This document shows positions 1 to 64,000 of a DNA stretch of 64,000 bases, one piece after another. Position numbers and translations under genes: made by a program. Source of the stretch: Bilabrum cf. latius (lineage: Eukaryota); NCBI GenBank assembly GCA_965178125.1, contig OZ237735.1, positions 1,922,001 to 1,986,000 on the forward strand, written 5' to 3'. Each line of letters begins with the position of its first letter. Positions within the stretch are counted from its first letter, which is position 1. The notes under the pieces are model-generated. The model saw only the letters and a program-made list of their open reading frames with translations. It searched no databases and was not told where the DNA came from.

Positions 1-1477
1 AATGATGCCACCTGACCCTCCAGCTCCTCCTGACGAGACTTGCCGCCAGACTCAGACTCACGGGCTGCCGACAGCTCCTCCTGCAATGACGCCACCTGAC
101 CCTCCAGCTCCTGCTGGCGAGACCCGGCCTCACGGGCTGCCGACAGCTCCTCCTGCAATGACGCCACCTGACCCTCCAGCTCCTGCTGGCGAGACCCGGC
201 CTCACGGGCTGCCGACAGCTCCTCCTGCAATGACGCCACCTGACCCTCCAGCTCCTGCTGGCGAGACCCGGCCTCACGGGCTGCCGACAGCTCCTCCTGC
301 AATGACGCCACCTGACCCTCCAGCTCCTCCTGACGAGACTTGCCGCCAGACTCAGACTCACGGGCCGCCGACAGCTCCTCCTGCAATGACGCCACCTGAC
401 CCTCCAGCTCCTGCTGGCGAGACCCGGCCTCACGGGCTGCCGACAGCTCCTCCTGCAATGACGCCACCTGACCCTCCAGCTCCTCCTGACGAGACTTGCC
501 GCCAGACTCAGACTCACGGGCTGCCGACAGCTCCTCCTGCAATGACGCCACCTGACCCTCCAGCTCCTGCTGGCGAGACCCGGCCTCACGGGCTGCCGAC
601 AGCTCCTCCTGCAATGACGCCAACTGATCCTCCAGCTCCTCCTGACGAGACCCGGCCTCACGGGCTGCCGACAGCTCCTCCTGCAATGACGCCACCTGAC
701 CCTCCAGCTCCTCCTGACGAGACTTGCCGCCAGACTCAGACTCACGGGCCGCCGACAGCTCCTCCTGCAATGACGCCACCTGACCCTCCAGCTCCTGCTG
801 GCGAGACCCGGCCTCACGGGCTGCCGACAGCTCCTCCTGCAATGACGCCACCTGACCCTCCAGCTCTTCCTGGCGAGACCCGGCCTCACGGGCTGCCGAC
901 AGCTCCTCCTGCAATGACGCCACCTGACCCTCCAGCTCCTCCTGACGAGACCCGGCCTCACGGGCTGCCGACAGCTCCTCCTGCAATGACGCCACCTGAC
1001 CCTCCAGCTCCTCCTGACGAGACTTGCCGCCAGACTCAGACTCACGGGCCGCCGACAGCTCCTCCTGCAATGACGCCACCTGACCCTCCAGCTCCTGCTG
1101 GCGAGACCCGGCCTCACGGGCTGCCGACAGCTCCTCCTGCAATGACGCCACCTGACCCTCCAGCTCCTGCTGGCGAGACTTGCCGCCAGACTCAGACTCA
1201 CGGGCTGCCGACAGCTCCTCCTGCAATGACGCCACCTGACCCTCCAGCTCTTCCTGGCGAGACCCGGCCTCACGGGCTGCCGACAGCTCCTCCTGCAATG
1301 ACGCCACCTGACCCTCCAGCTCCTCCTGACGAGACCCGGCCTCACGGGCTGCCGACAGCTCCTCCTGCAATGACGCCACCTGACCCTCCAGCTCCTCCTG
1401 ACGAGACTTGCCGCCAGACTCAGACTCACGGGCTGCCGACAGCTCCTCCTGCAATGACGCCACCTGACCCTCTAGCT
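1..1477. repeat. Coding tandem array of ~19 mixed 84-bp and 72-bp units
   Basis: Unit aatgacgccacctgaccctccagctcct(c/g)ctg(a/g)cgagac..., followed by either ttgccgccagactcagactca (84 bp) or ccggcctca (72 bp); copies are near identical. Confidence 0.95.
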
Positions 1478-3209
1478 TGTGCTGCAATTCCAGCTTGCTC
1501 TTGGAATGATCGTCGATCTCAGCCTTCAGTTTCCGTATAGCATTGGCAGCATTATCGATATCTGATTGTAGCCGAGTAGCCTCCGCTTCAGATGCCTTGG
1601 CCCGATCTGTCGCAGCATCTCGTTCCCCTTCAAGCTCTGACAACCGGGCACTGGCAGATTTCCAATCCGCTGAGCCTGCTGACTTCACATCCGTAATCTC
1701 TCGTCTGGCATCACGCAGATTGCTCCTTAGCTCCTCTTGCTCAGTTGCACCCGCCTGAATTAATTTCTCGAGATTTTGGATGTTCTCCATGAGTTCCTGC
1801 TGACGAGACTTGCCGCCAGACTCAGACTCACGGGCCGCCGACAGCTCCTCCTGCAATGACGCCACCTGACCCTCCAGCTCCTCCTGACGAGACTTGCCGC
1901 CAGACTCAGACTCACGGGCCGCCGACAGCTCCTCCTGCAATGACGCCACCTGACCCTCCAGCTCCTCCTGACGAGACTTGCCGCCAGACTCAGACTCACG
2001 GGCCGCCGACAGCTCCTCCTGCAATGACGCCACCTGACCCTCCAGCTCCTCCTGACGAGACTTGCCGCCAGACTCAGACTCACGGGCCGCCGACAGCTCC
2101 TCCTGCAATGACGCCACCTGACCCTCCAGCTCCTGCTGGCGAGACTTGCCGCCAGACTCAGACTCACGGGCCGCCGACAGCTCCTCCTGCAATGACGCCA
2201 CCTGACCCTCCAGCTCCTCCTGACGAGACTTGCCGCCAGACTCAGACTCACGGGCCGCCGACAGCTCCTCCTGCAATGACGCCACCTGACCCTCCAGCTC
2301 CTCCTGACGAGACTTGCCGCCAGACTCAGACTCACGGGCTGCCGACAGCTCCTCCTGCAATGACGCCACCTGACCCTCCAGCTCCTCCTGACGAGACTTG
2401 CCGCCAGACTCAGACTCACGGGCCGCCGACAGCTCCTCCTGCAATGACGCCACCTGACCCTCCAGCTCCTCCTGACGAGACTTGCCGCCAGACTCAGACT
2501 CACGGGCTGCCGACAGCTCCTCCTGCAATGACGCCACCTGACCCTCCAGCTCCTGCTGGCGAGACTTGCCGCCAGACTCAGACTCACGGGCTGCCGACAG
2601 CTCCTCCTGCAATGACGCCACCTGACCCTCCAGCTCCTCCTGACGAGACTTGCCGCCAGTTGCTGTCTAGTCCTTCGCTTGTGATTGGAATGCGATCAGC
2701 TGCTCCTCGGCTCGCTCGCACTTATTCTACCATCTAGATGCTTCAGAAGCTGCCATTCGCGCAGAGTCAGCCAATGCCCGGGATTGCTCTTCGTACTCCT
2801 TCCGTTGGTTTCTCTCATCGATCATCAGGGACTTAATCTTTTCATAAGACTCTCTTGCCACCTTGAGTCGATCTCTCAGCTTTGTATTCTGCTCCTGCAA
2901 GGCGTCAAGCTCGGTGCTGTCAACGTGTCTGCGGCCAGAGCGCTCAACTTCTACAGACTTTGGGCGCTCTTCAGACGTCTACGGTTCGTCATGGGTTTGT
3001 ACTTCAATACTAGATGGCTGATCGGGCTTGACATATTCTTCTTGCGCGGATGTAGGGCTACCCTCCATTTCTTGAGTATCTCCATCAGTTAAATCTGCCA
3101 GCGCCGAATCCAAATCCCCCAACAGCTATCCCCCGCGAGTCGCTGCATCATTTAAGGCAGATGAGGCAGATTCTGTCAAGGTTTGCAATCCACCCCATAT
3201 CCCAGCCAT
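1..3209 (-). CDS. Long coiled-coil (golgin-like) protein with internal 28/24-aa tandem repeats; 3' end lies outside the window
   Basis: ATG at 3209 (MAGIWGGLQTLTESASSALNDAATRGG...). The frame is open to base 1 except for in-frame TAGs at 3126, 2979, 2727 and 2667. The repeat translates as LQEELSAARESESGGKSRQEELEGQVAS, a heptad-like E/Q/L/R-rich unit. Not shown in the ORF track. Confidence 0.8.
1795..2659. repeat. Coding tandem array of ~10 copies of the 84-bp unit
   Basis: Same unit as 1-1477 but only the 84-bp variant; separated from the first array by ~320 bp of unique, in-frame coding sequence. Confidence 0.95.
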
Positions 3210-3338
3210 GAACAGCTAGATATCTGAAAATTCTCCCTTAGCGAGCCTAGGTTCCGCTACGGGTTCAACAAGTTGCGCGGCGCCACCCAATTGGTGCACC
3301 AGACATTATTGCTCTTTATCCGAGGCAAATTCGCCGTA

Positions 3339-5837
3339 ATGGCAACTGCAGGAATTGCAACGAGGGGCAGCCTTGACTTTGAGTTGGTACGACCGCTTGT
3401 TGCTTTGCAGCCACGGTTGCGAGCGTTTCTGGCTGGGGTTCGCAAGTCAGCAGCCTCCAGCACGGCAGCTGCTGCTGACCAGTCAAGCACAGGAAATAGC
3501 GAATCAGCACTGGAATAGCAGCACGTAGCACGCAAACGTCGACGAGTGGACTCGAATGCCGAGGCTGTGGACGAAACAAGGCATGCAGCCAGGCTGTAGG
3601 CTTTGCTTGAATCTGCTAGGGCGCGGCTCGCGGTTGCCGAGAGCACTAGATCTGAGGTATCTGCGCAATGTGCACAAGACGTGGCTGAGGCAGAAGCTGC
3701 GGCGCGGGATGCATCTGCGGCACTTGCAGACGCGACCAGGCGTGAATCTGAATCACGGACTAGACTCTCCGAAGCACAAGGGCGCATTTCTGAACTCGAA
3801 GCACGTGTTCGGTAGCTATAGCAGTCTTCTGAGCGCGTTGGGCCTTCCATTGACGTTGGTGCAGGAGTCGACTGGGACGACCTGAGTACGACCAACGCAC
3901 ACAAACAGCAACTCGTACAGCTGGAGAATGTCCTGGAGCAGCAAGCATAGAGAGCCAAGGAGCGCGAGCAGGCCCTTCAATTGGAGTTGTAGACCGCTTT
4001 GCAGGAAGCGGCGCAGGCATCGTCCCTGCGAAGGCAGCTGCACGCTGCGCAAGAAGCTAGCAAGCTCGCGAGGCGGCCGGCGGTGGACAGCGAATCGCAA
4101 GGCCCGGGAGTCCCTGCCTCGGAGAGTCCAGGCTAGGCTGGCGTAGATACACTTTGGAGATAGGCTGGACAGCTCCGTCAAGAGCTTCGCGATACGAAAG
4201 CCCGGCTGCGGGAGTCAGAGCGCCGGGTGGCTGGGCTCAAGGCCAACAGAGAGAACGAGACGATGCTGGCAGAGAGGGCCGGCTAGGCGGAGGCTGCCGC
4301 AAAGCGCTCTGAAGAACGGGTGCAGGGGCTGGTTTCCGAGCTGGCTCAAGCAGGAGGCGTCTTAGCAGATGCTAAAGAAGAGGCCGACCGGTTAATGGAG
4401 GCTGTGGGCGAGCTGGCGGCCAGGGAGGGTCTGAATCTCTCCTTACGCTCATCTCCGCGGAAGTCGGCTCTGTCTTTTCCCGACGATGCGCACTCTTCTT
4501 CCTCATCGGTGGCATCATCTTCATCAGATGCCTCGTCTTCCTTGTCCAGCAGACTCCCTATGCAGCACTTGGCCTCCCTGATCGACGCAGCCAAGGACGC
4601 CCGTGCTGCGCTGACCAGCATGTCAGCCTTACGAGCCGATGCCCAGCTTGCGTTGGCGCAGGTGAAGGAAGGGTGCGCTGGAGTAGAAGAGCAGCTGCGG
4701 CTTGCACAGTCGGCCCGAGACTCTGCCCAAGCGCAGCAAGCCGCAACGGAGTCGTCTCTATCCGAGTGCAAGAGGCAGCTAGAGCTGCAGAACAGGAAGA
4801 TTGACAGACAGCAGCGAGAAATCAATGGGCTGTAGGATCTCTTGAAGTCGTACGACGACGAGGATGACGCAGCTGCTAAGCAAGTGCAAGCTTTATCCTA
4901 GTCAGCCAGCATGTCTGACAGTCCATCTGCTGGTGGCATGCAGCACATCCAGTCGCCTGGGCAGCTGCCCGTGTTCTTGAGTCCAAGGTCAAAATCAACA
5001 GCTGCCCGAGTCTCTATGCTACAGGACCAGCTGGAGGAGTCGAAACGCGAGTGCGAACGCTTGCAGGGGCAGCTGAGAGACGCGTTGCCGGCCGACCAAG
5101 CAGCTGTCATTCGCGCCGAGCTCGAGGCAGCCCGGCGCGCCCGGAAGGTTGCCGAGGCAGAAGCAGCCCAGTTGCGCGGTGCTTCCAAGCCCAGCACGAG
5201 CGTTGCTTCGCGGCGAGCAGATGTGGACCGGGAGCCTGCGTCTGGCCTCGTGCCGATGCCCAACACCAGGATCGTTCACATGAGGCAGAACCCGCTGAAG
5301 CAAGCGATTCGACAACGGATGAAAGACGACAAGGAGGCGCGTCAGGCCGCAGCAACTGCAAGCTCTTCCTCTGCCGCCGCTAGTGCGGGGGAAACTGGCG
5401 AGGCTGCTGCCGCATCGGAGCTGGATGGCTCAATTCTGTAGACGGTGCAAGGCGCCCAAGCCGTTTCGACTATGGCTGAGGCGCAGAAGCTGAGGGAGCG
5501 GCTCGTCTCTCAATTCCAGCAGCGCATGCAGAAATTCAGGGAGATCATGTACAGGGTGCTTGGCTGGAAGGTATGGATGGAGGAGTCAGGCACGGTGGGT
5601 GCATTCCAATCGGTCTACGCAGCAGATGCGAACGACGTCGTGAGGTTCGGGATCAAGACAGCGTCCGAGCAGGAAGGCGGGGCAGCGGCGGGGCTTGTGG
5701 TTGAGCTGCTGAACACAAAGTACGTCAGGGAGCTGGACGATGATCTGCTGCAGCTCGTGCACAGGTATGGTAGCTTGCCCGCGTTCATGGCCAACTTGCT
5801 GGGAACGCAGTTCTCGCAGTCCACCACCGGCATGTGA
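3339..5837 (+). CDS. MAD1: Spindle assembly checkpoint protein MAD1 (832 aa with TAG=Gln)
   Basis: ORF fragments 3273, 3603, 4320, 4911 and 5445 share one frame and are separated only by TAG (about a dozen). C-terminus shows MAD1 motifs TRIVHMRQNP, RERLVSQFQQRMQKFREIMYRVLGW, FQSVYA and SLPAFMANL. Ends in TGA. Confidence 0.88.
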
Positions 5838-6005
5838 GCGGCGACCGCTGACTGGACACGGTCCATATTGACGTTGATATTCACATGATTCCTTCGTTTT
5901 AACTTAACCGCACACCGCACTCGAACGGGTTTGCTGCTACTCGCGCCCAAGGTCTGTGCCTCGGCTGTGGGCTCACCCATCGTACCACACGTCTCTGCGA
6001 GCAGC

Positions 6006-8093
6006 TTACTCGTAGATGGGAAAGAAGCAGCCGAAGGCCAGCTCGCAGAAAACACCTGGGTCGTTGTACCGCTTGCCCAAGTCCAGCTTCTCGATCGCCG
6101 CGAGGTCCTCCTCGTCCAGCTCGAAGGACTGAGAGGCCAGGTTCTCGTACAGACGGTGCGCCTTGCTGGTCTTTGGCACAAGAGTGGTCCCTCGCTGTAC
6201 TCCCCAGCGCAGACACACTTGGGCAGGCGATACGCCGTGCTTTTCGGCGATACCACCGATCACCGGCGACACCAGAACTGAGTCTGTGGCTGTGGCCATA
6301 CCCAGCTCGACGTACGAGCCAGAGCCCAGCGGCGAGAACCCAGTCACCACAATGTCATGCTCCCTGCAGAAACGCAGCAGCTTGTTCTGCTGCAGCTGAG
6401 GGTGCAGCTCCACCTGAAGCACCTGCGGCTTGATACGCGCGTAGGACAGGACTTCCCTGACGCCCTGCGTGTTAAAGTTCGACAACCCGATGTTGCGCGC
6501 CTTGCCCGCATCCACGAGTGCCTCCATGGCCTGCCAGGTCTCCCGCATGGACACCGCATCGGGCTCCATCTTGGGACTCTCCGCCTTCTCGTCGTAGATC
6601 CACCCCGGCGGGTACCTCTCCTCCATGGGCACGAACTTGAGCGCAATGGGGAAGTGGATGAGGAAAAGGTCAACGTACTCCAGGCCCAAGTCCCTCAGGG
6701 TGCGCTCCATGGCGGGTGCCACGTGCTCCGTCTTGTGGTACGTGTTCCAGAGCTTTGACACGATGAACAGCTCCTTCCTGTCCTGGATGTACCCCCTCCT
6801 CAGCGCCAGAGCGATGCCCTCGCCCACCTCCTTCTCGTTGCCATAGTCCTGGGCGCAGTCCAGCTGCCTCCAGCCGGCGCGGATGGCATTTGCGACCTGC
6901 GAGGGGCACACCTCGTTCGGCACCTTCCACATACCGAGACCCAGAGTCGGCATCTTGTCTCCAGTCCGAGGGAGCGTGCGGGTCGGCAGGGCAGCAGCCG
7001 CCTCGAGTGCCTTGGCCTTTGTGGGCAGGATGCCCCTCCCGATGGCTGCAGAGACCTTGCGCTCGCCCTCGAACGGATTGCGAGCGTGCATGGTCACGTG
7101 GTTGTTCACGAAGATCACGTCGCCTTGCTACCACTTGACGGACACCGCCGAGGCCATCGCGAACTCGGAGATGGCCTTGAGGGCCTCTGGATCAACCGCC
7201 TCCCCGTTACCGAGGATGACGGCCTTGGTTGGATCCGGGTTCCTGGAATCGATCCAGCCGTTGAAGGCGGCTACCACGCTGTTAAAGAACACTTCTTCCC
7301 CCCCGTCGTAGCCCGGCCCGCCCGGAGCCTTTCGGATGGCGGGCAGGGCCTTGGTGGTGGTGCGGACTGCAGCGTCCTCGCCCTCTCCCAGCCACTCGAA
7401 CTCAGTGCCGGCTGCAGCCATGGCCTCCTCGGCTGCCTTACGGGTACCGCAATTATATGTATTTTTCCAAGAGCGGCCGATCGCGCTCTTGGGGTCGTCT
7501 TCGGCGGGCATGACCCGGACATATCGCACACCATGCTCAAGCATGCTGGCGTGCAGCTCCGGGTGCTTCTCCTTTACGTATGCGGCGATCGCACGGGAAT
7601 CGAAAAGAGGCGTTTCGCCCCCCTCCTTCGCTGGCACCTTGCAAAAGAAAGCGATGCAATCCGGAGGGTTGTCAGTCTGGCTCAGCTCGTGGTGTGGTGG
7701 GATGGGTTCGGAGCTCGGAGATTCATTGGCAGTCAACACCACACCCTCCACCAAGGGACGGCGCACCGCGGCCCCACCGATGTACGGCATAAGCGCCATC
7801 TAGAATGACTCGAACACGGACGCAAACTCCTCGACCGACTTCAAGCCGAAGCCGCGGAAAAGGATCGCTCCGTGCTCATGCGCAAGCTTCAGCATAGTGT
7901 CTCGCTGTTCGGCCACGTACGACGCTAGACCGACTGGGCTCGCTGTGCTACTACCATCATTAGGCTGCAGTGCGATCGGAAGGACATTGCCGTTGGAGTT
8001 CTTCTTCTATTCGGCGATCGCTGTTGCGATCACCTCCGGAGAGAACACTCCCGAAAGCTTGCTTCCTGAGCCAGATCCTGCTACTGCGGCCAT
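6006..8093 (-). CDS. Fusion of TauD/clavaminate-synthase-like Fe/2OG dioxygenase and aldo-keto reductase (695 aa)
   Basis: ATG 8093; one frame with TAG at 8007, 7800 and 7128. N-half: HGAILFRGF, PYIGGAAVR, IPPHHELSQ, GGETP, W*QGDVIFVNN, HARNPF. C-half: GLGMWK, LDCAQDYGNEKEVG, SKLWNTYH, LFLIHFP, IGLSNF, VPKTS. Ends in TAA. Confidence 0.9.
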
Positions 8094-8241
8094 GACTAGA
8101 TCAATAAATACAAGTTTTATTACAAGCAGGTGCCAATAATATACTCTTGTGTGTACTCAGTGACAAGATATGAGGGGAGAAGACCACATCGTGTACAAGA
8201 TCCAAAGGCACTCGTCACGATTTCACCTGTTGCCCTGGTTT

Positions 8242-11200
8242 TCACCTTTCCTTGCCCTGCTTCGCCTTGGCAAGAACAGTTCGTCCAGAGGGCAACGGGG
8301 AGTCTGCAAGCCCGGACCCCGACTGAGCAGATCCTATGCCCGCGGCCGAAGCGCGTCGCTGGTCTGGTGGTGCCAGCGGAGTTCCACTCTAGCTTGCGCC
8401 ACTTGCCGCTGCTACACCAGGCACAGTTGGAGCGAGCGACGGCAAGCTGTTGCGCCTTCTCTGCGGTGTTGCATGCAGGAGCGCGGTTGAGGACTGGCTT
8501 GCTGCCGCCAGGCTGCCTGAACCCACTGCCCCTAGCGCGCTGCCACTCCCACTCCTACCAGCCCCACCAGAGCTACCGCCGGTTGGGCCTGGCCTTTCTA
8601 ATGATGGACCAGCTAGTCTACCTCTACCGTTCTCTTCGATTCTTCTTTTGGGCTGCCCGCCAGCTGCCGCGCCTGCACCGGTCTCCTACTTGGTTTCTTC
8701 GTCCTCACCTGACGCACCTCTAGACACAGAGTTTCCAGTGGAAGACGATGCACCGAGCAAGGGACGACGCACGGCCTCTTCGCCACTGCCCGATCTGCCT
8801 CGTGCAAACGGCACTCGCGCACTGGATGCATTCGCGCCGCTGCTACCTGCTGCCAGCTCTGCTCGGTCTCCGGCACCTGCAACTTGGGGATTACCTGGCT
8901 CGCTGCCAGCATCCATGGCCTTGGCAGGCGACTCGATGACCCTCCCCACCGCCCTTGCAAAGCCGGACATCTGCGGCATCCCCTTGCTCTCTCTTGCCGC
9001 CTCCTCCCGGTCCATGCTGCCCATTGCCTCGCCCTTGCTCTGTGGCCCCGGCTGCCGCGCGCCACCAGCCCCAGGTGTGACGGCACCTTGCCCTGCCCCC
9101 GCATGGAGACCGCCTCCCGGGGTGCTCAACAGGCTAGCCAAGGATGCATGGTGACCCGCCGCGTTCGCCTGCCAGAATTGCTTCGGGTGCTGCCCGCCAG
9201 CCGCTGTGCTGCTCGAGCCAGCGCCCACCCTCGACGTCGCCTGCTTGATGATGGACGAGGCCTTTCTCTCCTTCTCTAGCTGCGCGAATTCTTCGACCGC
9301 ATCAGTGATCTTTGCCATTACTTCACTGAGCTCGTTGAGCCTGTTCTCCATTCTCTCGTCGTCGTCCTCGTCGTCCTGGAAGAGCTGCTCCTCCTCTTCG
9401 TGCTCGTGCTCTAGCTCAGATTTTGCATCGGCGATGGCGGCCGTGATGGCACCCACGAACAGGTTTAGAACGAAGAACGTTGAAATGATGACGACCGCAA
9501 CGAAGAAGAGGGATGCGACCCAACCGTGCGCCTGTGGGTGGAAACGAGCGCAAGAGGTGAGCAAATCATGCAGCCAGCAGCCAATTCCGCGATCCACGCC
9601 TAGACATTGTCTAGGAGGCTCGCTGGACCGGACACTCACCGTTGGAGCTGTGCACTCGTTCGGAAAGGCATCGTAACCGAAGTTGTCGCAGCCAAACATG
9701 GCCGTGTACCTGCGGGGCACGCATTGGGTGGTGGCATGGTTGCAGATAGGGAAAAGTCGACGGGTGTTCACAATGGAGTTGCGGCAAAGACGGGCCTTCG
9801 ATGAATCAACGCGCAGGCCACAGCCAAGCAAGCAGCACGGCTGCCTGCGGCAGAACTAGCGATATCCAGTGACAGTGCGACGGTCCCGCCACGAGGAGTA
9901 CTCGTGGGCGCTGGCCAAGACTTGGCGCGAGGCAGAGGGGCGATGAGCACTCACGCAACCTGCGAGGGGGAAAGGGGGTTGATGGTGAACTGGCAGATCA
10001 TGAACGAGATGAGATGATCCAGCAAGCAGCTATCCAATCAATGCTGGTGCGATTGCAAGCACCGTGACAAGTCCCTGCCATGTACCTCAATTTGGTACAA
10101 GAGGCGAGCGGCCCTCGACGAGCAAGCCTGGAGAAACCAGGATTGGCAAACAAGCATCCTGGATCACGCGGCTCACATCAGTCCAGTCGTCGCCCACACT
10201 GACCCTAAACAGGGTAAGCATGGCCATGTGCAGAGATCCCATGAATTTAGGGTCATTTTTGCCAAACAGAGTTACGCCAAGCACCTGCGGTGTTGTTGGG
10301 TGGGGGGTGCGAGGATAGCTGGGGGATATTACGATGGACTGCGCAGCAAGGCGCGTGCGATACAGCTGCGGCAATTGCACAGAGTATACCACCAAGACGC
10401 TATAACTTCAGACCAGCTGCGTGCCCCCAGCAACATCTGCATGGTGCAATCGCCCATGAATCGACGGTCGCCGCGCTGCATTGAAAGCCTGTCCTCACAG
10501 CGAATAGGTAGAAGCAGAGCAGCAGAAGCAGGCCAATGTACCCGATGGAGCCAAACGCGCTCGCAAGGCCTTGCACCAGAATCCTTAGCTGTGGAAGAGC
10601 TCGGACGAGTTTCAGCACTCGGCCCAGCCTGATGAGACGCAGTGCCACAATTGCCTGGCCACCGAAGGGCAGTAGAGAGAGCGCCAGAATCAGGAAGTCG
10701 AAGATGTTCCACCTGCAAATTGTAGGACCAACCGAGCTACCGGTACAAAAGATGGCATTAACTTTGCGCGAATTTGATCGTTTAGTTTAAAATGTCTGCA
10801 TCCATCGTCCTCACCTATCGAAGAAATAGCGCCACGGGTACACACCCTCGGCGACCACCTTGATCAGAAACTCCAATATGAAAACGCCAATAATGCTCCA
10901 GTCCAGGTAGTCAAGGGCAGTCACAACTCTTGGATCATTAATATCATAAGTCTGTACACCAACTAGGATGCCTGCAAGCAGGATGAATCCAATGATAGTT
11001 CCTGTAAACCACTACGAATCCCGGACGCCACGCATCCAGTACACTAAAGTATTGTGAGTTTCGCTACCACAGCAGCCAAGAAAGTCCGGTGCCTGCGGGA
11101 AATGCGTTCGATCGCAGCTAATACTCAATTAAAATCGCGTGAGATGTGTATTGGGGTGAAACGCAACGATGTGCTCACGGCCCCCCTTCCACTCTACCGT

Positions 11201-11253
11201 CGCTTCCGAATTTCCCTGTACTTGATCATGCGTTTGTCCTCTTCTCTCTACAT
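8242..11253 (-). CDS. Single-domain (6TM) voltage-gated cation channel, BacNav/EukCat/CatSper-like, with ~5 introns and a long low-complexity C-tail
   Basis: Spliced exons give S1 WFTGTIIGFILLAGILVGVQTY, S2 IFILEFLIKV-type helix, S3 WNIFDFLI, S4 LRLIRLGRVLKLVR, S5, pore LTLFRVSVGDDWTDV and S6 FFVLNLFVGAI. GT-AG introns include 11093-11178. The tail reads through TAGs to TGA at 8242. Start codon uncertain. Confidence 0.85.
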
Positions 11254-11452
11254 ATGTGCCGCGGCTGCCGCACGGCTGCGCGTGCGGTAAGATGGAAAAA
11301 CATCGCGACCTTCCGGTGGAGATCATTCTAGCATCCTTTAGAGCAGTTGCGCTATACTCACGCTACGATCGGCATGATAAAACCAATACAATGGGAATAT
11401 ACTAATGAAACTTGGACTTTGTGCGAAAGAGGTTTCAGTATGCTCGCAAAAT

Positions 11453-14201
11453 GGTCGGCGCCGCGCCCAGTGAATGGCGACGGGACCGATTTAAGTGCAC
11501 GCAACTATTTCGGGGCTCTGGCCAAATCTGGAACCGCCCATTATCTTGGGTAATTTTGGTACAACGTGATAATTAGTCCTATTAAATGATTTAATATGAT
11601 AGTATCGTGTGATATTGGCTGTGGAAAATCCTGTTAGACATCGTGATGCGCACCAGTGATACCATGAAGGGTCAGTACTCCCTGTTGCTTGGGTGCGGCT
11701 ACAAACATACACAAAGAGGGTTTTTGATCAAAACGCCTAGAATCGCACCCAAATCCAAGTAGCCATCGACTGTGATATTATCTGGAAAACGTTTTTGGTT
11801 AGCGTCGTGCCAGGCCTTGCCAAAGGCAATATCGCACTGCCCTGTCCGGGACATACATCCCCTGATTACAGGGCTCATAGGAGTTACTGCGCAAAATTGA
11901 GCCCGCAAATGTGTATTTGGATTTCATTTACATCCATTGTACCGGTATGCGTTAAATTGATCTCGTGCCGAACCGCCGGAACCGCACCGGGTCCACGAAG
12001 TGGTATGCCTGGCGCGGCTGGGCTTCGTTCGAGCCGAACCAAAACGCCCCCTTCGAGCGCATGTCAGCCCGTAGAACCCCGTGACGGCTGAAGACGAAAC
12101 CTCGAGACTACCCTCCCGGACCGCGTTGTCGCCGTTGCTATCTGCAATCCCTGCTCCTGTGCCTGCTCGGCTGCGTCCTGCGCTTCCTGGTCCCCCAGCT
12201 CGTCTTCCTGTTCCTTCAGGTCGTCTTCGCCATCGCTGCCGTAGCGTTCAACCCCTTTCTTGTGCATGCCTGACCGCAACCGTTTGCGTTTACTCCCTGC
12301 CGTGATGCTCAAGACCGCGCTTGGCTCGCCTGCTCCCCCCCCATGCCCAGCGCTGCTTCTTTAATGTCTGCAGCCCGCCCTTTGCCCCCGCTTTTGGTCT
12401 TGCTCTTGCTCACGCCCTTCCACCCCCATGCCTTCTTGTCAGCGACGACAAATAGAAACGGCTCCAGGGACAGCTCCATCCAGCGTTCTCTACGACAGCC
12501 TCCAGCAAGTCTGCTCCAGCCAAACCGGAACAACCGCGAGGCCAGGTCCAGGATCTGATGCTCTCCCGCTTCTCTCTGTACTCGATCAGCAAAAAAGCGT
12601 CTCGGGCAGCATTCTTAGGCTCTGGCACCCCACTAGCGAACCGTCTCTCTCGGTTGGCCAGGATCCACAGCACTGCATGCCAACGCTGCACCAACGACCC
12701 CACCGAGCAGGGCCGCGCAACCCTGGATCGAGCGACCTTCGCCGCTGGTTGGGCGAGGCTCTCCGCCAGAAAGTGAGCATACCGTTGCCATTGCTCGGCG
12801 CAGACGCTGGGCCGCCGGTCGCCTCACCTCGCATTCTGCCTCGCCACGGGCGCAGCACGAGCACCTCAGGTCGCCCCTGCCACCCGGACCGGTGGTCCAG
12901 GTCCCGGAGCCGACCGCGCGGTGCCACAGCTCAACAGCTGCTTTCTAGTTCTCACTGCATCATTTAGATGCCTCATACTTTCCTTGGATGTTTCGCATAG
13001 CTGCAGAACGAGCGATGAAGTAGCCACGGTCGCACATGCAGAGGCTGCCGCAGATATGCCACCAAGCTATAGATGAACTCCTGCAAGCGCCAATGCCACA
13101 TTTTTAGGTGTCCAGCTAGTGATACAGACTTACAGGACACGAAGGTATGCAGAGGTAGGCCTCTTGCCGCGCACGTCCGCCAGTGCAGCGGCCGCCAGAG
13201 ACAATGCGCATGCGTATGCGACTGCGCATCGAGCCTCCTCAAGGTAATTTTGCTGCTGCTAGACAATTGCCTCCTCCTTCAGCTTATACTAGCGTTGCTA
13301 CGTCCGTGAATCCAGTTTTAGAGGCTGACCGTCCAAACCTAAGGACCTGTCCGGTTGGCCTACTCGATCTCTTGCCTTGATCGAGGTGGATTACGTCTGC
13401 GAAACTCATTGGAACAGAGCCGTAGCACGTAATCTACAAATAATTTAAAGATAGCGCCATCAACGTCGCCAAATATGCATATTCATCGATCATATCAACC
13501 AAAATCTGTAAAGCGCACCACCATCTTTGAAGCCCATTTGCAAAAATACGCCATCTTGAATTTCGCTCAAAATCTATCAAACGGAAGAAAACCGTACAAT
13601 ATTGCAGTACACGGACGGAGAAAGTGTGCAATTGGATCGTGGGCACGCCAAGACCCCATGAGGAGACCCTCATTCGGCTGCTACAATCAGCACAGCGCCC
13701 ATATACACTCAAGGAAGACAAAAATTGCGCGAAACGCTGTATATTCCGATTCAATTCATACAATTCTACGCAAAACATAGAGAAAACAATGCAAAAGCTG
13801 CCCAGGTACTGATTTCGGCTCTGCCAGAAAGCTCGCTCGGGAGTGCTACACGTACCACCCGATGCACCATCCATTTTTCAAGATCCGACATAAATAACCC
13901 CAAAATATGATATATTGTACAACTCTGTCTGACATAAAAATGGCGGTTTTTGAGATATTGCCTAAATCTCGAGAAAATCGCGATTGAGTGCCAGGCGAGC
14001 AGCGCCTCACCTTGTCGGACGGGCCAGTAGAGCTATTTGCAGGATGCATGACCTCGGATCCAGCGGACCAATCGAATTCAATAATCAATTCAATGGTATT
14101 GGCATACTCTCGAAAGAATGCATTCAGTGGGAGCCGAGAAAAGTGGCTGTAAAAAATCCGGAACCCTCTCCCGTCGCCATTCACTGGGCGCGGCGCCGAC
14201 C
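11453..14201. mobile_element. Putative non-autonomous DNA transposon (2749 bp) with 33-bp TIRs and 5-bp TSD
   Basis: GGTCGGCGCCGCGCCCAGTGAATGGCGACGGGA at 11453-11485 is the exact reverse complement of 14169-14201. AAAAT flanks both ends (11448-11452 and 14202-14206). Subterminal regions are AT-rich. No intact transposase recognised. Confidence 0.85.
12960..13409 (-). CDS. Small intron-containing hypothetical protein inside the TIR element
   Basis: Reads PLKLDSRT*QR*YKLKEEAIV*QQQNYLEEARC... with TAG=Gln. A clean 53-nt intron at 13081-13133 (GTAAGT...CTAA...TGCAG) joins in frame to SSSIAWWHICGSLCMCDRGYFIAR...EASK-TGA. First exon (MSFAD) and first intron are tentative. Confidence 0.5.
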
Positions 14202-14282
14202 AAAATGCTCTCTGGTCGCACGGGAATTCGGAGCCTTTTCCGTTGAATCGTCGCCGAGTTCCACAGCGATTCCAAGCACAAC

Positions 14283-14836
14283 ATGGCGGCATCTGGATAC
14301 GTAGCAAAGCCTGTGGAAAAAGGAAAGCATCCGGTCAAGCCTGCGCCTCACAAAAGGTGGGGCAGACAGCGCGACAATCGCATGTCTACCCAGCCGTTTG
14401 CACCACATTAATGCTTCGCTACCTATGTTCATCGCGCAGGTTTCCTGTTGACGCTGCTTAGGCTTTAATGAAGGAAGTTCTTAGCGAAAAACTCAAGGCG
14501 CGTCCCGACTACAATACGGAGATGGGGCGCGAGCTTGCCGAGGAAATTAAGAAGCGATTAAAAGGTTGGATAATTTTGCACAGACAGCCTGCCGCATTAT
14601 TCTCATGAACCCGAGTGTGCGACATTATATTATCCTCGAATGCAATGTCCGCAGGATTGGATCTCCCCAGGTTCAAGATTTTGGTGAAGGTGGTAGTTGG
14701 GGAAAATCGTGGCGAAGGAATTCGAATCGGAAGCAGATAGTTTTGGGACGAGACTACGGACGCCATGGCCACAGAATCATTCGTAAATGATAAGGTTTTC
14801 GCCTGTGCGACGGCGTACGCCGTGTATTTGCCTTAA
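14283..14836 (+). CDS. Tctex1-domain dynein light chain (TCTEX1D2-like)
   Basis: Introns 14357-14439 and 14565-14654. Product MAASG...RFPVDAA*ALMKEVL...LPRFKILVKVVVGENRGEGIRIGSR*FWDETTDAMATESFVNDKVFACATAYAVYLP-TAA. Missed by the ORF track. Confidence 0.85.
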
Positions 14837-14885
14837 GAAAAGAACGAGTATACATGAGTTCGGATTGATCATCCGCTCGCTCAAA

Positions 14886-15930
14886 TCAATAGGTGGCCCG
14901 TCCACCCGTGGCATCAAATGTGAACCCCGTCGTGAATGAGCAGTCCTTGCTGGCAATGAACCGGGCCAGAGCGGCGATCTCGGGGATCTCTCCTGTCCTC
15001 TTCATGGGAATCTTGTCGGTCATGTACTTGACCTGCGAGTCGGGCATGGCGTCCACCATGGCGGTGCGGATCACAGCTGGCGCGATGCCGTTGACAGTCA
15101 CGCCAGTCTCGGCGTATTCCTTGCCCATGACCTTGGTCAGGCCGATCACGGCGGCCTTGGAGGTCGAGTAAGCCAGCATGCCGGCGTTGCCCTCCTTGCC
15201 GGCAATCGAGGCGATGTTGATTACCCTTCCGAATCCACGCTCGCGCATCCCTGGCAGCACAGCCTTGCACCCGAGGAAGATACCCTTTGTGTTGATGCGG
15301 TACACCAGGTCGAAGTTGTCGGGGTCCACGTCCTCGCTGAGCTTGATGCCCGTCTTGCCAGTGATGCCAGCGCTTTGGATCAAAACGTCCACAGATCCAA
15401 ACTTGGCAGTCTGCGGTGGGGCTTAAGTTACAGATTCTACGTGTTGCTCATGCATTCACTGCCCGCAGGGACTGGGCAGCAGAGCGGCAACCACGGATTC
15501 CGTCGACTCACAGCGCCAGAGACCGCCTCCTTCCAGCTATCCAGGTCCGTCACGTCAGCTTTGTGGGTCAACACATCAATGCACCCGCTCTCCTCAAGAG
15601 TTGCTTTCGCCTTCGCAAGAGCTTCCTGCGTATTAGCAATAGGATCGCGATCTTGCTGGAACCCGGCATCCATAGTGGAGCATGCAGACCCAAATGAAAA
15701 CTAGGAACGGCTGACACTTATGAAATAGTAATACAATAGTATATGATATAGTAATACAATATTACGGCCTGAATAAGCGTGCAGGATTGTCTCACCTCGT
15801 TGATATCCAGCAGTACCAAGTTGTGGTCCTTGCCCATCTCGGAGGCGATTCCAAACCCAATCCCTGAGGCTCCACCAGTAATCATACATGTCAATTTCTT
15901 TGTGGCAGAGCTTTCGCTTGCACCAGCCAT
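14886..15930 (-). CDS. Short-chain dehydrogenase/reductase (classical SDR), 2 introns
   Basis: TGGASGIG Rossmann motif, ADVTD, SAGITG, INIASIAGKEGN, catalytic YSTSK, and C-terminal FDATGGRATY resembling sugar-acid-type SDRs. Ends in TGA. Confidence 0.88.
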
Positions 15931-16402
15931 TTTGATCTTTAGATTGAGCTGAAGTGCGTCGCTGACGATTCACGTCCCCAACATGGGGCCAGGTGGCCCC
16001 GGGGGTAATCCCGCGAGTTTGCGACCAACGGTTCGCCCGGAGGAGTGTGCGACTGGCCGTCGCGCTTCCCAGCCTCATTTCTGGTGGAACCAGAGGGTCA
16101 ATCGCACCTTTCCTACCGGACGATCCTATTACAAGGCAAATTAGATCCCTGCAGTCCATTGTATTGGCGGCATTACAGAAGCACTGCTTTGAGTGTTGAC
16201 ATCCAACGCACGTCGCTGTCAGTTGCAACGAACGGATTCTTCCAAGACGGCAGTGATCCCTCCCAGGCACCGCATAGAGGCCAATAGTGTCACACCTTTG
16301 ATTTGTGATACTTTTACGCACCTGCGTAGGTGTTTTGTGGCCTCTAGTTTCTCGTGAGCGGCAGGCTCTAGCGATTGCTGCAGCCCGTGGCAGCTTGGAA
16401 CG

Positions 16403-19400
16403 ATGGCCTCTGCAGTTGCAATTAGCGCGGCGAGGCGCGGCCAAACTGATAGGCAACATCGAGCAGATGAAGAGCGCGATGCGGACCGGTACGATGATGG
16501 AGACTTCGGCAGAACTAGTAGTAGCCGACAAGGACGCCAAGACACTAACCCTTTCGCTGCAAGGCAGAATGCAGACGATTCGCAGCAGCACACAATTGCT
16601 AGGTCAATGCTAGCAAGCTAGTTGAGACAGAATCCCGATCTGATCCGTCAAGTCAAGGACCCGGAGGCTCGGCGACACCTGGAAGAGGCTCGTGATTTTA
16701 CTGCCAAGGCCAAGGCTGCAACGCAGCGAAACTCCGCCACACCGGATGTGAATTTGCCGCCCACTGCCGACGATCAAGACAACGATCCAGATTATGCGCT
16801 TACCAATGAGCAGCGCTCGATGGTATCTCGAGGTGGAAGAATGCAGGCCTGGCGGGAGGACATGTCACCGGAGGAGCAGCGCAAGCTCGACCTCGCTATC
16901 AAGGGGCAGCTGCCCAGAACTGTAGGATCTGGCGGCAGCGCAGACAAGCGCAGGAGGAGAAGCAGCGCTGCTGACGCTCTCCTGCAGGCCTCTCGCAACG
17001 CAGACAGCGCAGCCGGCGGTTCGGTACTCTCCCAAGGGGCCCTGCGCTCGGCCACTGCCGGCTCCTCGAGCAAGAGCACGAGGACGGTGGCTGAGAGCAA
17101 GGTCGGGCCCAGCGGGACCCGGCGATAGTCTAGGCGGTACTCCATGCGGTCGCAGGGCTCGAAGCGCCCAGGTGCAGACGATGATGACCCGGGAGTAGTC
17201 CAGAGGGGGGGGCAGGTGATGCTAGGGTACGACGAGCAGCCCTGCGTGATACCTCAGAATCACCCTTTCATGCGGGGCTGGGACGTGGTCATGCTGGCCT
17301 TGCTCGTGTTTACTGCGGTGGTGACCCCTTTTGAGGTGGCCTTCCTGGCGTCAACGGAATACGATGCCATGTTCTTCGTGAACGTGGTGGTGTCTATTCT
17401 CTTCCTCTCCGATCTCGTGATCAACTTCTTCCTGCCTTACACGGACATCAAGACCGGCGTGGAGGTAGATGACAATATTGATATTGCGTACAACTACCTG
17501 ACCGGCTGGTTTGTGCTGGATTTCGTCTCGATCTTCCCCTTCGACGTGATTGCAGCAGAAACGGGCGGAGAGGAGACGGCTGGCAGGCTAAGGATCATCC
17601 GCACAATCCGGCTGCTAAAGTTGGCGAAGCTGTTGAGAATTGTGCGTGCCAACCGGATCTTCACGAGATGGAGAAATCTCATCGGGCTCACGTACAGCAT
17701 GGTCCAGCTGCTGCAGTTCCTGGTCGTGATCATGGTGCTGGCCCACTGGAGTGCTTGCGTGTTTTACCTATGGAGCTCTCTGTTCATGGATGACTACGAT
17801 ACGTCTTATATTGCGGAGGCTGGACTCGTCGAGAGTAAGCCATGGACATCGTACCTGGTTTCCCTGTATTGGGCCACGTGAGACACATCCCTTGCCGTTG
17901 GTGCCTCGCGCTAGTCCCATTTCTCGCTGTCTACTTGTACTGCTTGGTTCGTCTCGCACACGTGTACTCCATACTCTCGCAGGGCTACGATCAGTACAAT
18001 CGGTTATGGCGACGTGAATCCAGTCAATACTGCAGAGCGTGGGATGGGCGTGCTGCTGATGCTGATCGGTGGCGGCCTGTACGCGTACACCGTTGGTGCA
18101 GTCTATGGGCTCATCTCGACGTACGACGGCGCCACCATCGAGTACAGGAGGATGCTTGACAACTTGAACATGTACACAAAGGAGTACAAGCTCCCGCCTG
18201 ACCTGAAGCAGGACCTCCGGGACTACTTTGGCCATTGCCAGAAACTGATGCGCGCGCAGTTCTACCGCGACCTCTTGCGGCAGATGTCACCGGAGCTCCG
18301 GGGCCGCGTGGCTAGCTACTTGCACAAGCCGTGGATCAGTCACATTCCGTTCTTCAATGTGGACAAGCCATCTGAGAACAAGGCCTTCATCACAGCAGTT
18401 GCCATGAACCTGGAGGCTGCCGTGTTCGCCAGGAAGGAGCACGTGGTGAGGCAGAACGAGACGCTGACCAAGATGGTTATCATCTAGAAAGGCCTCGCCA
18501 CACGGTGGGATACAGGTCAGATTGTCCGCAGGGGTGCATTCTTTGGGGAGGAGATGATCATGAGCCGGGCGCAGTCACACACGACCTACCAGGCCGTGAC
18601 TTTCCTGGACGTGTACTTCCTAACAAAGAAGTCCCTGCAGCGCATTTTGGAGAGCGGCGACTTCGAGAAGACCAGACAGAAAATTCGGTTCGCCATCATT
18701 CGATTAGCCCTTCGACGAGAACTGAAGCTGGCCATGGCGCTGATCCGAATGCAGAACTCCATGCTGGGCCAGCAGCCGGGTGTGGCGAACGTGCCCGGTG
18801 CGACCAACGCTATCGCGCGTGGCGGCTCAAATGGCTCCATGGACGCATCGGGAGAGAAAGAAGTCACGAACACCACGGTGGGTGGTGCTGTCGCTCAGAT
18901 TAGCGAGATGGATTCGCAGTCTGACGCAGCCGGAGATGCTCGCCTCGTCACCAGCAAGAGCATCCGAATGGCCAAGGAGCAGCAGGAAGAGGCTGCCGAG
19001 ACCACTCAGATGACGAACCTCACTGAAATTTTGATTCACAAGGGTTTAGTGAAGCGAGACTTTGTGGAAATGAAGCGAAGGAGCTCTGTCGCTGCCACGA
19101 ACCAGCTGTGGAGACGGAACTCCAAGTCCAGTGATGACCCCGAACGACAGGAGGCGAAGAAGAGGGCGAAAGAGGCAGCAGAGCGGCACGCCAAGATGAA
19201 TCCCGACTACCAGCGACTATTGGATGCTTCGACTCCCTCGAGTGGGGCTGGATCTGGTGGCTTCTCGCCGACTCGAAAGTCAAAGCGACACGGCAGCATG
19301 ATCGTGCAAACCAAGGACCCCCTGCTGCCCGAGCAGCCACATCTTCAGGACATCCAGGCCGCCCGTGCTAGGGTTCGGTGGATGAAGGAAAACGGAGAAA

Positions 19401-21340
19401 TGGAGCCGGACTTCACCCCTCCTGACTCGTAGGATATGCAAAGAGGCGGGCGCACGATTTTAGCCAAGGCCAAGTCGCACATGGCCGTCCCTTTCGCTAC
19501 GCAGCAAGCCCAGGGGGCCAGAGGCCATCGAAGGCGCAGCGGTGCCTCGAGGCTCGTTCACAAGATGCATACTGCACAGGAAGAGTCAAGAGAGGAGGAC
19601 TCGAGCCCTAGAAAGTACGAATCAAGGCAGTAGCGCCAAGCGGCTGTGAACCAAGGCAGCGTGCTGGAGAGAGGCGGAGCCATGGGATCTGAGAGCGATG
19701 ACGACGTTGATAGTTTGGTACCAGGGGGAATCGGCCAGCCTATCTAGCGCAGGCAATCTCCGGAGCCCATCTCGCTTGGGCTCAAGAAGAAGTAGTCCCA
19801 CGCCGACAGGCCTGTGGTGCCAGGCCGTACCGTGATTCGGACTCAGCCCGTTGAACTCCCAGGTACCCCGGCCGGTGTTGTTGCCCAAGGTACCCCATCG
19901 CATTTGAGACGAGTAGGTACCGCACAGACTGCTGTTCACGAGTTTGATGCTGCCAGAGATGTCGGGGATGCCGAGGACACTCCACTCAAGCCGCTTGGTG
20001 GTGGAGCTGCATCGACGGATGCGGCTGAAGCAAGGGACCACCACGCCTCCATCCGTTCGGTGCGGATGCGCAGGAAAAGCGCCCCTGGCACCTCCGGCAC
20101 ATCTCAGGAGGTCTTTAAGAGCGCTGCCAAGCAAGAAGAAGAAGAAGCAGCAGCAGTAGGTGCGACAAGCCAAGGTCGTAGCCCTGCAAGAAGCGGTCTG
20201 AGAGTAGTCGCGACGGGACTGCCTGACAGCGACTCGGAGGGAGGCTCTAGCCAAACCCCTGCAGGTGCCAGCGTTAGTGTCGGTGGAGAGATTCTCGATA
20301 GATCAGTATCTCGTCGCGGCCTAGGCAGTGTCAATGGAAAGGTGGACGATGCTGGGTCTGACCTGGAGGCCAAGGGGCACAGCCTGTCGTCTCGAAACGG
20401 CGGTGCTGCCCCGAAACCTGCAGAGCTTGGCTAGCCGACCACAGCGTCTCGACCGCCTGTGCAGCCAAAGCCGAAGGGAGGGCGGCGGATGAGTCGCGCC
20501 GGTCTTATCGAGCTTGACAAGCAGGTTGCCCTGAAACGCACGCACTCCGTGGGACAGGCGCTCGGGCACCGGGCTGACGACCCCGCTGACATGAAGCGAG
20601 CCTTCAACAGCATCAAGCGAAAGATGAACCCACTAGCCAGGGAGATGTGGCGCAACCAACTCATCAAAAAGTATGGCATGAATCCGGACGACGCATCCAG
20701 GGTGGTGGAGGACCCAAGTCAGAGAGAGGTTGTCATTTACACCCAAGAGGGCCGGCGAGTCGTGTTTGACCCCAAGCAGATCGGTGCCACTGGGCCTGTG
20801 CAGGGTGGTTTCAACCCCTCCCTGGCCTCCAACATGCCAGCAGCCAGCATGGCAGCGGGGCGACACAGTGGGTAGGAGCTCACTCTGATGCCACGATCGT
20901 CATTCCATGCACCCGCTGGAGCTGCGGGTCATGCCAGGGCTCCCAGCAGCGGATATTCACCCAGCCTTCCCGTTTCCGTAGACGACCGAGGTGTCAGTGG
21001 GGGCGTTCAGCTTTCTCCGGATGCTGCAGAGAGGGGCATTCGCGAGCAATTCTCAGTCGTTCCGATCATGGACAAGTTGGAGGGCGTGTCATTGGTGACT
21101 AAGGGGATGGCTGAGCGTGTGCGCCACCTGGCAAACGCCAACTCTGAGCTACAGGTACAAAACAGGAAGATGGACCAGCAGATTCAGCAGGCACTGGCGC
21201 TAATCGAACGCAATAATTTGCAGATGCACCAGGTGCTGTATCGCATGTGGACTGGGATGATCGGCATGTGCGTGGTTGCAGCTCTTATCATCGCGATAGT
21301 CATAGCGTCGCTTGTTGTTGTTCTGAACACAGCCAGGTGA
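16403..21340 (+). CDS. Cyclic-nucleotide-binding-domain K+ channel (KCNH/CNG/HCN-like), ~1610 aa, with long C-tail ending in a coiled coil plus TM helix
   Basis: WDVVMLALLVFTAVVTPFEVAF, YLTGWFVLDFVSIFPFD, S4 LRIIRTIRLLKLAKLLR, filter TISTIGYGD after intron 17878-17982, C-linker and CNBD (MVII*KG, GAFFGEE). Nine ORF fragments join through TAG only. Ends in TGA. Confidence 0.87.
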
Positions 21341-21519
21341 CAGTCGTGTGTTCTACCCGGATGGCGCCCACGCACTGGTTGGGCTCGGAATGACGACCAT
21401 GACAGGGGCAGAGACATAGTTGCTGACATGTGACGTGCAAATAGAGGACATTTATAAGTACCCATTTTTTTGTGCATTTCTGTCACAATCTCAATGATAA
21501 TCGACCCGGGCCGATGCTC

Positions 21520-23220
21520 TCACGTCGCCGCCGGAACCTCGCGCAGGCAGTTCCCCAGCCGCTTGAGTGCCTCCTCCATTGCAGCAGCGTCCAGCATGGA
21601 GAAACTAGCGCGAATGAATGGGCTCTTTCGCGGAGTGCCATCTGCATTCTTCGGACAGAATACGTGACCGGGCAGCAAGAGCACCTTGGACTCTTCGGCT
21701 GCGGTCTTAACAAGGGCGGTAGTGTCCTCCAGAGTGGTCTTGATCCAGAAGAACATGCCTGCCTCGGGGACTACGAGCTGCACCTTGTCCGCAGGGAGAT
21801 GCGCGCGAGCCAGCGTCGCAAAGGTAGCGCAGCGAGACCGGTACAGTCCGGCTACGTGCCTCACATGGTCTGCAAATCGACCAAGGTGCGCAGTTCGACG
21901 AGTCTCGCCGCTGGCGGCCGATGCAGCTCCTGCGGTGCGCACATCGCCCGAAGCCACGCTTGATGCTGCCCCAGCGCCGTCCTCTCCGCTGGCCCGTGCA
22001 TCGTCGCCTGCGCTCCAGTGCCTCAGAGTTGCGCACAGCATCGCCTGCGAGAGTCCCGAGGCGTGGAGGTCGCTGGCCTGCCCATCTAGCTCCATTCGCT
22101 CGATCAGCGTACGGGGACCGGCTGCACATCCCATTCTGAGCCCGCCTGCAATAATCTTGCTGAATGAATCCAGCCGTAAGACCCGGCCGTCCGTGTCCAG
22201 CTGCAAGAAGGAGGCGATCGGTCGTGGGAGCTCTGAGAGAGGTCCGAAGGATCCACCCGCACCCGCACCCGTACCCGCACCCGCACCCGCACCCGCACCC
22301 GCACCCGCACCCGCACCCGCACCCGCATCAGCGCCAGATGCCCCATCACCTGAGGCAGACGCATCGCCGCTCTCCGATGCTGGTGGATCAGCAGCAGCAG
22401 TTCCTGGGGTAGAGTCGGCATGGCCAGCACCTGCATCCTCGACTACCGGGTATCTCAGCCAGTAGTACGGGTCGTCCTCGATGATGGCCAAGCCCAGCTC
22501 TTTGCATGCTTCATAAATCTCTCTGCGGCGCGACTCCGGCATGGTGTTCCCTGTGGGGTTGCCCCCATTTGGAACCAAGTACACAACTCGTGGGGCCGCG
22601 GCTTTCTCGGCTGGAGCTTCGCTTGTAGGGTCCCAGGCCCTCGCAGCTGCTGCAGGCCACGAAGAACAAACCGATCTCAGCGCTGACGGCAGCATCCCCT
22701 TCCCATCACACCGGGCTGCGATGGCTCGAACACCAAGTCCTTGGAGTAAGGCGAGCGTACCAGGGTATGTGGCGGCCTCTACAATCACAGAGTCGCCTGG
22801 ATCGCAAAGCGCCTCCAGACCCTTTCCAAGCAAACTCTGGCTGCCTGTCCCTACCATTAAGCTGAGGCGCTCATCGGTGCACTGGGCAATACTTAAGTTG
22901 TGTTCTTGAATACTCATATTTCGCAGGCGCTTTAGAAGCGGCGCAATCCCTGCTGTTGGCGAGTAGCTCAATGCGAGCCGCACCTCATCACCTTCAAGAC
23001 CCACTGTTTCAGAGGGGTGCTATGGTTCATGTTCATCAAAGCAACTTCCACCCACACGAACTTCGAATTTGACCATCGAAATTGGCACTGCAGAGGAGTT
23101 TGGAGTGCCTGCACCGAGCGATAGGATTGACTTGTCCTTTTGCAGGATTTTAGCAAGCTCTCGTATGGCACTTGGTTCCCTACGGCCAGCCTTCTTCGAA
23201 AATACGAAGGAGAAAGACAT
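21520..23220 (-). CDS. PLP-dependent class I aminotransferase (kynurenine/2-aminoadipate aminotransferase-like), 566 aa
   Basis: RREPSAIREL, LSLGAGTPN, ALSYSPTAG, GTGSQ, GGNPTG, IIEDDPYY and RLDSFSKIIAGGLRMG. ORFs 23020-23220 and 21520-23004 join through one TAG. Ends in TGA. Confidence 0.9.
22254..22328. repeat. (GCACCC)n hexamer microsatellite, ~12 copies, encoding a Gly-Ala tract
   Basis: Seen directly; lies inside the aminotransferase CDS. Confidence 0.95.
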
Positions 23221-23374
23221 TATGCTGCAGACTACGCGCTGTCAGTGCTGCACCCGCCTGCTCAAGGCTTGTGTGTATTTCGGAAGCAAATATGCGCGGA
23301 ACGTTCACGAACTCTGGCCAACGCCAATCCACCAGTGACCGCGGCGACTGTCACGTGAAAGCCACAGCGCCCAA

Positions 23375-26026
23375 ATGACAGCCACAGCTACCAGACTTCA
23401 ATCTATGTTTAGGTTTTATTTCTGGCTGTGCCTGGGTGCTGTTGCTATTGGGCGAGCTCATTCCTCGGTTATCATTGCAAATCGACGGTCCGGCTGGAAG
23501 GGATTGTTGAGCCGAACTTGCGAACTGCCCACCGGTTGGCAATTTGTGAACCGATATGTGCAATCTCCAGTGGCGGCGAACGTTTTTGCTGGGATGACTG
23601 ACCCAGACTGGTCGCTCAGAGACGTCAGCCACTACGTATCAGCCGGCTCTTCGATACAGATGGGCGTATGCCTGTCAGAGACCGATGGGGCATGGTCAAA
23701 TGGATGGAGTTCGACCACTAAGAATGCAATTTCTCCACAAGTAGCTGCTTTGGTTGTCGCTCGCGCTCACGCCGCTGCTACCGTCCAGCCCGTAGAACCG
23801 GACAATCGCATGCGGGCTGTAGCAATGAGACTGCAACTCGAAGACCTGGATCCGGAGACCGCACCAAATGATTCAATTTGGTTGCGTGGTCCCGGTCGAC
23901 TCTCGGCGCGAGTTCCAGACCCAGTGGATCTGCTGTATGCCAGGCAATCGTTCCGCTCACCGGTTGCCGTGCATCCAGTGGTGCTGAGAGCGAATAGTCC
24001 AGAAGCTGCATGCATGAACCGAATCACTGCTATTGTTCCAGAATTGCACAGTTTGAATATTAGTGACTGGAGCGCGGATGGGTCATACAAGCTGTCTATT
24101 TCCACGGTGGTAGAGCACTTCCTGAAGCGGCAGTCGGCCGGGCAAGCCGGGCAAGGTAAGCTGGCCGACATCGAAGCGAGACACTCCTTTGGACTCGATT
24201 CGGGCGATCCTGCTGTTCGTTTACTGCTGGAGTCTTGGTGGATCCCGCAGTCGTCGGTACTTCTGGTCCCACGCATCGCCATACACGGTGGAAATCCCAG
24301 CACCCCCCCGGTAGCAGAAGTCAACTCAGACCTTCCTCACTGGCCCAGACTCGCGACGCGGATCTGCGACCTCGCAAATTCGCTAGAAAGCACCAAGGAG
24401 GGCATTCATACCGTAGATTCAGAGCGTAATGCAAAACCTTCTATGGCACGAATTGACGCCGACAGGAGCCGAGTCGGAGCGCCCGGCACCAACACCATTC
24501 CGCAAGTCCCAATGCACCTGATGCTGCACCCTACCCTGATCCCGAGGCTGCAGCAATTGCTAGTCAAGTCATCTAGGCTGGCTGCTTCGCCCCAGTCAGA
24601 AGATGTCGTGCGCGAGCTGCGGTTGGAGGTCTCGGAGCTGCTCCAAGCCGCGCGGGATCAGCCATGGGAAGCACGAGCGTACTTGGTCACCGCACGCGAG
24701 TCTGCCAAAGAGATTCGCAAGTACATTGCTACTCTGGGATTGACAGGCTCTCCAAACGAGGAGACGCCGCGCTCGTCTGTGAATGATTTCGCTAACTTGC
24801 TGGCCAGGCCTGGCCTATCGGCCGTGGTAAGCCTCTGTGAACGACTGGACGCGAATTAGCCGACTCCCCCCTTCCGGGGTGTGGCGGATGGCACCAACCA
24901 GTATGTCCACGGTGGTCGCGACTTTTTGATCGGAGGTGTAGAGTTTGCGTCGTCTTGCTCTCAGTCCAGAGAGGCGGCGTGGGACCACATGTCTCTAGCG
25001 GGGTGGATCGCGGCCGACCTGCCGCCGATGGTCCCAACTCTGCAGCGCTGGCCCGGATTGTCTGCAGTTTCCGACCCAAGGAAGCACATGGCTGGCTGTG
25101 CAGCTGGTGAAGAGGGGCCGATGCTGCCAAACCTCGAGAACGTGGCGTGCCCTGGCTCAATGGCCAATCGGAATGCTCCATCTAGAGCCCCGTGGGCATG
25201 TGACGCACAACCAGCTGTCAATGAGGGTCACTACGGGCCAGCCCACGCATACCGCGACCTGCTCGTACCTGGCGCGTTGAGTGCCCTAAAGGGCTTCGAT
25301 CGATGGGTGATCGAGCACGTGTACCCAGGGATGCGAAACGGGTTTTTCGTCGAGGCAGGGGCTGTGGATGGTGTGGTAATCAGCAATACGTACGCACTGG
25401 CAAAGTCGTACGGCTGGCGAGGGCTGCTTGTCGAGGGCCGCAGCGACCAAGCTGAGGTCCTGCGTAGCTGTCGGCCAGAATCTCACGTAGAGATTGCGGT
25501 GCTTGCGGCAGATGATGGCATTTCGCTGCTTGAGCGCAAACACCCCAACGGCAACAAGATGGAGGGCATCATCGCTTAGTTCGAATACGAGAGCAACAAC
25601 GCGACCCTTCCGCCCAGCGATGGAGCTGTGAAGGGTCGCACGCTGGCCTCTCTGCTGGACCACGCTGGTGCCCCACGCTTCGTGCACTACCTCTCTCTCG
25701 ACGTGGAGGGCTTCGAGTGGGAGGTCTTGAGGACGTTTCCGTTCGAGAAGTACACATTTGGTGCCCTGACCATCGAGCACACGCACCACAGGCACTACGA
25801 GAAGGCCGCTCGTATCACGGCGATGTTGCTAGAGAATGGCTACGTCAGGGAGCGGCGGTGGAACGACGACCTCTGGCTTCACCACACTGTTGCGGACAAG
25901 CTAGCTCGCAGGCAGCACGAGCAGTGGCGCAGGAGGCGGTGGCAGTCCAGGCACGCCGGCTGGATGGGCATTTACAATTTTGGGTCGTTTGGAGAGTGCT
26001 TGCGAATGCCTTTCCTAGCTCTATGA
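23375..26026 (+). CDS. N-terminally anchored or secreted protein with C-terminal FkbM-family methyltransferase domain (883 aa)
   Basis: Hydrophobic N-terminal segment; GFFVEAGAVDG..SNTYAL...GWRGLLVEG and YLSLDVEGFEWEVL. Three ORFs in one frame joined by TAG at 24857 and 25577. Ends in TGA. Confidence 0.78.
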
Positions 26027-26269
26027 GGCGATGATCATACGGGTCGAATATCTGGGAAGTAGGAAGGTGTCTGTCGCAGCATGACGCCCGGACCAGCGCC
26101 TGGCAAAGCGTGAGGAGATTAGGGCTTCCACACAACGAAGGCCGCCCGGACTGATGGCGACAAGCTGCACGTTAGAGGAAGGAAGGTGGTACACACCGGT
26201 GTGATATTACCAACGCTGTATACATAACTATTTGATCCTGACGTGCACACTTAATGCTCAAGTTCGCCA

Positions 26270-29200
26270 TCAGGTTTTAACCACTACGGCGTTCCTCTGT
26301 CGCAGGAACTCTCTGGCCACCTGTAGCCGCTGCATCACCGGGTCTGGCAAGCTTCCCCTCAGCTAGCCGCGGGCTGGATGCGGCACATCGTACACGAGCC
26401 GCCTTTCCTCGGCTTTTCCTGACGCAATGCGAGGTGCGGCCTGCTCCTCAAGCATCACTTTCCGTTTCGATGGTGATACGAACAGCCGACGTCCGTCGGA
26501 AAACGAGAACTACAGGTCACCGTTAGGGCTCCGACTTGCATCGTTGACGGCTACAGAATTCCGTGCGGGGGCACGATCTTCCTTGGCCTCTGTACCTAGG
26601 CCTTCAGTTGCGGTCGAATCACTCAATTCCGAGTCACGAGCAAGCAATTGCCGGCGAACTTCTGGCTAAACGAGCTGGCGTTTCGCTTCAGCGCCTAGTG
26701 AATCAGCATCGCCATCGAGCGACTGCAGTAGCACCGCGCTTGCTGCTAGCCTTTGCACAGCCAGCGGTGCTTCTTCTAACCGAAAGCTCTTTCTTGTCCT
26801 CGAATGGCTCGTCGCGCTCCAAAGCGGCAGTGACATGAAGTCATTCCAGGTGGCCACCGTGGAGCCGCGCGCTGGATCAGCCATGCTTCGCAAGCGCAGT
26901 CTCGCCCCATCAGGTCGCATCAGCACTGCACGGATTGGGCCAGCGCCTGATCCAGCGGCAGGCTACGAATGGGAATCATCGTCGAGACGGACTGCTGGGA
27001 GTGCAATCGTCCACTGGCTCCCCTTCGGCCCGACTGCGAGTACGGTTGTTGGCAGGGGTCCATCGCACATCCACGTGCATGAGGTACCCATCGTATCCTC
27101 TACCTAGAGGAGCGTCCGGCGGCCGAGCGAAGCGCGGGCAAACTCAGAACCAACACGGTACAAGCGCCTACAAATCGGGGGCAGCTCGTGTGGACCCACT
27201 GGGGAACTGAACTTCGATCTACCTGCTGATTGCAGCCCGCCTGCCGCTGAGCAGTCGTAGTACCGCACAAATGCGATTGGCACAGACACTTTCTTTGTAA
27301 CGCTGTCATCGCGAGTCTCATGCCACGGCAAGACCATCACGGCTGCTCGGCACTTGCGTGATTTCACAAAAAGACCCGTGCCAGGCACGCTACGTATTCT
27401 TGTCGTTCTGGTCTTGAAGTCAGCTGGCCCCAGATGAGATACATTCACTGGAATGAGCGGCTGCTGCCCCTTTCTCATGTGTGGCTCTTCGCCCATTGCG
27501 AAGGGCTGCCGCGTGCATGTCGCAGTCGCGCCCTATGCCATGCTCACTGGCAGCGAATGCTCAACCGCAGATAAGCTGCTCTCCCTGTCTGGCACTGTGC
27601 CGTCCTTGTGAAACGAACGAGTGCTCTAGTCCAGGCAGTCCGCCGTGTCCATTGTGAGTTGGCCCTCATCATCCTCTGAACTATCACCTGCGAGCCAGCT
27701 GAACCCCGCGGACAATCCAGCGGCGGTTCTACCCGATGCAGCACTTGTGAGTCTACCGGCAGAGCCATTCGAATAAGATGTCTAGGCACCACCTGCAGCA
27801 GCTGCAGACGCACGCAGGACCTCCTGTGCCGTACAACATGCGCCACTTGCTGTGTCGTCCAAGCGCCCCTTGCCGGATCGCCAAGCTGCCAGGCTAGCCC
27901 TGTGATCCCGAGTAGCCTTCGCGGATGCTTCCTCCACGGTTTCTTCGACCTGCCAACGATTGGCTGCTTGGGCTGCCGCTTCAATCGGCCCCTAGGCGGG
28001 CGCTCTCGTCGGGCACGCGCGCTTCTCAGCTGCAACTGTAGCCCTGCCTTTCTGGCGTGGATCCACACCATGTTTCTGCGCCCTGCATCGAGCAAAATCC
28101 GACCGATCGCTCTATGTAGCGGACGGATCCAGTTGTCGCAGTAGGTCCTGCTTCGTTCCCGCCACATTGCCACGCACTTTGGGAATACAGTCTGACTCGA
28201 TCTTTGCATTTTCGTCACCAACTGCCCCGGAAACCGTAGATAGCTGATCTGCTGGCTCCGGGTCGCGTCCACTCTGGCTGGCGCCTGTGTGCGCGCTGAC
28301 TATGTGCAAGCCAGCTGCACCTACACCAGCACCGGCAAGGTCAGCGCTACCTCGACTGCTTGATTCAAGTTGAGTGCGCACTGCTTCCGGGCCTGGTCGT
28401 CGAGAAGACTCGCGTTGTACCTTTTCGCCTGGAAAGTTAGTGCCTTCGCCGCGACTAGACCCCCCTGCCTGCAAGTGTACGTCTCTGTGATCAGAGGGCG
28501 TGGTTTCTCCGAAAGCGCGGGCCTTGTTCTCGATCCCCAGCAACTGGTGCGTCCGTTTCAATCTCTGCTGCTGCTGCTGCTGCTGCTGCCGCTGCCGCTG
28601 CCGCTGCAAGATGCTACTACTTATTCTTAACGTTGGATTCTAAGGCCCTTCATCCTGTTCATATAACACGGAAGGTTCATACGCCACAGGGATCTCGATG
28701 TCAACGTCCAGGGACGGAATACTTACGTCAGCGAGACCTCCGCTCAAGACCATCGCCTCAGGCTTCGACTGATCCACATGCCGAGACATATACGGCGAGA
28801 GATGCGCCTTTGCCGATGCGAACTAGGTATTTTTTCTTGCATTAGTGAAACGCCTGTCGAGTTCCGAGCTAGTTCGGGACCGTAGAGTACGATGTCCGAT
28901 GCCAGCGTACGAATCGGGGGCTTCCTGTTGGAACGACTAGCTTGGCCCGCGGTCAAGTGACATTAGAGATCCAGACTCCGGCTCATCGGCTCGACTTGTC
29001 CCGTGCTACCGGAAATCATCCGGAAGCAACGCCGGTGTCGGTGCTTCCGCGGCTGGGACACTGTGCAGCTCAAAGTCACTGCGCCCTGATGATCCACAAG
29101 CAATTCTATCCTACTCCTGGTCAGCGCCTGGGTGCAACAATAAAGCAGAGGCTGTTGACTCGAATGTAACCGAACCACTGCCATCAATTTGCTTTCGAGG

Positions 29201-30723
29201 CAAGGTAGGTAGCAGCGCTGGCGGCATGCCTACGGCATCCGCAGCACGTGTTGCCTGGGCGCGGTCGGGCATGCGCATTCGAGCAGCACGACGAGCGCGA
29301 GCTGCCGCGAGGTACGGCTCCTGTCGCGATCCAGAGGCAGAGGCGGGCACTGGCCCCTCCTAAAGAATCGCAGCAGGGGCGCATTTAAAGAACGCGTGCT
29401 GCAGAGTGGCTGATGCTGTCGGCCGGTCTGCCGGCACCAACGCGAGCATTCGAAGCAGAATGTCCCTGCCGTCCGGACACAAGCAGCTAAGCGATGCCTC
29501 AAAATCGGCCCGCAGCCCACTTGCTGCTGCAACATCCCCCTCTCGACTGTCACCATCTCCACCGCGTCGAAGACGAGACGCCGCCCTGGCAGGCGAGCCC
29601 CCTTTCTCGAGAGGTGACACGCCGAATAGCATCGTGTACAGCAAGCAGCCGGCAGAGAACACATCGACTGCCGTCGTGTGTGGACTGCCTCGTGCTGGGC
29701 GTGATACTTCTGGTGCCGTGTATTGCGGCGTCCCGCAGACAGTGTAGTGCTCGCGGGCCGCTTCAGCAGCGCCGAGCCCTGGCCTAGCTACACCGGCCTG
29801 CCCTTCGCCAGGGACAATCGCACCCAGCTATGTGTCAGCCGGTACTGCAGGCAGCTGGCTGGCCAATCCAAAGTCTGCGAGCACCGCATCTACGGTTTCG
29901 AGAGCCCCTCCGTGCAAGATCACATCGTCGCATACGGGCTGCCTTAGCAGAACGTTGGACAGCTTCAGGTCGCGGTGCATCACTCCGCCCTCGTGCAGGT
30001 AGGCCAGCGCCTGCAGCAGCTGGCGCAGCAGCTCGCGGGCGAGTGTAGGGTGTAGTCGACACCGATGAAAATAGCGAGGCACCCCGCGGGATGCCACCGC
30101 AGGCGTGCATGTTTCCCGCTCCCGCAGCGCTGCCGCACGCCGCAGCAAGCCGAACACATCGCCACCGCGGCATACCTCCATGACAACCAGCACGTGGTGT
30201 GAGGTCTCACCAAAGTCCTGCAATAGTTTGCAAGAATCGAGCACACAATATAGGTTGGAAAAAAAGTGCAAATTTAGCCGGGCCACGGACGTAAGGGTTG
30301 GTTCGCTCACGCGCATGGCGACAATACGAGCATGTCGACACTTAGCCAGCAAGTCTATCTCATTAACAACTCTGCGGCGAAGAGGCTTCGACCGCATTCG
30401 TTTTTTCTCTATTACTTTAACGGCCACATGCTGACTGCGATGGAAGCGGAAGTACATGTGTTCGCTCAATCAACAAAATTCGAATCGGCAACTGGCGTGG
30501 GGGCGCTTGGCAATGCTTGGGGACGCATTCATACCCGCCTGCGGTGCTGCACTCGTAAACAACACCGAATCCACCATGCCCGAGGACACGAATCGGCTCT
30601 AGCTGCCGCGACTGTGAAGCATGAATCGAAAGTGCCACTAGCAAGGAATATGCGCGCATAGTACGAACGGCTGGCATTGGCGTGTCTCAAACTCACCTCC
30701 AGGCTACGTTTTGAATCACTCAT
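26270..30723 (-). CDS. PLK4: Polo-like kinase 4 (PLK4/SAK-like), 3 introns near the 5' end
   Basis: Kinase: LGHGGFGVVY, VAVKVIEKKRM..RRVVNEI, HRDLKLSNVLL, LADFGLA, HYTVCGTPQYTAPE. Read-through of many TAGs reaches cryptic polo-box-like motifs (PVNVSHLGPADFKT; HELPPICRRLYRVGSEF; CTWMCDGPLPT) and a PB3-like end (GDL*FSFSDGRRLFV...LPDPVMQRL). TGA at 26270. Confidence 0.8.
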
Positions 30724-30916
30724 CACTCATATTGTCTCAATGCACCGATCAATATCCTTGGCACGGGGTTTGTTGATTCGACTCAACTGCACTCCGTCGG
30801 CGAAGCGAGAATTGGCTCCGAATTGCATTTCACCATCCTCGAAGCCTTAGACTCGATTGCTGGCTGCGGAGGCAGTTTTCTGTTGTTTTTTCTCTTCTAT
30901 TAGAGTAAAATTTATT

Positions 30917-32337
30917 ATGGCGTCTGAATATGGTGAGAAATGGCTACTTGGTACATTGTGGGGAAACTAGTGTAGTCAATGTGCGATCTTCTACGTTTTA
31001 CTGTTCCGTTCTCCCTATCGTTTCGTCTAATCGTAGCCACCAGGCTGTCCTAGCTAAAATTGGAGTACGAGAAATTTATATAGGACGGGTCTGAGTTGGA
31101 TCGTGCAGTACGCATGAGCCTCTTGGAGACGTGAGAACGAGCCGCTCCAACCTGTTAGATCCTTGGAGGCTACGAACTAAGGATTTTGACACGCAGCCAA
31201 TCAAGTACTTTTTTGTTGTTATCTACACGCAGGAACGCTCGACGAGCTCTGGACGCCATCGGCGGCGGGGGCGAGGCGGCGCCTGTGTTCGTTGCTGATG
31301 CCTTCTAGGAGAGTATTGACACAAGCGAGCTAGGTAGGAAAGTCATGTAGGCTTTGGGATACGAACGGGTTGATGCAGAAAGTAATGGTGGGCTCGCACA
31401 ATGGAAATTCAACCCATCTCCAGCGAACCGTGTCCTTCTAACTGATCTGCTTGCGATTGTGAGCGGGACGAAGGACCCCGGTTCGTCAATCGAAACACTG
31501 CGGGCTGCAGGCAATGCTTCGGGTAATACCAGTAGCGTGAGTCCTAGCGAAACCCAGGAAAAGTCAGCAGGATCTGCCTCGGATATAACCAAGCCGGCTG
31601 ACGCTGAGGCGGCAAAGGCTAGCGGAGGCAGCAAGGCTACAGGTGGCAAGCTAAGCGGCAGCAAAGGTCCGAGCAACGCCGAAGCCATGACCGCAATCAT
31701 GGGCCAGCTCAAAGACAGCGAAGACAGTGGCAAGCCTGGTGGGGACCGGTTTCGGTCCCTCCCCATTGACATCGACCAGGTGGGATATTGCTACCAGCCG
31801 GGTCCATTGCGGGAGCAGCTGGCCAGGCACATCGCCAGCGCGAAGCTTGCCCTGCAGGTTCTAGCTAATCCAGCGCAGGCGGAGAAGATGGCGTAGGATA
31901 GTGCAGCACTGTCGGCATCCCCTCCCGGGGCTATCCAGGCCCAGATGCAGCGCATGCCTGGCCCGCTGAGAGTGCAATTCATGATCGTGGCTGGGGCGTG
32001 GCGCAGGTACTCTCAGTGGGCCGAGCTGCTCCGCAATGGGCTGCACCCCAAGGCCCTCGTAGACGAGATCCTCCGGGTCAACCCGGAGCTCAAGGCCGTG
32101 CAGGTGAACGTGCACCGGATCCAGGTCCCCGAGGCTGCCAACCCCGCCGGGTCCGCTGCACTCAGCAGCCAGAGCCTGCAGGAAGACGTGCCCGGTGCAC
32201 CCGGGGATGCCGAGGACTTCGTGAGGGCGGGGGCAATGGCTGCCGGAAGGAAGGTCGTAGCGAGCGGTGCAGCCAGCATCGTCGCCATGTTTCAGCTCGA
32301 GTCTACTCGCATGGAGGAATAGTTGGGCGCGCGATGA
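30917..32337 (+). CDS. Hypothetical protein, probably 2 introns near the 5' end
   Basis: ATG 30917 (MASEYGEKWLL) followed by GT. ORFs 31354 and 31945 share a frame joined by TAG and show coding-like codon bias; TGA at 32335. No family recognised; 5' exon structure tentative. Confidence 0.6.
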
Positions 32338-32464
32338 TGCAGTGCATTGCCTTACATAGTGCTTGCCAACGGGTAGACACACCATTTCTCCCAAGGGATC
32401 TGTCATCCAGCATGCTCCTCTTGCCAGGACTAGATCCAGCAGACTACGTCTAGATCTGGTCAAG

Positions 32465-33196
32465 TCACTTCCCACCTGCACATGCAGCTGCACCCCCAGC
32501 CGCTGCCCTAGTCCCATCGGCACCAGCTGTGCCGGCTGGGGTCTTGATTTTGGACTTTTCTGCAGCCTTGGGGCCTTCCTCTGATGTCGCTGCCTCTGCC
32601 TCCCGCTGCTCTCGTATCTCGGTCCGCACCGCCATCAGGCATTGGCCCAGCCGGTTTTGAGCTCCTGGCGCGAGCACTCCTGAAGAGCTCCGCTCCAAGC
32701 CGTACCCGGATCCCCAAATCTTGTCGAATGTAGAAGCTTCTACGAGTGTGGCATTTCCGGTGGATAGCAAAATGTCGGCTAGCTCGGGATCCGCGAACTT
32801 GCCACGCAGGCTCGCCATCATTGCGGCAGTGCTCGTGGATTTACCCCACACGTCCCAGACCGCGGGATCATTGCATTTTACTAAGCTCGTTTTTCCTTTG
32901 CCTGCCAGACCTTTTGCACTTCTGGCCGACCCGGCTGCACAGATGGCGTCAACAGCAGAACGGGTTTTGACATCGTCCCAGCCCAGACTGTTCCCGACAA
33001 ATTCAGCTTTCTGGGCCTAGAACGCATGCTCAGTGGTTCGCAGTCTTCGTTCGGTCCCCAGGATCCGAATAACTGTTGGATGCTTTGAAAAGTTTGAGAA
33101 CACACCATACTTTGTGTCACGCGTTCCGTTGGACCACTGTCCCTCCTCTTTAGTGAAAGCTAAATATTTTGATGGCTCACACCCAATTCCAGCCAT
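32465..33196 (-). CDS. NADAR (YbiA/RibX-like) family protein, 243 aa
   Basis: YGVFSNF, TTEHAF*AQK, LRGKF, LLSTGNATLVEAS..DKIWGSG and GAQNRLGQCLMAVR. TAG at 33017-33019; ends in TGA. Confidence 0.88.
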
Positions 33197-33376
33197 ACTG
33201 ATGCCGGTACTGGGTGTGCAGGCTTGATTTCGTTCAAAAACAGTATAGTTTGCCGCGATCAGTGTCGTTCTTGTCTTCCCGTCAAACCGGAACCACTGGC
33301 ATGATGTTGTTTGTTCCGGAAATCCCGATATTTCGTGCTCCCGGTGATTCATGCTCGCACAAGCTCTCTCGCCATC

Positions 33377-35689
33377 ATGACCTCTTGGGGAGTGCTCCTG
33401 GCAATACTGGCCCATGCTCGTGCAAGTTCACAAACGTTGTCTGAATCGGATGCCCCGTGGACTGTTTGCGATGCAAATCCACAGCACATGGCTTGCACGT
33501 CAGCGCGCCCACGTGTCGATCGGGTGACCCCGGAGATCCCGGCAAGCGAATTTTTCAGGGACTACGTCTCGTAGAGACGACCAGTTTTGATTGAAGGAGC
33601 CGTTTCGACTGCCCCTGCTCTGAGCGAGTGGACGGATTCTGCTCTGGTAGAGCGGTTCGGAGGAGTTGAGCTAAAGATTGAAGAGAAGCGAGAGAAGAAG
33701 TCAACCGTGGACATGAACGGCTCTGTGGGTTTAGGACGCGAGACAATGGCAAAGTTCATCCAAGGATTCGATTCGAATGACGCATATGTCGTATCCTAGC
33801 TGCCAAGTCCCATGTACGACGACGTTGCAGTACCTGCCGTGGCAGCCGACGGTCCATTGGCAGGGTCCATGCTTGAAGCGAACCTTTGGATGTCGAGCGG
33901 AAACACAAGTAGTTTGCTCCACAGAGACGCTGACAACGTGATCAACTGCGTGGTCCGGGGCTAGAAGCATTGGCTTCTGCTGGACCCCACGGCGGCAGCA
34001 GGCCTGCCTATGTCGTCGGAGCGGCAAGCCGAGCTTGGAGGATTCGTCGTCACAGACCCCGAACGCGTAGACGCTGACACGAAACGGACGCTGGATCGGT
34101 TTGGTGTGTCCGTTGCGACGCTTGGTCCCGGCGACTGCCTGTTCCTGCCTTGGGGCTACTTGCACCAGGTCACGACTCCATCCCCTGGCCACCGCAGCAT
34201 CGCCTACTCGATGCTGTTCCCCGTGCAGCACAGGGGCGATTGCAACCGGGGCGCAACAAATCAAACAGAGGGACGAGAGCAGCCGATGGCCTCGGAGTCC
34301 GAAGTGCGGCACGGCAGAGCAGTGCCCCTGTCACGGCAGCCCCCACTGTGGGAGTACCCAGGCCACGGGCCCATGTCTATGGGCAACGCAGATCCGCGCA
34401 GCGTGTACCACTCGATTCGGACCTTCCTGAGGAGCAAGCCCAACTGCCCAAATACCGACAACACCGGGGGAAATCAGCTTGCTCCGGCAGAAGCCAGTGC
34501 TGATTCCAAAGAGTGCGGCTTCGCATCCTTCGAAGAGGTGGTGGAGCACGCAAAAGCAAGAGCTGGATCCGCCTGGGACGATTCATACGAGCAGTACGTA
34601 AAGCAAGAGTGGTCCAATGCGGGCTTTTACCCCGCACAGGCGCGCCGCTCCTCTTTGAACCAATACAATCCATGCGTGGGCATGCCAGAGCTGGTCGAGT
34701 TCCTCATTAGCCTGGTGGAATCCAGCGCAGAGGCCGATCTGATCCCGGAGGAGAAGCCCCAGCTGCAATCAATTGCCACGGACTGGATCGATGCGATCGA
34801 CTCCAACCACGACTGGTTCGTGTCCCTGCGAGAGCTTGAGGCCGCTGAGCACGAGAGGAGCAGCGCCGCCGCCATGCTGCCCCTGTTGAGCTACGACCCA
34901 ACCAACTCCCCCTTCTACGAGATGTACAAGGTGTCCCATGACCAAGTGGGCGATGCTCTTCGGTCCGCCCTCCCGGCACTATTCCAGACCAGAAACAAGG
35001 ACAAAACGTCGCCAGTGCTCGATACAGAGTGTGGCGAGGTGGTGCGGGCGTACACTTCGACCTCGGGGGGCACCCGGCTCTTTGCACTCTCCATGTGCCA
35101 CTACCTCGAAGGCGGCGCAGATTCGTTCCAGGCGGCTGTGCAAGCCTGCCAGCAGGTTCAACGAGACAACGACGCGCCCCATTCTCCCCCAATTGAAGGG
35201 ATCAGCCACGAGGAGATCGAGAACCCGTCCGTGTCTGGCAGGCAAGCCAACGGCGACGGCGAGGAAGGTGGGTCAGAAGGTGGGTCAGAAGGGGCAGACA
35301 ATGAGGAGGAGGAGGAAGAGGAGGAGCACCCCCTCAAGCCCGTGGCACGCGATCTAGGGCTGCAAGATGACGATTTCGAGCAGTTCGTGAAGGATCACGC
35401 GGCTGCTTGCGAGAGGTGGGAGAGGGAGCACGAGGACCCCAAGAGCCCCATGTACCAGGCGCCGCCGCCGCCTGGATACACGCCCAAGGGATCCAAGCAG
35501 CAGACGCAGAGCTAGACGGAAGAACCTCGTCGTAATCAAGACCGCCTCCAAGCGTGCTCTCTGGACGAGAACCGTGTCCTTCAGCTGACGGGGGCTCGCC
35601 CCCGCGCCCGAGACATCGTCGAGGCGTTCGCTGCTCGGCGCTCCAGGTCGGACCCCGCCCTCGGTGACGCAGAGAAAATCAAGGGGTGA
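33377..35689 (+). CDS. Secreted or ER JmjC/cupin-8 2OG oxygenase with an EF-hand-like motif (770 aa)
   Basis: Signal peptide MTSWGVLLAILAHARA; EFFRDYVS*RRPVLIEGA, WTDSAL, NLWMSSGNTSSLLHRDADN, RG*KHWLL, LGPGDCLFLPWGYLHQV; DAIDSNHDWFVSLREL. Single frame to TGA at 35687. Confidence 0.85.
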
Positions 35690-35878
35690 TCTCGGCAGTC
35701 AACCCATTTTCCCCGCCGATACCCCTACCTTTGCGGGAAGTCCTGAAGTGGCGGTGGGCGGCCCACCGTGGGCCGATGAATAGCACTTCCGGTTTATCAG
35801 GTGCCAAAGCCATTTCATTCTTCCCTCTCCTCCCCTTGTGTTAATGCTTGTTGCAAATCCTGTTGTCTGAAGATAAAT

Positions 35879-38221
35879 ATGTCTGAGCAGGATGGCATCC
35901 TTCGTTGGAGTACACAGCAAGTTCCCCGCTATTCATCTGAGATGCATGAACGAAATATTCTAGGCGCAAGGGTTGACTACAGGCACCTGGCACGTATTTT
36001 CTCCCCGTTAAGAGATTTTGTGGATAAAAATCCCAAACTTAGGTCACCGATAGACTTTCGAGACCCTTCGGCTCAACGATGTCTCACATAGGGTCTCATG
36101 GACGTATACTTCGGAGTAAATCGCTGGGGATTGCCAAGCGATAAGCTCTGTCCACCTGTTCCAAACCGATTCAATTACATCTTGTGGATTTATGATCTAC
36201 TGAGGTCGATTCGAGTAGGGGGAAAGGCCGCTGAATACTGCCATCCAAGTTTTGGCAACGCCTCATTCTCTGAATTGGTGCAAGCTGGCTTGCCTGCAGC
36301 CGTGGCCGGTGCTAGATCGAGAGTAGCACCCTCTCGGTAGGAAATGATGGCATTTAATCGGGTATTGGGTGAAAATCGCATGCGTGCTGCAATAAAGGCG
36401 CGAGCTGCCGTGGCTGGAGCCGGAGATGCCACTGATGCGACCTCGGTCCGGATTGTGGACGTTGGCACAGGCGCTTCGTTGATCTACCCTTTGCTCGGTA
36501 GCAGCGCGTTCGGGTGGAGTTTTGTTGGCACTGAAATAGACCCCTCCTCGGTGGAGCACGCTCGGAAGTTGCTGGGTGGCATTGGTCCGCCTCACCAGCA
36601 CCACATCCGTGTGCACTGGGCAGAGTCGCCCGAAGAGCGGCTGATTCCCTTGTTTGAACCCCAAGTTGGTGCTAGTGGATCTACTAGCGACGATTCATCT
36701 GCTGCTGCTGCTGCTGCTGCTGCTGCGGCTAGAACGGGGCCTGGGATTAGGGGGAGCCTTGACCTTGACGCTGCGCGCACTCAGCCGAGCGCTGCTGCTT
36801 CGGATCCGATCCAAGAGCAGAGTGCAAAATCAGGTGCTGGATCTTCTGTTTCTCACACAGGGAAACAATAGAGCATTGAAATCGGTTCGAAGCGGTCCAG
36901 GTCCGATGAAGATGGTGCAGGGAGCGCTGCGACCCGGGCTCCAAGCAGCAAGCGACTACGACCCGATGATGGACATGGGGAAATAGCATAGGCGGGACCA
37001 ATGACATGCACCGATGCCACGCCTGATGGTCGTTCAGAAGCCGCAACATCCAGTGAGAAGGGGGCGGGTCGCTCGCATGGCGATGAGATTCAACTCTGTA
37101 CTGCACACGCAGTTATGTGCAACCCTCCATTCTTCGAGTCCGTCGAGCAAGCCGGCCACAACCCAACCACCGTGCTGACAGCTACCAAGCGCGAGCTGTA
37201 GTTTCCTGGTGGTGAAGTTGCTTTTGTACAGGGCTTGATCCGCGACAGCATCGTTCTGCGCCACCGTGTGTGCTGGTACACGACCATGCTGGGCTGCAAG
37301 GGACACGTGGACCTCGTAGTAGCAAAGGCCAAAGAAGCAGGAGCTCAAACGTTTCGAACGAACGTTCTCAAGCAGGGCAAAACCTTACGATGGTGTGTTG
37401 GGTGGTCGTTTTTCGAGGAAGGTTGCTTTGACCCAATGCCAGGCCACGCGGCACGAGAAGCTTAGAGCAGTAGCGCTGAAAGGCCAGGCAAGCAGCCGGC
37501 GGGCGGCGCCACCACTGGCCAGAGCCATAATTTGCTATCTGAGAGCAGGTGTAGTGGTGAGGCTAAGCATTCGATGGGTAGTCGTGGGGCTGTAGCTGCC
37601 TCGAGCTCTTCGAGCGCTGCTCAAACCGGTGTCCCGCGGGCGTTCGGTGGCTCGGGCAGCTCGGAGTTCTCGAGGAGCACGGACTCTCCCGGTAGAGTAG
37701 TCAAATTATTGAAGGATGTGCCCTTTGTAACATGCCTAGAGCGACTCGTTGAATGCTTGCAATCGCCATCAAAGTTTTCTGTGTCCGGTACGGGGCCTGC
37801 GTGTGCCATCATTCGCTCGAAGCTTGAGGAGCTCAGCACGAGTCCGAGCAAGGCCGCCAATTCTGTTGGGCTTAAGCTCCATTTGTCAGATGAGCCGGCT
37901 GCTAGTACCGGTGTGGGTGTAAGCGTTGAAGTGATGGGCGAGCGTGGCGACAGCCATCGAGCAGCAGAAGCTGGCCCATCCGAACAGGTACGCATTGTAG
38001 TGTCTTCTTCGTGTCGGCCGGGTGCCGGCCAGAGCACCAAGAAGCTGGTAATGAAGTTCGCTGATCGCCTGTAGCGCGACATTGTGCGCACTGGAAGGGT
38101 ATGGCGTCGCAAGATTCATCGAGCAACTGCCCAGGCCAGCAACAGCCATGTTGGGACGGCTGCTGTCGCAAGCACCCCTGCCTCTGCGTCCGAGATCATC
38201 GATGAGGATGGTTAGAGCTAA
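35879..38221 (+). CDS. METTL16: METTL16/RlmF-family RNA m6A methyltransferase (780 aa)
   Basis: MHERN, IDFRDP, LCPPVPNRFNYILWI, VDVGTGASLIYPLLG, GTEID, MCNPPFF, GGEVAFV, WYTTMLG and QGKTLRWCVGWSF. Six ORF fragments in one frame joined by TAG; ends in TAA at 38219. Confidence 0.9.
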
Positions 38222-38456
38222 TGGTAGAGTTAGTGCATGGAGTGCGCGGCCGAGTTTGCTATTACAGTGCTCCAGGTCTGCCGCACCCCGCCCGATCCAA
38301 CTTTTCATTGGCCTTACTTAGGGCAAGCTGGAGTCTGCAGTGCGGATTGCGCATCCGAATCTGGATGGGTCTAATGCAGTTTGTCATTGAGCTGGACAGG
38401 TGAAAATTGAGCCGCAAGTATCACTCACAACAGGCAAGCATTGCGCCGGCCCTGGG

Positions 38457-41400
38457 TCACTGGCCGCCTGCCCCTCCTCCCATGGCCACGGCCCCGTCAT
38501 TAGCCTCCTCCGCGACCTGTTCCTAAACATGCTACTGCCTCCAAAAGTCAAACAAAGCTTTGACGCGCACCTCTGCGTCATCTCCGTCCTGTCCACCGAT
38601 GCGGTTGAGGAACTGAGGCGGCTGCGCGATCAGGTTGGTGTACGGGATCACAGCACCCGAGGGCAGAGCGATCGATTGCCTGGAGCTGCCGCTGAATCCA
38701 GTGGCAGCGCACATTGCCAGCTCCAAGCTGGCGCCGATGGCCTCTGCTCTGTGTGAGCTGACAACTGAATGGCTTTGTGACTGCCCGGAATGCCGCCCCT
38801 CGTCACTGGAGCCTGCAGCGGATGGCATGACAGCACTGCCGGGAAGCAATCGCATTGACTCAAGACCCCGCCCATCAGGGCACACGTACCCGCCTGTCGG
38901 AAGTGACCCGTCCGGAGCAAACGGCAGGACTCGGCAGCCTGGCTCTGCTAAAGCAAGATCTTCTCCCGAACTGGTCTCCTTCAGCTTCGTCCACTCCTCC
39001 TTGTTCTGCAGGAGTCGCTCCACCAGGACCGATGCCTCGGGGGCGTACTGCGAGAAGCCCTCGAAAATAGGCTGTGCCACAAACTGCAAGAATCCGCACT
39101 GACTGCCTGCAATGGCGGGCATATTTGCCACGTCCATGAACTGCTGCACAGGCAGCCCTCGCGCGTGCTCCTCGATTCCTTGCCTGTAGAACTCCGTCAC
39201 AACCCTCCTTGACCACTCCACGTGCTAGGCGAACGGCTTTGCCGCATGCCCGATGTCTGCGCATTTAATCACCATGCGCAGCGCCATGAGCACGTCCGGA
39301 ATCGGCTGAGGCTTCACCAAGCCTTCCATGTCGGACTCGTCGCCGCTCAGAGTAGTATCAATGGACCCCTAGCTGGAGCGACTGCCGGATGTGCCCTCAC
39401 CCCGGCTATCCCCATGGCTGTTGTCGTAGTCATTCAACGTGAATCGGACACCTTTTTGGTCCGCTTGCGGCCCAGCTGCGTCACTCTGCTACGGAGTTCC
39501 ACCCGCAGGGTCACTGCCGGAGCCCGACGATGGGGCAGGCTGCGTCACCATCGGCTCCACCGCCCCAAATCTGCGGCTTGACGATCCTTGGGCAGCGAGG
39601 GTACCTTGAGCTCTCCTTTGTCGGAGCAGCTTCCTGCCGTCGTGGCCATACTTGGCGTAGAAAGCGCTGTTCGCCTCCTGGTCCGCCTGAAGCACCTTGA
39701 ACCTGAATTGGTTGTTAAACTCTACTGACCTGCTCATGTCCGTTGCGAGAACGATCTGCACGATCAGATGCCTGCAGTGCCGATTATCATCGACGTGTAG
39801 ACCGGCCAGCGGGTTATCCATGCCCATAGAGTGCATGATCTCCATTGCAGTAGCCACGTGGTAGCTCTCCAGCAGGCTTGAGCCGGGGTACCTCAGCGCC
39901 AGAGGGCTGCTCGTGTTCTCGAGAAGCACGCTGGAGACCATCGGGTGCGCGACATCGTGGACAGCAGGGGCAATCACCGCCGCCAGGCGCTCTACATCGC
40001 TCAGGACCTGCAGCTTGTATGCTCCCAGCAAAAAGACCATGCTGTGTGTAACATCAGAGCCGTGTACCGCAGAATGGTACGAACAGAAGCTCTGGGGCCT
40101 GTAGGTGGCCTCAACCAGGCCCATGTACCGAGCAAGACTGGCACGAGACAGGTCCGCCATGCTGCTTGTAACACCAAGGTACTCCACTGCGCAGTCAACT
40201 ACCAGCGGCATGTGATGCGTCATGCACTAGCCACCAATCTCGGCAATCTTGCGGATGTCCCAATCCCACTGCTTAAACCCCCTCGTGATATCCTTTCTGA
40301 GCTCTACTTCAGCGCTGCGCGCCGGCAGCCTTGACAGAATCACACGGAGGTGGTCTTCGGGCATGTACTCTCCCGAAGGCGAAGTCAGTCGCGCTCTCCC
40401 GACCCCCTCATGCACTGGAGTTCCCGCAACACCGCCAACCATTGGATCCTTCCGGTCTGTTTCAAGACCTTGCGAAGTTGCCGCAACCACTTCAATGTCC
40501 TCCTCGCCCGTTAGCGTACCAAGGGTTCGGTCTAGTGACCGCATGCCGGGCAAAAACCGCAGGTGCAAAGGGCGTTCCACATACAGACCTCGGGTAAGGT
40601 GGACAGGAATCTCGTCGGCATCCCTTAGTTCTGGCTCTACAAGCACGTCACTGGCATTGCTGCGTCGATGCTGCCATGATGACGAGCTCACTGCTCTGCT
40701 CTCCATCCTCGCGCCTGCATCAATGCTGGACCGCCTCTGCTCTTCTTGTTCTACTGCGTCTGCTTTTGCCATTGCCTGCATGTAGGCAGCACGATCTTCC
40801 TCGCTGGCGTTCTTGCCGCCCACATCGGGCAGCGGGACAAGCTACGCCATGCTCTCGATGCTGCGCCTGCGGGACTTTCGCCTGCCACTTGAAGACTTGG
40901 ATGATTTCGACCGAGCTGATCCGGGCGCATCGTCGGTAGCCTTCGATCTAGCCGAGCTCGGTACACCGTCTGCAACGCTGTCACCTTTCGCATCACTCCC
41001 AGTGCCAGCTGACACAGTTCTATCTTTTTTCTCTGCACGTCCCAACGATACGCTATGTTCCCCTCCCCCACTCTGCCCAATTGTGTCCGTCAACCCTGGT
41101 GGCACAGCGTTACTGCTGTTACCAATGCCCATCGCGCCAGAAGCGGGTGCGGGCCCGCTGACAGCTCCGGATCGAATCGTTTCAGAGACAGATCCACCGC
41201 CTGGTGCTAGATTCATTGACGCGACCATGGCGCTGACTGGCGCCTCCGCACTTGCCGATCGGCCGGTTTGGGCGTCGCTATCGAGCTGTGCCACCACGTC
41301 GTCCTGTCGCCCCATGGAGCGGAGCTCGGCAGCACACTGCAGGTGCTTGGCATACGCATACAGGTGCGGGAGTGGGAGCTCGTAGAATGGTTCAGGCAGC

Positions 41401-44400
41401 TGCTTCACAAAGGTGACATCTCTCTTGCGGGGGATCCTGAAGCCGACTCCATCGATCGAGGCGCCGAACTTATGCAAGAGACCTTGTGCGGAAACTGAAT
41501 GCAATGCCAACTGTGTTGCCGTGCCATCGTCAGACACTTGTCTATCTGGAAAGACGACAGCAAGGTCGGTGGTGTTCGGGGTCCCGGCCCGAACGATGTC
41601 GTTCGATTGCCTGCCACCCGAGGCTTCTTTCGAATTTGTACCAAGAACACCATCCGCCAAGGGCTCCCGAATCGACACTGCCGTCGCTATCGAGCGCTTG
41701 GACCCACTGGCGTGAGATCTCGACTTTCCGGGCCGAGAGATGTTCCGGATGGACATCAGCTTTGAGGAGGCTTTCCGCAGCCTCTGCCTAGCTCGCCGCT
41801 TCGATCGCTCGCGGATGGTAGCTTCCCTAACCTGCGCGGGAACAAGATGGCCAGCAACAACCGACGCCACCATGTTTGGAGCGCTCGCCCGCGATCGCAG
41901 CACCATCTACCTCATGGAATCATCACGATGGCTACCGCTGACTAGCTGGGTGCCCGGACCCATTTCCATCGATTCCAAGGGGCCACCAGCCCCACTCACT
42001 TGCATGCCTCCGCTCATCTCATCCCTGCCCGTATTCACCATCGCCTGAGCCCCGAGGGTTTGACCTCTAGTTGCATACATACTTGAGAAGTTCTTCCGCA
42101 AATTTCGATGCCGCCCCTGCGCGCTCCCCAGGGTCGCCGATGACAGTCCTGCGTTCATCGAGTATGTGCTTTGTCCCAGCAGGGCGATCCGCTTTCTCTC
42201 GGCCCGTCTCGCACTTTTCTCCGTGCCATCCGCCAGACCCTTGAGCATGGTCTCCGCACCCTGGGGCATGAAAAGATTCTGTCCTCCGATTCGGATCTAC
42301 TGCTCAAGATTGAGGACGTACCTCCTGGTCTTGCCATCAATCGGGAAGTTTTTCCTGATTCTGGTCAGCAGCTGCAGCGTTGCCTGCATGGGCGAGATAC
42401 CGTTGTCCAGCATCTCAGAAGCGTAGTCTGGGATGAGGTTGTGTCGCATGTCGTCATCATCTGCGCCAGTGTCCGAGGAGAGGTCGTCGGCATGCTCGAC
42501 ACGCTGCACCCCCTCTATCCGTAAGCTCGCAGCGTCGCTCCGATCTCCGCTCGTGCGCCTGTCTGCCGACCCAGATTTTGCATCGCCAGGACGCCCGTGC
42601 ACATCTACAAGCGCCTCTTGGCTCGTGCCTGCAGCGCCTGAAGGAGTTTGCATTGCTGACACTGCCGACAAGCCCCTGGACCGGTTGATGCTCCCACTCA
42701 GCTGCACACCGTCCGTGGCAGAGGCAGAGCGGTCCACCGCCCCTGGCAGTGGGACGCCTGGGATCTCCCCACTGGCCACTAAAGACGTGTCCTGCGATGC
42801 TTGAGGGATAGGCCGTGCCTTGAAAGGGGGCCTTCCCTCGCTATTCGTGATGCTGCCCTTGCGAGGGGCAGTCCTCCGGAGGCCCGCACTCGCTCTCGCG
42901 CTGGTTGTGCCCCTCGCGCTGGCCTTCCCCTTGCCCCTATTATGCTTGCGGCCCTGCTTGTTGCCATACGTTTCCAAGTCATCGTCATCGCTGTCGCCGC
43001 CCTGCATTGACTTAGCAAGCCACCCAGGCCCCTCGGACATGTCGTGGTGGCCGCTCTGCTTCACGCTGCCACCCCCACTGCTGGCCCAGGCGTGGCCGGG
43101 CTTACGACGATTGACGATGGCTCGCGAGGCGTTGGATCGGCTCGAGCTGGAAGGGGACTGCTCCACGCTGCCATCCAACTTGCGTGTACCTCCGGTTCCG
43201 TCGGGAGACAAGATGCGTTCTGGCACAGCCCGTCCCGAGGCTGGCCTGCGCTTGCCTGACGCATGGCTGCTGGCGACGGAGGTGCGCTAGCTCTGCATCT
43301 ACCTGAGCCGCAAGCGCCTGCTGGTGGGACTCAAGTCCGCAATGTCAACGTTCGGGTCGATGACTGCGGCTTGCGCATCGATCGACAGCTGCTTCTGCCC
43401 CGACACTGGGGTTGTCGGCGGGTGGGTGCCGTCATCGTCGGCAAGCCCTCCCCCTAGCACCGTATTACTCATGAGTCTAGATAGCCTCCAAGTGGCCAGC
43501 ACTAGGATTCCAAGCAGCATGAAAATAGACACCCCGACCGTGATGATCCCAAGCACTGCGTAAAGCTCGACGTTAGCGCTGTTGCTGGCCACCTCATTGG
43601 AGTTCACGCTCATGACCAGCACGGTCCCGCGCAGCACGGGCAAGTGGGGAAGCACGACCAGGTGCACAAAATCACCATCCTCCCAGGTGCTGAGCAGCTC
43701 CTGCTCCCCCACCCTGCGGGCAGGAGAGCCCTCTTCATCCACCAGCGAGACTCCCTCCAGGCCCGACAGCAGGTTCGCACGGCTCGTTGTTGCTATGAGC
43801 CCGTTGCCGCCGCTGACGTCTACTCTGGGGTACGTGTCGAACTTATCCAAGCTATCCTCTGCGCTGGCAGCCAGGTCATCCGCGTTGACCATGCTGGTGT
43901 CAACGGCGGGCCCGGTGATATCCTGCGTGTCCGAGGTGGCGATGATGCCAAGGCCACCGGGCTCCACCAGCCTCGTGTGCACCCGCACCCCGGACTTTGC
44001 GAAGAGCTGCTCCTGCACACTCTGTAAAACAGCGTCCAGGGCTTGGGCGGCCCGAATATCGATTCCGAGTACCGCCAGGATCTCCCCTGCGGACGAATCC
44101 GCCACCGAAGCGTCGCCTGCCTCGCGCACCGGGAAGGACATCGAGACTCCGATCCGCCTCAGGTCCGAGGGCATGGAACCGTCGTTTGGGGGACGAAATA
44201 CCACCGGAGTGAACTGGTAGGGAGTGGTAAACAGCGCCTTGTCCTCTGCTGGGCTCGACGCGCTCGCCACAACCTGGGCCTGCTGCTCGTACCAAGGCCT
44301 GCTTGAGGCGTTGAAGGTGGCGGCGTACGTAGCGCGCAATGGCGGCGGCGATACTCCAGCGGCCCAGCGCGCCTGATCCGCAGGAGGCGAGAACTGATCA

Positions 44401-45320
44401 CCTCCAAGACACTGGTGCTGCGGCCGCAAAGCCGGTGAGCCACCCGCGCGAACGGCTCCTTCCGATTCAAGCGTGGCCCGAAGAAAATCTCCCAAATAGA
44501 ACACCTGCCGATCAAATGTAGCGGTATTTGCAACCTCTGTAACTACCATGCCTGCCGGTACGAAAGATGACGTTGTATCTGTCGTGTTTGAGATGCCCCT
44601 GGATACTTGTTGGAACCTACCGTCAGCAAAGCCAGCATATATTGAATCTACGGTCGGGTCTGCAACCAGAATATCTATAAATGCTTGGATTGTCGACCGA
44701 GACCCGAAACAAATGGAAGGACGGATCTAGTCCTGAAAGCCTTGGGGCAGACCCGAGCTTGGGTTGTTAACCGCCGACGTGTTGAACGAGTCCACTGGCA
44801 ATCCACTCAGCTGTTGCAAGGCCCTAAGGGCTCTATCCTTCGAAACTGAGTCAAGTGCTAAATCCAGCTGGACTGCAACTTCTGATCCTGCTGCTTGGGC
44901 CAGGTCGCGCGTCAAATCGGCTGCGAGTGCGTTCGCCTCCCGTACCTGCAGGAATCCCACCGTGACAGATGCTAAGCTTGGGGCCAGGGCTAAGATAATG
45001 ACTACCGCTACGATTCTCCAGTCCATGCAAAACATTGACATGCTTAAGCAGACTGGACGGCAGGAATCGCAGACGATACAGTGCTCCCAACAGCCGAGGT
45101 CGAATGAATCGTCTTGCTGTGGGGCTACATCTGCTTTGGCATAGCTACGCTGTGGATGAAGACGAAGATGCTTGCGCTAAACTTTGCCTTTTGGCGTCTT
45201 GACCACGCCACGACCGTCACCTCCGTGGCTAGCATCAAGGTCGGTTCCCGCAGAGGACTGGGCGGTGCTTGGAGCCACTGCCACGCTTTCGTGCGCAGGT
45301 CCAGGTGCTGGCTATGCCAT
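38457..45320 (-). CDS. Membrane receptor-type 3',5'-cyclic nucleotide phosphodiesterase: TM-dCache-TM-long linker-class I PDE (~2287 aa, intronless)
   Basis: Eight ORF fragments share one frame separated only by TAG. Cache motifs SIYAGFADG, SSRPWY, FTTPYQF and AVLGIDI lie between two TM helices. PDE motifs YHSAVHGSDV, HDVAHP, LESYH, LATD, IKCADIGH, EWSRRVVTEFYRQG and SQCGF. TGA at 38457. Confidence 0.85.
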
Positions 45321-45655
45321 CTACTGTGTCTTCTTTGCAAATTGATAGCCGTCCTCGACCACAAGATTTCAGGGTCAACTAGGTCGAGGGAATAGTGCAG
45401 TTTGGTAGTATCGGGGTCGAACCGGAGCCTTGCGGTCGCATTTGGTCGCAAACTCGAGTGCAGCACTAAACTTGACCCTCAAAACCACTACAGTGCGATT
45501 AAGATACGTGATTGGACACTAGATTTGATATAAGCACTCTCTTTAGCTTGATGGGGCGCGGTGCGCTTGGTTGCGGTCGCATTAATGCGCAGCAACCCAA
45601 CCGACGCAAGGCGACGTGGTGGAACCCGCCTAAAAGAAGTTGACCACGGCGATTT

Positions 45656-48481
45656 TCAATCGTCCTCGTCGGCGTAATACACATCATCCCCAACCCCCAG
45701 ACCAGTTTCAGCTGCACTGCTTGCCAATAGCGCTGATCTAGCACCGGTAAGGGCGCTTCGCTCCGAGACGGACAGGGCCGCAGAACCCCCAGCGTCAGCG
45801 AAGGAGCCAGTCCCGACCACGAACCTGGGCGGCACGTAGCTCTGTTCAGCATTATGGCCACCAATTTCTCTGTTATACTGATCCCTCCCTCTTGAATTCG
45901 CGTCGCCTGCCTGTAGCGAGCCTATGCCAGCAGCTGCAGGGGCCGCCCAGCCCTGACGTGGAGGGGTGCGCAGCGCACGTCCCACCCCATACCCCCTGCC
46001 CCCTCGGCTGTACGAGTCGTACCTTTCGCTACCACCCCGCTGGCTATCACTCTGGCTCCCTTCGCTGGCAGACTCCCGCATGCTGCTGTCCCCTGTTGAG
46101 AGCCTGCTGCGGCCACTTCTGTGCGACCTGTGACTGCCTGGCAGGTGGTGGCGAGACGACTTCTCCGGAGTCAACGGATAAACGCGGTCCCCGGATGCGT
46201 CTACGTCGCCATAGGCCCCGCCTACTCCAGCTCCGGAAACTCCATCGACAAGCAGCCGATTCGTCTCTGCCCTTGCCCCCCTCTTCTGCTGCTTGTACAA
46301 GCACTGCCCCACGGCCATGGCCAGGAGCACGACACCAAGGCTGCTAGCCGCCACGACGATGCCTACCAGCTGCATGTGAGTAAGGCCCTTCTGCGGGACG
46401 AACGGACATGTCCCAGCGGCTGTTCCCACGCCGGGCATCTGCACGCAAGGGGCCGTGTGCGGGTGGCTGTACATGCACTGGTTCATGTCGCTGAGCTCCC
46501 AGCGGAACCTGCGGGCACACGCAGGGAGTTCCCCTCCAAAGTACGTATCATCTTGCGCAGTGACCAGCATGCCCTCCGCCGCGCACCTCGCCAGCGCATG
46601 CTCCTGGAAGCATTGGTAGTACAGGCAAGATCCAGGCGACATGTAGGCCTCCATCGAGCATCCCGCAGTGGCCGCCTTGCCACCTGCAGACCGCGCGCAT
46701 TGGCTCAGCGCACTCTGGGTCTGCAGAAGCGGCACGCTCGCAGACAAGGGCAGTCTCCAGCGCAATTGGCCGTCCGATGCGATCTCACAGCGGTACCACT
46801 GGGTGGCAGCGGCGTCCCGCAGCACCCTGCTAGGAATAGGCCACTGCTGCTGGGGAAGCCCCAAGGCAAAGGATTCTGTCCAGCGAGACGGCAAGGTTCT
46901 TGCCCTCATTTGGACCGATGCACCTGCTTGGTCGGCTGCTACACCCCGCTGCTGCTGCTGCCCCTCCTCCTCCTCCTCCCGTCTGTCCTGTTCCCACGCG
47001 AGTCTCCCCGCCTCTAATGCGCTGCTAGGCTCCTGCACGTGGTTGCACATCTTCCCAGTCAAAGAGCCGTCGGGAGCCGCGGCGCAGCGCATTTCAAAGC
47101 GGTCCGACGTGAGATTGTACGCCAGCGCGGAGAACCCAGACTCGCAGAACGGCTCGAAACCAGGGGCAAAGGCACCCCCCGCCTCACGGTCCGTGTAGAA
47201 CAGCACGAGTCCGCCCACGGGAATGCTGCCGACCCCAACGCACTGCGGCGCGGCAGGCGAGTCAGCCCTAGTTCCGGCCGGGTCAATGTCCGGCTGCCAG
47301 CACACGCTGCCCTGCGTGCAAGGGTCTACCATGGGCATGCTCCCCGTGGGGCTGCCACACTGCGAGCCAACCTCGATGCGCGGGGTGCACACACCTGGCG
47401 CGCCGTCCGGATAGCCTGATCTGGCGTGCTTTGCAGCGCCTTGCGCGGGCGGTACAGAGCTGGGAGCCCCTGCTAGCTCGCTGGGAGCCCCTGCTGGCTC
47501 GCTGGGAGCCCCTGCTAGCTCGCTGGGAGCACCTGCTGGCTCGCTGGCACCTTCTACGGCAGCCGCGAGGTGCCTCCGGGCCTCGTGTCCCAAGGCGCCC
47601 CACGGATCCTGCCAAAGCGCGTGCTGCATGGTCCCGTCTACTCCAGCCACAGAAAAAGCCCATTTGCTTCCTTCCGAAGACTGCTCATTCGCCTGCTGCT
47701 CGACAGACGCCATGGCTAGCCCCCCTGGGCTGCGGGCACCCTGCCACGCGATCGCTGCTACGGCTCTCCTGGATGGTGCGCGGGAGAGCGCGCGTGCGAG
47801 GCCGAGTCGGGCACCCCTATCTGCAAGCGGGGCAATGGTTCGAGCTAGTGATTCCGTCCAGCGAGCCAGGGCGCCCGTGAGGGCCCCAGCGGTCGCGTTC
47901 GGAGGAAGCTAGCAATACAGCCCAGCGGAGCATGTCTCGTCCTAGAGAGGGTCGTCATCGACCCCGCCGCATGGAGACGACTGAGCAAGTCCCTGACAGG
48001 TTCCATACACGCACGGAAGATGGGCGCTGGGATTCTGTGACGCGGCATTGCGAACGCAAAACAGGCCACTGGTGGAGCACCCGTCACCAGGAAGCATCGG
48101 GCCATTGCTTGGCACACAGATCTTCATCTGAGGGTCGCAGCGCATTGATTCTCCGCATACATACTACGTATCGGGCTTAGTGGGGTCGCATACTTGCCCT
48201 ATCGTTCGGTCTGGTCGCTACACGCGCGTGCAAACGCCGCTCAGCTCCCCGCTGTCGTGTGGCCTGTCGTCATCGATGACTGGACCACTACTAGAGTTGA
48301 AGTGCGGTCCCACCGTACAAAATAAATCAGAGCTTTCACATGGTACTGATTGGCTACAAGGCTGTCCTTCCCCTGCACAGGAGCCGGCGGCATCCTCAAC
48401 GACGCGTAGTGCCTTGCTTGACGCATACGTTCTTATGCAGCCCATCAAACCCAACATAATTACCCCATGTAGCTGAAACAT
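45656..48481 (-). CDS. Cys-rich type I membrane protein (~941 aa)
   Basis: ORFs 48218, 47942 and 45656 are one frame joined by TAG. Signal-like MFQLHGVIMLGLMGC, many Cys-rich modules, TM LVGIVVAASSLGVVLLAMAV and a Ser/Arg/Gly-rich cytosolic tail. Ends in TGA. Confidence 0.72.
47456..47546. repeat. 21-bp tandem repeat, ~4 copies (GAPSE[L/P]A)
   Basis: gctgggagcccctgct(a/g)gctc repeated inside the Cys-rich CDS. Confidence 0.9.
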
Positions 48482-48738
48482 ATGATTAACTTCGGTGGAG
48501 CTGTCCCTCAACACGCGAAGCTTCGCAAGACTGCAGCAGCAAGCGTTTTCTTTGTATTGCCAAGAAGCGAAGTCTTCGATGGCGCCGCGCAAATTACGGA
48601 CTCCGGAACCATCACAGTTGCCGGTGCGTTGCTGTTGCACTGCGCGGTCCGTTCATCACCCTCAGAGATCTAACCCAACATCTCGGTCTTTCTTATTACT
48701 ACTATCACACTGGGTGTACCAGCTAGTCCGCCGCAAGT

Positions 48739-49368
48739 ATGAAGGTTTCATCAGGGGTGCTTGGGTTCGTATTGCTTGGCGCTGTACGAGCATAGGAGAC
48801 AACTAGCACGCCTACGCCAAATCCAACCCCAAGTATTACTCCTGGACTTCCAGAAGAGCAGATTTGCAACTATGCATCCTACGTTCAAGCCGTTGACTTC
48901 GAGATTGACGAAGGACTTGCTGCAAGGGAGCTGCAATGCAGAGAGACAGTCGACAATCTAAGAAAACAGCAGTTTGGGCCGCCTACAGAGTGGGAGATAT
49001 TTAACACTATGTGCAAGGGCGAGTGCAGGAGCTACGCAGACAGACTCATCCGAATTGACGCTTCGAGTACTTGCCGTTGCGCTCGCATACAGGACCCAGA
49101 TTATGCATGCTTCACGACTCCAACTGACTACCTGTGCCAGTTGCTTGAGATATGTAAAGGGTTTGACTCGTACATCAATGAGTACTGCCTGCCTTCGTCG
49201 TGCGGCAGGTTTGCAGGGAGCGAGGCGGAATGGAGGGAAGCCAGGTCGGCATGCGGCGCGCCACGAGGTGCTGCCCCCGGGCCGGGCGGCCGATCCGCTG
49301 GGGCTGTAGTCGGGTCCATAGTCGGCCTAGTTGGATTTGCGCTGGGGATCAGCGGCGCTCGCTCGTGA
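48739..49368 (+). CDS. Small Cys-rich secreted, probably GPI-anchored surface protein (209 aa)
   Basis: MKVSSGVLGFVLLGAVRA*ETTSTPTPNPTP... is a signal peptide followed by TAG (48793) and a Thr/Pro stalk, in frame with ORF 49009-49368. Multiple Cys and a hydrophobic C-terminus. Ends in TGA. Confidence 0.78.
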
Positions 49369-49543
49369 GGGCCAGCACTGCAAGTACGACAGCTGTTTCG
49401 TTCTGCAGGCGGGTAGGTCGTGTGGGGGCGGGCGGCCCTAGAATAATGTTGTGGGTTCAAATATATATATTCGGTATCCTGTTCTGCGTTGTAACATTTA
49501 CACAGACAAGTTAGCGACAAGACGGAAATCATCCTGTCGCATT

Positions 49544-50986
49544 TCACCGTGGTGCCTCGCTGCAAACTGCCCTCGCGCGATGCCGCATCACGGCTGCATG
49601 CAGCTGCAGCGTGTTCATTGCTACTCGCTCCCAGTAGCCGCCCCACTTGGCTTCCGCACTCGTTCCTCTGGCCGAATGTGCCCAGCAACCTTCGCCTTCT
49701 TTCTCGCCGTCGACTGCAAGCTGTGCTCCAGCTTGATCTGTACCTGCCGCTGTGGTGCATGCCAAGCCATCTCCCGCACTCCCAATGACAGGGACGCCAC
49801 CCTCCTTGCCGTTTCTTCTTTCACTTACTATATTTCCCCCAATGGACGAGACTCGCGCCTCCAGCACCTCCGCCGCGGCAAGCAACAGGCTCTGCTCCGC
49901 TCTCCGCAAGGAGGCTGCTTCGGTGCCAAGCGACGCTTTGCTTGCAGAGAAGCCCTCGGGGGCTCCAACGCTTGCGTCAGCTCTCTCCCACATTGCCCCA
50001 GCGTCTCCCACGGCGATTCCACGCGTCGAGTCAGTGGATCGATCAGGAAGCGGCAGAGTGGATCGATCAGGAAGCGGCAGAGCAACACTGCTCGAAGATG
50101 ATTTCTGCGCCTTTGCCCCGCCGATAGCATGCCTGCCAGCCAACTCCGTCTCGCCGCCAGAGGTGTTGACGCTCACGCTGCCCTGCGAATACCGAAATAC
50201 AGGACCCCCGGCAGCAGCAGTTGATGCAGCAGGTTTTGGAGCACGAAGCGCAGCATAGACTCCTGGCGCTGGCGTGGAAGTGTCTTGCGGCTGATGCCGT
50301 AGTAGCTGCTGTCTAAATTCGGGCTTGGTGTTTCCAGTCTCCACAAAGTGCGGGGAAGCTTGCGATGCCAATGAAACAGCAGCAATGGCAGGAGGAGGTG
50401 GACTTATCGGAGGAGCCATTTCTAGGGGCACCTTCTCGCCGCTTGAGGACGTGTACGTGGCCCTTAATGCGGCTTCGTGCCCCTTTCCTTCTACCAGTTG
50501 CAAGGTTATTGAGTCGTAGGCAGCGTGTATCGCCCTACACGCCCAGAACATCGCAGATCCGCCTTCGAGTACATCGATCCTGGTCGATTCCCCAGTCTCC
50601 CTCGTGGACGCTGCATCTCGTTGTGAGACGAGCTCGAGAGCCAAAGAAGCGAGCTTGTCGGGTAAGATCATCCAGTCTGGCGCCTGCGCCATAGCCTGGA
50701 CTGCTCGCAGGAAGTCATCACTTGCGTTTCCAAACGGAGCTTGCGTTGCAACGAAGGAGTCCTGGCTTAACTCATTGATTGGGCCCGCTGTGACCGAGAC
50801 ACTTGCGCTACCCACATGATTGTCGATCGATGCAATGATTGCTCCATCAAGTAAACTTGGCTCGCTTGCGAGGTCAGATTCTCCAACCTCTGCAACGGCT
50901 GGTTGATACTCTGGGACTCGAAAGCACGCGTCTACAGCGTCTAGAGATCGGTTTAGCGCCCGGATCTAGCGATTTCTGCTACTCAT
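49544..50986 (-). CDS. Hypothetical protein (~480 aa)
   Basis: ATG 50986 (MSSRNR*IRALNRSLDAVD...) is in frame with ORF 49544-50815; contains a 24-bp duplication (LPLPDRST x2). No family recognised. Confidence 0.6.
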
Positions 50987-51073
50987 GTCACATAGCGGTG
51001 CGTTTCATTTTCTAAGTCACCGCGCACTTGCCAATTTGCCGCCACGCGAAATCGTAGATTCGGAACCGGAAAT

Positions 51074-54000
51074 ATGACTCAACCGTCTTTTCGAGACAGG
51101 CTAACTCGTCCAGAAAGACTAATGCTTAGCATTGATGCGGATAGCATACGTGCTAGTGCTTCTCATGGCAGCACTGGGGTACGTCGAGTCTCACCTACTG
51201 GGAGCACGAGGCGGCCTGCACATGTGCAAACTGCAACTTCAGAGCAGTATGGGGACAAACCGATGACACTTAACGAGCTTGGAGGCCACAGCTCACTATC
51301 ATAGGGGCATAATCACGATGATGGTGCTTCGAGGGTGGTGAATAAAGCCCAGTTAGTGTTTGGCGGCTCTTCCACTGGAGCAGGATTGGCAGCCACAGCT
51401 CGTGCTCTGCGACAAGATGCGGAAGAAGCCAAAGAATCTGAGATTGCATCATTGCATAAAATTCGAGATCCAGCCAGATCGGCTACGCTGGGCTCGCCAT
51501 ATGCGTACCCAAGATCAGGCCTGCAAGGCTCGCAATAGCACGGCCCCGGCGCTCTGCATGCCGCCGCCGAGCTGGGCGCCACACAGACGGCTGGGTTCGC
51601 GCAAACACTCAGCCCTTCTAGGCTACAAGTAGTTCAGCCAGCTCCTCAGGATGCGCAGGGCTGGCCATTGCTGCATGTGGGGCGCTCCGGCGCGCATGAT
51701 GGCAGTGCACTGGCAGGGGCTCGCGCTGCCACTGGGAACCCCATGGACGGCTCCTTCTCCAGGGAAACCGCAGGGGCAGTTGCTGTTAGGGCTGCGATGG
51801 TCAAAGCCGAGCTGCGTGGCACTGCGCAGCAGCTGGCCCTACACAACCAGCAGGAGAGAGTCGATTCGGTTTTGGCCCAGTCGCAGCAGACCGTGGAGAT
51901 CAGCCGTGCCAGGGGCCTGGCTCGCACTGCCGAAAGGGAGCTGAATGCGCAGCAGGGCGAGCTCACGCGACTGAGACGGAAGATCGGAACTTTGACAGGA
52001 AGCAACGCGGTGTCTGCAGCTGAGCGCGAGCTGCTTGAGGGCAGGGTCGAGGCTGAGAGGCGGAGGCTCAGGGGGAAAGAGCAGGAGGCCGAGGAGCTCG
52101 AGGGTGAGCTTGCGCAGAGCATCGGCTTGGCCGAGCAGCAGCAGACCAGGCTAGAGGCACTCGTTCGACGGGTGTCAGAGCTGGAGAAGCAGTCGAAAGA
52201 AGACGCTGCGACTGCCCGTGTCATGGAGGATAGGCTCGAGTCCGCTCGAGCTGACGCGAGGGCCGAATGGGAACCCCGGCTGGAGGCAGCGGAGAGCAAG
52301 GCAAGGCGGGACGAAGAGCAGTACAGAGGGCTACTCGACTCGCAAGAAAAGAAAGCTGCAGAGGATAGACTGGCTGCCTCCAAGACGATCAACCAGCTAG
52401 AGCGCGAGAGACAGGACCTACAGAATAGCGTCGCAAGGCTAGGTGCAGAGCTGCAGACCGCCAGTTCAGAGGCGGAGTCCTGTGCTCGCCGGGCGGAGCG
52501 CGCCGAGGCAGACGCAGCCGGATCAAAGGCCGAGGCGAAGGTAGCCCGGGGTGAACTCGAGCGTGCGGACGAGCGCCGCAGGCAGGCAGAGGAGGCTGCA
52601 GCCGCTGCAGAACGGGACAGGCTGGGCTTCGCAGCTGGGTAGGCAAGAGCAGAAGAAGAGGCTGCTTTGCGTAGGAAAGAGGCAGATGACAGCAAGGTAC
52701 AACTGAAATCTTTACAGGATCGCTTCGACGAGATGCAGCGGTCCTAGTTGGAGCAGCTGGAGGAGTACCGGTAGTCTGCGGAAGCGCAAGCACAGTAGTC
52801 TGAGGTTCGTGAGAATGAGCTCGCGTAGGCAGCGTCAGAGGCAAAATAGCACTGGGAAGAAGCAGAGGAAGAAGCAGCTAGGCTGCGAGACGAGCTGGAG
52901 CTCACAAAGGGGAGGCACGAGCACTTGGCTGCGCAGGCAAGCGATGCACAGGCTGAGGCGCAGGAGCTCTCCAAGGAGCTTGAGACTGCTCGCGCAGAGT
53001 CCAGGAAACATGCCGATGATATTAGTAAGTAGGAACAGCAGCTGCAAGACATGTCTGCTCGTGAGGCGACGCTGAAACAGGAGCTTGCTGCATCTGAGCG
53101 ACGGGCAGACGAGGCACGTGCAGCCGCAGACCGCGCCATAGCCCAGCTTGCAGACGTCTAGGCAGACAAGTCAAAATCCGGGCGCAAATCCAAGACAATT
53201 GCTGCCCTGAACGACAAGATCCATGACTTGGAGACTAGGTTGCGGGATGCCACGGAGCACTCAGGAGGAAAGGGTCGTGACTCGGGTTCGATGATGCCAG
53301 GGACACCCAATCTCGGCAAGATCGAGCGCGATCGCATGGAAGCATAGCTGAGTCGATCTCGCTCGGAGCTAGAGGCCGCAGCCACAGAGCGGGATGAAGC
53401 TAAAGCGAAGCTACGAATGCATGCGGCCCGCGAGAAGGAGCTGAAGAGGCGGCTTGCGGAAGCTGCCGCTGCATCCGAGCTGAAGAGGCGTTCTTCGTCT
53501 CGCAGGCTATTTCGAAAGGAATCCGAGGCTTCTGAGCTCACCTTGGCGGCCGAGACAGTAGGTGGCACCGGAACAGGTGTTTGGTAGGGTCACAGGTCTA
53601 TCGGCTCCTAGGCTTTGGGCAGCAAGATGCGCTCGTCGCAGAGGCTGGCGAGCGGCTCGGCGATGCCTGCCTCTCCCGTGTCATCCCCTGCTACTGGCCA
53701 GAATGGATTGAAAAGAGCGCTCTCCGCCAGCTCCAAAGCGGTATTTGCCTCGCTGCGGTCTCCTGGCGCGAGTTCCTTTGGCCGGGAGTCGGTCGCCAGC
53801 GTAGGCAGCCCCTTGCGACGGCGGGTAACCTTTACTTCGACCCCACGAACGACAGCTTCGAGCTCCCAACTAGATGGCAGTGCCACCTCCCACAAAATGT
53901 CTCCCCGAGATTCGAGAGGCCAGAGGCAAGCGCACGACTCGCTCGGACTGGAGGACGTTGAGGAAGTGCACGAATACGATGAGGGCAGCGATCAAGCCGA

Positions 54001-56500
54001 GGAGCGTCAATCTACCGGCACACTGGGGGCTAGCCTTAAGTCAGATCGCCTGGACGGAGTTGTGTCGTCGGAGGAAGCAAAGCTCGGGTCGGGAAAGAGA
54101 AGTACGTTGGCTGCGCAGCAGCACGAGACGATGCACAACAATAGCCGGAGCAGCCCAGCGAGCGAACAGCAACACCGAGAGTTGCGACAGGATTTGCAAG
54201 AGCAGTCGAATCTTGCCCGTGGCCTGGAAGCATCAAATGCTGCTCTTGCGGCGCAGCTCGAGGCAGCACGGCTACAACTCGAGCAGCTGCATGAAGCTGA
54301 CGAGACGCGGCAAGCCGCTGAGGCTGAGGTGAAGCGGCAAGACACCGAGCTGCAGGACATCAGGTTGAAAGCAGCGGGGCTTGAGGCTACCAGCCAGGCG
54401 GCCGAGCGCCGGATCAAGCAGCTAGAGGAGGATATTGATCGTCTGGAGAAGGCTCGCGATGAAGCCGCTGCTGCGCGAGACAGGGCACAGACCGAGATTG
54501 AGTCCTTGCAATAGGAGCTCGCTACCTCGCAAACCCGTTTGCAGCAGTCCCACTAGCAGTTGTCCCAGGCGCAGGCAGACGCGGCCAAGCAGCGTAGGTT
54601 GCACCGGAGAGAACTGCGATCGTCTGCTGCAGGTGGTCTATCGGTACAGCCTCGAGTATCCTGGGCCAGCCCGAGCCGAGCGCTGTATCGCCGTGCCCTA
54701 CTATCGCCACCCCGAGCAGGTGCATCGCCTGGTTCCGGTCCTCGGAGCATGCTGGGGTCGCCAGCACGACCTGCATTGAGCGGCCAGAATCAAACACTTG
54801 ACGACCCTGAGGCAATCCTACACAAAGCGGAAGCCACCTTACGCGACGCCAAGGAACAAATGGGCAAGCTCACCGTGAGGCGCCAGGCTGTACAACGCGA
54901 CGCATCGATTCAGCCTACTGCCCAAGGAAGCCGAGGCTCCGGCTCTGGTGGCTTTCTAGGCCTCTGTATGACTGCAGATGCTGCCATTGCTGCTGCAGAG
55001 CAGAGCAGAGACGCAGCGATGATGGCAATTGGTGCATACCGAGAGCTTCTCGCAGAGTACCACGCAGCTGTGCAAAGAGGAGACCTTGATTCAGAATCGG
55101 ATGCATCCACGGTAGGAACCGCGGAGGAAAACGTCGGTGGACCCGCGATACCGCCGTTCCCTGCTGACGTGCAGTTGTTCGCTCAAGCTGCCGACAGGTG
55201 TAGAGGTGCTGCAAACGCTGCGGTTCAGGCCGCCATCAAGGTGCCACTATCAGCTGGAATGGTGGCGGACGCAGCCGAAAGTGAAGGTGCTCGAGCGCAG
55301 AACCAGGCTGGGCCACACCGAGGGCCTGCTGCGGGTTTCAGCTAGGGTGCCAGCCATGCGGCTACGCTAGAACAGGATCACGTGCCTGGTGCAAGTCAAG
55401 GGCAGCGCCAGCCGCTAGAGCTCGGGACGGAAGAAGGACGGACAATTTTGGACGGGGCTCTTCAGCGATCAGCCAAAGCTGGCCCTCCACACCCAACCAC
55501 AGAACGGCGGACCAAAGAGGAAGAGGCTGGTGGCTCTCCCGTCCGGCCTTGGAGATCGTTGTACAAGCAAGGGGCATCGCAAGTGGCAGCTGCTGGGGCA
55601 TCACCCCGTGGCCTCGGGAATCTTGACAAGTCTGTGGCCGTGGCGATCAGGCAGATGGTGCAAGGCAAGCCCACAGGGAGCAGCGAGGGACAGGGCCAAA
55701 GGGCTGCTAGAGCCACGGATGCTGAAGTGTCTTTCCTGCAAGATGAAGGTGGCTTGGATCGGCCGATGGCGCCCAGCGATCTGTTCATCGAGCATTCCGA
55801 TGGTGGTAAGCAGCCCGCAGTGGTGCGTTCCAGGGACGCCTCACCCGCAGGCTCCACAGCAGACCCCCAGTCCGAGCCAGCCCCCCACGGTGACAGCACC
55901 CGCACATCACGCTCCATGCCTGCGAGGCAAGCTAGACGATCTCGTGCCGGTGCCCTTCTCTCTGGGTCGCAGCACGCTGTCCAGCTGGCATGGGAGCACA
56001 TGCAGAGGACTGCGGCCATGCACAAGCACTCGTCGGGCAACTCGTACCAGCAGGCCGCTGGGTCAAAGGCAAACGGGGCTTTCTTGACGGATGCTCAGCT
56101 GTCACCCATGGCTCTGCGTGCAGAAACGCGGTTGGAGTGGCTGGTTCGGAGGCACGCTGCCGTGCTCGACACGCTGTCTAGGCCGCGGGTCATCGAGTCG
56201 ATGGGAGCCGAGGCAGCTGCCAGGCTGGACCACAGAGTCAAGCGTGCGTCTGCTGCCCTTGCAGACTGCCACTCGCTGCTGAGGATGGCCAAGGAGGCCG
56301 CCCAGCATGGTGCAACCCATGGCTCTGGAGCGATGCAGCCAGGCAGCCAGCACAGTCCAGCTCAGCTAGCAGCGGAAGGTCGGTTTGTCGTGTCGGTGCA
56401 TGCCGCAGGAAAGGCGGTCGAGGCGGCGGAGGGCCTGTCGATGCAGCCCGGTGTCACTGGAGCTGCGGTAGATGGCTTGAGGTTCGGGTCGTTGGCTTGA
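51074..56500 (+). CDS. Large coiled-coil protein (~1808 aa)
   Basis: ORFs 51074, 51335, 51668, 53615, 54560 and 55382 are one frame, and the gaps contain only TAG stops within E/Q/R/A-rich heptad sequence (e.g. RS*LEQLEEYR*SAEAQAQ*SEVRE). Ends in TGA. Confidence 0.8.
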
Positions 56501-57262
56501 TGGTGGTTGTGACAGTAGCATGCAGTGTTTATGGCAATGAGCTCGCCTGCTCCGTGCGTGGCTGGCTGGGTCACACGCCGCCGGTGGGGTTCCGGTTCCC
56601 GGACGACTTTAGAATGAACGCTAGATGGTGGGCGAGGTCACGATAGTTGTCGGTCTCGAGGATGGCAAGCCAGCGTGCAAGGCGCCAGTGGGATTTAGCC
56701 AATCAGAGGGTGATATGGAGGGGTATGATGGGGTGCTGCAGAGTAAATGAGTCGGGGGCAAACCAGGGCAGTTCAGGCCTGGTCTTGTTGCCACTGGCAG
56801 TGGAAGACAAGGAGCACCCACGTGGATGGGGTGGCTGGGAGGAGCACCTCCCTGACGGTGCATCGTGCCGTGCGGAGGACTGGCTGCAGCGCGATCTCGT
56901 TTGTGAAGTATTATTGACTGAAATACTACAAGCTGGTGTTTTAACGTCTCGTATGGTTCCGCTGTAGTCCTCTGTCTGTGAGTAAAAGCACGCTGTCGGA
57001 CTCGCACAGGAACACATGCTAGTCAGCGCGCGTCAAGCTGCCTTGCTAGCAGCTCCTCCAAATCTGCCGAGTCTTCATTCTGGTACTGGGTAAGAGAGCG
57101 GGGTTGCGTTGGCCCCTCTATGCGTCATAAGGAAGGAAGGAAGGAAGGAAATTCTGGTTCATAGTCTGCCAGTAGCGCAAGCTTGCAAAAAGTGAAGACG
57201 AAGCCCAATGAAGTAGGTCTACCTAGAACGCCGGGAGAATTGACATAGATCTTTGCGAAAAA

Positions 57263-57930
57263 ATGGCGGCCGCTGCTGCCGATGGATCTTTAGCCTCTAC
57301 TAGTGAGACCACCTGATCCCCTGCCTCAGTGTGCTTGCCCATTGCAGACCATGACCTGTGTCCCGACTGTGCCATGTTCTTGCCAAACATTTTGCCTGTG
57401 CGCGGCAAGAAATAGTATCGCCAGCGTGTTCAGTGCATAGCGCAGTTGGAACGTGGAAAATATCTTATTCGTGCATTAGTGAGTACGATGGAGATGGCAC
57501 ACAGCATGAGCGCAAGCTGACTCTCAACACGGATGGATCGGCAACTGCGATCTACAACTATTCCAGCTCGAGCAGCAAAGGAGGCGGCTTAGCAGGCACA
57601 GAGGAGCAAACCAAGTTGAACGCATCCGGAACGTGGAAAGCAGTATCAAAGGACGGTGCGGAGATCAAAGCAGCCGACTGCAAGCCGAAAGACCTTGTGG
57701 GCGCAACGGTCTCGCTGTCCTTCCCAGAGACCGTGGACTGCGAAACGAGCCTGCTGGAATATTACCCCGGATCTGATGATGACCCGATAGTCTCTATGGA
57801 GGCCGTGAAGGTCGGAGAGGTCAGCTTCAAGGTGGAATCTGCTGGCGGCGTGGCAGCGTGCCATGTGCCAGGAGCATCTACACCCAGTGGGGAGGTTGTC
57901 TGGGAAGCCGGGGTTCTGCAAACAGAGTGA
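57263..57930 (+). CDS. Hypothetical beta-rich protein, one intron
   Basis: MAAAAADGSLAST, then intron 57303-57445 (GTGAG...CGCAG), joins ORF 57358 as IGTWKISY...LTLNTDGSAT...ASGTWK. Ends in TGA. Confidence 0.62.
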
Positions 57931-58047
57931 CAAAGGTGCGAATGCATTCTCAGTTGGTACGTGCTCGAGCCATTGAAATTTGCGTGCTCTTGCGCGGGTA
58001 CACCGATCCGCAATAGATAGACTTGCACGTTGTGACGCAGCACAATT

Positions 58048-58913
58048 TCACTTCGGGGCGCCGATCGCCTCTGGCATCCTCTCAATGGTGTACTTCCTGC
58101 CCTAGATGAACATGATGGGTACCCCGGGAATCTTCCTCAGCCGTCGCTTCAAGTCCTTATCCATGGTGGCGACGATGTAGCACCTGTGCGCCGTCACCAG
58201 TTTGACGATCTCGTCGTCGGCATAATCGCTATCTGTTGGTATGCGCATGAACCTAGGATCCTTTGCCAATCGCAGTGCCACCCTGAACTTCGGTCCCAGC
58301 TTCTCCAGCTCTGCAATGACTGCGTCGGGTATGCACGGGATCGCCTTCGCAAGCAGGCAGTCCATCATGCTTCTAACTACGTCCAGCTTGTTCTTGATTG
58401 AGAAATTCAAGAAATTTGTATCAACTATCACGTGGTACGGCGGTCCAAGCTGGGTATTATGAGAGAACCACAGGGAAGCCTTCGTTTTCTCGCTGAGAGG
58501 CAAGTGGAAGAAGCAAGCACGAAAGCAGCACGTACGAAAACCACATGCCTTGGAGATAAAAACAGGAGTCAACAGGGGTCTTGGTTCAGACTTACACTAC
58601 CTTCACTTTCACTGGCTTTGCCTTCTCGGCTGTCTTTTCCCTGACCTCTTGCCTGCGACGCGAAGACCATGGACATGGAATCCAACGATATCACTTCTCT
58701 AACACGCAATGCTGATTAAAATCCATCATCATCACTTACAGTCTACCATCCTTAGGGCCAATCATCCTTTTCACGGCGGCAAATTTCTTCGTTTTCCGGA
58801 CTTTCGGCTGCGCAACGGCAACTCGGACTTTGACTGGAATGATCAGGCCATGCACAGGACACTCGGGGGGGCAGGGAAACGTAATTTGATAAGAATGAAT
58901 TTGACCTCACCAT
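58048..58913 (-). CDS. FCF1: rRNA-processing PIN nuclease FCF1/UTP24, 3 introns
   Basis: ATG-only first coding exon, then [79 protein letters not shown]. The conserved C-terminus lies beyond the TAG at 58102. Ends in TGA. Confidence 0.93.
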
Positions 58914-59740
58914 TGCGATATTTGTCGGCCTTCCTGTAAAGGTATTTCATTAGTGTTCGTTCTCTTCTACGAACGTTCCATAGTGTTCTCTTCTGCATTG
59001 CACTGCAAACCTCACGAGGCCAACAACTAGAACCAGGCATTTATTAATACACATAGATCTGACAACGTGAGTACCATGAATGTGGCCTGCGCGGATTCAC
59101 ACCGATACCTTTCAACTACTCGCTGTCTGCGGCATGTCACCGTGATAGCGCGCTACCGTTGTATCGAATAGGAAGCATTACGGTGCTCGTGCGTGCGAAG
59201 CTTGCTGTTTGGCGGTCTACTGCCTCATAGTCAATATTCCCACTCCGACAATTTTATTCGCAGTAATCTGTATGACCATGACCCGGGCAATGCATAGGCA
59301 TAGTTGCTCGAATGCGCTCAGCCAACAAGGTGGCACGCCCACCACACTTGCAGTCAAATCCGAGAGTCTCTCGCATCTTGCATCTTACCACTTCGACACT
59401 CGTGTATTAGTGGAGTCGCCCACACTAGTCTTGTCCAGCCTTCGGCAGAGCAGCGCATGCCTTGGGGCTACTTTACTGGGCACTTCCTCCTCCTCTCCCT
59501 GCATTGTCGCTGCCGCTTCGTATTGCCCGGGTACGTATGCAATAACGTAGACTTGCAAGCAAATACCTGGCAAACAGCAGAACATCACACAACCACCACC
59601 ATTATTACATGCGAACAGCTGTCGTCATCACACACCCGGAACAAGACAGATCCATATTTCATGTGCACACACTCGCACGTACCTGCTACACCTCCTAGCA
59701 CTTTGTTTGATTTCTTTAAACTCGTTTATCGCGAGACGCG

Positions 59741-61170
59741 ATGGGGAACGTAACCAGCGGTGATGAGCCCGTGCACGATGTGGAAGCGGAGCCATTCGGA
59801 TTTCGTGTCCTCAGCGTTGCCCCAGGCTCGCCCGCATCGACCTGCAAGCTGATAGCTGAGGGTGAAAGATTATTGGATGATGAAGATGTTGCGGTGGAGG
59901 GTGAGCTTCTTGACCGTGCGCGGGATGAAGCAGAGAAACGTCGACGATCAGCCAGCGCAGGGCAACTAGCTGGTGCATCAAACGCAGCTGACCAGTCCCA
60001 TTCGCTAGTTATGTTCTTTGATACTATTGTTGCTGCGGCCGGGGAGAGATTAGAGGCAGAGCCCGAAAGGTTCGTGTCGATCTTGGCTGCACACGAAGGC
60101 AAGTCGCTTCGGCTTCACATTTGGAACACGAAAGCCATGTAGCTGCGCGAGGTGGAGATTATGCCCAAGCGCCACGATGGTAGTGGTCTGCTCGGCATCA
60201 TTACAGAGCATGGCTCGTATGCTGGCAGTGTTCATTCAGCATTGCACGTCACGGATGTGCTGCCGTTTTCCCCGGCTGAAAGAGCCGGACTAGTTCCCAT
60301 CGACGACTACATCTTGAGAGCAGCGGGAGCAGAGTTTGAGAGTGAGAACCCTTGCATTTGCTTCCGCCATTGTAGCGCTGCCAGCAGCGATCCCTCGTTG
60401 TATGCGGGAGACATGCTGATTCATCCCGTCTGACACTACACTAGCCCAAAGTCGGCCAGCACCCCTTTTGAGGGCCTCCGATATGCCTCCGTTTTGCGAC
60501 GTCTTCCGCACTCGCAGCCATCCTAGATTTCTAGTACTTTGTGGCGGAGCGAGCAGGGGAAGTCGTCACCCTCCTAGTGCATTCCGCGGGCAGAGACTCG
60601 GTCCGGGAGGTGCAGATGCACGTCCCGGGCAATGACCAGGTCTGGCTGGACAACCGGGGCAGGGAACACGAAGGGGTGGGGCTGGTGGTGGAGCAGGGCA
60701 TCGAGCATGCGGTGCCCACCCTGGGCACGGTGGGCAGGAACGAAGCGTGTGACGAGCGCGTCAGCCGCAGCGACATGCTCAAGGCAGCCTCGGCGGCCAT
60801 GGAGAGGCTGGGGAAGGAGCACTAGGCCGGCGGGGCGGGAGAGGGGGGTGCATAGGGAGAGTCCGAAGCGGCCCAAAGCGGGGTATTGGCAGCTGGTGCG
60901 GGTGCATCGCATGCCGGTGCAGATGCCACTGCGGACTAGAAGGAAGGGGCATCCGGAGAAGCGGCTGTGGGGACAGAAACACAAGATGGAGATAGCCCAG
61001 GTGATACCGGGGGGAGCCACATGCCTTCGAGGGGGAGCAGCTAGTCGGGGGTGGAGGCAGTCGCCAGGGCAGCGGGCGAGGCCGGCGGGGAGCAGGGCGA
61101 GCAGGAATTGCTGGAGGAGAGCGTGGACGGGGACGATGGGAAAGGCGAGGGCGGCGAGCCAAGGCTGTGA
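59741..61170 (+). CDS. GRASP: Golgi reassembly stacking protein (GRASP55/65 family)
   Basis: Myristoylation-type MGN start, GFRVLSVAPGSPA, FFDTIV, WNTKAM*LREVEIMP, GLLG, LHVTDVLPFSPAERAGLVPIDDYI; intron 60342-60517; acidic Gly-rich tail to TGA at 61168. Confidence 0.87.
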
Positions 61171-61339
61171 GTATGGCTGCTACGAGCAGTATCATTGAAG
61201 AACGCGTCTGTGGGGGGCTGTTGGAAGTGCGCGAGCGACCACTGCCCTCCGATCGAGTACATTATGCCTCACATCGCGGACTGGGGGTAAAAATTCTGTA
61301 GTATTCTTTGAGTACAAATATTTGCATCACTTGATAAAG

Positions 61340-62947
61340 ATGGCTGCAGTTGCTGGATCTGGCGACGGATCAGCTGCGGAGGGGAGCTCTGCAGCGTTGA
61401 GTTTCAGCGGTGCAGCGAAGCGGGCCTCTGCAAGCTCAGGCGGACCATCTATTTCTGATCGAGGGGAGGGTAGTTCGGCGGCTGCAGGCGGCTCTCGTGG
61501 CGACTCTAAAGAATCTAGGAGGGGTGGTGGCAAGCGCGGGCGCGGTGGGCGTGAGAAAACGCTGAACAAGCAGGGACTGTTGCCAATCGCGTACTCGATG
61601 CGCAGACGTGCTTCCACCCCGTATCCAGACGCGCTCCGTAAACTATCAATACATACACTTAATATGCTTCCTGTCGTGCAGGCAAAGGCGAGCCCGGGCT
61701 GTATCAGACGAGCGAGGGCGTTGCGGTCATCCCAGAGTTCAAGGATATGGGACTGAAGCCCATGCTTCTCAAGGGTATCTATGCCGCAGGTATGTGTAAA
61801 CAATTCGTATTTTTGCGTCTACTTCGTTCCAATTTGTGAGCCCGTTTGACTTTCTTTGGGTGAACAAAATCGCCTCGCAGGCTTCGAGAAGCCGAGTGCC
61901 ATTCAGCAGCGCGCAATCGCACCGATTACGAAAGGCCGGGACCTTATCGCGCAGAGCTAGTCTGGCACAGGAAAGACTGGTGTGTTTTCCATAGGATCTC
62001 TGCAGATTGCAGACACTTCAAGCCCAGAAACCCAGGTTCTGATCTTGTCACCCACTCGCGAGCTGGCCGAGCAGACACAGAGGGTCATCTGCACGCTGGG
62101 TGACTTTATGAGCGTGCGATGCCACGCCTGTATCGGTGGAAAGAGCGTGGGAGAAGACATCAAGAGGCTGGAGGCCGGCGTGCACATCGTCTCGGGCACT
62201 CCGGGCAGGGTGTTCGACATGATCCGGAGGAGGCACCTATCGACCTCGAAGCTGAAGCTATTCGTCATCGACGAGGCGGACGAGATGCTAGGCTCGGGCT
62301 TCAAGGAGCAGATCTACGACGTGTACCGCTTCCTGCCATCTGGGTGCCAGATCGTGCTCGCCAGCGCGACGCTGCCCAAGGAGGTGCTCGCCATGACGGA
62401 CAGCTTCATGACTAGGCCCGTGCAGGTGCTGGTGAAGAGAGACGAGCTGACCCTGGACGGTATCAAGCAGTTTTTCGTCGCTGTTGAGAAGGAGGAGTGG
62501 AAGTTCGACACGCTGACCGACCTATACGATACGCTCACCATCACGCAGGCCGTCGTCTTCTGCAACACGAGGAAGAAGGTGGACTGGCTCAAGGCGAAAC
62601 TGAAGGAAAACAACTTCACCGTGTCTGCCATGCACGGAGACATGAAGCAGTCCGAGCGGGAGGAAGTGATGAGCGAGTTCAGGGCGGGTGCCACCCGTGT
62701 GCTGATCGCGACGGACGTCTGGGGGCGGGGCATCGACGTGCAGCAGGTGTCGCTCGTGATCAACTACGACCTTCCCTCTTCCAGGGAGCTGTACATCCAC
62801 AGAATCGGTCGATCCGGGAGGTGGGGCCGGAAGGGCGTTGCGATCAACTTCGTCAAGTCCGACGAGCTGCGAGCGCTGCGAGACATCGAACAGTTCTACG
62901 CGACGCAGATCGACGAGATGCCCATGAATGTTGGCGAGCTGATATAA
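61340..62947 (+). CDS. EIF4A3: Exon-junction-complex DEAD-box helicase eIF4A-III, 2 introns
   Basis: [72 protein letters not shown] and C-terminus [12 protein letters not shown]. Confidence 0.96.
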
Positions 62948-63098
62948 ATACCTTGAACTGTTCGTGTCCGATATTTCTGCCATCTTTGGAAGCTCTGTCT
63001 GCTTCGGACTGATGACGGCCACAAATTCCGGTCCTGCGAAATTGCAGAACACGGGATCGCCTCGAGACTCTCAGTGCGTCCGGCGACACCGGGACGAA

Positions 63099-64000
63099 AT
63101 GTCGGAGAACCAGCATTATGGCGCGAGCATTGGCACAGCCATTGCAGGCGCAGCCGCTGGATTTGGCGTTGGAGCAGCTTGCGGGTACATGTTCAGGAGC
63201 GTGAGGCTTGTCCTGTCCGTTTCCCACTCTAAGCCATTCCATTGCCCGCAGCCCGACCGAATAAAAATGATTCGTTGCATGTCTCCCGAGGTTAATTCCA
63301 CTGAATACTTTTTGCGCGAATTAATCAAACCCTTTGGATAGTGTCGGTTCACACACAAGCGTTGATGGATCCCCATTCGCGTCTACGCAGTCTGGAGGCG
63401 AAATTGACAAGGGCATACCGTCGAGCATAGTAGAAACAAAGGGAGTTTCAGAGGCCGTTGCCCTCCGCAGGGCGGCCGAGCTGGACCTACTGTCGTCGGC
63501 GTATGAACTGCTGGCCCTGGCTACAAAAGAAAGCGGCTCCCTCTCTGCCCAAGTCTATGTCGTAGATCAGCCTACCGGACTCATTTTCCGTGGCTATGGT
63601 GTGACAGACAAGGGATATCCTCTGCTGTCGAGCAGGGAAGAAGACACGGAGCCGTTCAGCGTTGAGTGCGACGGCTCCAGCCTGGTCGGACACAGCGCGA
63701 CGATGGGCACAACAGTAGTGGCTGAATCATCCGATCGTCGCTCTGACGCTGATATGCCGAGCTCCAGGAGCCAAGCCAAGGCTGCTGGATCGGCGGACGC
63801 GGGCGAATCGATGGAACGCATCACGAAACCGCCTGGCGGCTACGTTGCTTGCGTACCTCTGACCGGCTACCACGAGAACGTCAGTTCCATCTAGGTGGCA
63901 TCCGCAAGCTACGGTGGCCCTGCATCTCCCAGCATGTCCGGTCTTGGAAGCAGGGCCGGCATCATCGCGATTCTCCGGGTGACGTTCGCGATGATGCCGA
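63099..64000 (+). CDS. N-terminally anchored protein with a GAF-like domain (partial; runs off the window)
   Basis: Hydrophobic GAAAGFGVGAACGYMF; intron 63201-63390; VYVVD...SLVGHSATMGTTV...VACVPL pattern; continues through TAG at 63892. Confidence 0.55.

Follow-up and report, generated by a model that had tools for sequence, protein, structure and literature searches.

In-frame TAG as a sense codon, most probably for glutamine, in a GC-rich eukaryotic sequence that retains TAA and TGA as stops

Whether the TAG triplets that lie within nearly every gene of the 64-kb stretch of DNA analysed here (the window) are signals to stop or codons to be read, and if the latter which amino acid they specify, is the question raised by this locus. 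With a GC content of 54–61% (about 58%), the window is best explained as part of the nuclear genome of a GC-rich eukaryote whose genes are densely packed and whose GT-AG introns are short. According to two published accounts, UAA and UAG nearly always shift meaning jointly, split nuclear codes being described from no more than a handful of lineages, namely Iotanema, Scotinosphaera, a rhizarian and some ciliates (PMC11687900, PMC5304391). The original prediction for the window was that TAG encodes glutamine while TAA and TGA remain stops, a reading supported by open reading frame structure, domain continuity, glutamine-dominated alignment columns and the glutamines of near relatives, and further by the position of TAA at conserved C-termini and the persistence of unaltered TAG in spliced contigs. 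Reassignment of UAG from stop to glutamine, with termination left to UAA and to UGA, the main stop, is thus considered highly probable.

In 20 gene segments, chosen as frames without TAA and TGA so that the zeros for those two codons are partly circular, the 15,880 internal codons included 104 TAG, 0 TAA and 0 TGA; at least one TAG was present in 19 of the 20, and the claim of in-frame TAG in nearly every gene with neither of the other two triplets was thereby borne out. Frame +1 of the same segments contained 254 TGA, 50 TAA and 164 TAG, the corresponding values for frame +2 being 397, 69 and 137. TAG was distributed evenly along the genes (16, 13, 9, 14, 12, 9, 9, 4, 10 and 8 per successive decile), with no depletion at the 3' ends, and made up 104 of the 893 putative glutamine codons of the gene set. 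Three lines of evidence are free of the circularity noted above, namely open reading frame length, Pfam matches that run across TAGs, and conserved C-termini. Under the standard code the longest stop-to-stop frames of the window reached 888 aa, and treating TAG as sense yielded longest frames of 2303, 1881 and 1399 aa; treating TAA alone as sense produced no lengthening, the longest frames in the window still being 888 aa.

Continuity of Pfam domains over TAG positions was evident in six genes. A TauD-AKR fusion of 695 aa (6006..8093, minus strand, ending on TAA) has TAGs at 8007, 7800 and 7128, with TauD matched over residues 57-346 and Aldo_ket_red over 384-671; the TAG at 7800 (minus) is a third TauD site additional to the two originally listed. 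A Cupin_8/JmjC-like gene of 770 aa (33377..35689, plus; TAGs at 33572, 33797, 33962 and 35513; TGA end) matches Cupin_8 over 57-270, and a NADAR-domain gene (32465..33415, minus; TAG at 33017-33019; TGA end) matches NADAR over 99-268. The terminal exon of a DEAD-box helicase of eIF4A3 type (61850..62947, plus) carries its TAG at 61958-61960, within the P-loop, its DEAD match extending over residues 17-179. Likewise continuous were the PDEase_I match (E 2e-52) of a cyclic-nucleotide phosphodiesterase of 2287 aa (38457..45320, minus; 14 TAGs; TGA end), a frame that is the longest of the window only with TAG as sense, and the Methyltransf_10 match (E 2e-54) of a METTL16-like RNA methyltransferase of 780 aa (35879..38221, plus; 8 TAGs; TAA end). 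The sites originally reported at 61958 (plus), 33017 (minus), 7128 and 8007 (minus) and 14738 (plus) all proved to be correctly placed, as did the run TAG CAG CAG CAA at 13250-13261 (minus), although its description as a glutamine run applies to what is only putative coding sequence.

Other genes of the window conform to the same pattern. They include a MAD1-like mitotic checkpoint gene of 832 aa (3339..5837, plus; 12 TAGs; TGA end; Pfam MAD, E 1e-12), an aminotransferase (21520-23220, minus; 1 TAG; TGA end; Pfam Aminotran_1_2), an FkbM-type methyltransferase (23375-26026, plus; 2 TAGs; TGA end; Pfam Methyltransf_21), the large 3' exon of a protein-kinase gene (26270..30214, minus; 17 TAGs; TGA end; Pfam Pkinase), a gene without an assigned family (31345..32337, plus; TAGs at 31348, 31894 and 32320), and a coiled-coil gene of 1808 aa (51074..56500, plus; 16 TAGs; TGA end) for which a Pfam search matched no family. 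A cyclic-nucleotide-gated-type channel (16403..21340, plus; Ion_trans and cNMP_binding) occupies two stretches, 16403-17881 with 2 TAGs and 18044-21340 with 7, which appear to be separated by an intron; the TGA that follows the first stretch probably lies in that intron. TAG is accordingly a sense codon in the window.

Assignment of a particular amino acid depended on the residues that homologues place at the TAG sites. Over 14 such sites glutamine gave the highest likelihood, by 6.0 nats with a pseudocount weight of 1 and 2.4 nats with a weight of 5; alanine and glutamate were the runners-up, serine was fifth under both weights, and leucine was only eighth and listed under weight 5 only. The mean column frequency of glutamine was 0.173 at 11 TAG columns, compared with 0.194 at columns where the window encodes glutamine by CAA or CAG and 0.031 over all 1064 columns. 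Three TAG columns were dominated by glutamine, with glutamate, lysine and alanine very rare: the eIF4A3 P-loop (glutamine in all three alignments shown), residue 141 of the Cupin_8/JmjC-like protein (six of six homologues) and residue 322 of TauD (TAG 7128; 65 of 119 sequences). At the NADAR site glutamine was present in one of two chains, that of E. coli YbiA, with methionine in chain 8bau.

At most TAG sites the aligned column is variable, and several of the conserved columns do not favour glutamine. Residues 66 and 196 of the Cupin_8/JmjC-like protein aligned with K2 H1 D1 and T3 R2 V1, respectively, the TAG in the phosphodiesterase catalytic domain with leucine in the five PDE4 chains shown, that in an Fcf1/Utp24 exon (58048-58470, minus; 1 TAG; Pfam Fcf1) with serine, glycine or alanine, and that in a GRASP55/65 exon (59741-60433, plus; 1 TAG; Pfam GRASP55_65) with arginine or glutamate. 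Among conserved columns, residue 29 of TauD showed 83 glutamates, 10 glycines and 9 glutamines in 119 sequences, residue 441 of the METTL16-like protein 20 valines, 12 isoleucines and no glutamine in 45, and the TAG at 14738-14740 in the terminal exon of a dynein light chain of Tctex1 type (14609..14836, plus) 112 cysteines in 150 aligned representatives. Because most sites are variable and these three conserved columns favour glutamate, valine or isoleucine, and cysteine, the support that homologues give to glutamine is moderate.

Near relatives allow a more direct comparison, since two of them, proteins of other public assemblies that are 98% and 88% identical, carry glutamine exactly at window TAG sites, as judged from database proteins rather than from DNA, the genetic code used by the gene callers being our deduction. 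Two closely similar proteins, P0001 and P0323 (586 and 587 of 597 residues identical), have glutamine at residue 322 of TauD-AKR and the same last residue; their open reading frames begin just after the window TAG at residue 98, a pattern expected of a gene caller applying the standard code. The second relative, P0173 (JGI/IMG; 44 of 50 identical, 88%), has glutamine at the Tctex1 site, where it is one of the eight glutamines that make this the second most frequent residue. The original prediction was thus right that homologues usually have cysteine at 14738, but the conflict with glutamine that this seemed to imply did not materialise.

An assignment to glutamate, lysine or alanine, or an ambiguous reading of TAG by several near-cognate tRNAs, is improbable, although it survives better than any other alternative. 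It draws on the well-filled glutamate column at residue 29 of TauD, on the placing of alanine and glutamate next to glutamine in the site likelihood, on a profile-based score in which lysine (-31.89) trailed glutamine (-31.65) by 0.24 units only, and on the existence of UAR-to-glutamate codes in peritrich ciliates and Blastocrithidia. A further relative, P0125 (345 of 400 identical), ends at a GAG of the window, and would add one pairing of TAG with glutamate if its own end were a TAG. Against such an assignment, glutamate and lysine reached only about one third to one half of the frequency expected from their own columns (0.121 versus 0.363 and 0.109 versus 0.24, respectively), compared with 0.173 of an expected 0.194 for glutamine; the three glutamine-dominated columns have very little glutamate, lysine or alanine; and both near relatives have glutamine at TAG sites, in one case in a column that is otherwise 75% cysteine. 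On the evidence of these alignments, glutamine fits the TAG sites better than any other residue and constitutes their most likely reading.

TAA and TGA both function as stops, UGA being the main one. For 19 segments the next stop lies within the window, being TGA in 16 cases and TAA in three, and the Tctex1 exon also ends on TAA (14834-14836). The claim that conserved C-termini fall exactly on TAA in eIF4A3, the aldo-keto reductase and Tctex1 was verified by homologue alignments and a check of the codons: the best PDB match of the eIF4A3 exon is human eIF4A3 (E 3e-178), in an alignment that reaches the last residue of both proteins at the TAA at 62945-62947, and in TauD-AKR and Tctex1 the TAA likewise coincides with the ends of the proteins of near relatives. 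With Fcf1 included, all four gene ends that could be compared with the C-termini of homologues are TAA or TGA. A screen for hidden in-frame TAA yielded 10 junctions at which a TAA is flanked on each side by 100 or more open codons. None of these junctions lay in recognised coding sequence; eight were antisense to known genes and two lay in the intron-rich region at 10.8-13 kb.

A code in which both UAR codons specify glutamine (NCBI table 6 type) was considered and rejected, since in-frame TAA was absent from the segments and genes did not become longer with TAA as sense; TAA at the conserved C-termini of three genes also contradicts it.

Slightly less probable again than a different residue is a dual use of TAG, as glutamine inside genes and as a stop at some 3' ends, in the manner of the ambiguous ciliate codes. 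TAG does occur two codons before the TAA that ends the METTL16-like gene, and the gene at 31345-32337 has one five codons before its TGA; in both cases the true end is undecidable from sequence, and frames ended by TAG would escape the open reading frame criterion used. The absence of any depletion in the 3' zone of the genes, however, is at variance with such a role, and so is the location of all four homologue-checked ends on TAA or TGA.

Confirmation of TAG in RNA reads had been called for, and the contigs of another public run (X5) supplied it. These contigs contain five GT..AG splice joints and have TAG, not CAG, at 29828, 31348, 31894, 32320 and 33017; the label of the run, 'RNA? (probably DNA)', is a guess, and its RNA nature was deduced from the splice joints together with uneven depth. 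Three of the introns lie upstream of the kinase exon (30217-30309, 30435-30534 and 30612-30696) and two upstream of the gene at 31345-32337 (30932-31035 and 31131-31232); each of the five spans 85-104 bases from its GT to its AG, and none overlaps a TAG codon. The kinase TAG at 29828 is contained in a spliced contig that covers 29682-30216 with no other letters, and a 2009-base contig covers 31233-33075, again with no other letters, the NADAR TAG being unchanged in a contig that also has splice joints. As the splice-joined contigs retain the TAG codons, and given that X5 is RNA as deduced, TAG is present in mature mRNA, neither edited nor spliced away. Contigs from three other studies match the window over 26001-46000 except for one C>G at 40209. 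An origin of the TAGs without any change of code, through mistakes in sequencing or assembly, C-to-T damage, decay of pseudogenes, RNA editing or splicing, is hardly credible, being prompted only by the default doubt that attaches to unusual codes and by the guessed label of X5, whereas the presence in frame of TAG alone, never TAA or TGA, throughout 15,880 codons excludes both decay and C-to-T damage of a general kind, and the identical letters of the independent contigs, the TAGs retained after splicing and the separate locations of the five introns argue against the remainder.

By analogy with other lineages in which UAG became glutamine, the reassignment would require a tRNA-Gln with anticodon CUA, able to read UAG and not to pair with UAA, which might most simply have arisen from tRNA-Gln(CUG) via a single anticodon change. 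An eRF1 whose N-domain recognises UAG inefficiently would also be needed, and CAG-to-TAG transitions may have been the main source of new TAG codons. An earlier study describes a tRNA-Gln(CUA) that reads UAG and not UAA, and altered eRF1 N-domain motifs where stops have been reassigned (PMC5304391). ARAGORN and Rfam identified no tRNA genes within the 64-kb window, and an eRF1 gene is likewise absent from it.

The closest precedents share the codon table and differ in how stops are used. In the fornicate Iotanema spirale, as portrayed by Panek et al. 2017 (PMC5304391), only UAG encodes glutamine and UAA is the dominant stop, with a tRNA-Gln(CUA) predicted to derive from tRNA-Gln(CUG) and a change in eRF1; the window shares UAG as glutamine and UAA as a stop, but is dominated by TGA (16 of 19, with TAA 3 of 19). 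The GC-rich window (54–61%) encodes oxygen-dependent dioxygenases (TauD, Cupin_8/JmjC), and its lineage is probably distinct from Iotanema. UAG-only glutamine (NCBI table 15) is also described, by McGowan et al. 2024 (PMC11687900), for the ciliates Hartmannula sinica, Trochilia petrani and Protocruzia tuzeti, about 58-70% of whose internal UAGs fall at conserved glutamines; for the two phyllopharyngeans, the share of C-terminal alignments that end on UAA is 93.5-100%, in contrast to the dominance of TGA here. The rhizarian exLh (UAG as leucine) and Scotinosphaera (UAG as serine) are non-ciliate nuclear systems in which UAG and UAA are also uncoupled, but the residue differs. A 64-kb GC-rich multi-gene contig with introns of 85-104 bases is unlike ciliate macronuclear DNA.

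Joint assignment of UAA and UAG to glutamine is reported in Amoeboaphelidium protococcarum, hexamitin diplomonads, oxymonads, ulvophytes and many ciliates (PMC6299283, PMC5304391 and PMC11687900). The change in Amoeboaphelidium likewise converts UAG from stop to glutamine, but UAA is also glutamine there and a stop here. Its two genomes have GC contents of 40.5% and 39.9% (Table 1 of PMC10608142), and as a source of the window it was excluded on this difference (about 40% versus 54–61%). Two run rows with low shares for the window bear the labels algae metagenome and protist metagenome, and Amoeboaphelidium is a parasite of algae. In a quick tree of a single gene, the METTL16-like protein fell outside a clade of fungi plus nematode.

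Since UAG-only glutamine is already known from Iotanema and some ciliates, the window probably represents a new lineage of a known code type. An independent reassignment is plausible, although placement, which depends on GC content relative to Amoeboaphelidium, TGA as main stop and the single-gene quick tree, is weak. We tentatively entertain, at somewhat less than even confidence, an independent and evolutionarily young origin of UAG-only glutamine in a GC-rich, intron-bearing lineage, neither ciliate nor opisthokont and without named public proteins, in which UGA is the main stop and the 98% and 88% identical relatives keep an ordinary glutamine codon at some TAG sites; on that reading, the relatives' codons would mean that CAG-to-TAG turnover is ongoing, and it could then be watched between strains.

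A further GC-rich case with UGA as main stop would provide an independent data point on how eRF1 loses UAG while keeping UAA, and also bears on whether GC pressure, under which TAA is rare and CAG common, favours the UAG-only route. At a practical level, annotation under the standard code would break most genes of such a genome, and the database proteins of the relatives are visibly truncated at TAG-type sites.

Across the 64-kb window, which exhibited a GC content of 54–61% and contained no N, eukaryotic genes were found tightly packed on both strands. Pfam assignments made on translations in which TAG was written as X identified a MAD1-like gene, a TauD-aldo/keto-reductase (TauD-AKR) fusion of 695 aa (6006–8093, minus strand), ion channels with a cNMP-binding domain, an aminotransferase, an FkbM-type methyltransferase, a protein kinase, a NADAR protein (32465–33415, minus), a Cupin_8/JmjC protein (33377–35689, plus), a METTL16-like methyltransferase, a phosphodiesterase of 2287 aa (38457–45320, minus), Fcf1/Utp24, GRASP55/65 and an eIF4A3-type helicase. 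Most of the window consisted of long intron-poor frames; the intron-rich region at 9700–16400 had a lower GC content (0.54–0.55) and many short exons, comprising minus-strand exons of an ion channel, a Tctex1 exon (14609–14836, plus) and a putative short-chain dehydrogenase recognised solely by reading its translation.

The original prediction held that TAG encodes glutamine while TAA and TGA remain stops, and a check of the codons concerned established all of its coordinates as correct, the check being of position only for the Gln run at 13250–13261. Its underlying observation, that TAG is read as a sense codon, proved to be real. The longest stop-to-stop frames were 888, 750 and 516 aa under the standard code and 2303, 1881 and 1399 aa with TAG as sense; treating TAA alone as sense produced no change. 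In the coding frame of 20 gene segments, each a reading frame devoid of TAA and TGA, the 15,880 internal codons included 104 TAG, no TAA and no TGA, the corresponding counts being 254 TGA, 50 TAA and 164 TAG in frame +1, and 397 TGA, 69 TAA and 137 TAG in frame +2. As the segments were picked for their absence of TAA and TGA, the in-frame zeros alone are circular; non-circular support is provided by the lengths of the open frames, by the Pfam domains that span TAG codons, and by TAA and TGA stops that agree with the C-termini of homologues.

The conclusion that TAA and TGA terminate translation is based on the ends of these genes and on a search of the window for hidden in-frame TAA. Of the segments, 19 reach a stop inside the window, namely TGA in 16 cases and TAA in three, although the TGA after 16403–17881 probably lies in an intron; in addition, the Tctex1 exon ended on TAA and the putative dehydrogenase on TGA. 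The alignment with human eIF4A3 reached the final residue of both proteins and was then followed by TAA, while the TAA of the TauD-AKR fusion and that of the Tctex1 exon fell at the same residue as the ends of 98%- and 88%-identical relatives, respectively. Ten TAA junctions with at least 100 open codons on either side were detected in the window, eight of them antisense to known genes and two in the intron-rich region, and none lay inside recognised coding sequence. By simple arithmetic on the codon counts of the gene set, approximately 35 in-frame TAA would be expected if TAA stood to CAA (200) as TAG stands to CAG (104 to 589), compared with the zero observed. With low probability, TAG might also terminate translation at the 3' ends of certain genes; two genes carry a TAG 2 and 5 codons ahead of the stop.

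A single search found public sequencing runs holding window sequence in six studies, none of the listed holders being labelled as RNA; low-share entries among them were labelled algae metagenome and protist metagenome, labels that by themselves carry no information on habitat. Contigs from four runs in three of the studies, compared over 26001–46000, were identical to the window except for one C>G at 40209. This sole difference in 20 kb came from a single contig of run X6, with a depth of 4, and may be an error. Because the four runs otherwise matched the window, their comparison yielded no between-strain exchanges of TAG for CAR. Another result of this comparison concerned run X5, itself labelled 'RNA? 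(probably DNA)', the contigs of which documented five introns as joints skipping 85–104 bases with GT..AG ends, each in the orientation of its gene. Given these joints, and a depth that varied several-fold from gene to gene, the run was taken to contain cDNA. The X5 contig carrying the splice joints of the kinase includes 29828, where TAG was unchanged, and a contig with two plus-strand joints likewise retained TAG at 31348, 31894, 32320 and 33017, the last being the NADAR site. TAG is a sense codon and is present in transcripts; its persistence in spliced contigs argues against its being explained by editing, assembly error or intron removal. Single X5 contigs were also seen to cross neighbouring genes on opposite strands, at 36737–45385 (METTL16-like methyltransferase and phosphodiesterase) and 31233–33075 (an unknown gene and NADAR), which suggests either overlapping 3' ends or the presence of some DNA in the run.

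TAG represented 104 of the 893 putative Gln codons in the gene set and was distributed evenly along the length of the genes, a pattern that fits a settled reassignment and not occasional read-through. Pseudogene decay and general C-to-T damage were excluded, since TAG, and never TAA or TGA, was the stop-type codon found in frame.

The amino acid specified was approached by counting homologue residues at 16 TAG sites, TAG again being written as X to keep the alignments unbiased. Q was dominant at three of these: the P-loop of eIF4A3 (61958, plus; all three alignments shown, each to human eIF4A3), residue 141 of the Cupin_8 protein (six of six homologues) and residue 322 of the TauD-AKR fusion (7128, minus; 65 of 119 homologues, with Q 5, T 3, S 3, A 1 and E 1 in 13 fused environmental orthologue loci). 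At the NADAR site, Q was present in E. coli YbiA and M in the other solved NADAR. The remaining sites were variable or favoured another residue: TauD residues 29 (8007, minus; E 83, G 10, Q 9) and 98 (7800, minus; D 38, G 27, E 20, Q 6), Cupin_8 residues 66 (K 2, H 1, D 1) and 196 (T 3, R 2, V 1), METTL16 residues 71 (K 14, R 11, Q 3), 371 (A 13, P 9, Q 1), 441 (V 20, I 12, Q 0) and 732 (R 11, K 10, Q 3), the Tctex1 site at 14738 on the plus strand (C 112, Q 8 and S 7 of 150), and single sites in the phosphodiesterase (L in all five PDE4 chains shown), Fcf1 (S, G, A) and GRASP (R, E). Four further METTL16 TAG sites, being insertions aligned mostly with gaps, were left out.

A per-site likelihood calculated over 14 sites ranked Q first among the residues; its lead over the next in rank (A, or A together with E) was 6.0 nats when the pseudocount was light and 2.4 nats when it was heavier. 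In the same alignments, Q had a mean column frequency of 0.173 at TAG, 0.194 at ordinary Gln codons and 0.031 overall, while other residues fell far below their own expected values (E, 0.121 versus 0.363; K, 0.109 versus 0.24). A looser profile score placed Q ahead of K by 0.24 units only, and because Q and K are so barely parted by it, the column evidence taken alone is moderate. Gln is the best fit for TAG. The four TAG codons of a coiled-coil gene at 3–3209 (minus) all lie outside its repeats, so no copy-to-copy comparison of paralogous units was obtained.

The strongest single line pointing to Gln comes from the proteins of close relatives. Two proteins from Logan assemblies, P0001 and P0323, were identical to residues 99–695 of the TauD-AKR fusion at 586 and 587 of 597 positions, respectively; both start at the ATG directly after the window's TAG at residue 98, and both have Q, with no break, opposite its TAG at residue 322. 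In a third protein (P0173, JGI/IMG), identical to the Tctex1 exon at 44 of 50 positions, Q stands opposite the TAG at 14738, in a column that is 75% Cys across the family. A start just after TAG, as in P0001, would be the expected output of a standard-code gene caller, and on that basis the Qs of the relatives, judged from proteins rather than DNA, would most simply represent ordinary CAA or CAG codons. A further protein, P0125, was identical to the Cupin_8 protein at 345 of 400 positions and ends opposite a GAG of the window. Relatives are present in public assemblies at 98% (P0001 and P0323), 86% (P0125) and 88% (P0173) protein identity, and their database proteins begin or end at, or close to, TAG sites of the window; they probably share its code and have been mis-annotated as fragments. 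All such relatives came from Logan, JGI and ENA assemblies only, and none of 10 ORF fragments derived from the window under the standard code had an exact match in the protein collection.

The TauD-AKR fusion was also recorded in 13 environmental contigs, including TARA scaffolds, at 43–57% identity. A metagenome scan with a 60%-identical fusion protein (P0004) gave as its best locus L001, one of these 13, a 12.5-kb contig of 77% GC encoding a protein 57% identical to that of the window and with a near-identical TauD-AKR C-terminal motif. None of its other six long frames matched a Pfam family, so L001 is uninformative about the relatives' code.

Considered together, the open frames, the stops, the homologue columns and the relatives indicate that the original prediction was right in substance. 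A code of this type (NCBI table 15) has been described before, though probably not in the present lineage. Searches of the full-text literature, supplements lying outside their reach, turned up no account of a UAG-only Gln code in a GC-rich organism. UAA is described as the main stop in the known UAG-only Gln lineages, whereas in the window it is TGA. An independent origin of UAG = Gln is best regarded as a candidate.

The algal-culture context, together with D-xylose reductases (yeast enzymes) as the top PDB matches to the AKR half of the fusion, had suggested the aphelid Amoeboaphelidium as a possible match. It was rejected on GC content, on the use of TAA as a stop and on a METTL16 tree. 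Its genomes have GC contents of 40.5% and 39.9% (Table 1, PMC10608142), as against 54–61% in the window. As portrayed in citing papers, it is the one non-ciliate, alga-associated stop-to-Gln lineage and reads both TAA and TAG as Gln, whereas TAA is a stop in the window. The METTL16 quick tree tentatively placed the window protein, on a long branch, outside a fungi plus nematode clade (SH-aLRT 96).

By analogy with PMC5304391, a tRNA-Gln(CUA) would arise from tRNA-Gln(CUG) by one anticodon change, would be accepted by glutaminyl-tRNA synthetase and would pair with UAG and not with UAA, while the N-domain of eRF1 would lose recognition of UAG. In the window itself, ARAGORN detected no tRNA gene and an Rfam scan gave no match at gathering thresholds.

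Several genes exhibited additional features. The coiled-coil gene at 3–3209 extends past the left end of the window and contains tandem units of 72, 84, 156 and 228 bases (repeats at 57–2659), with up to about 19 copies and 80–98% matches; its antisense strand is likewise open for long stretches. For the NADAR and Cupin_8 genes, which are divergent, the longest frames that begin with ATG share 39 bases at their 5' ends, and at least one true start codon probably lies downstream of the first ATG. The phosphodiesterase is of unusual length: a long N-terminal part without a Pfam match precedes a C-terminal catalytic domain, itself interrupted by a low-complexity insert of roughly 130–140 residues.
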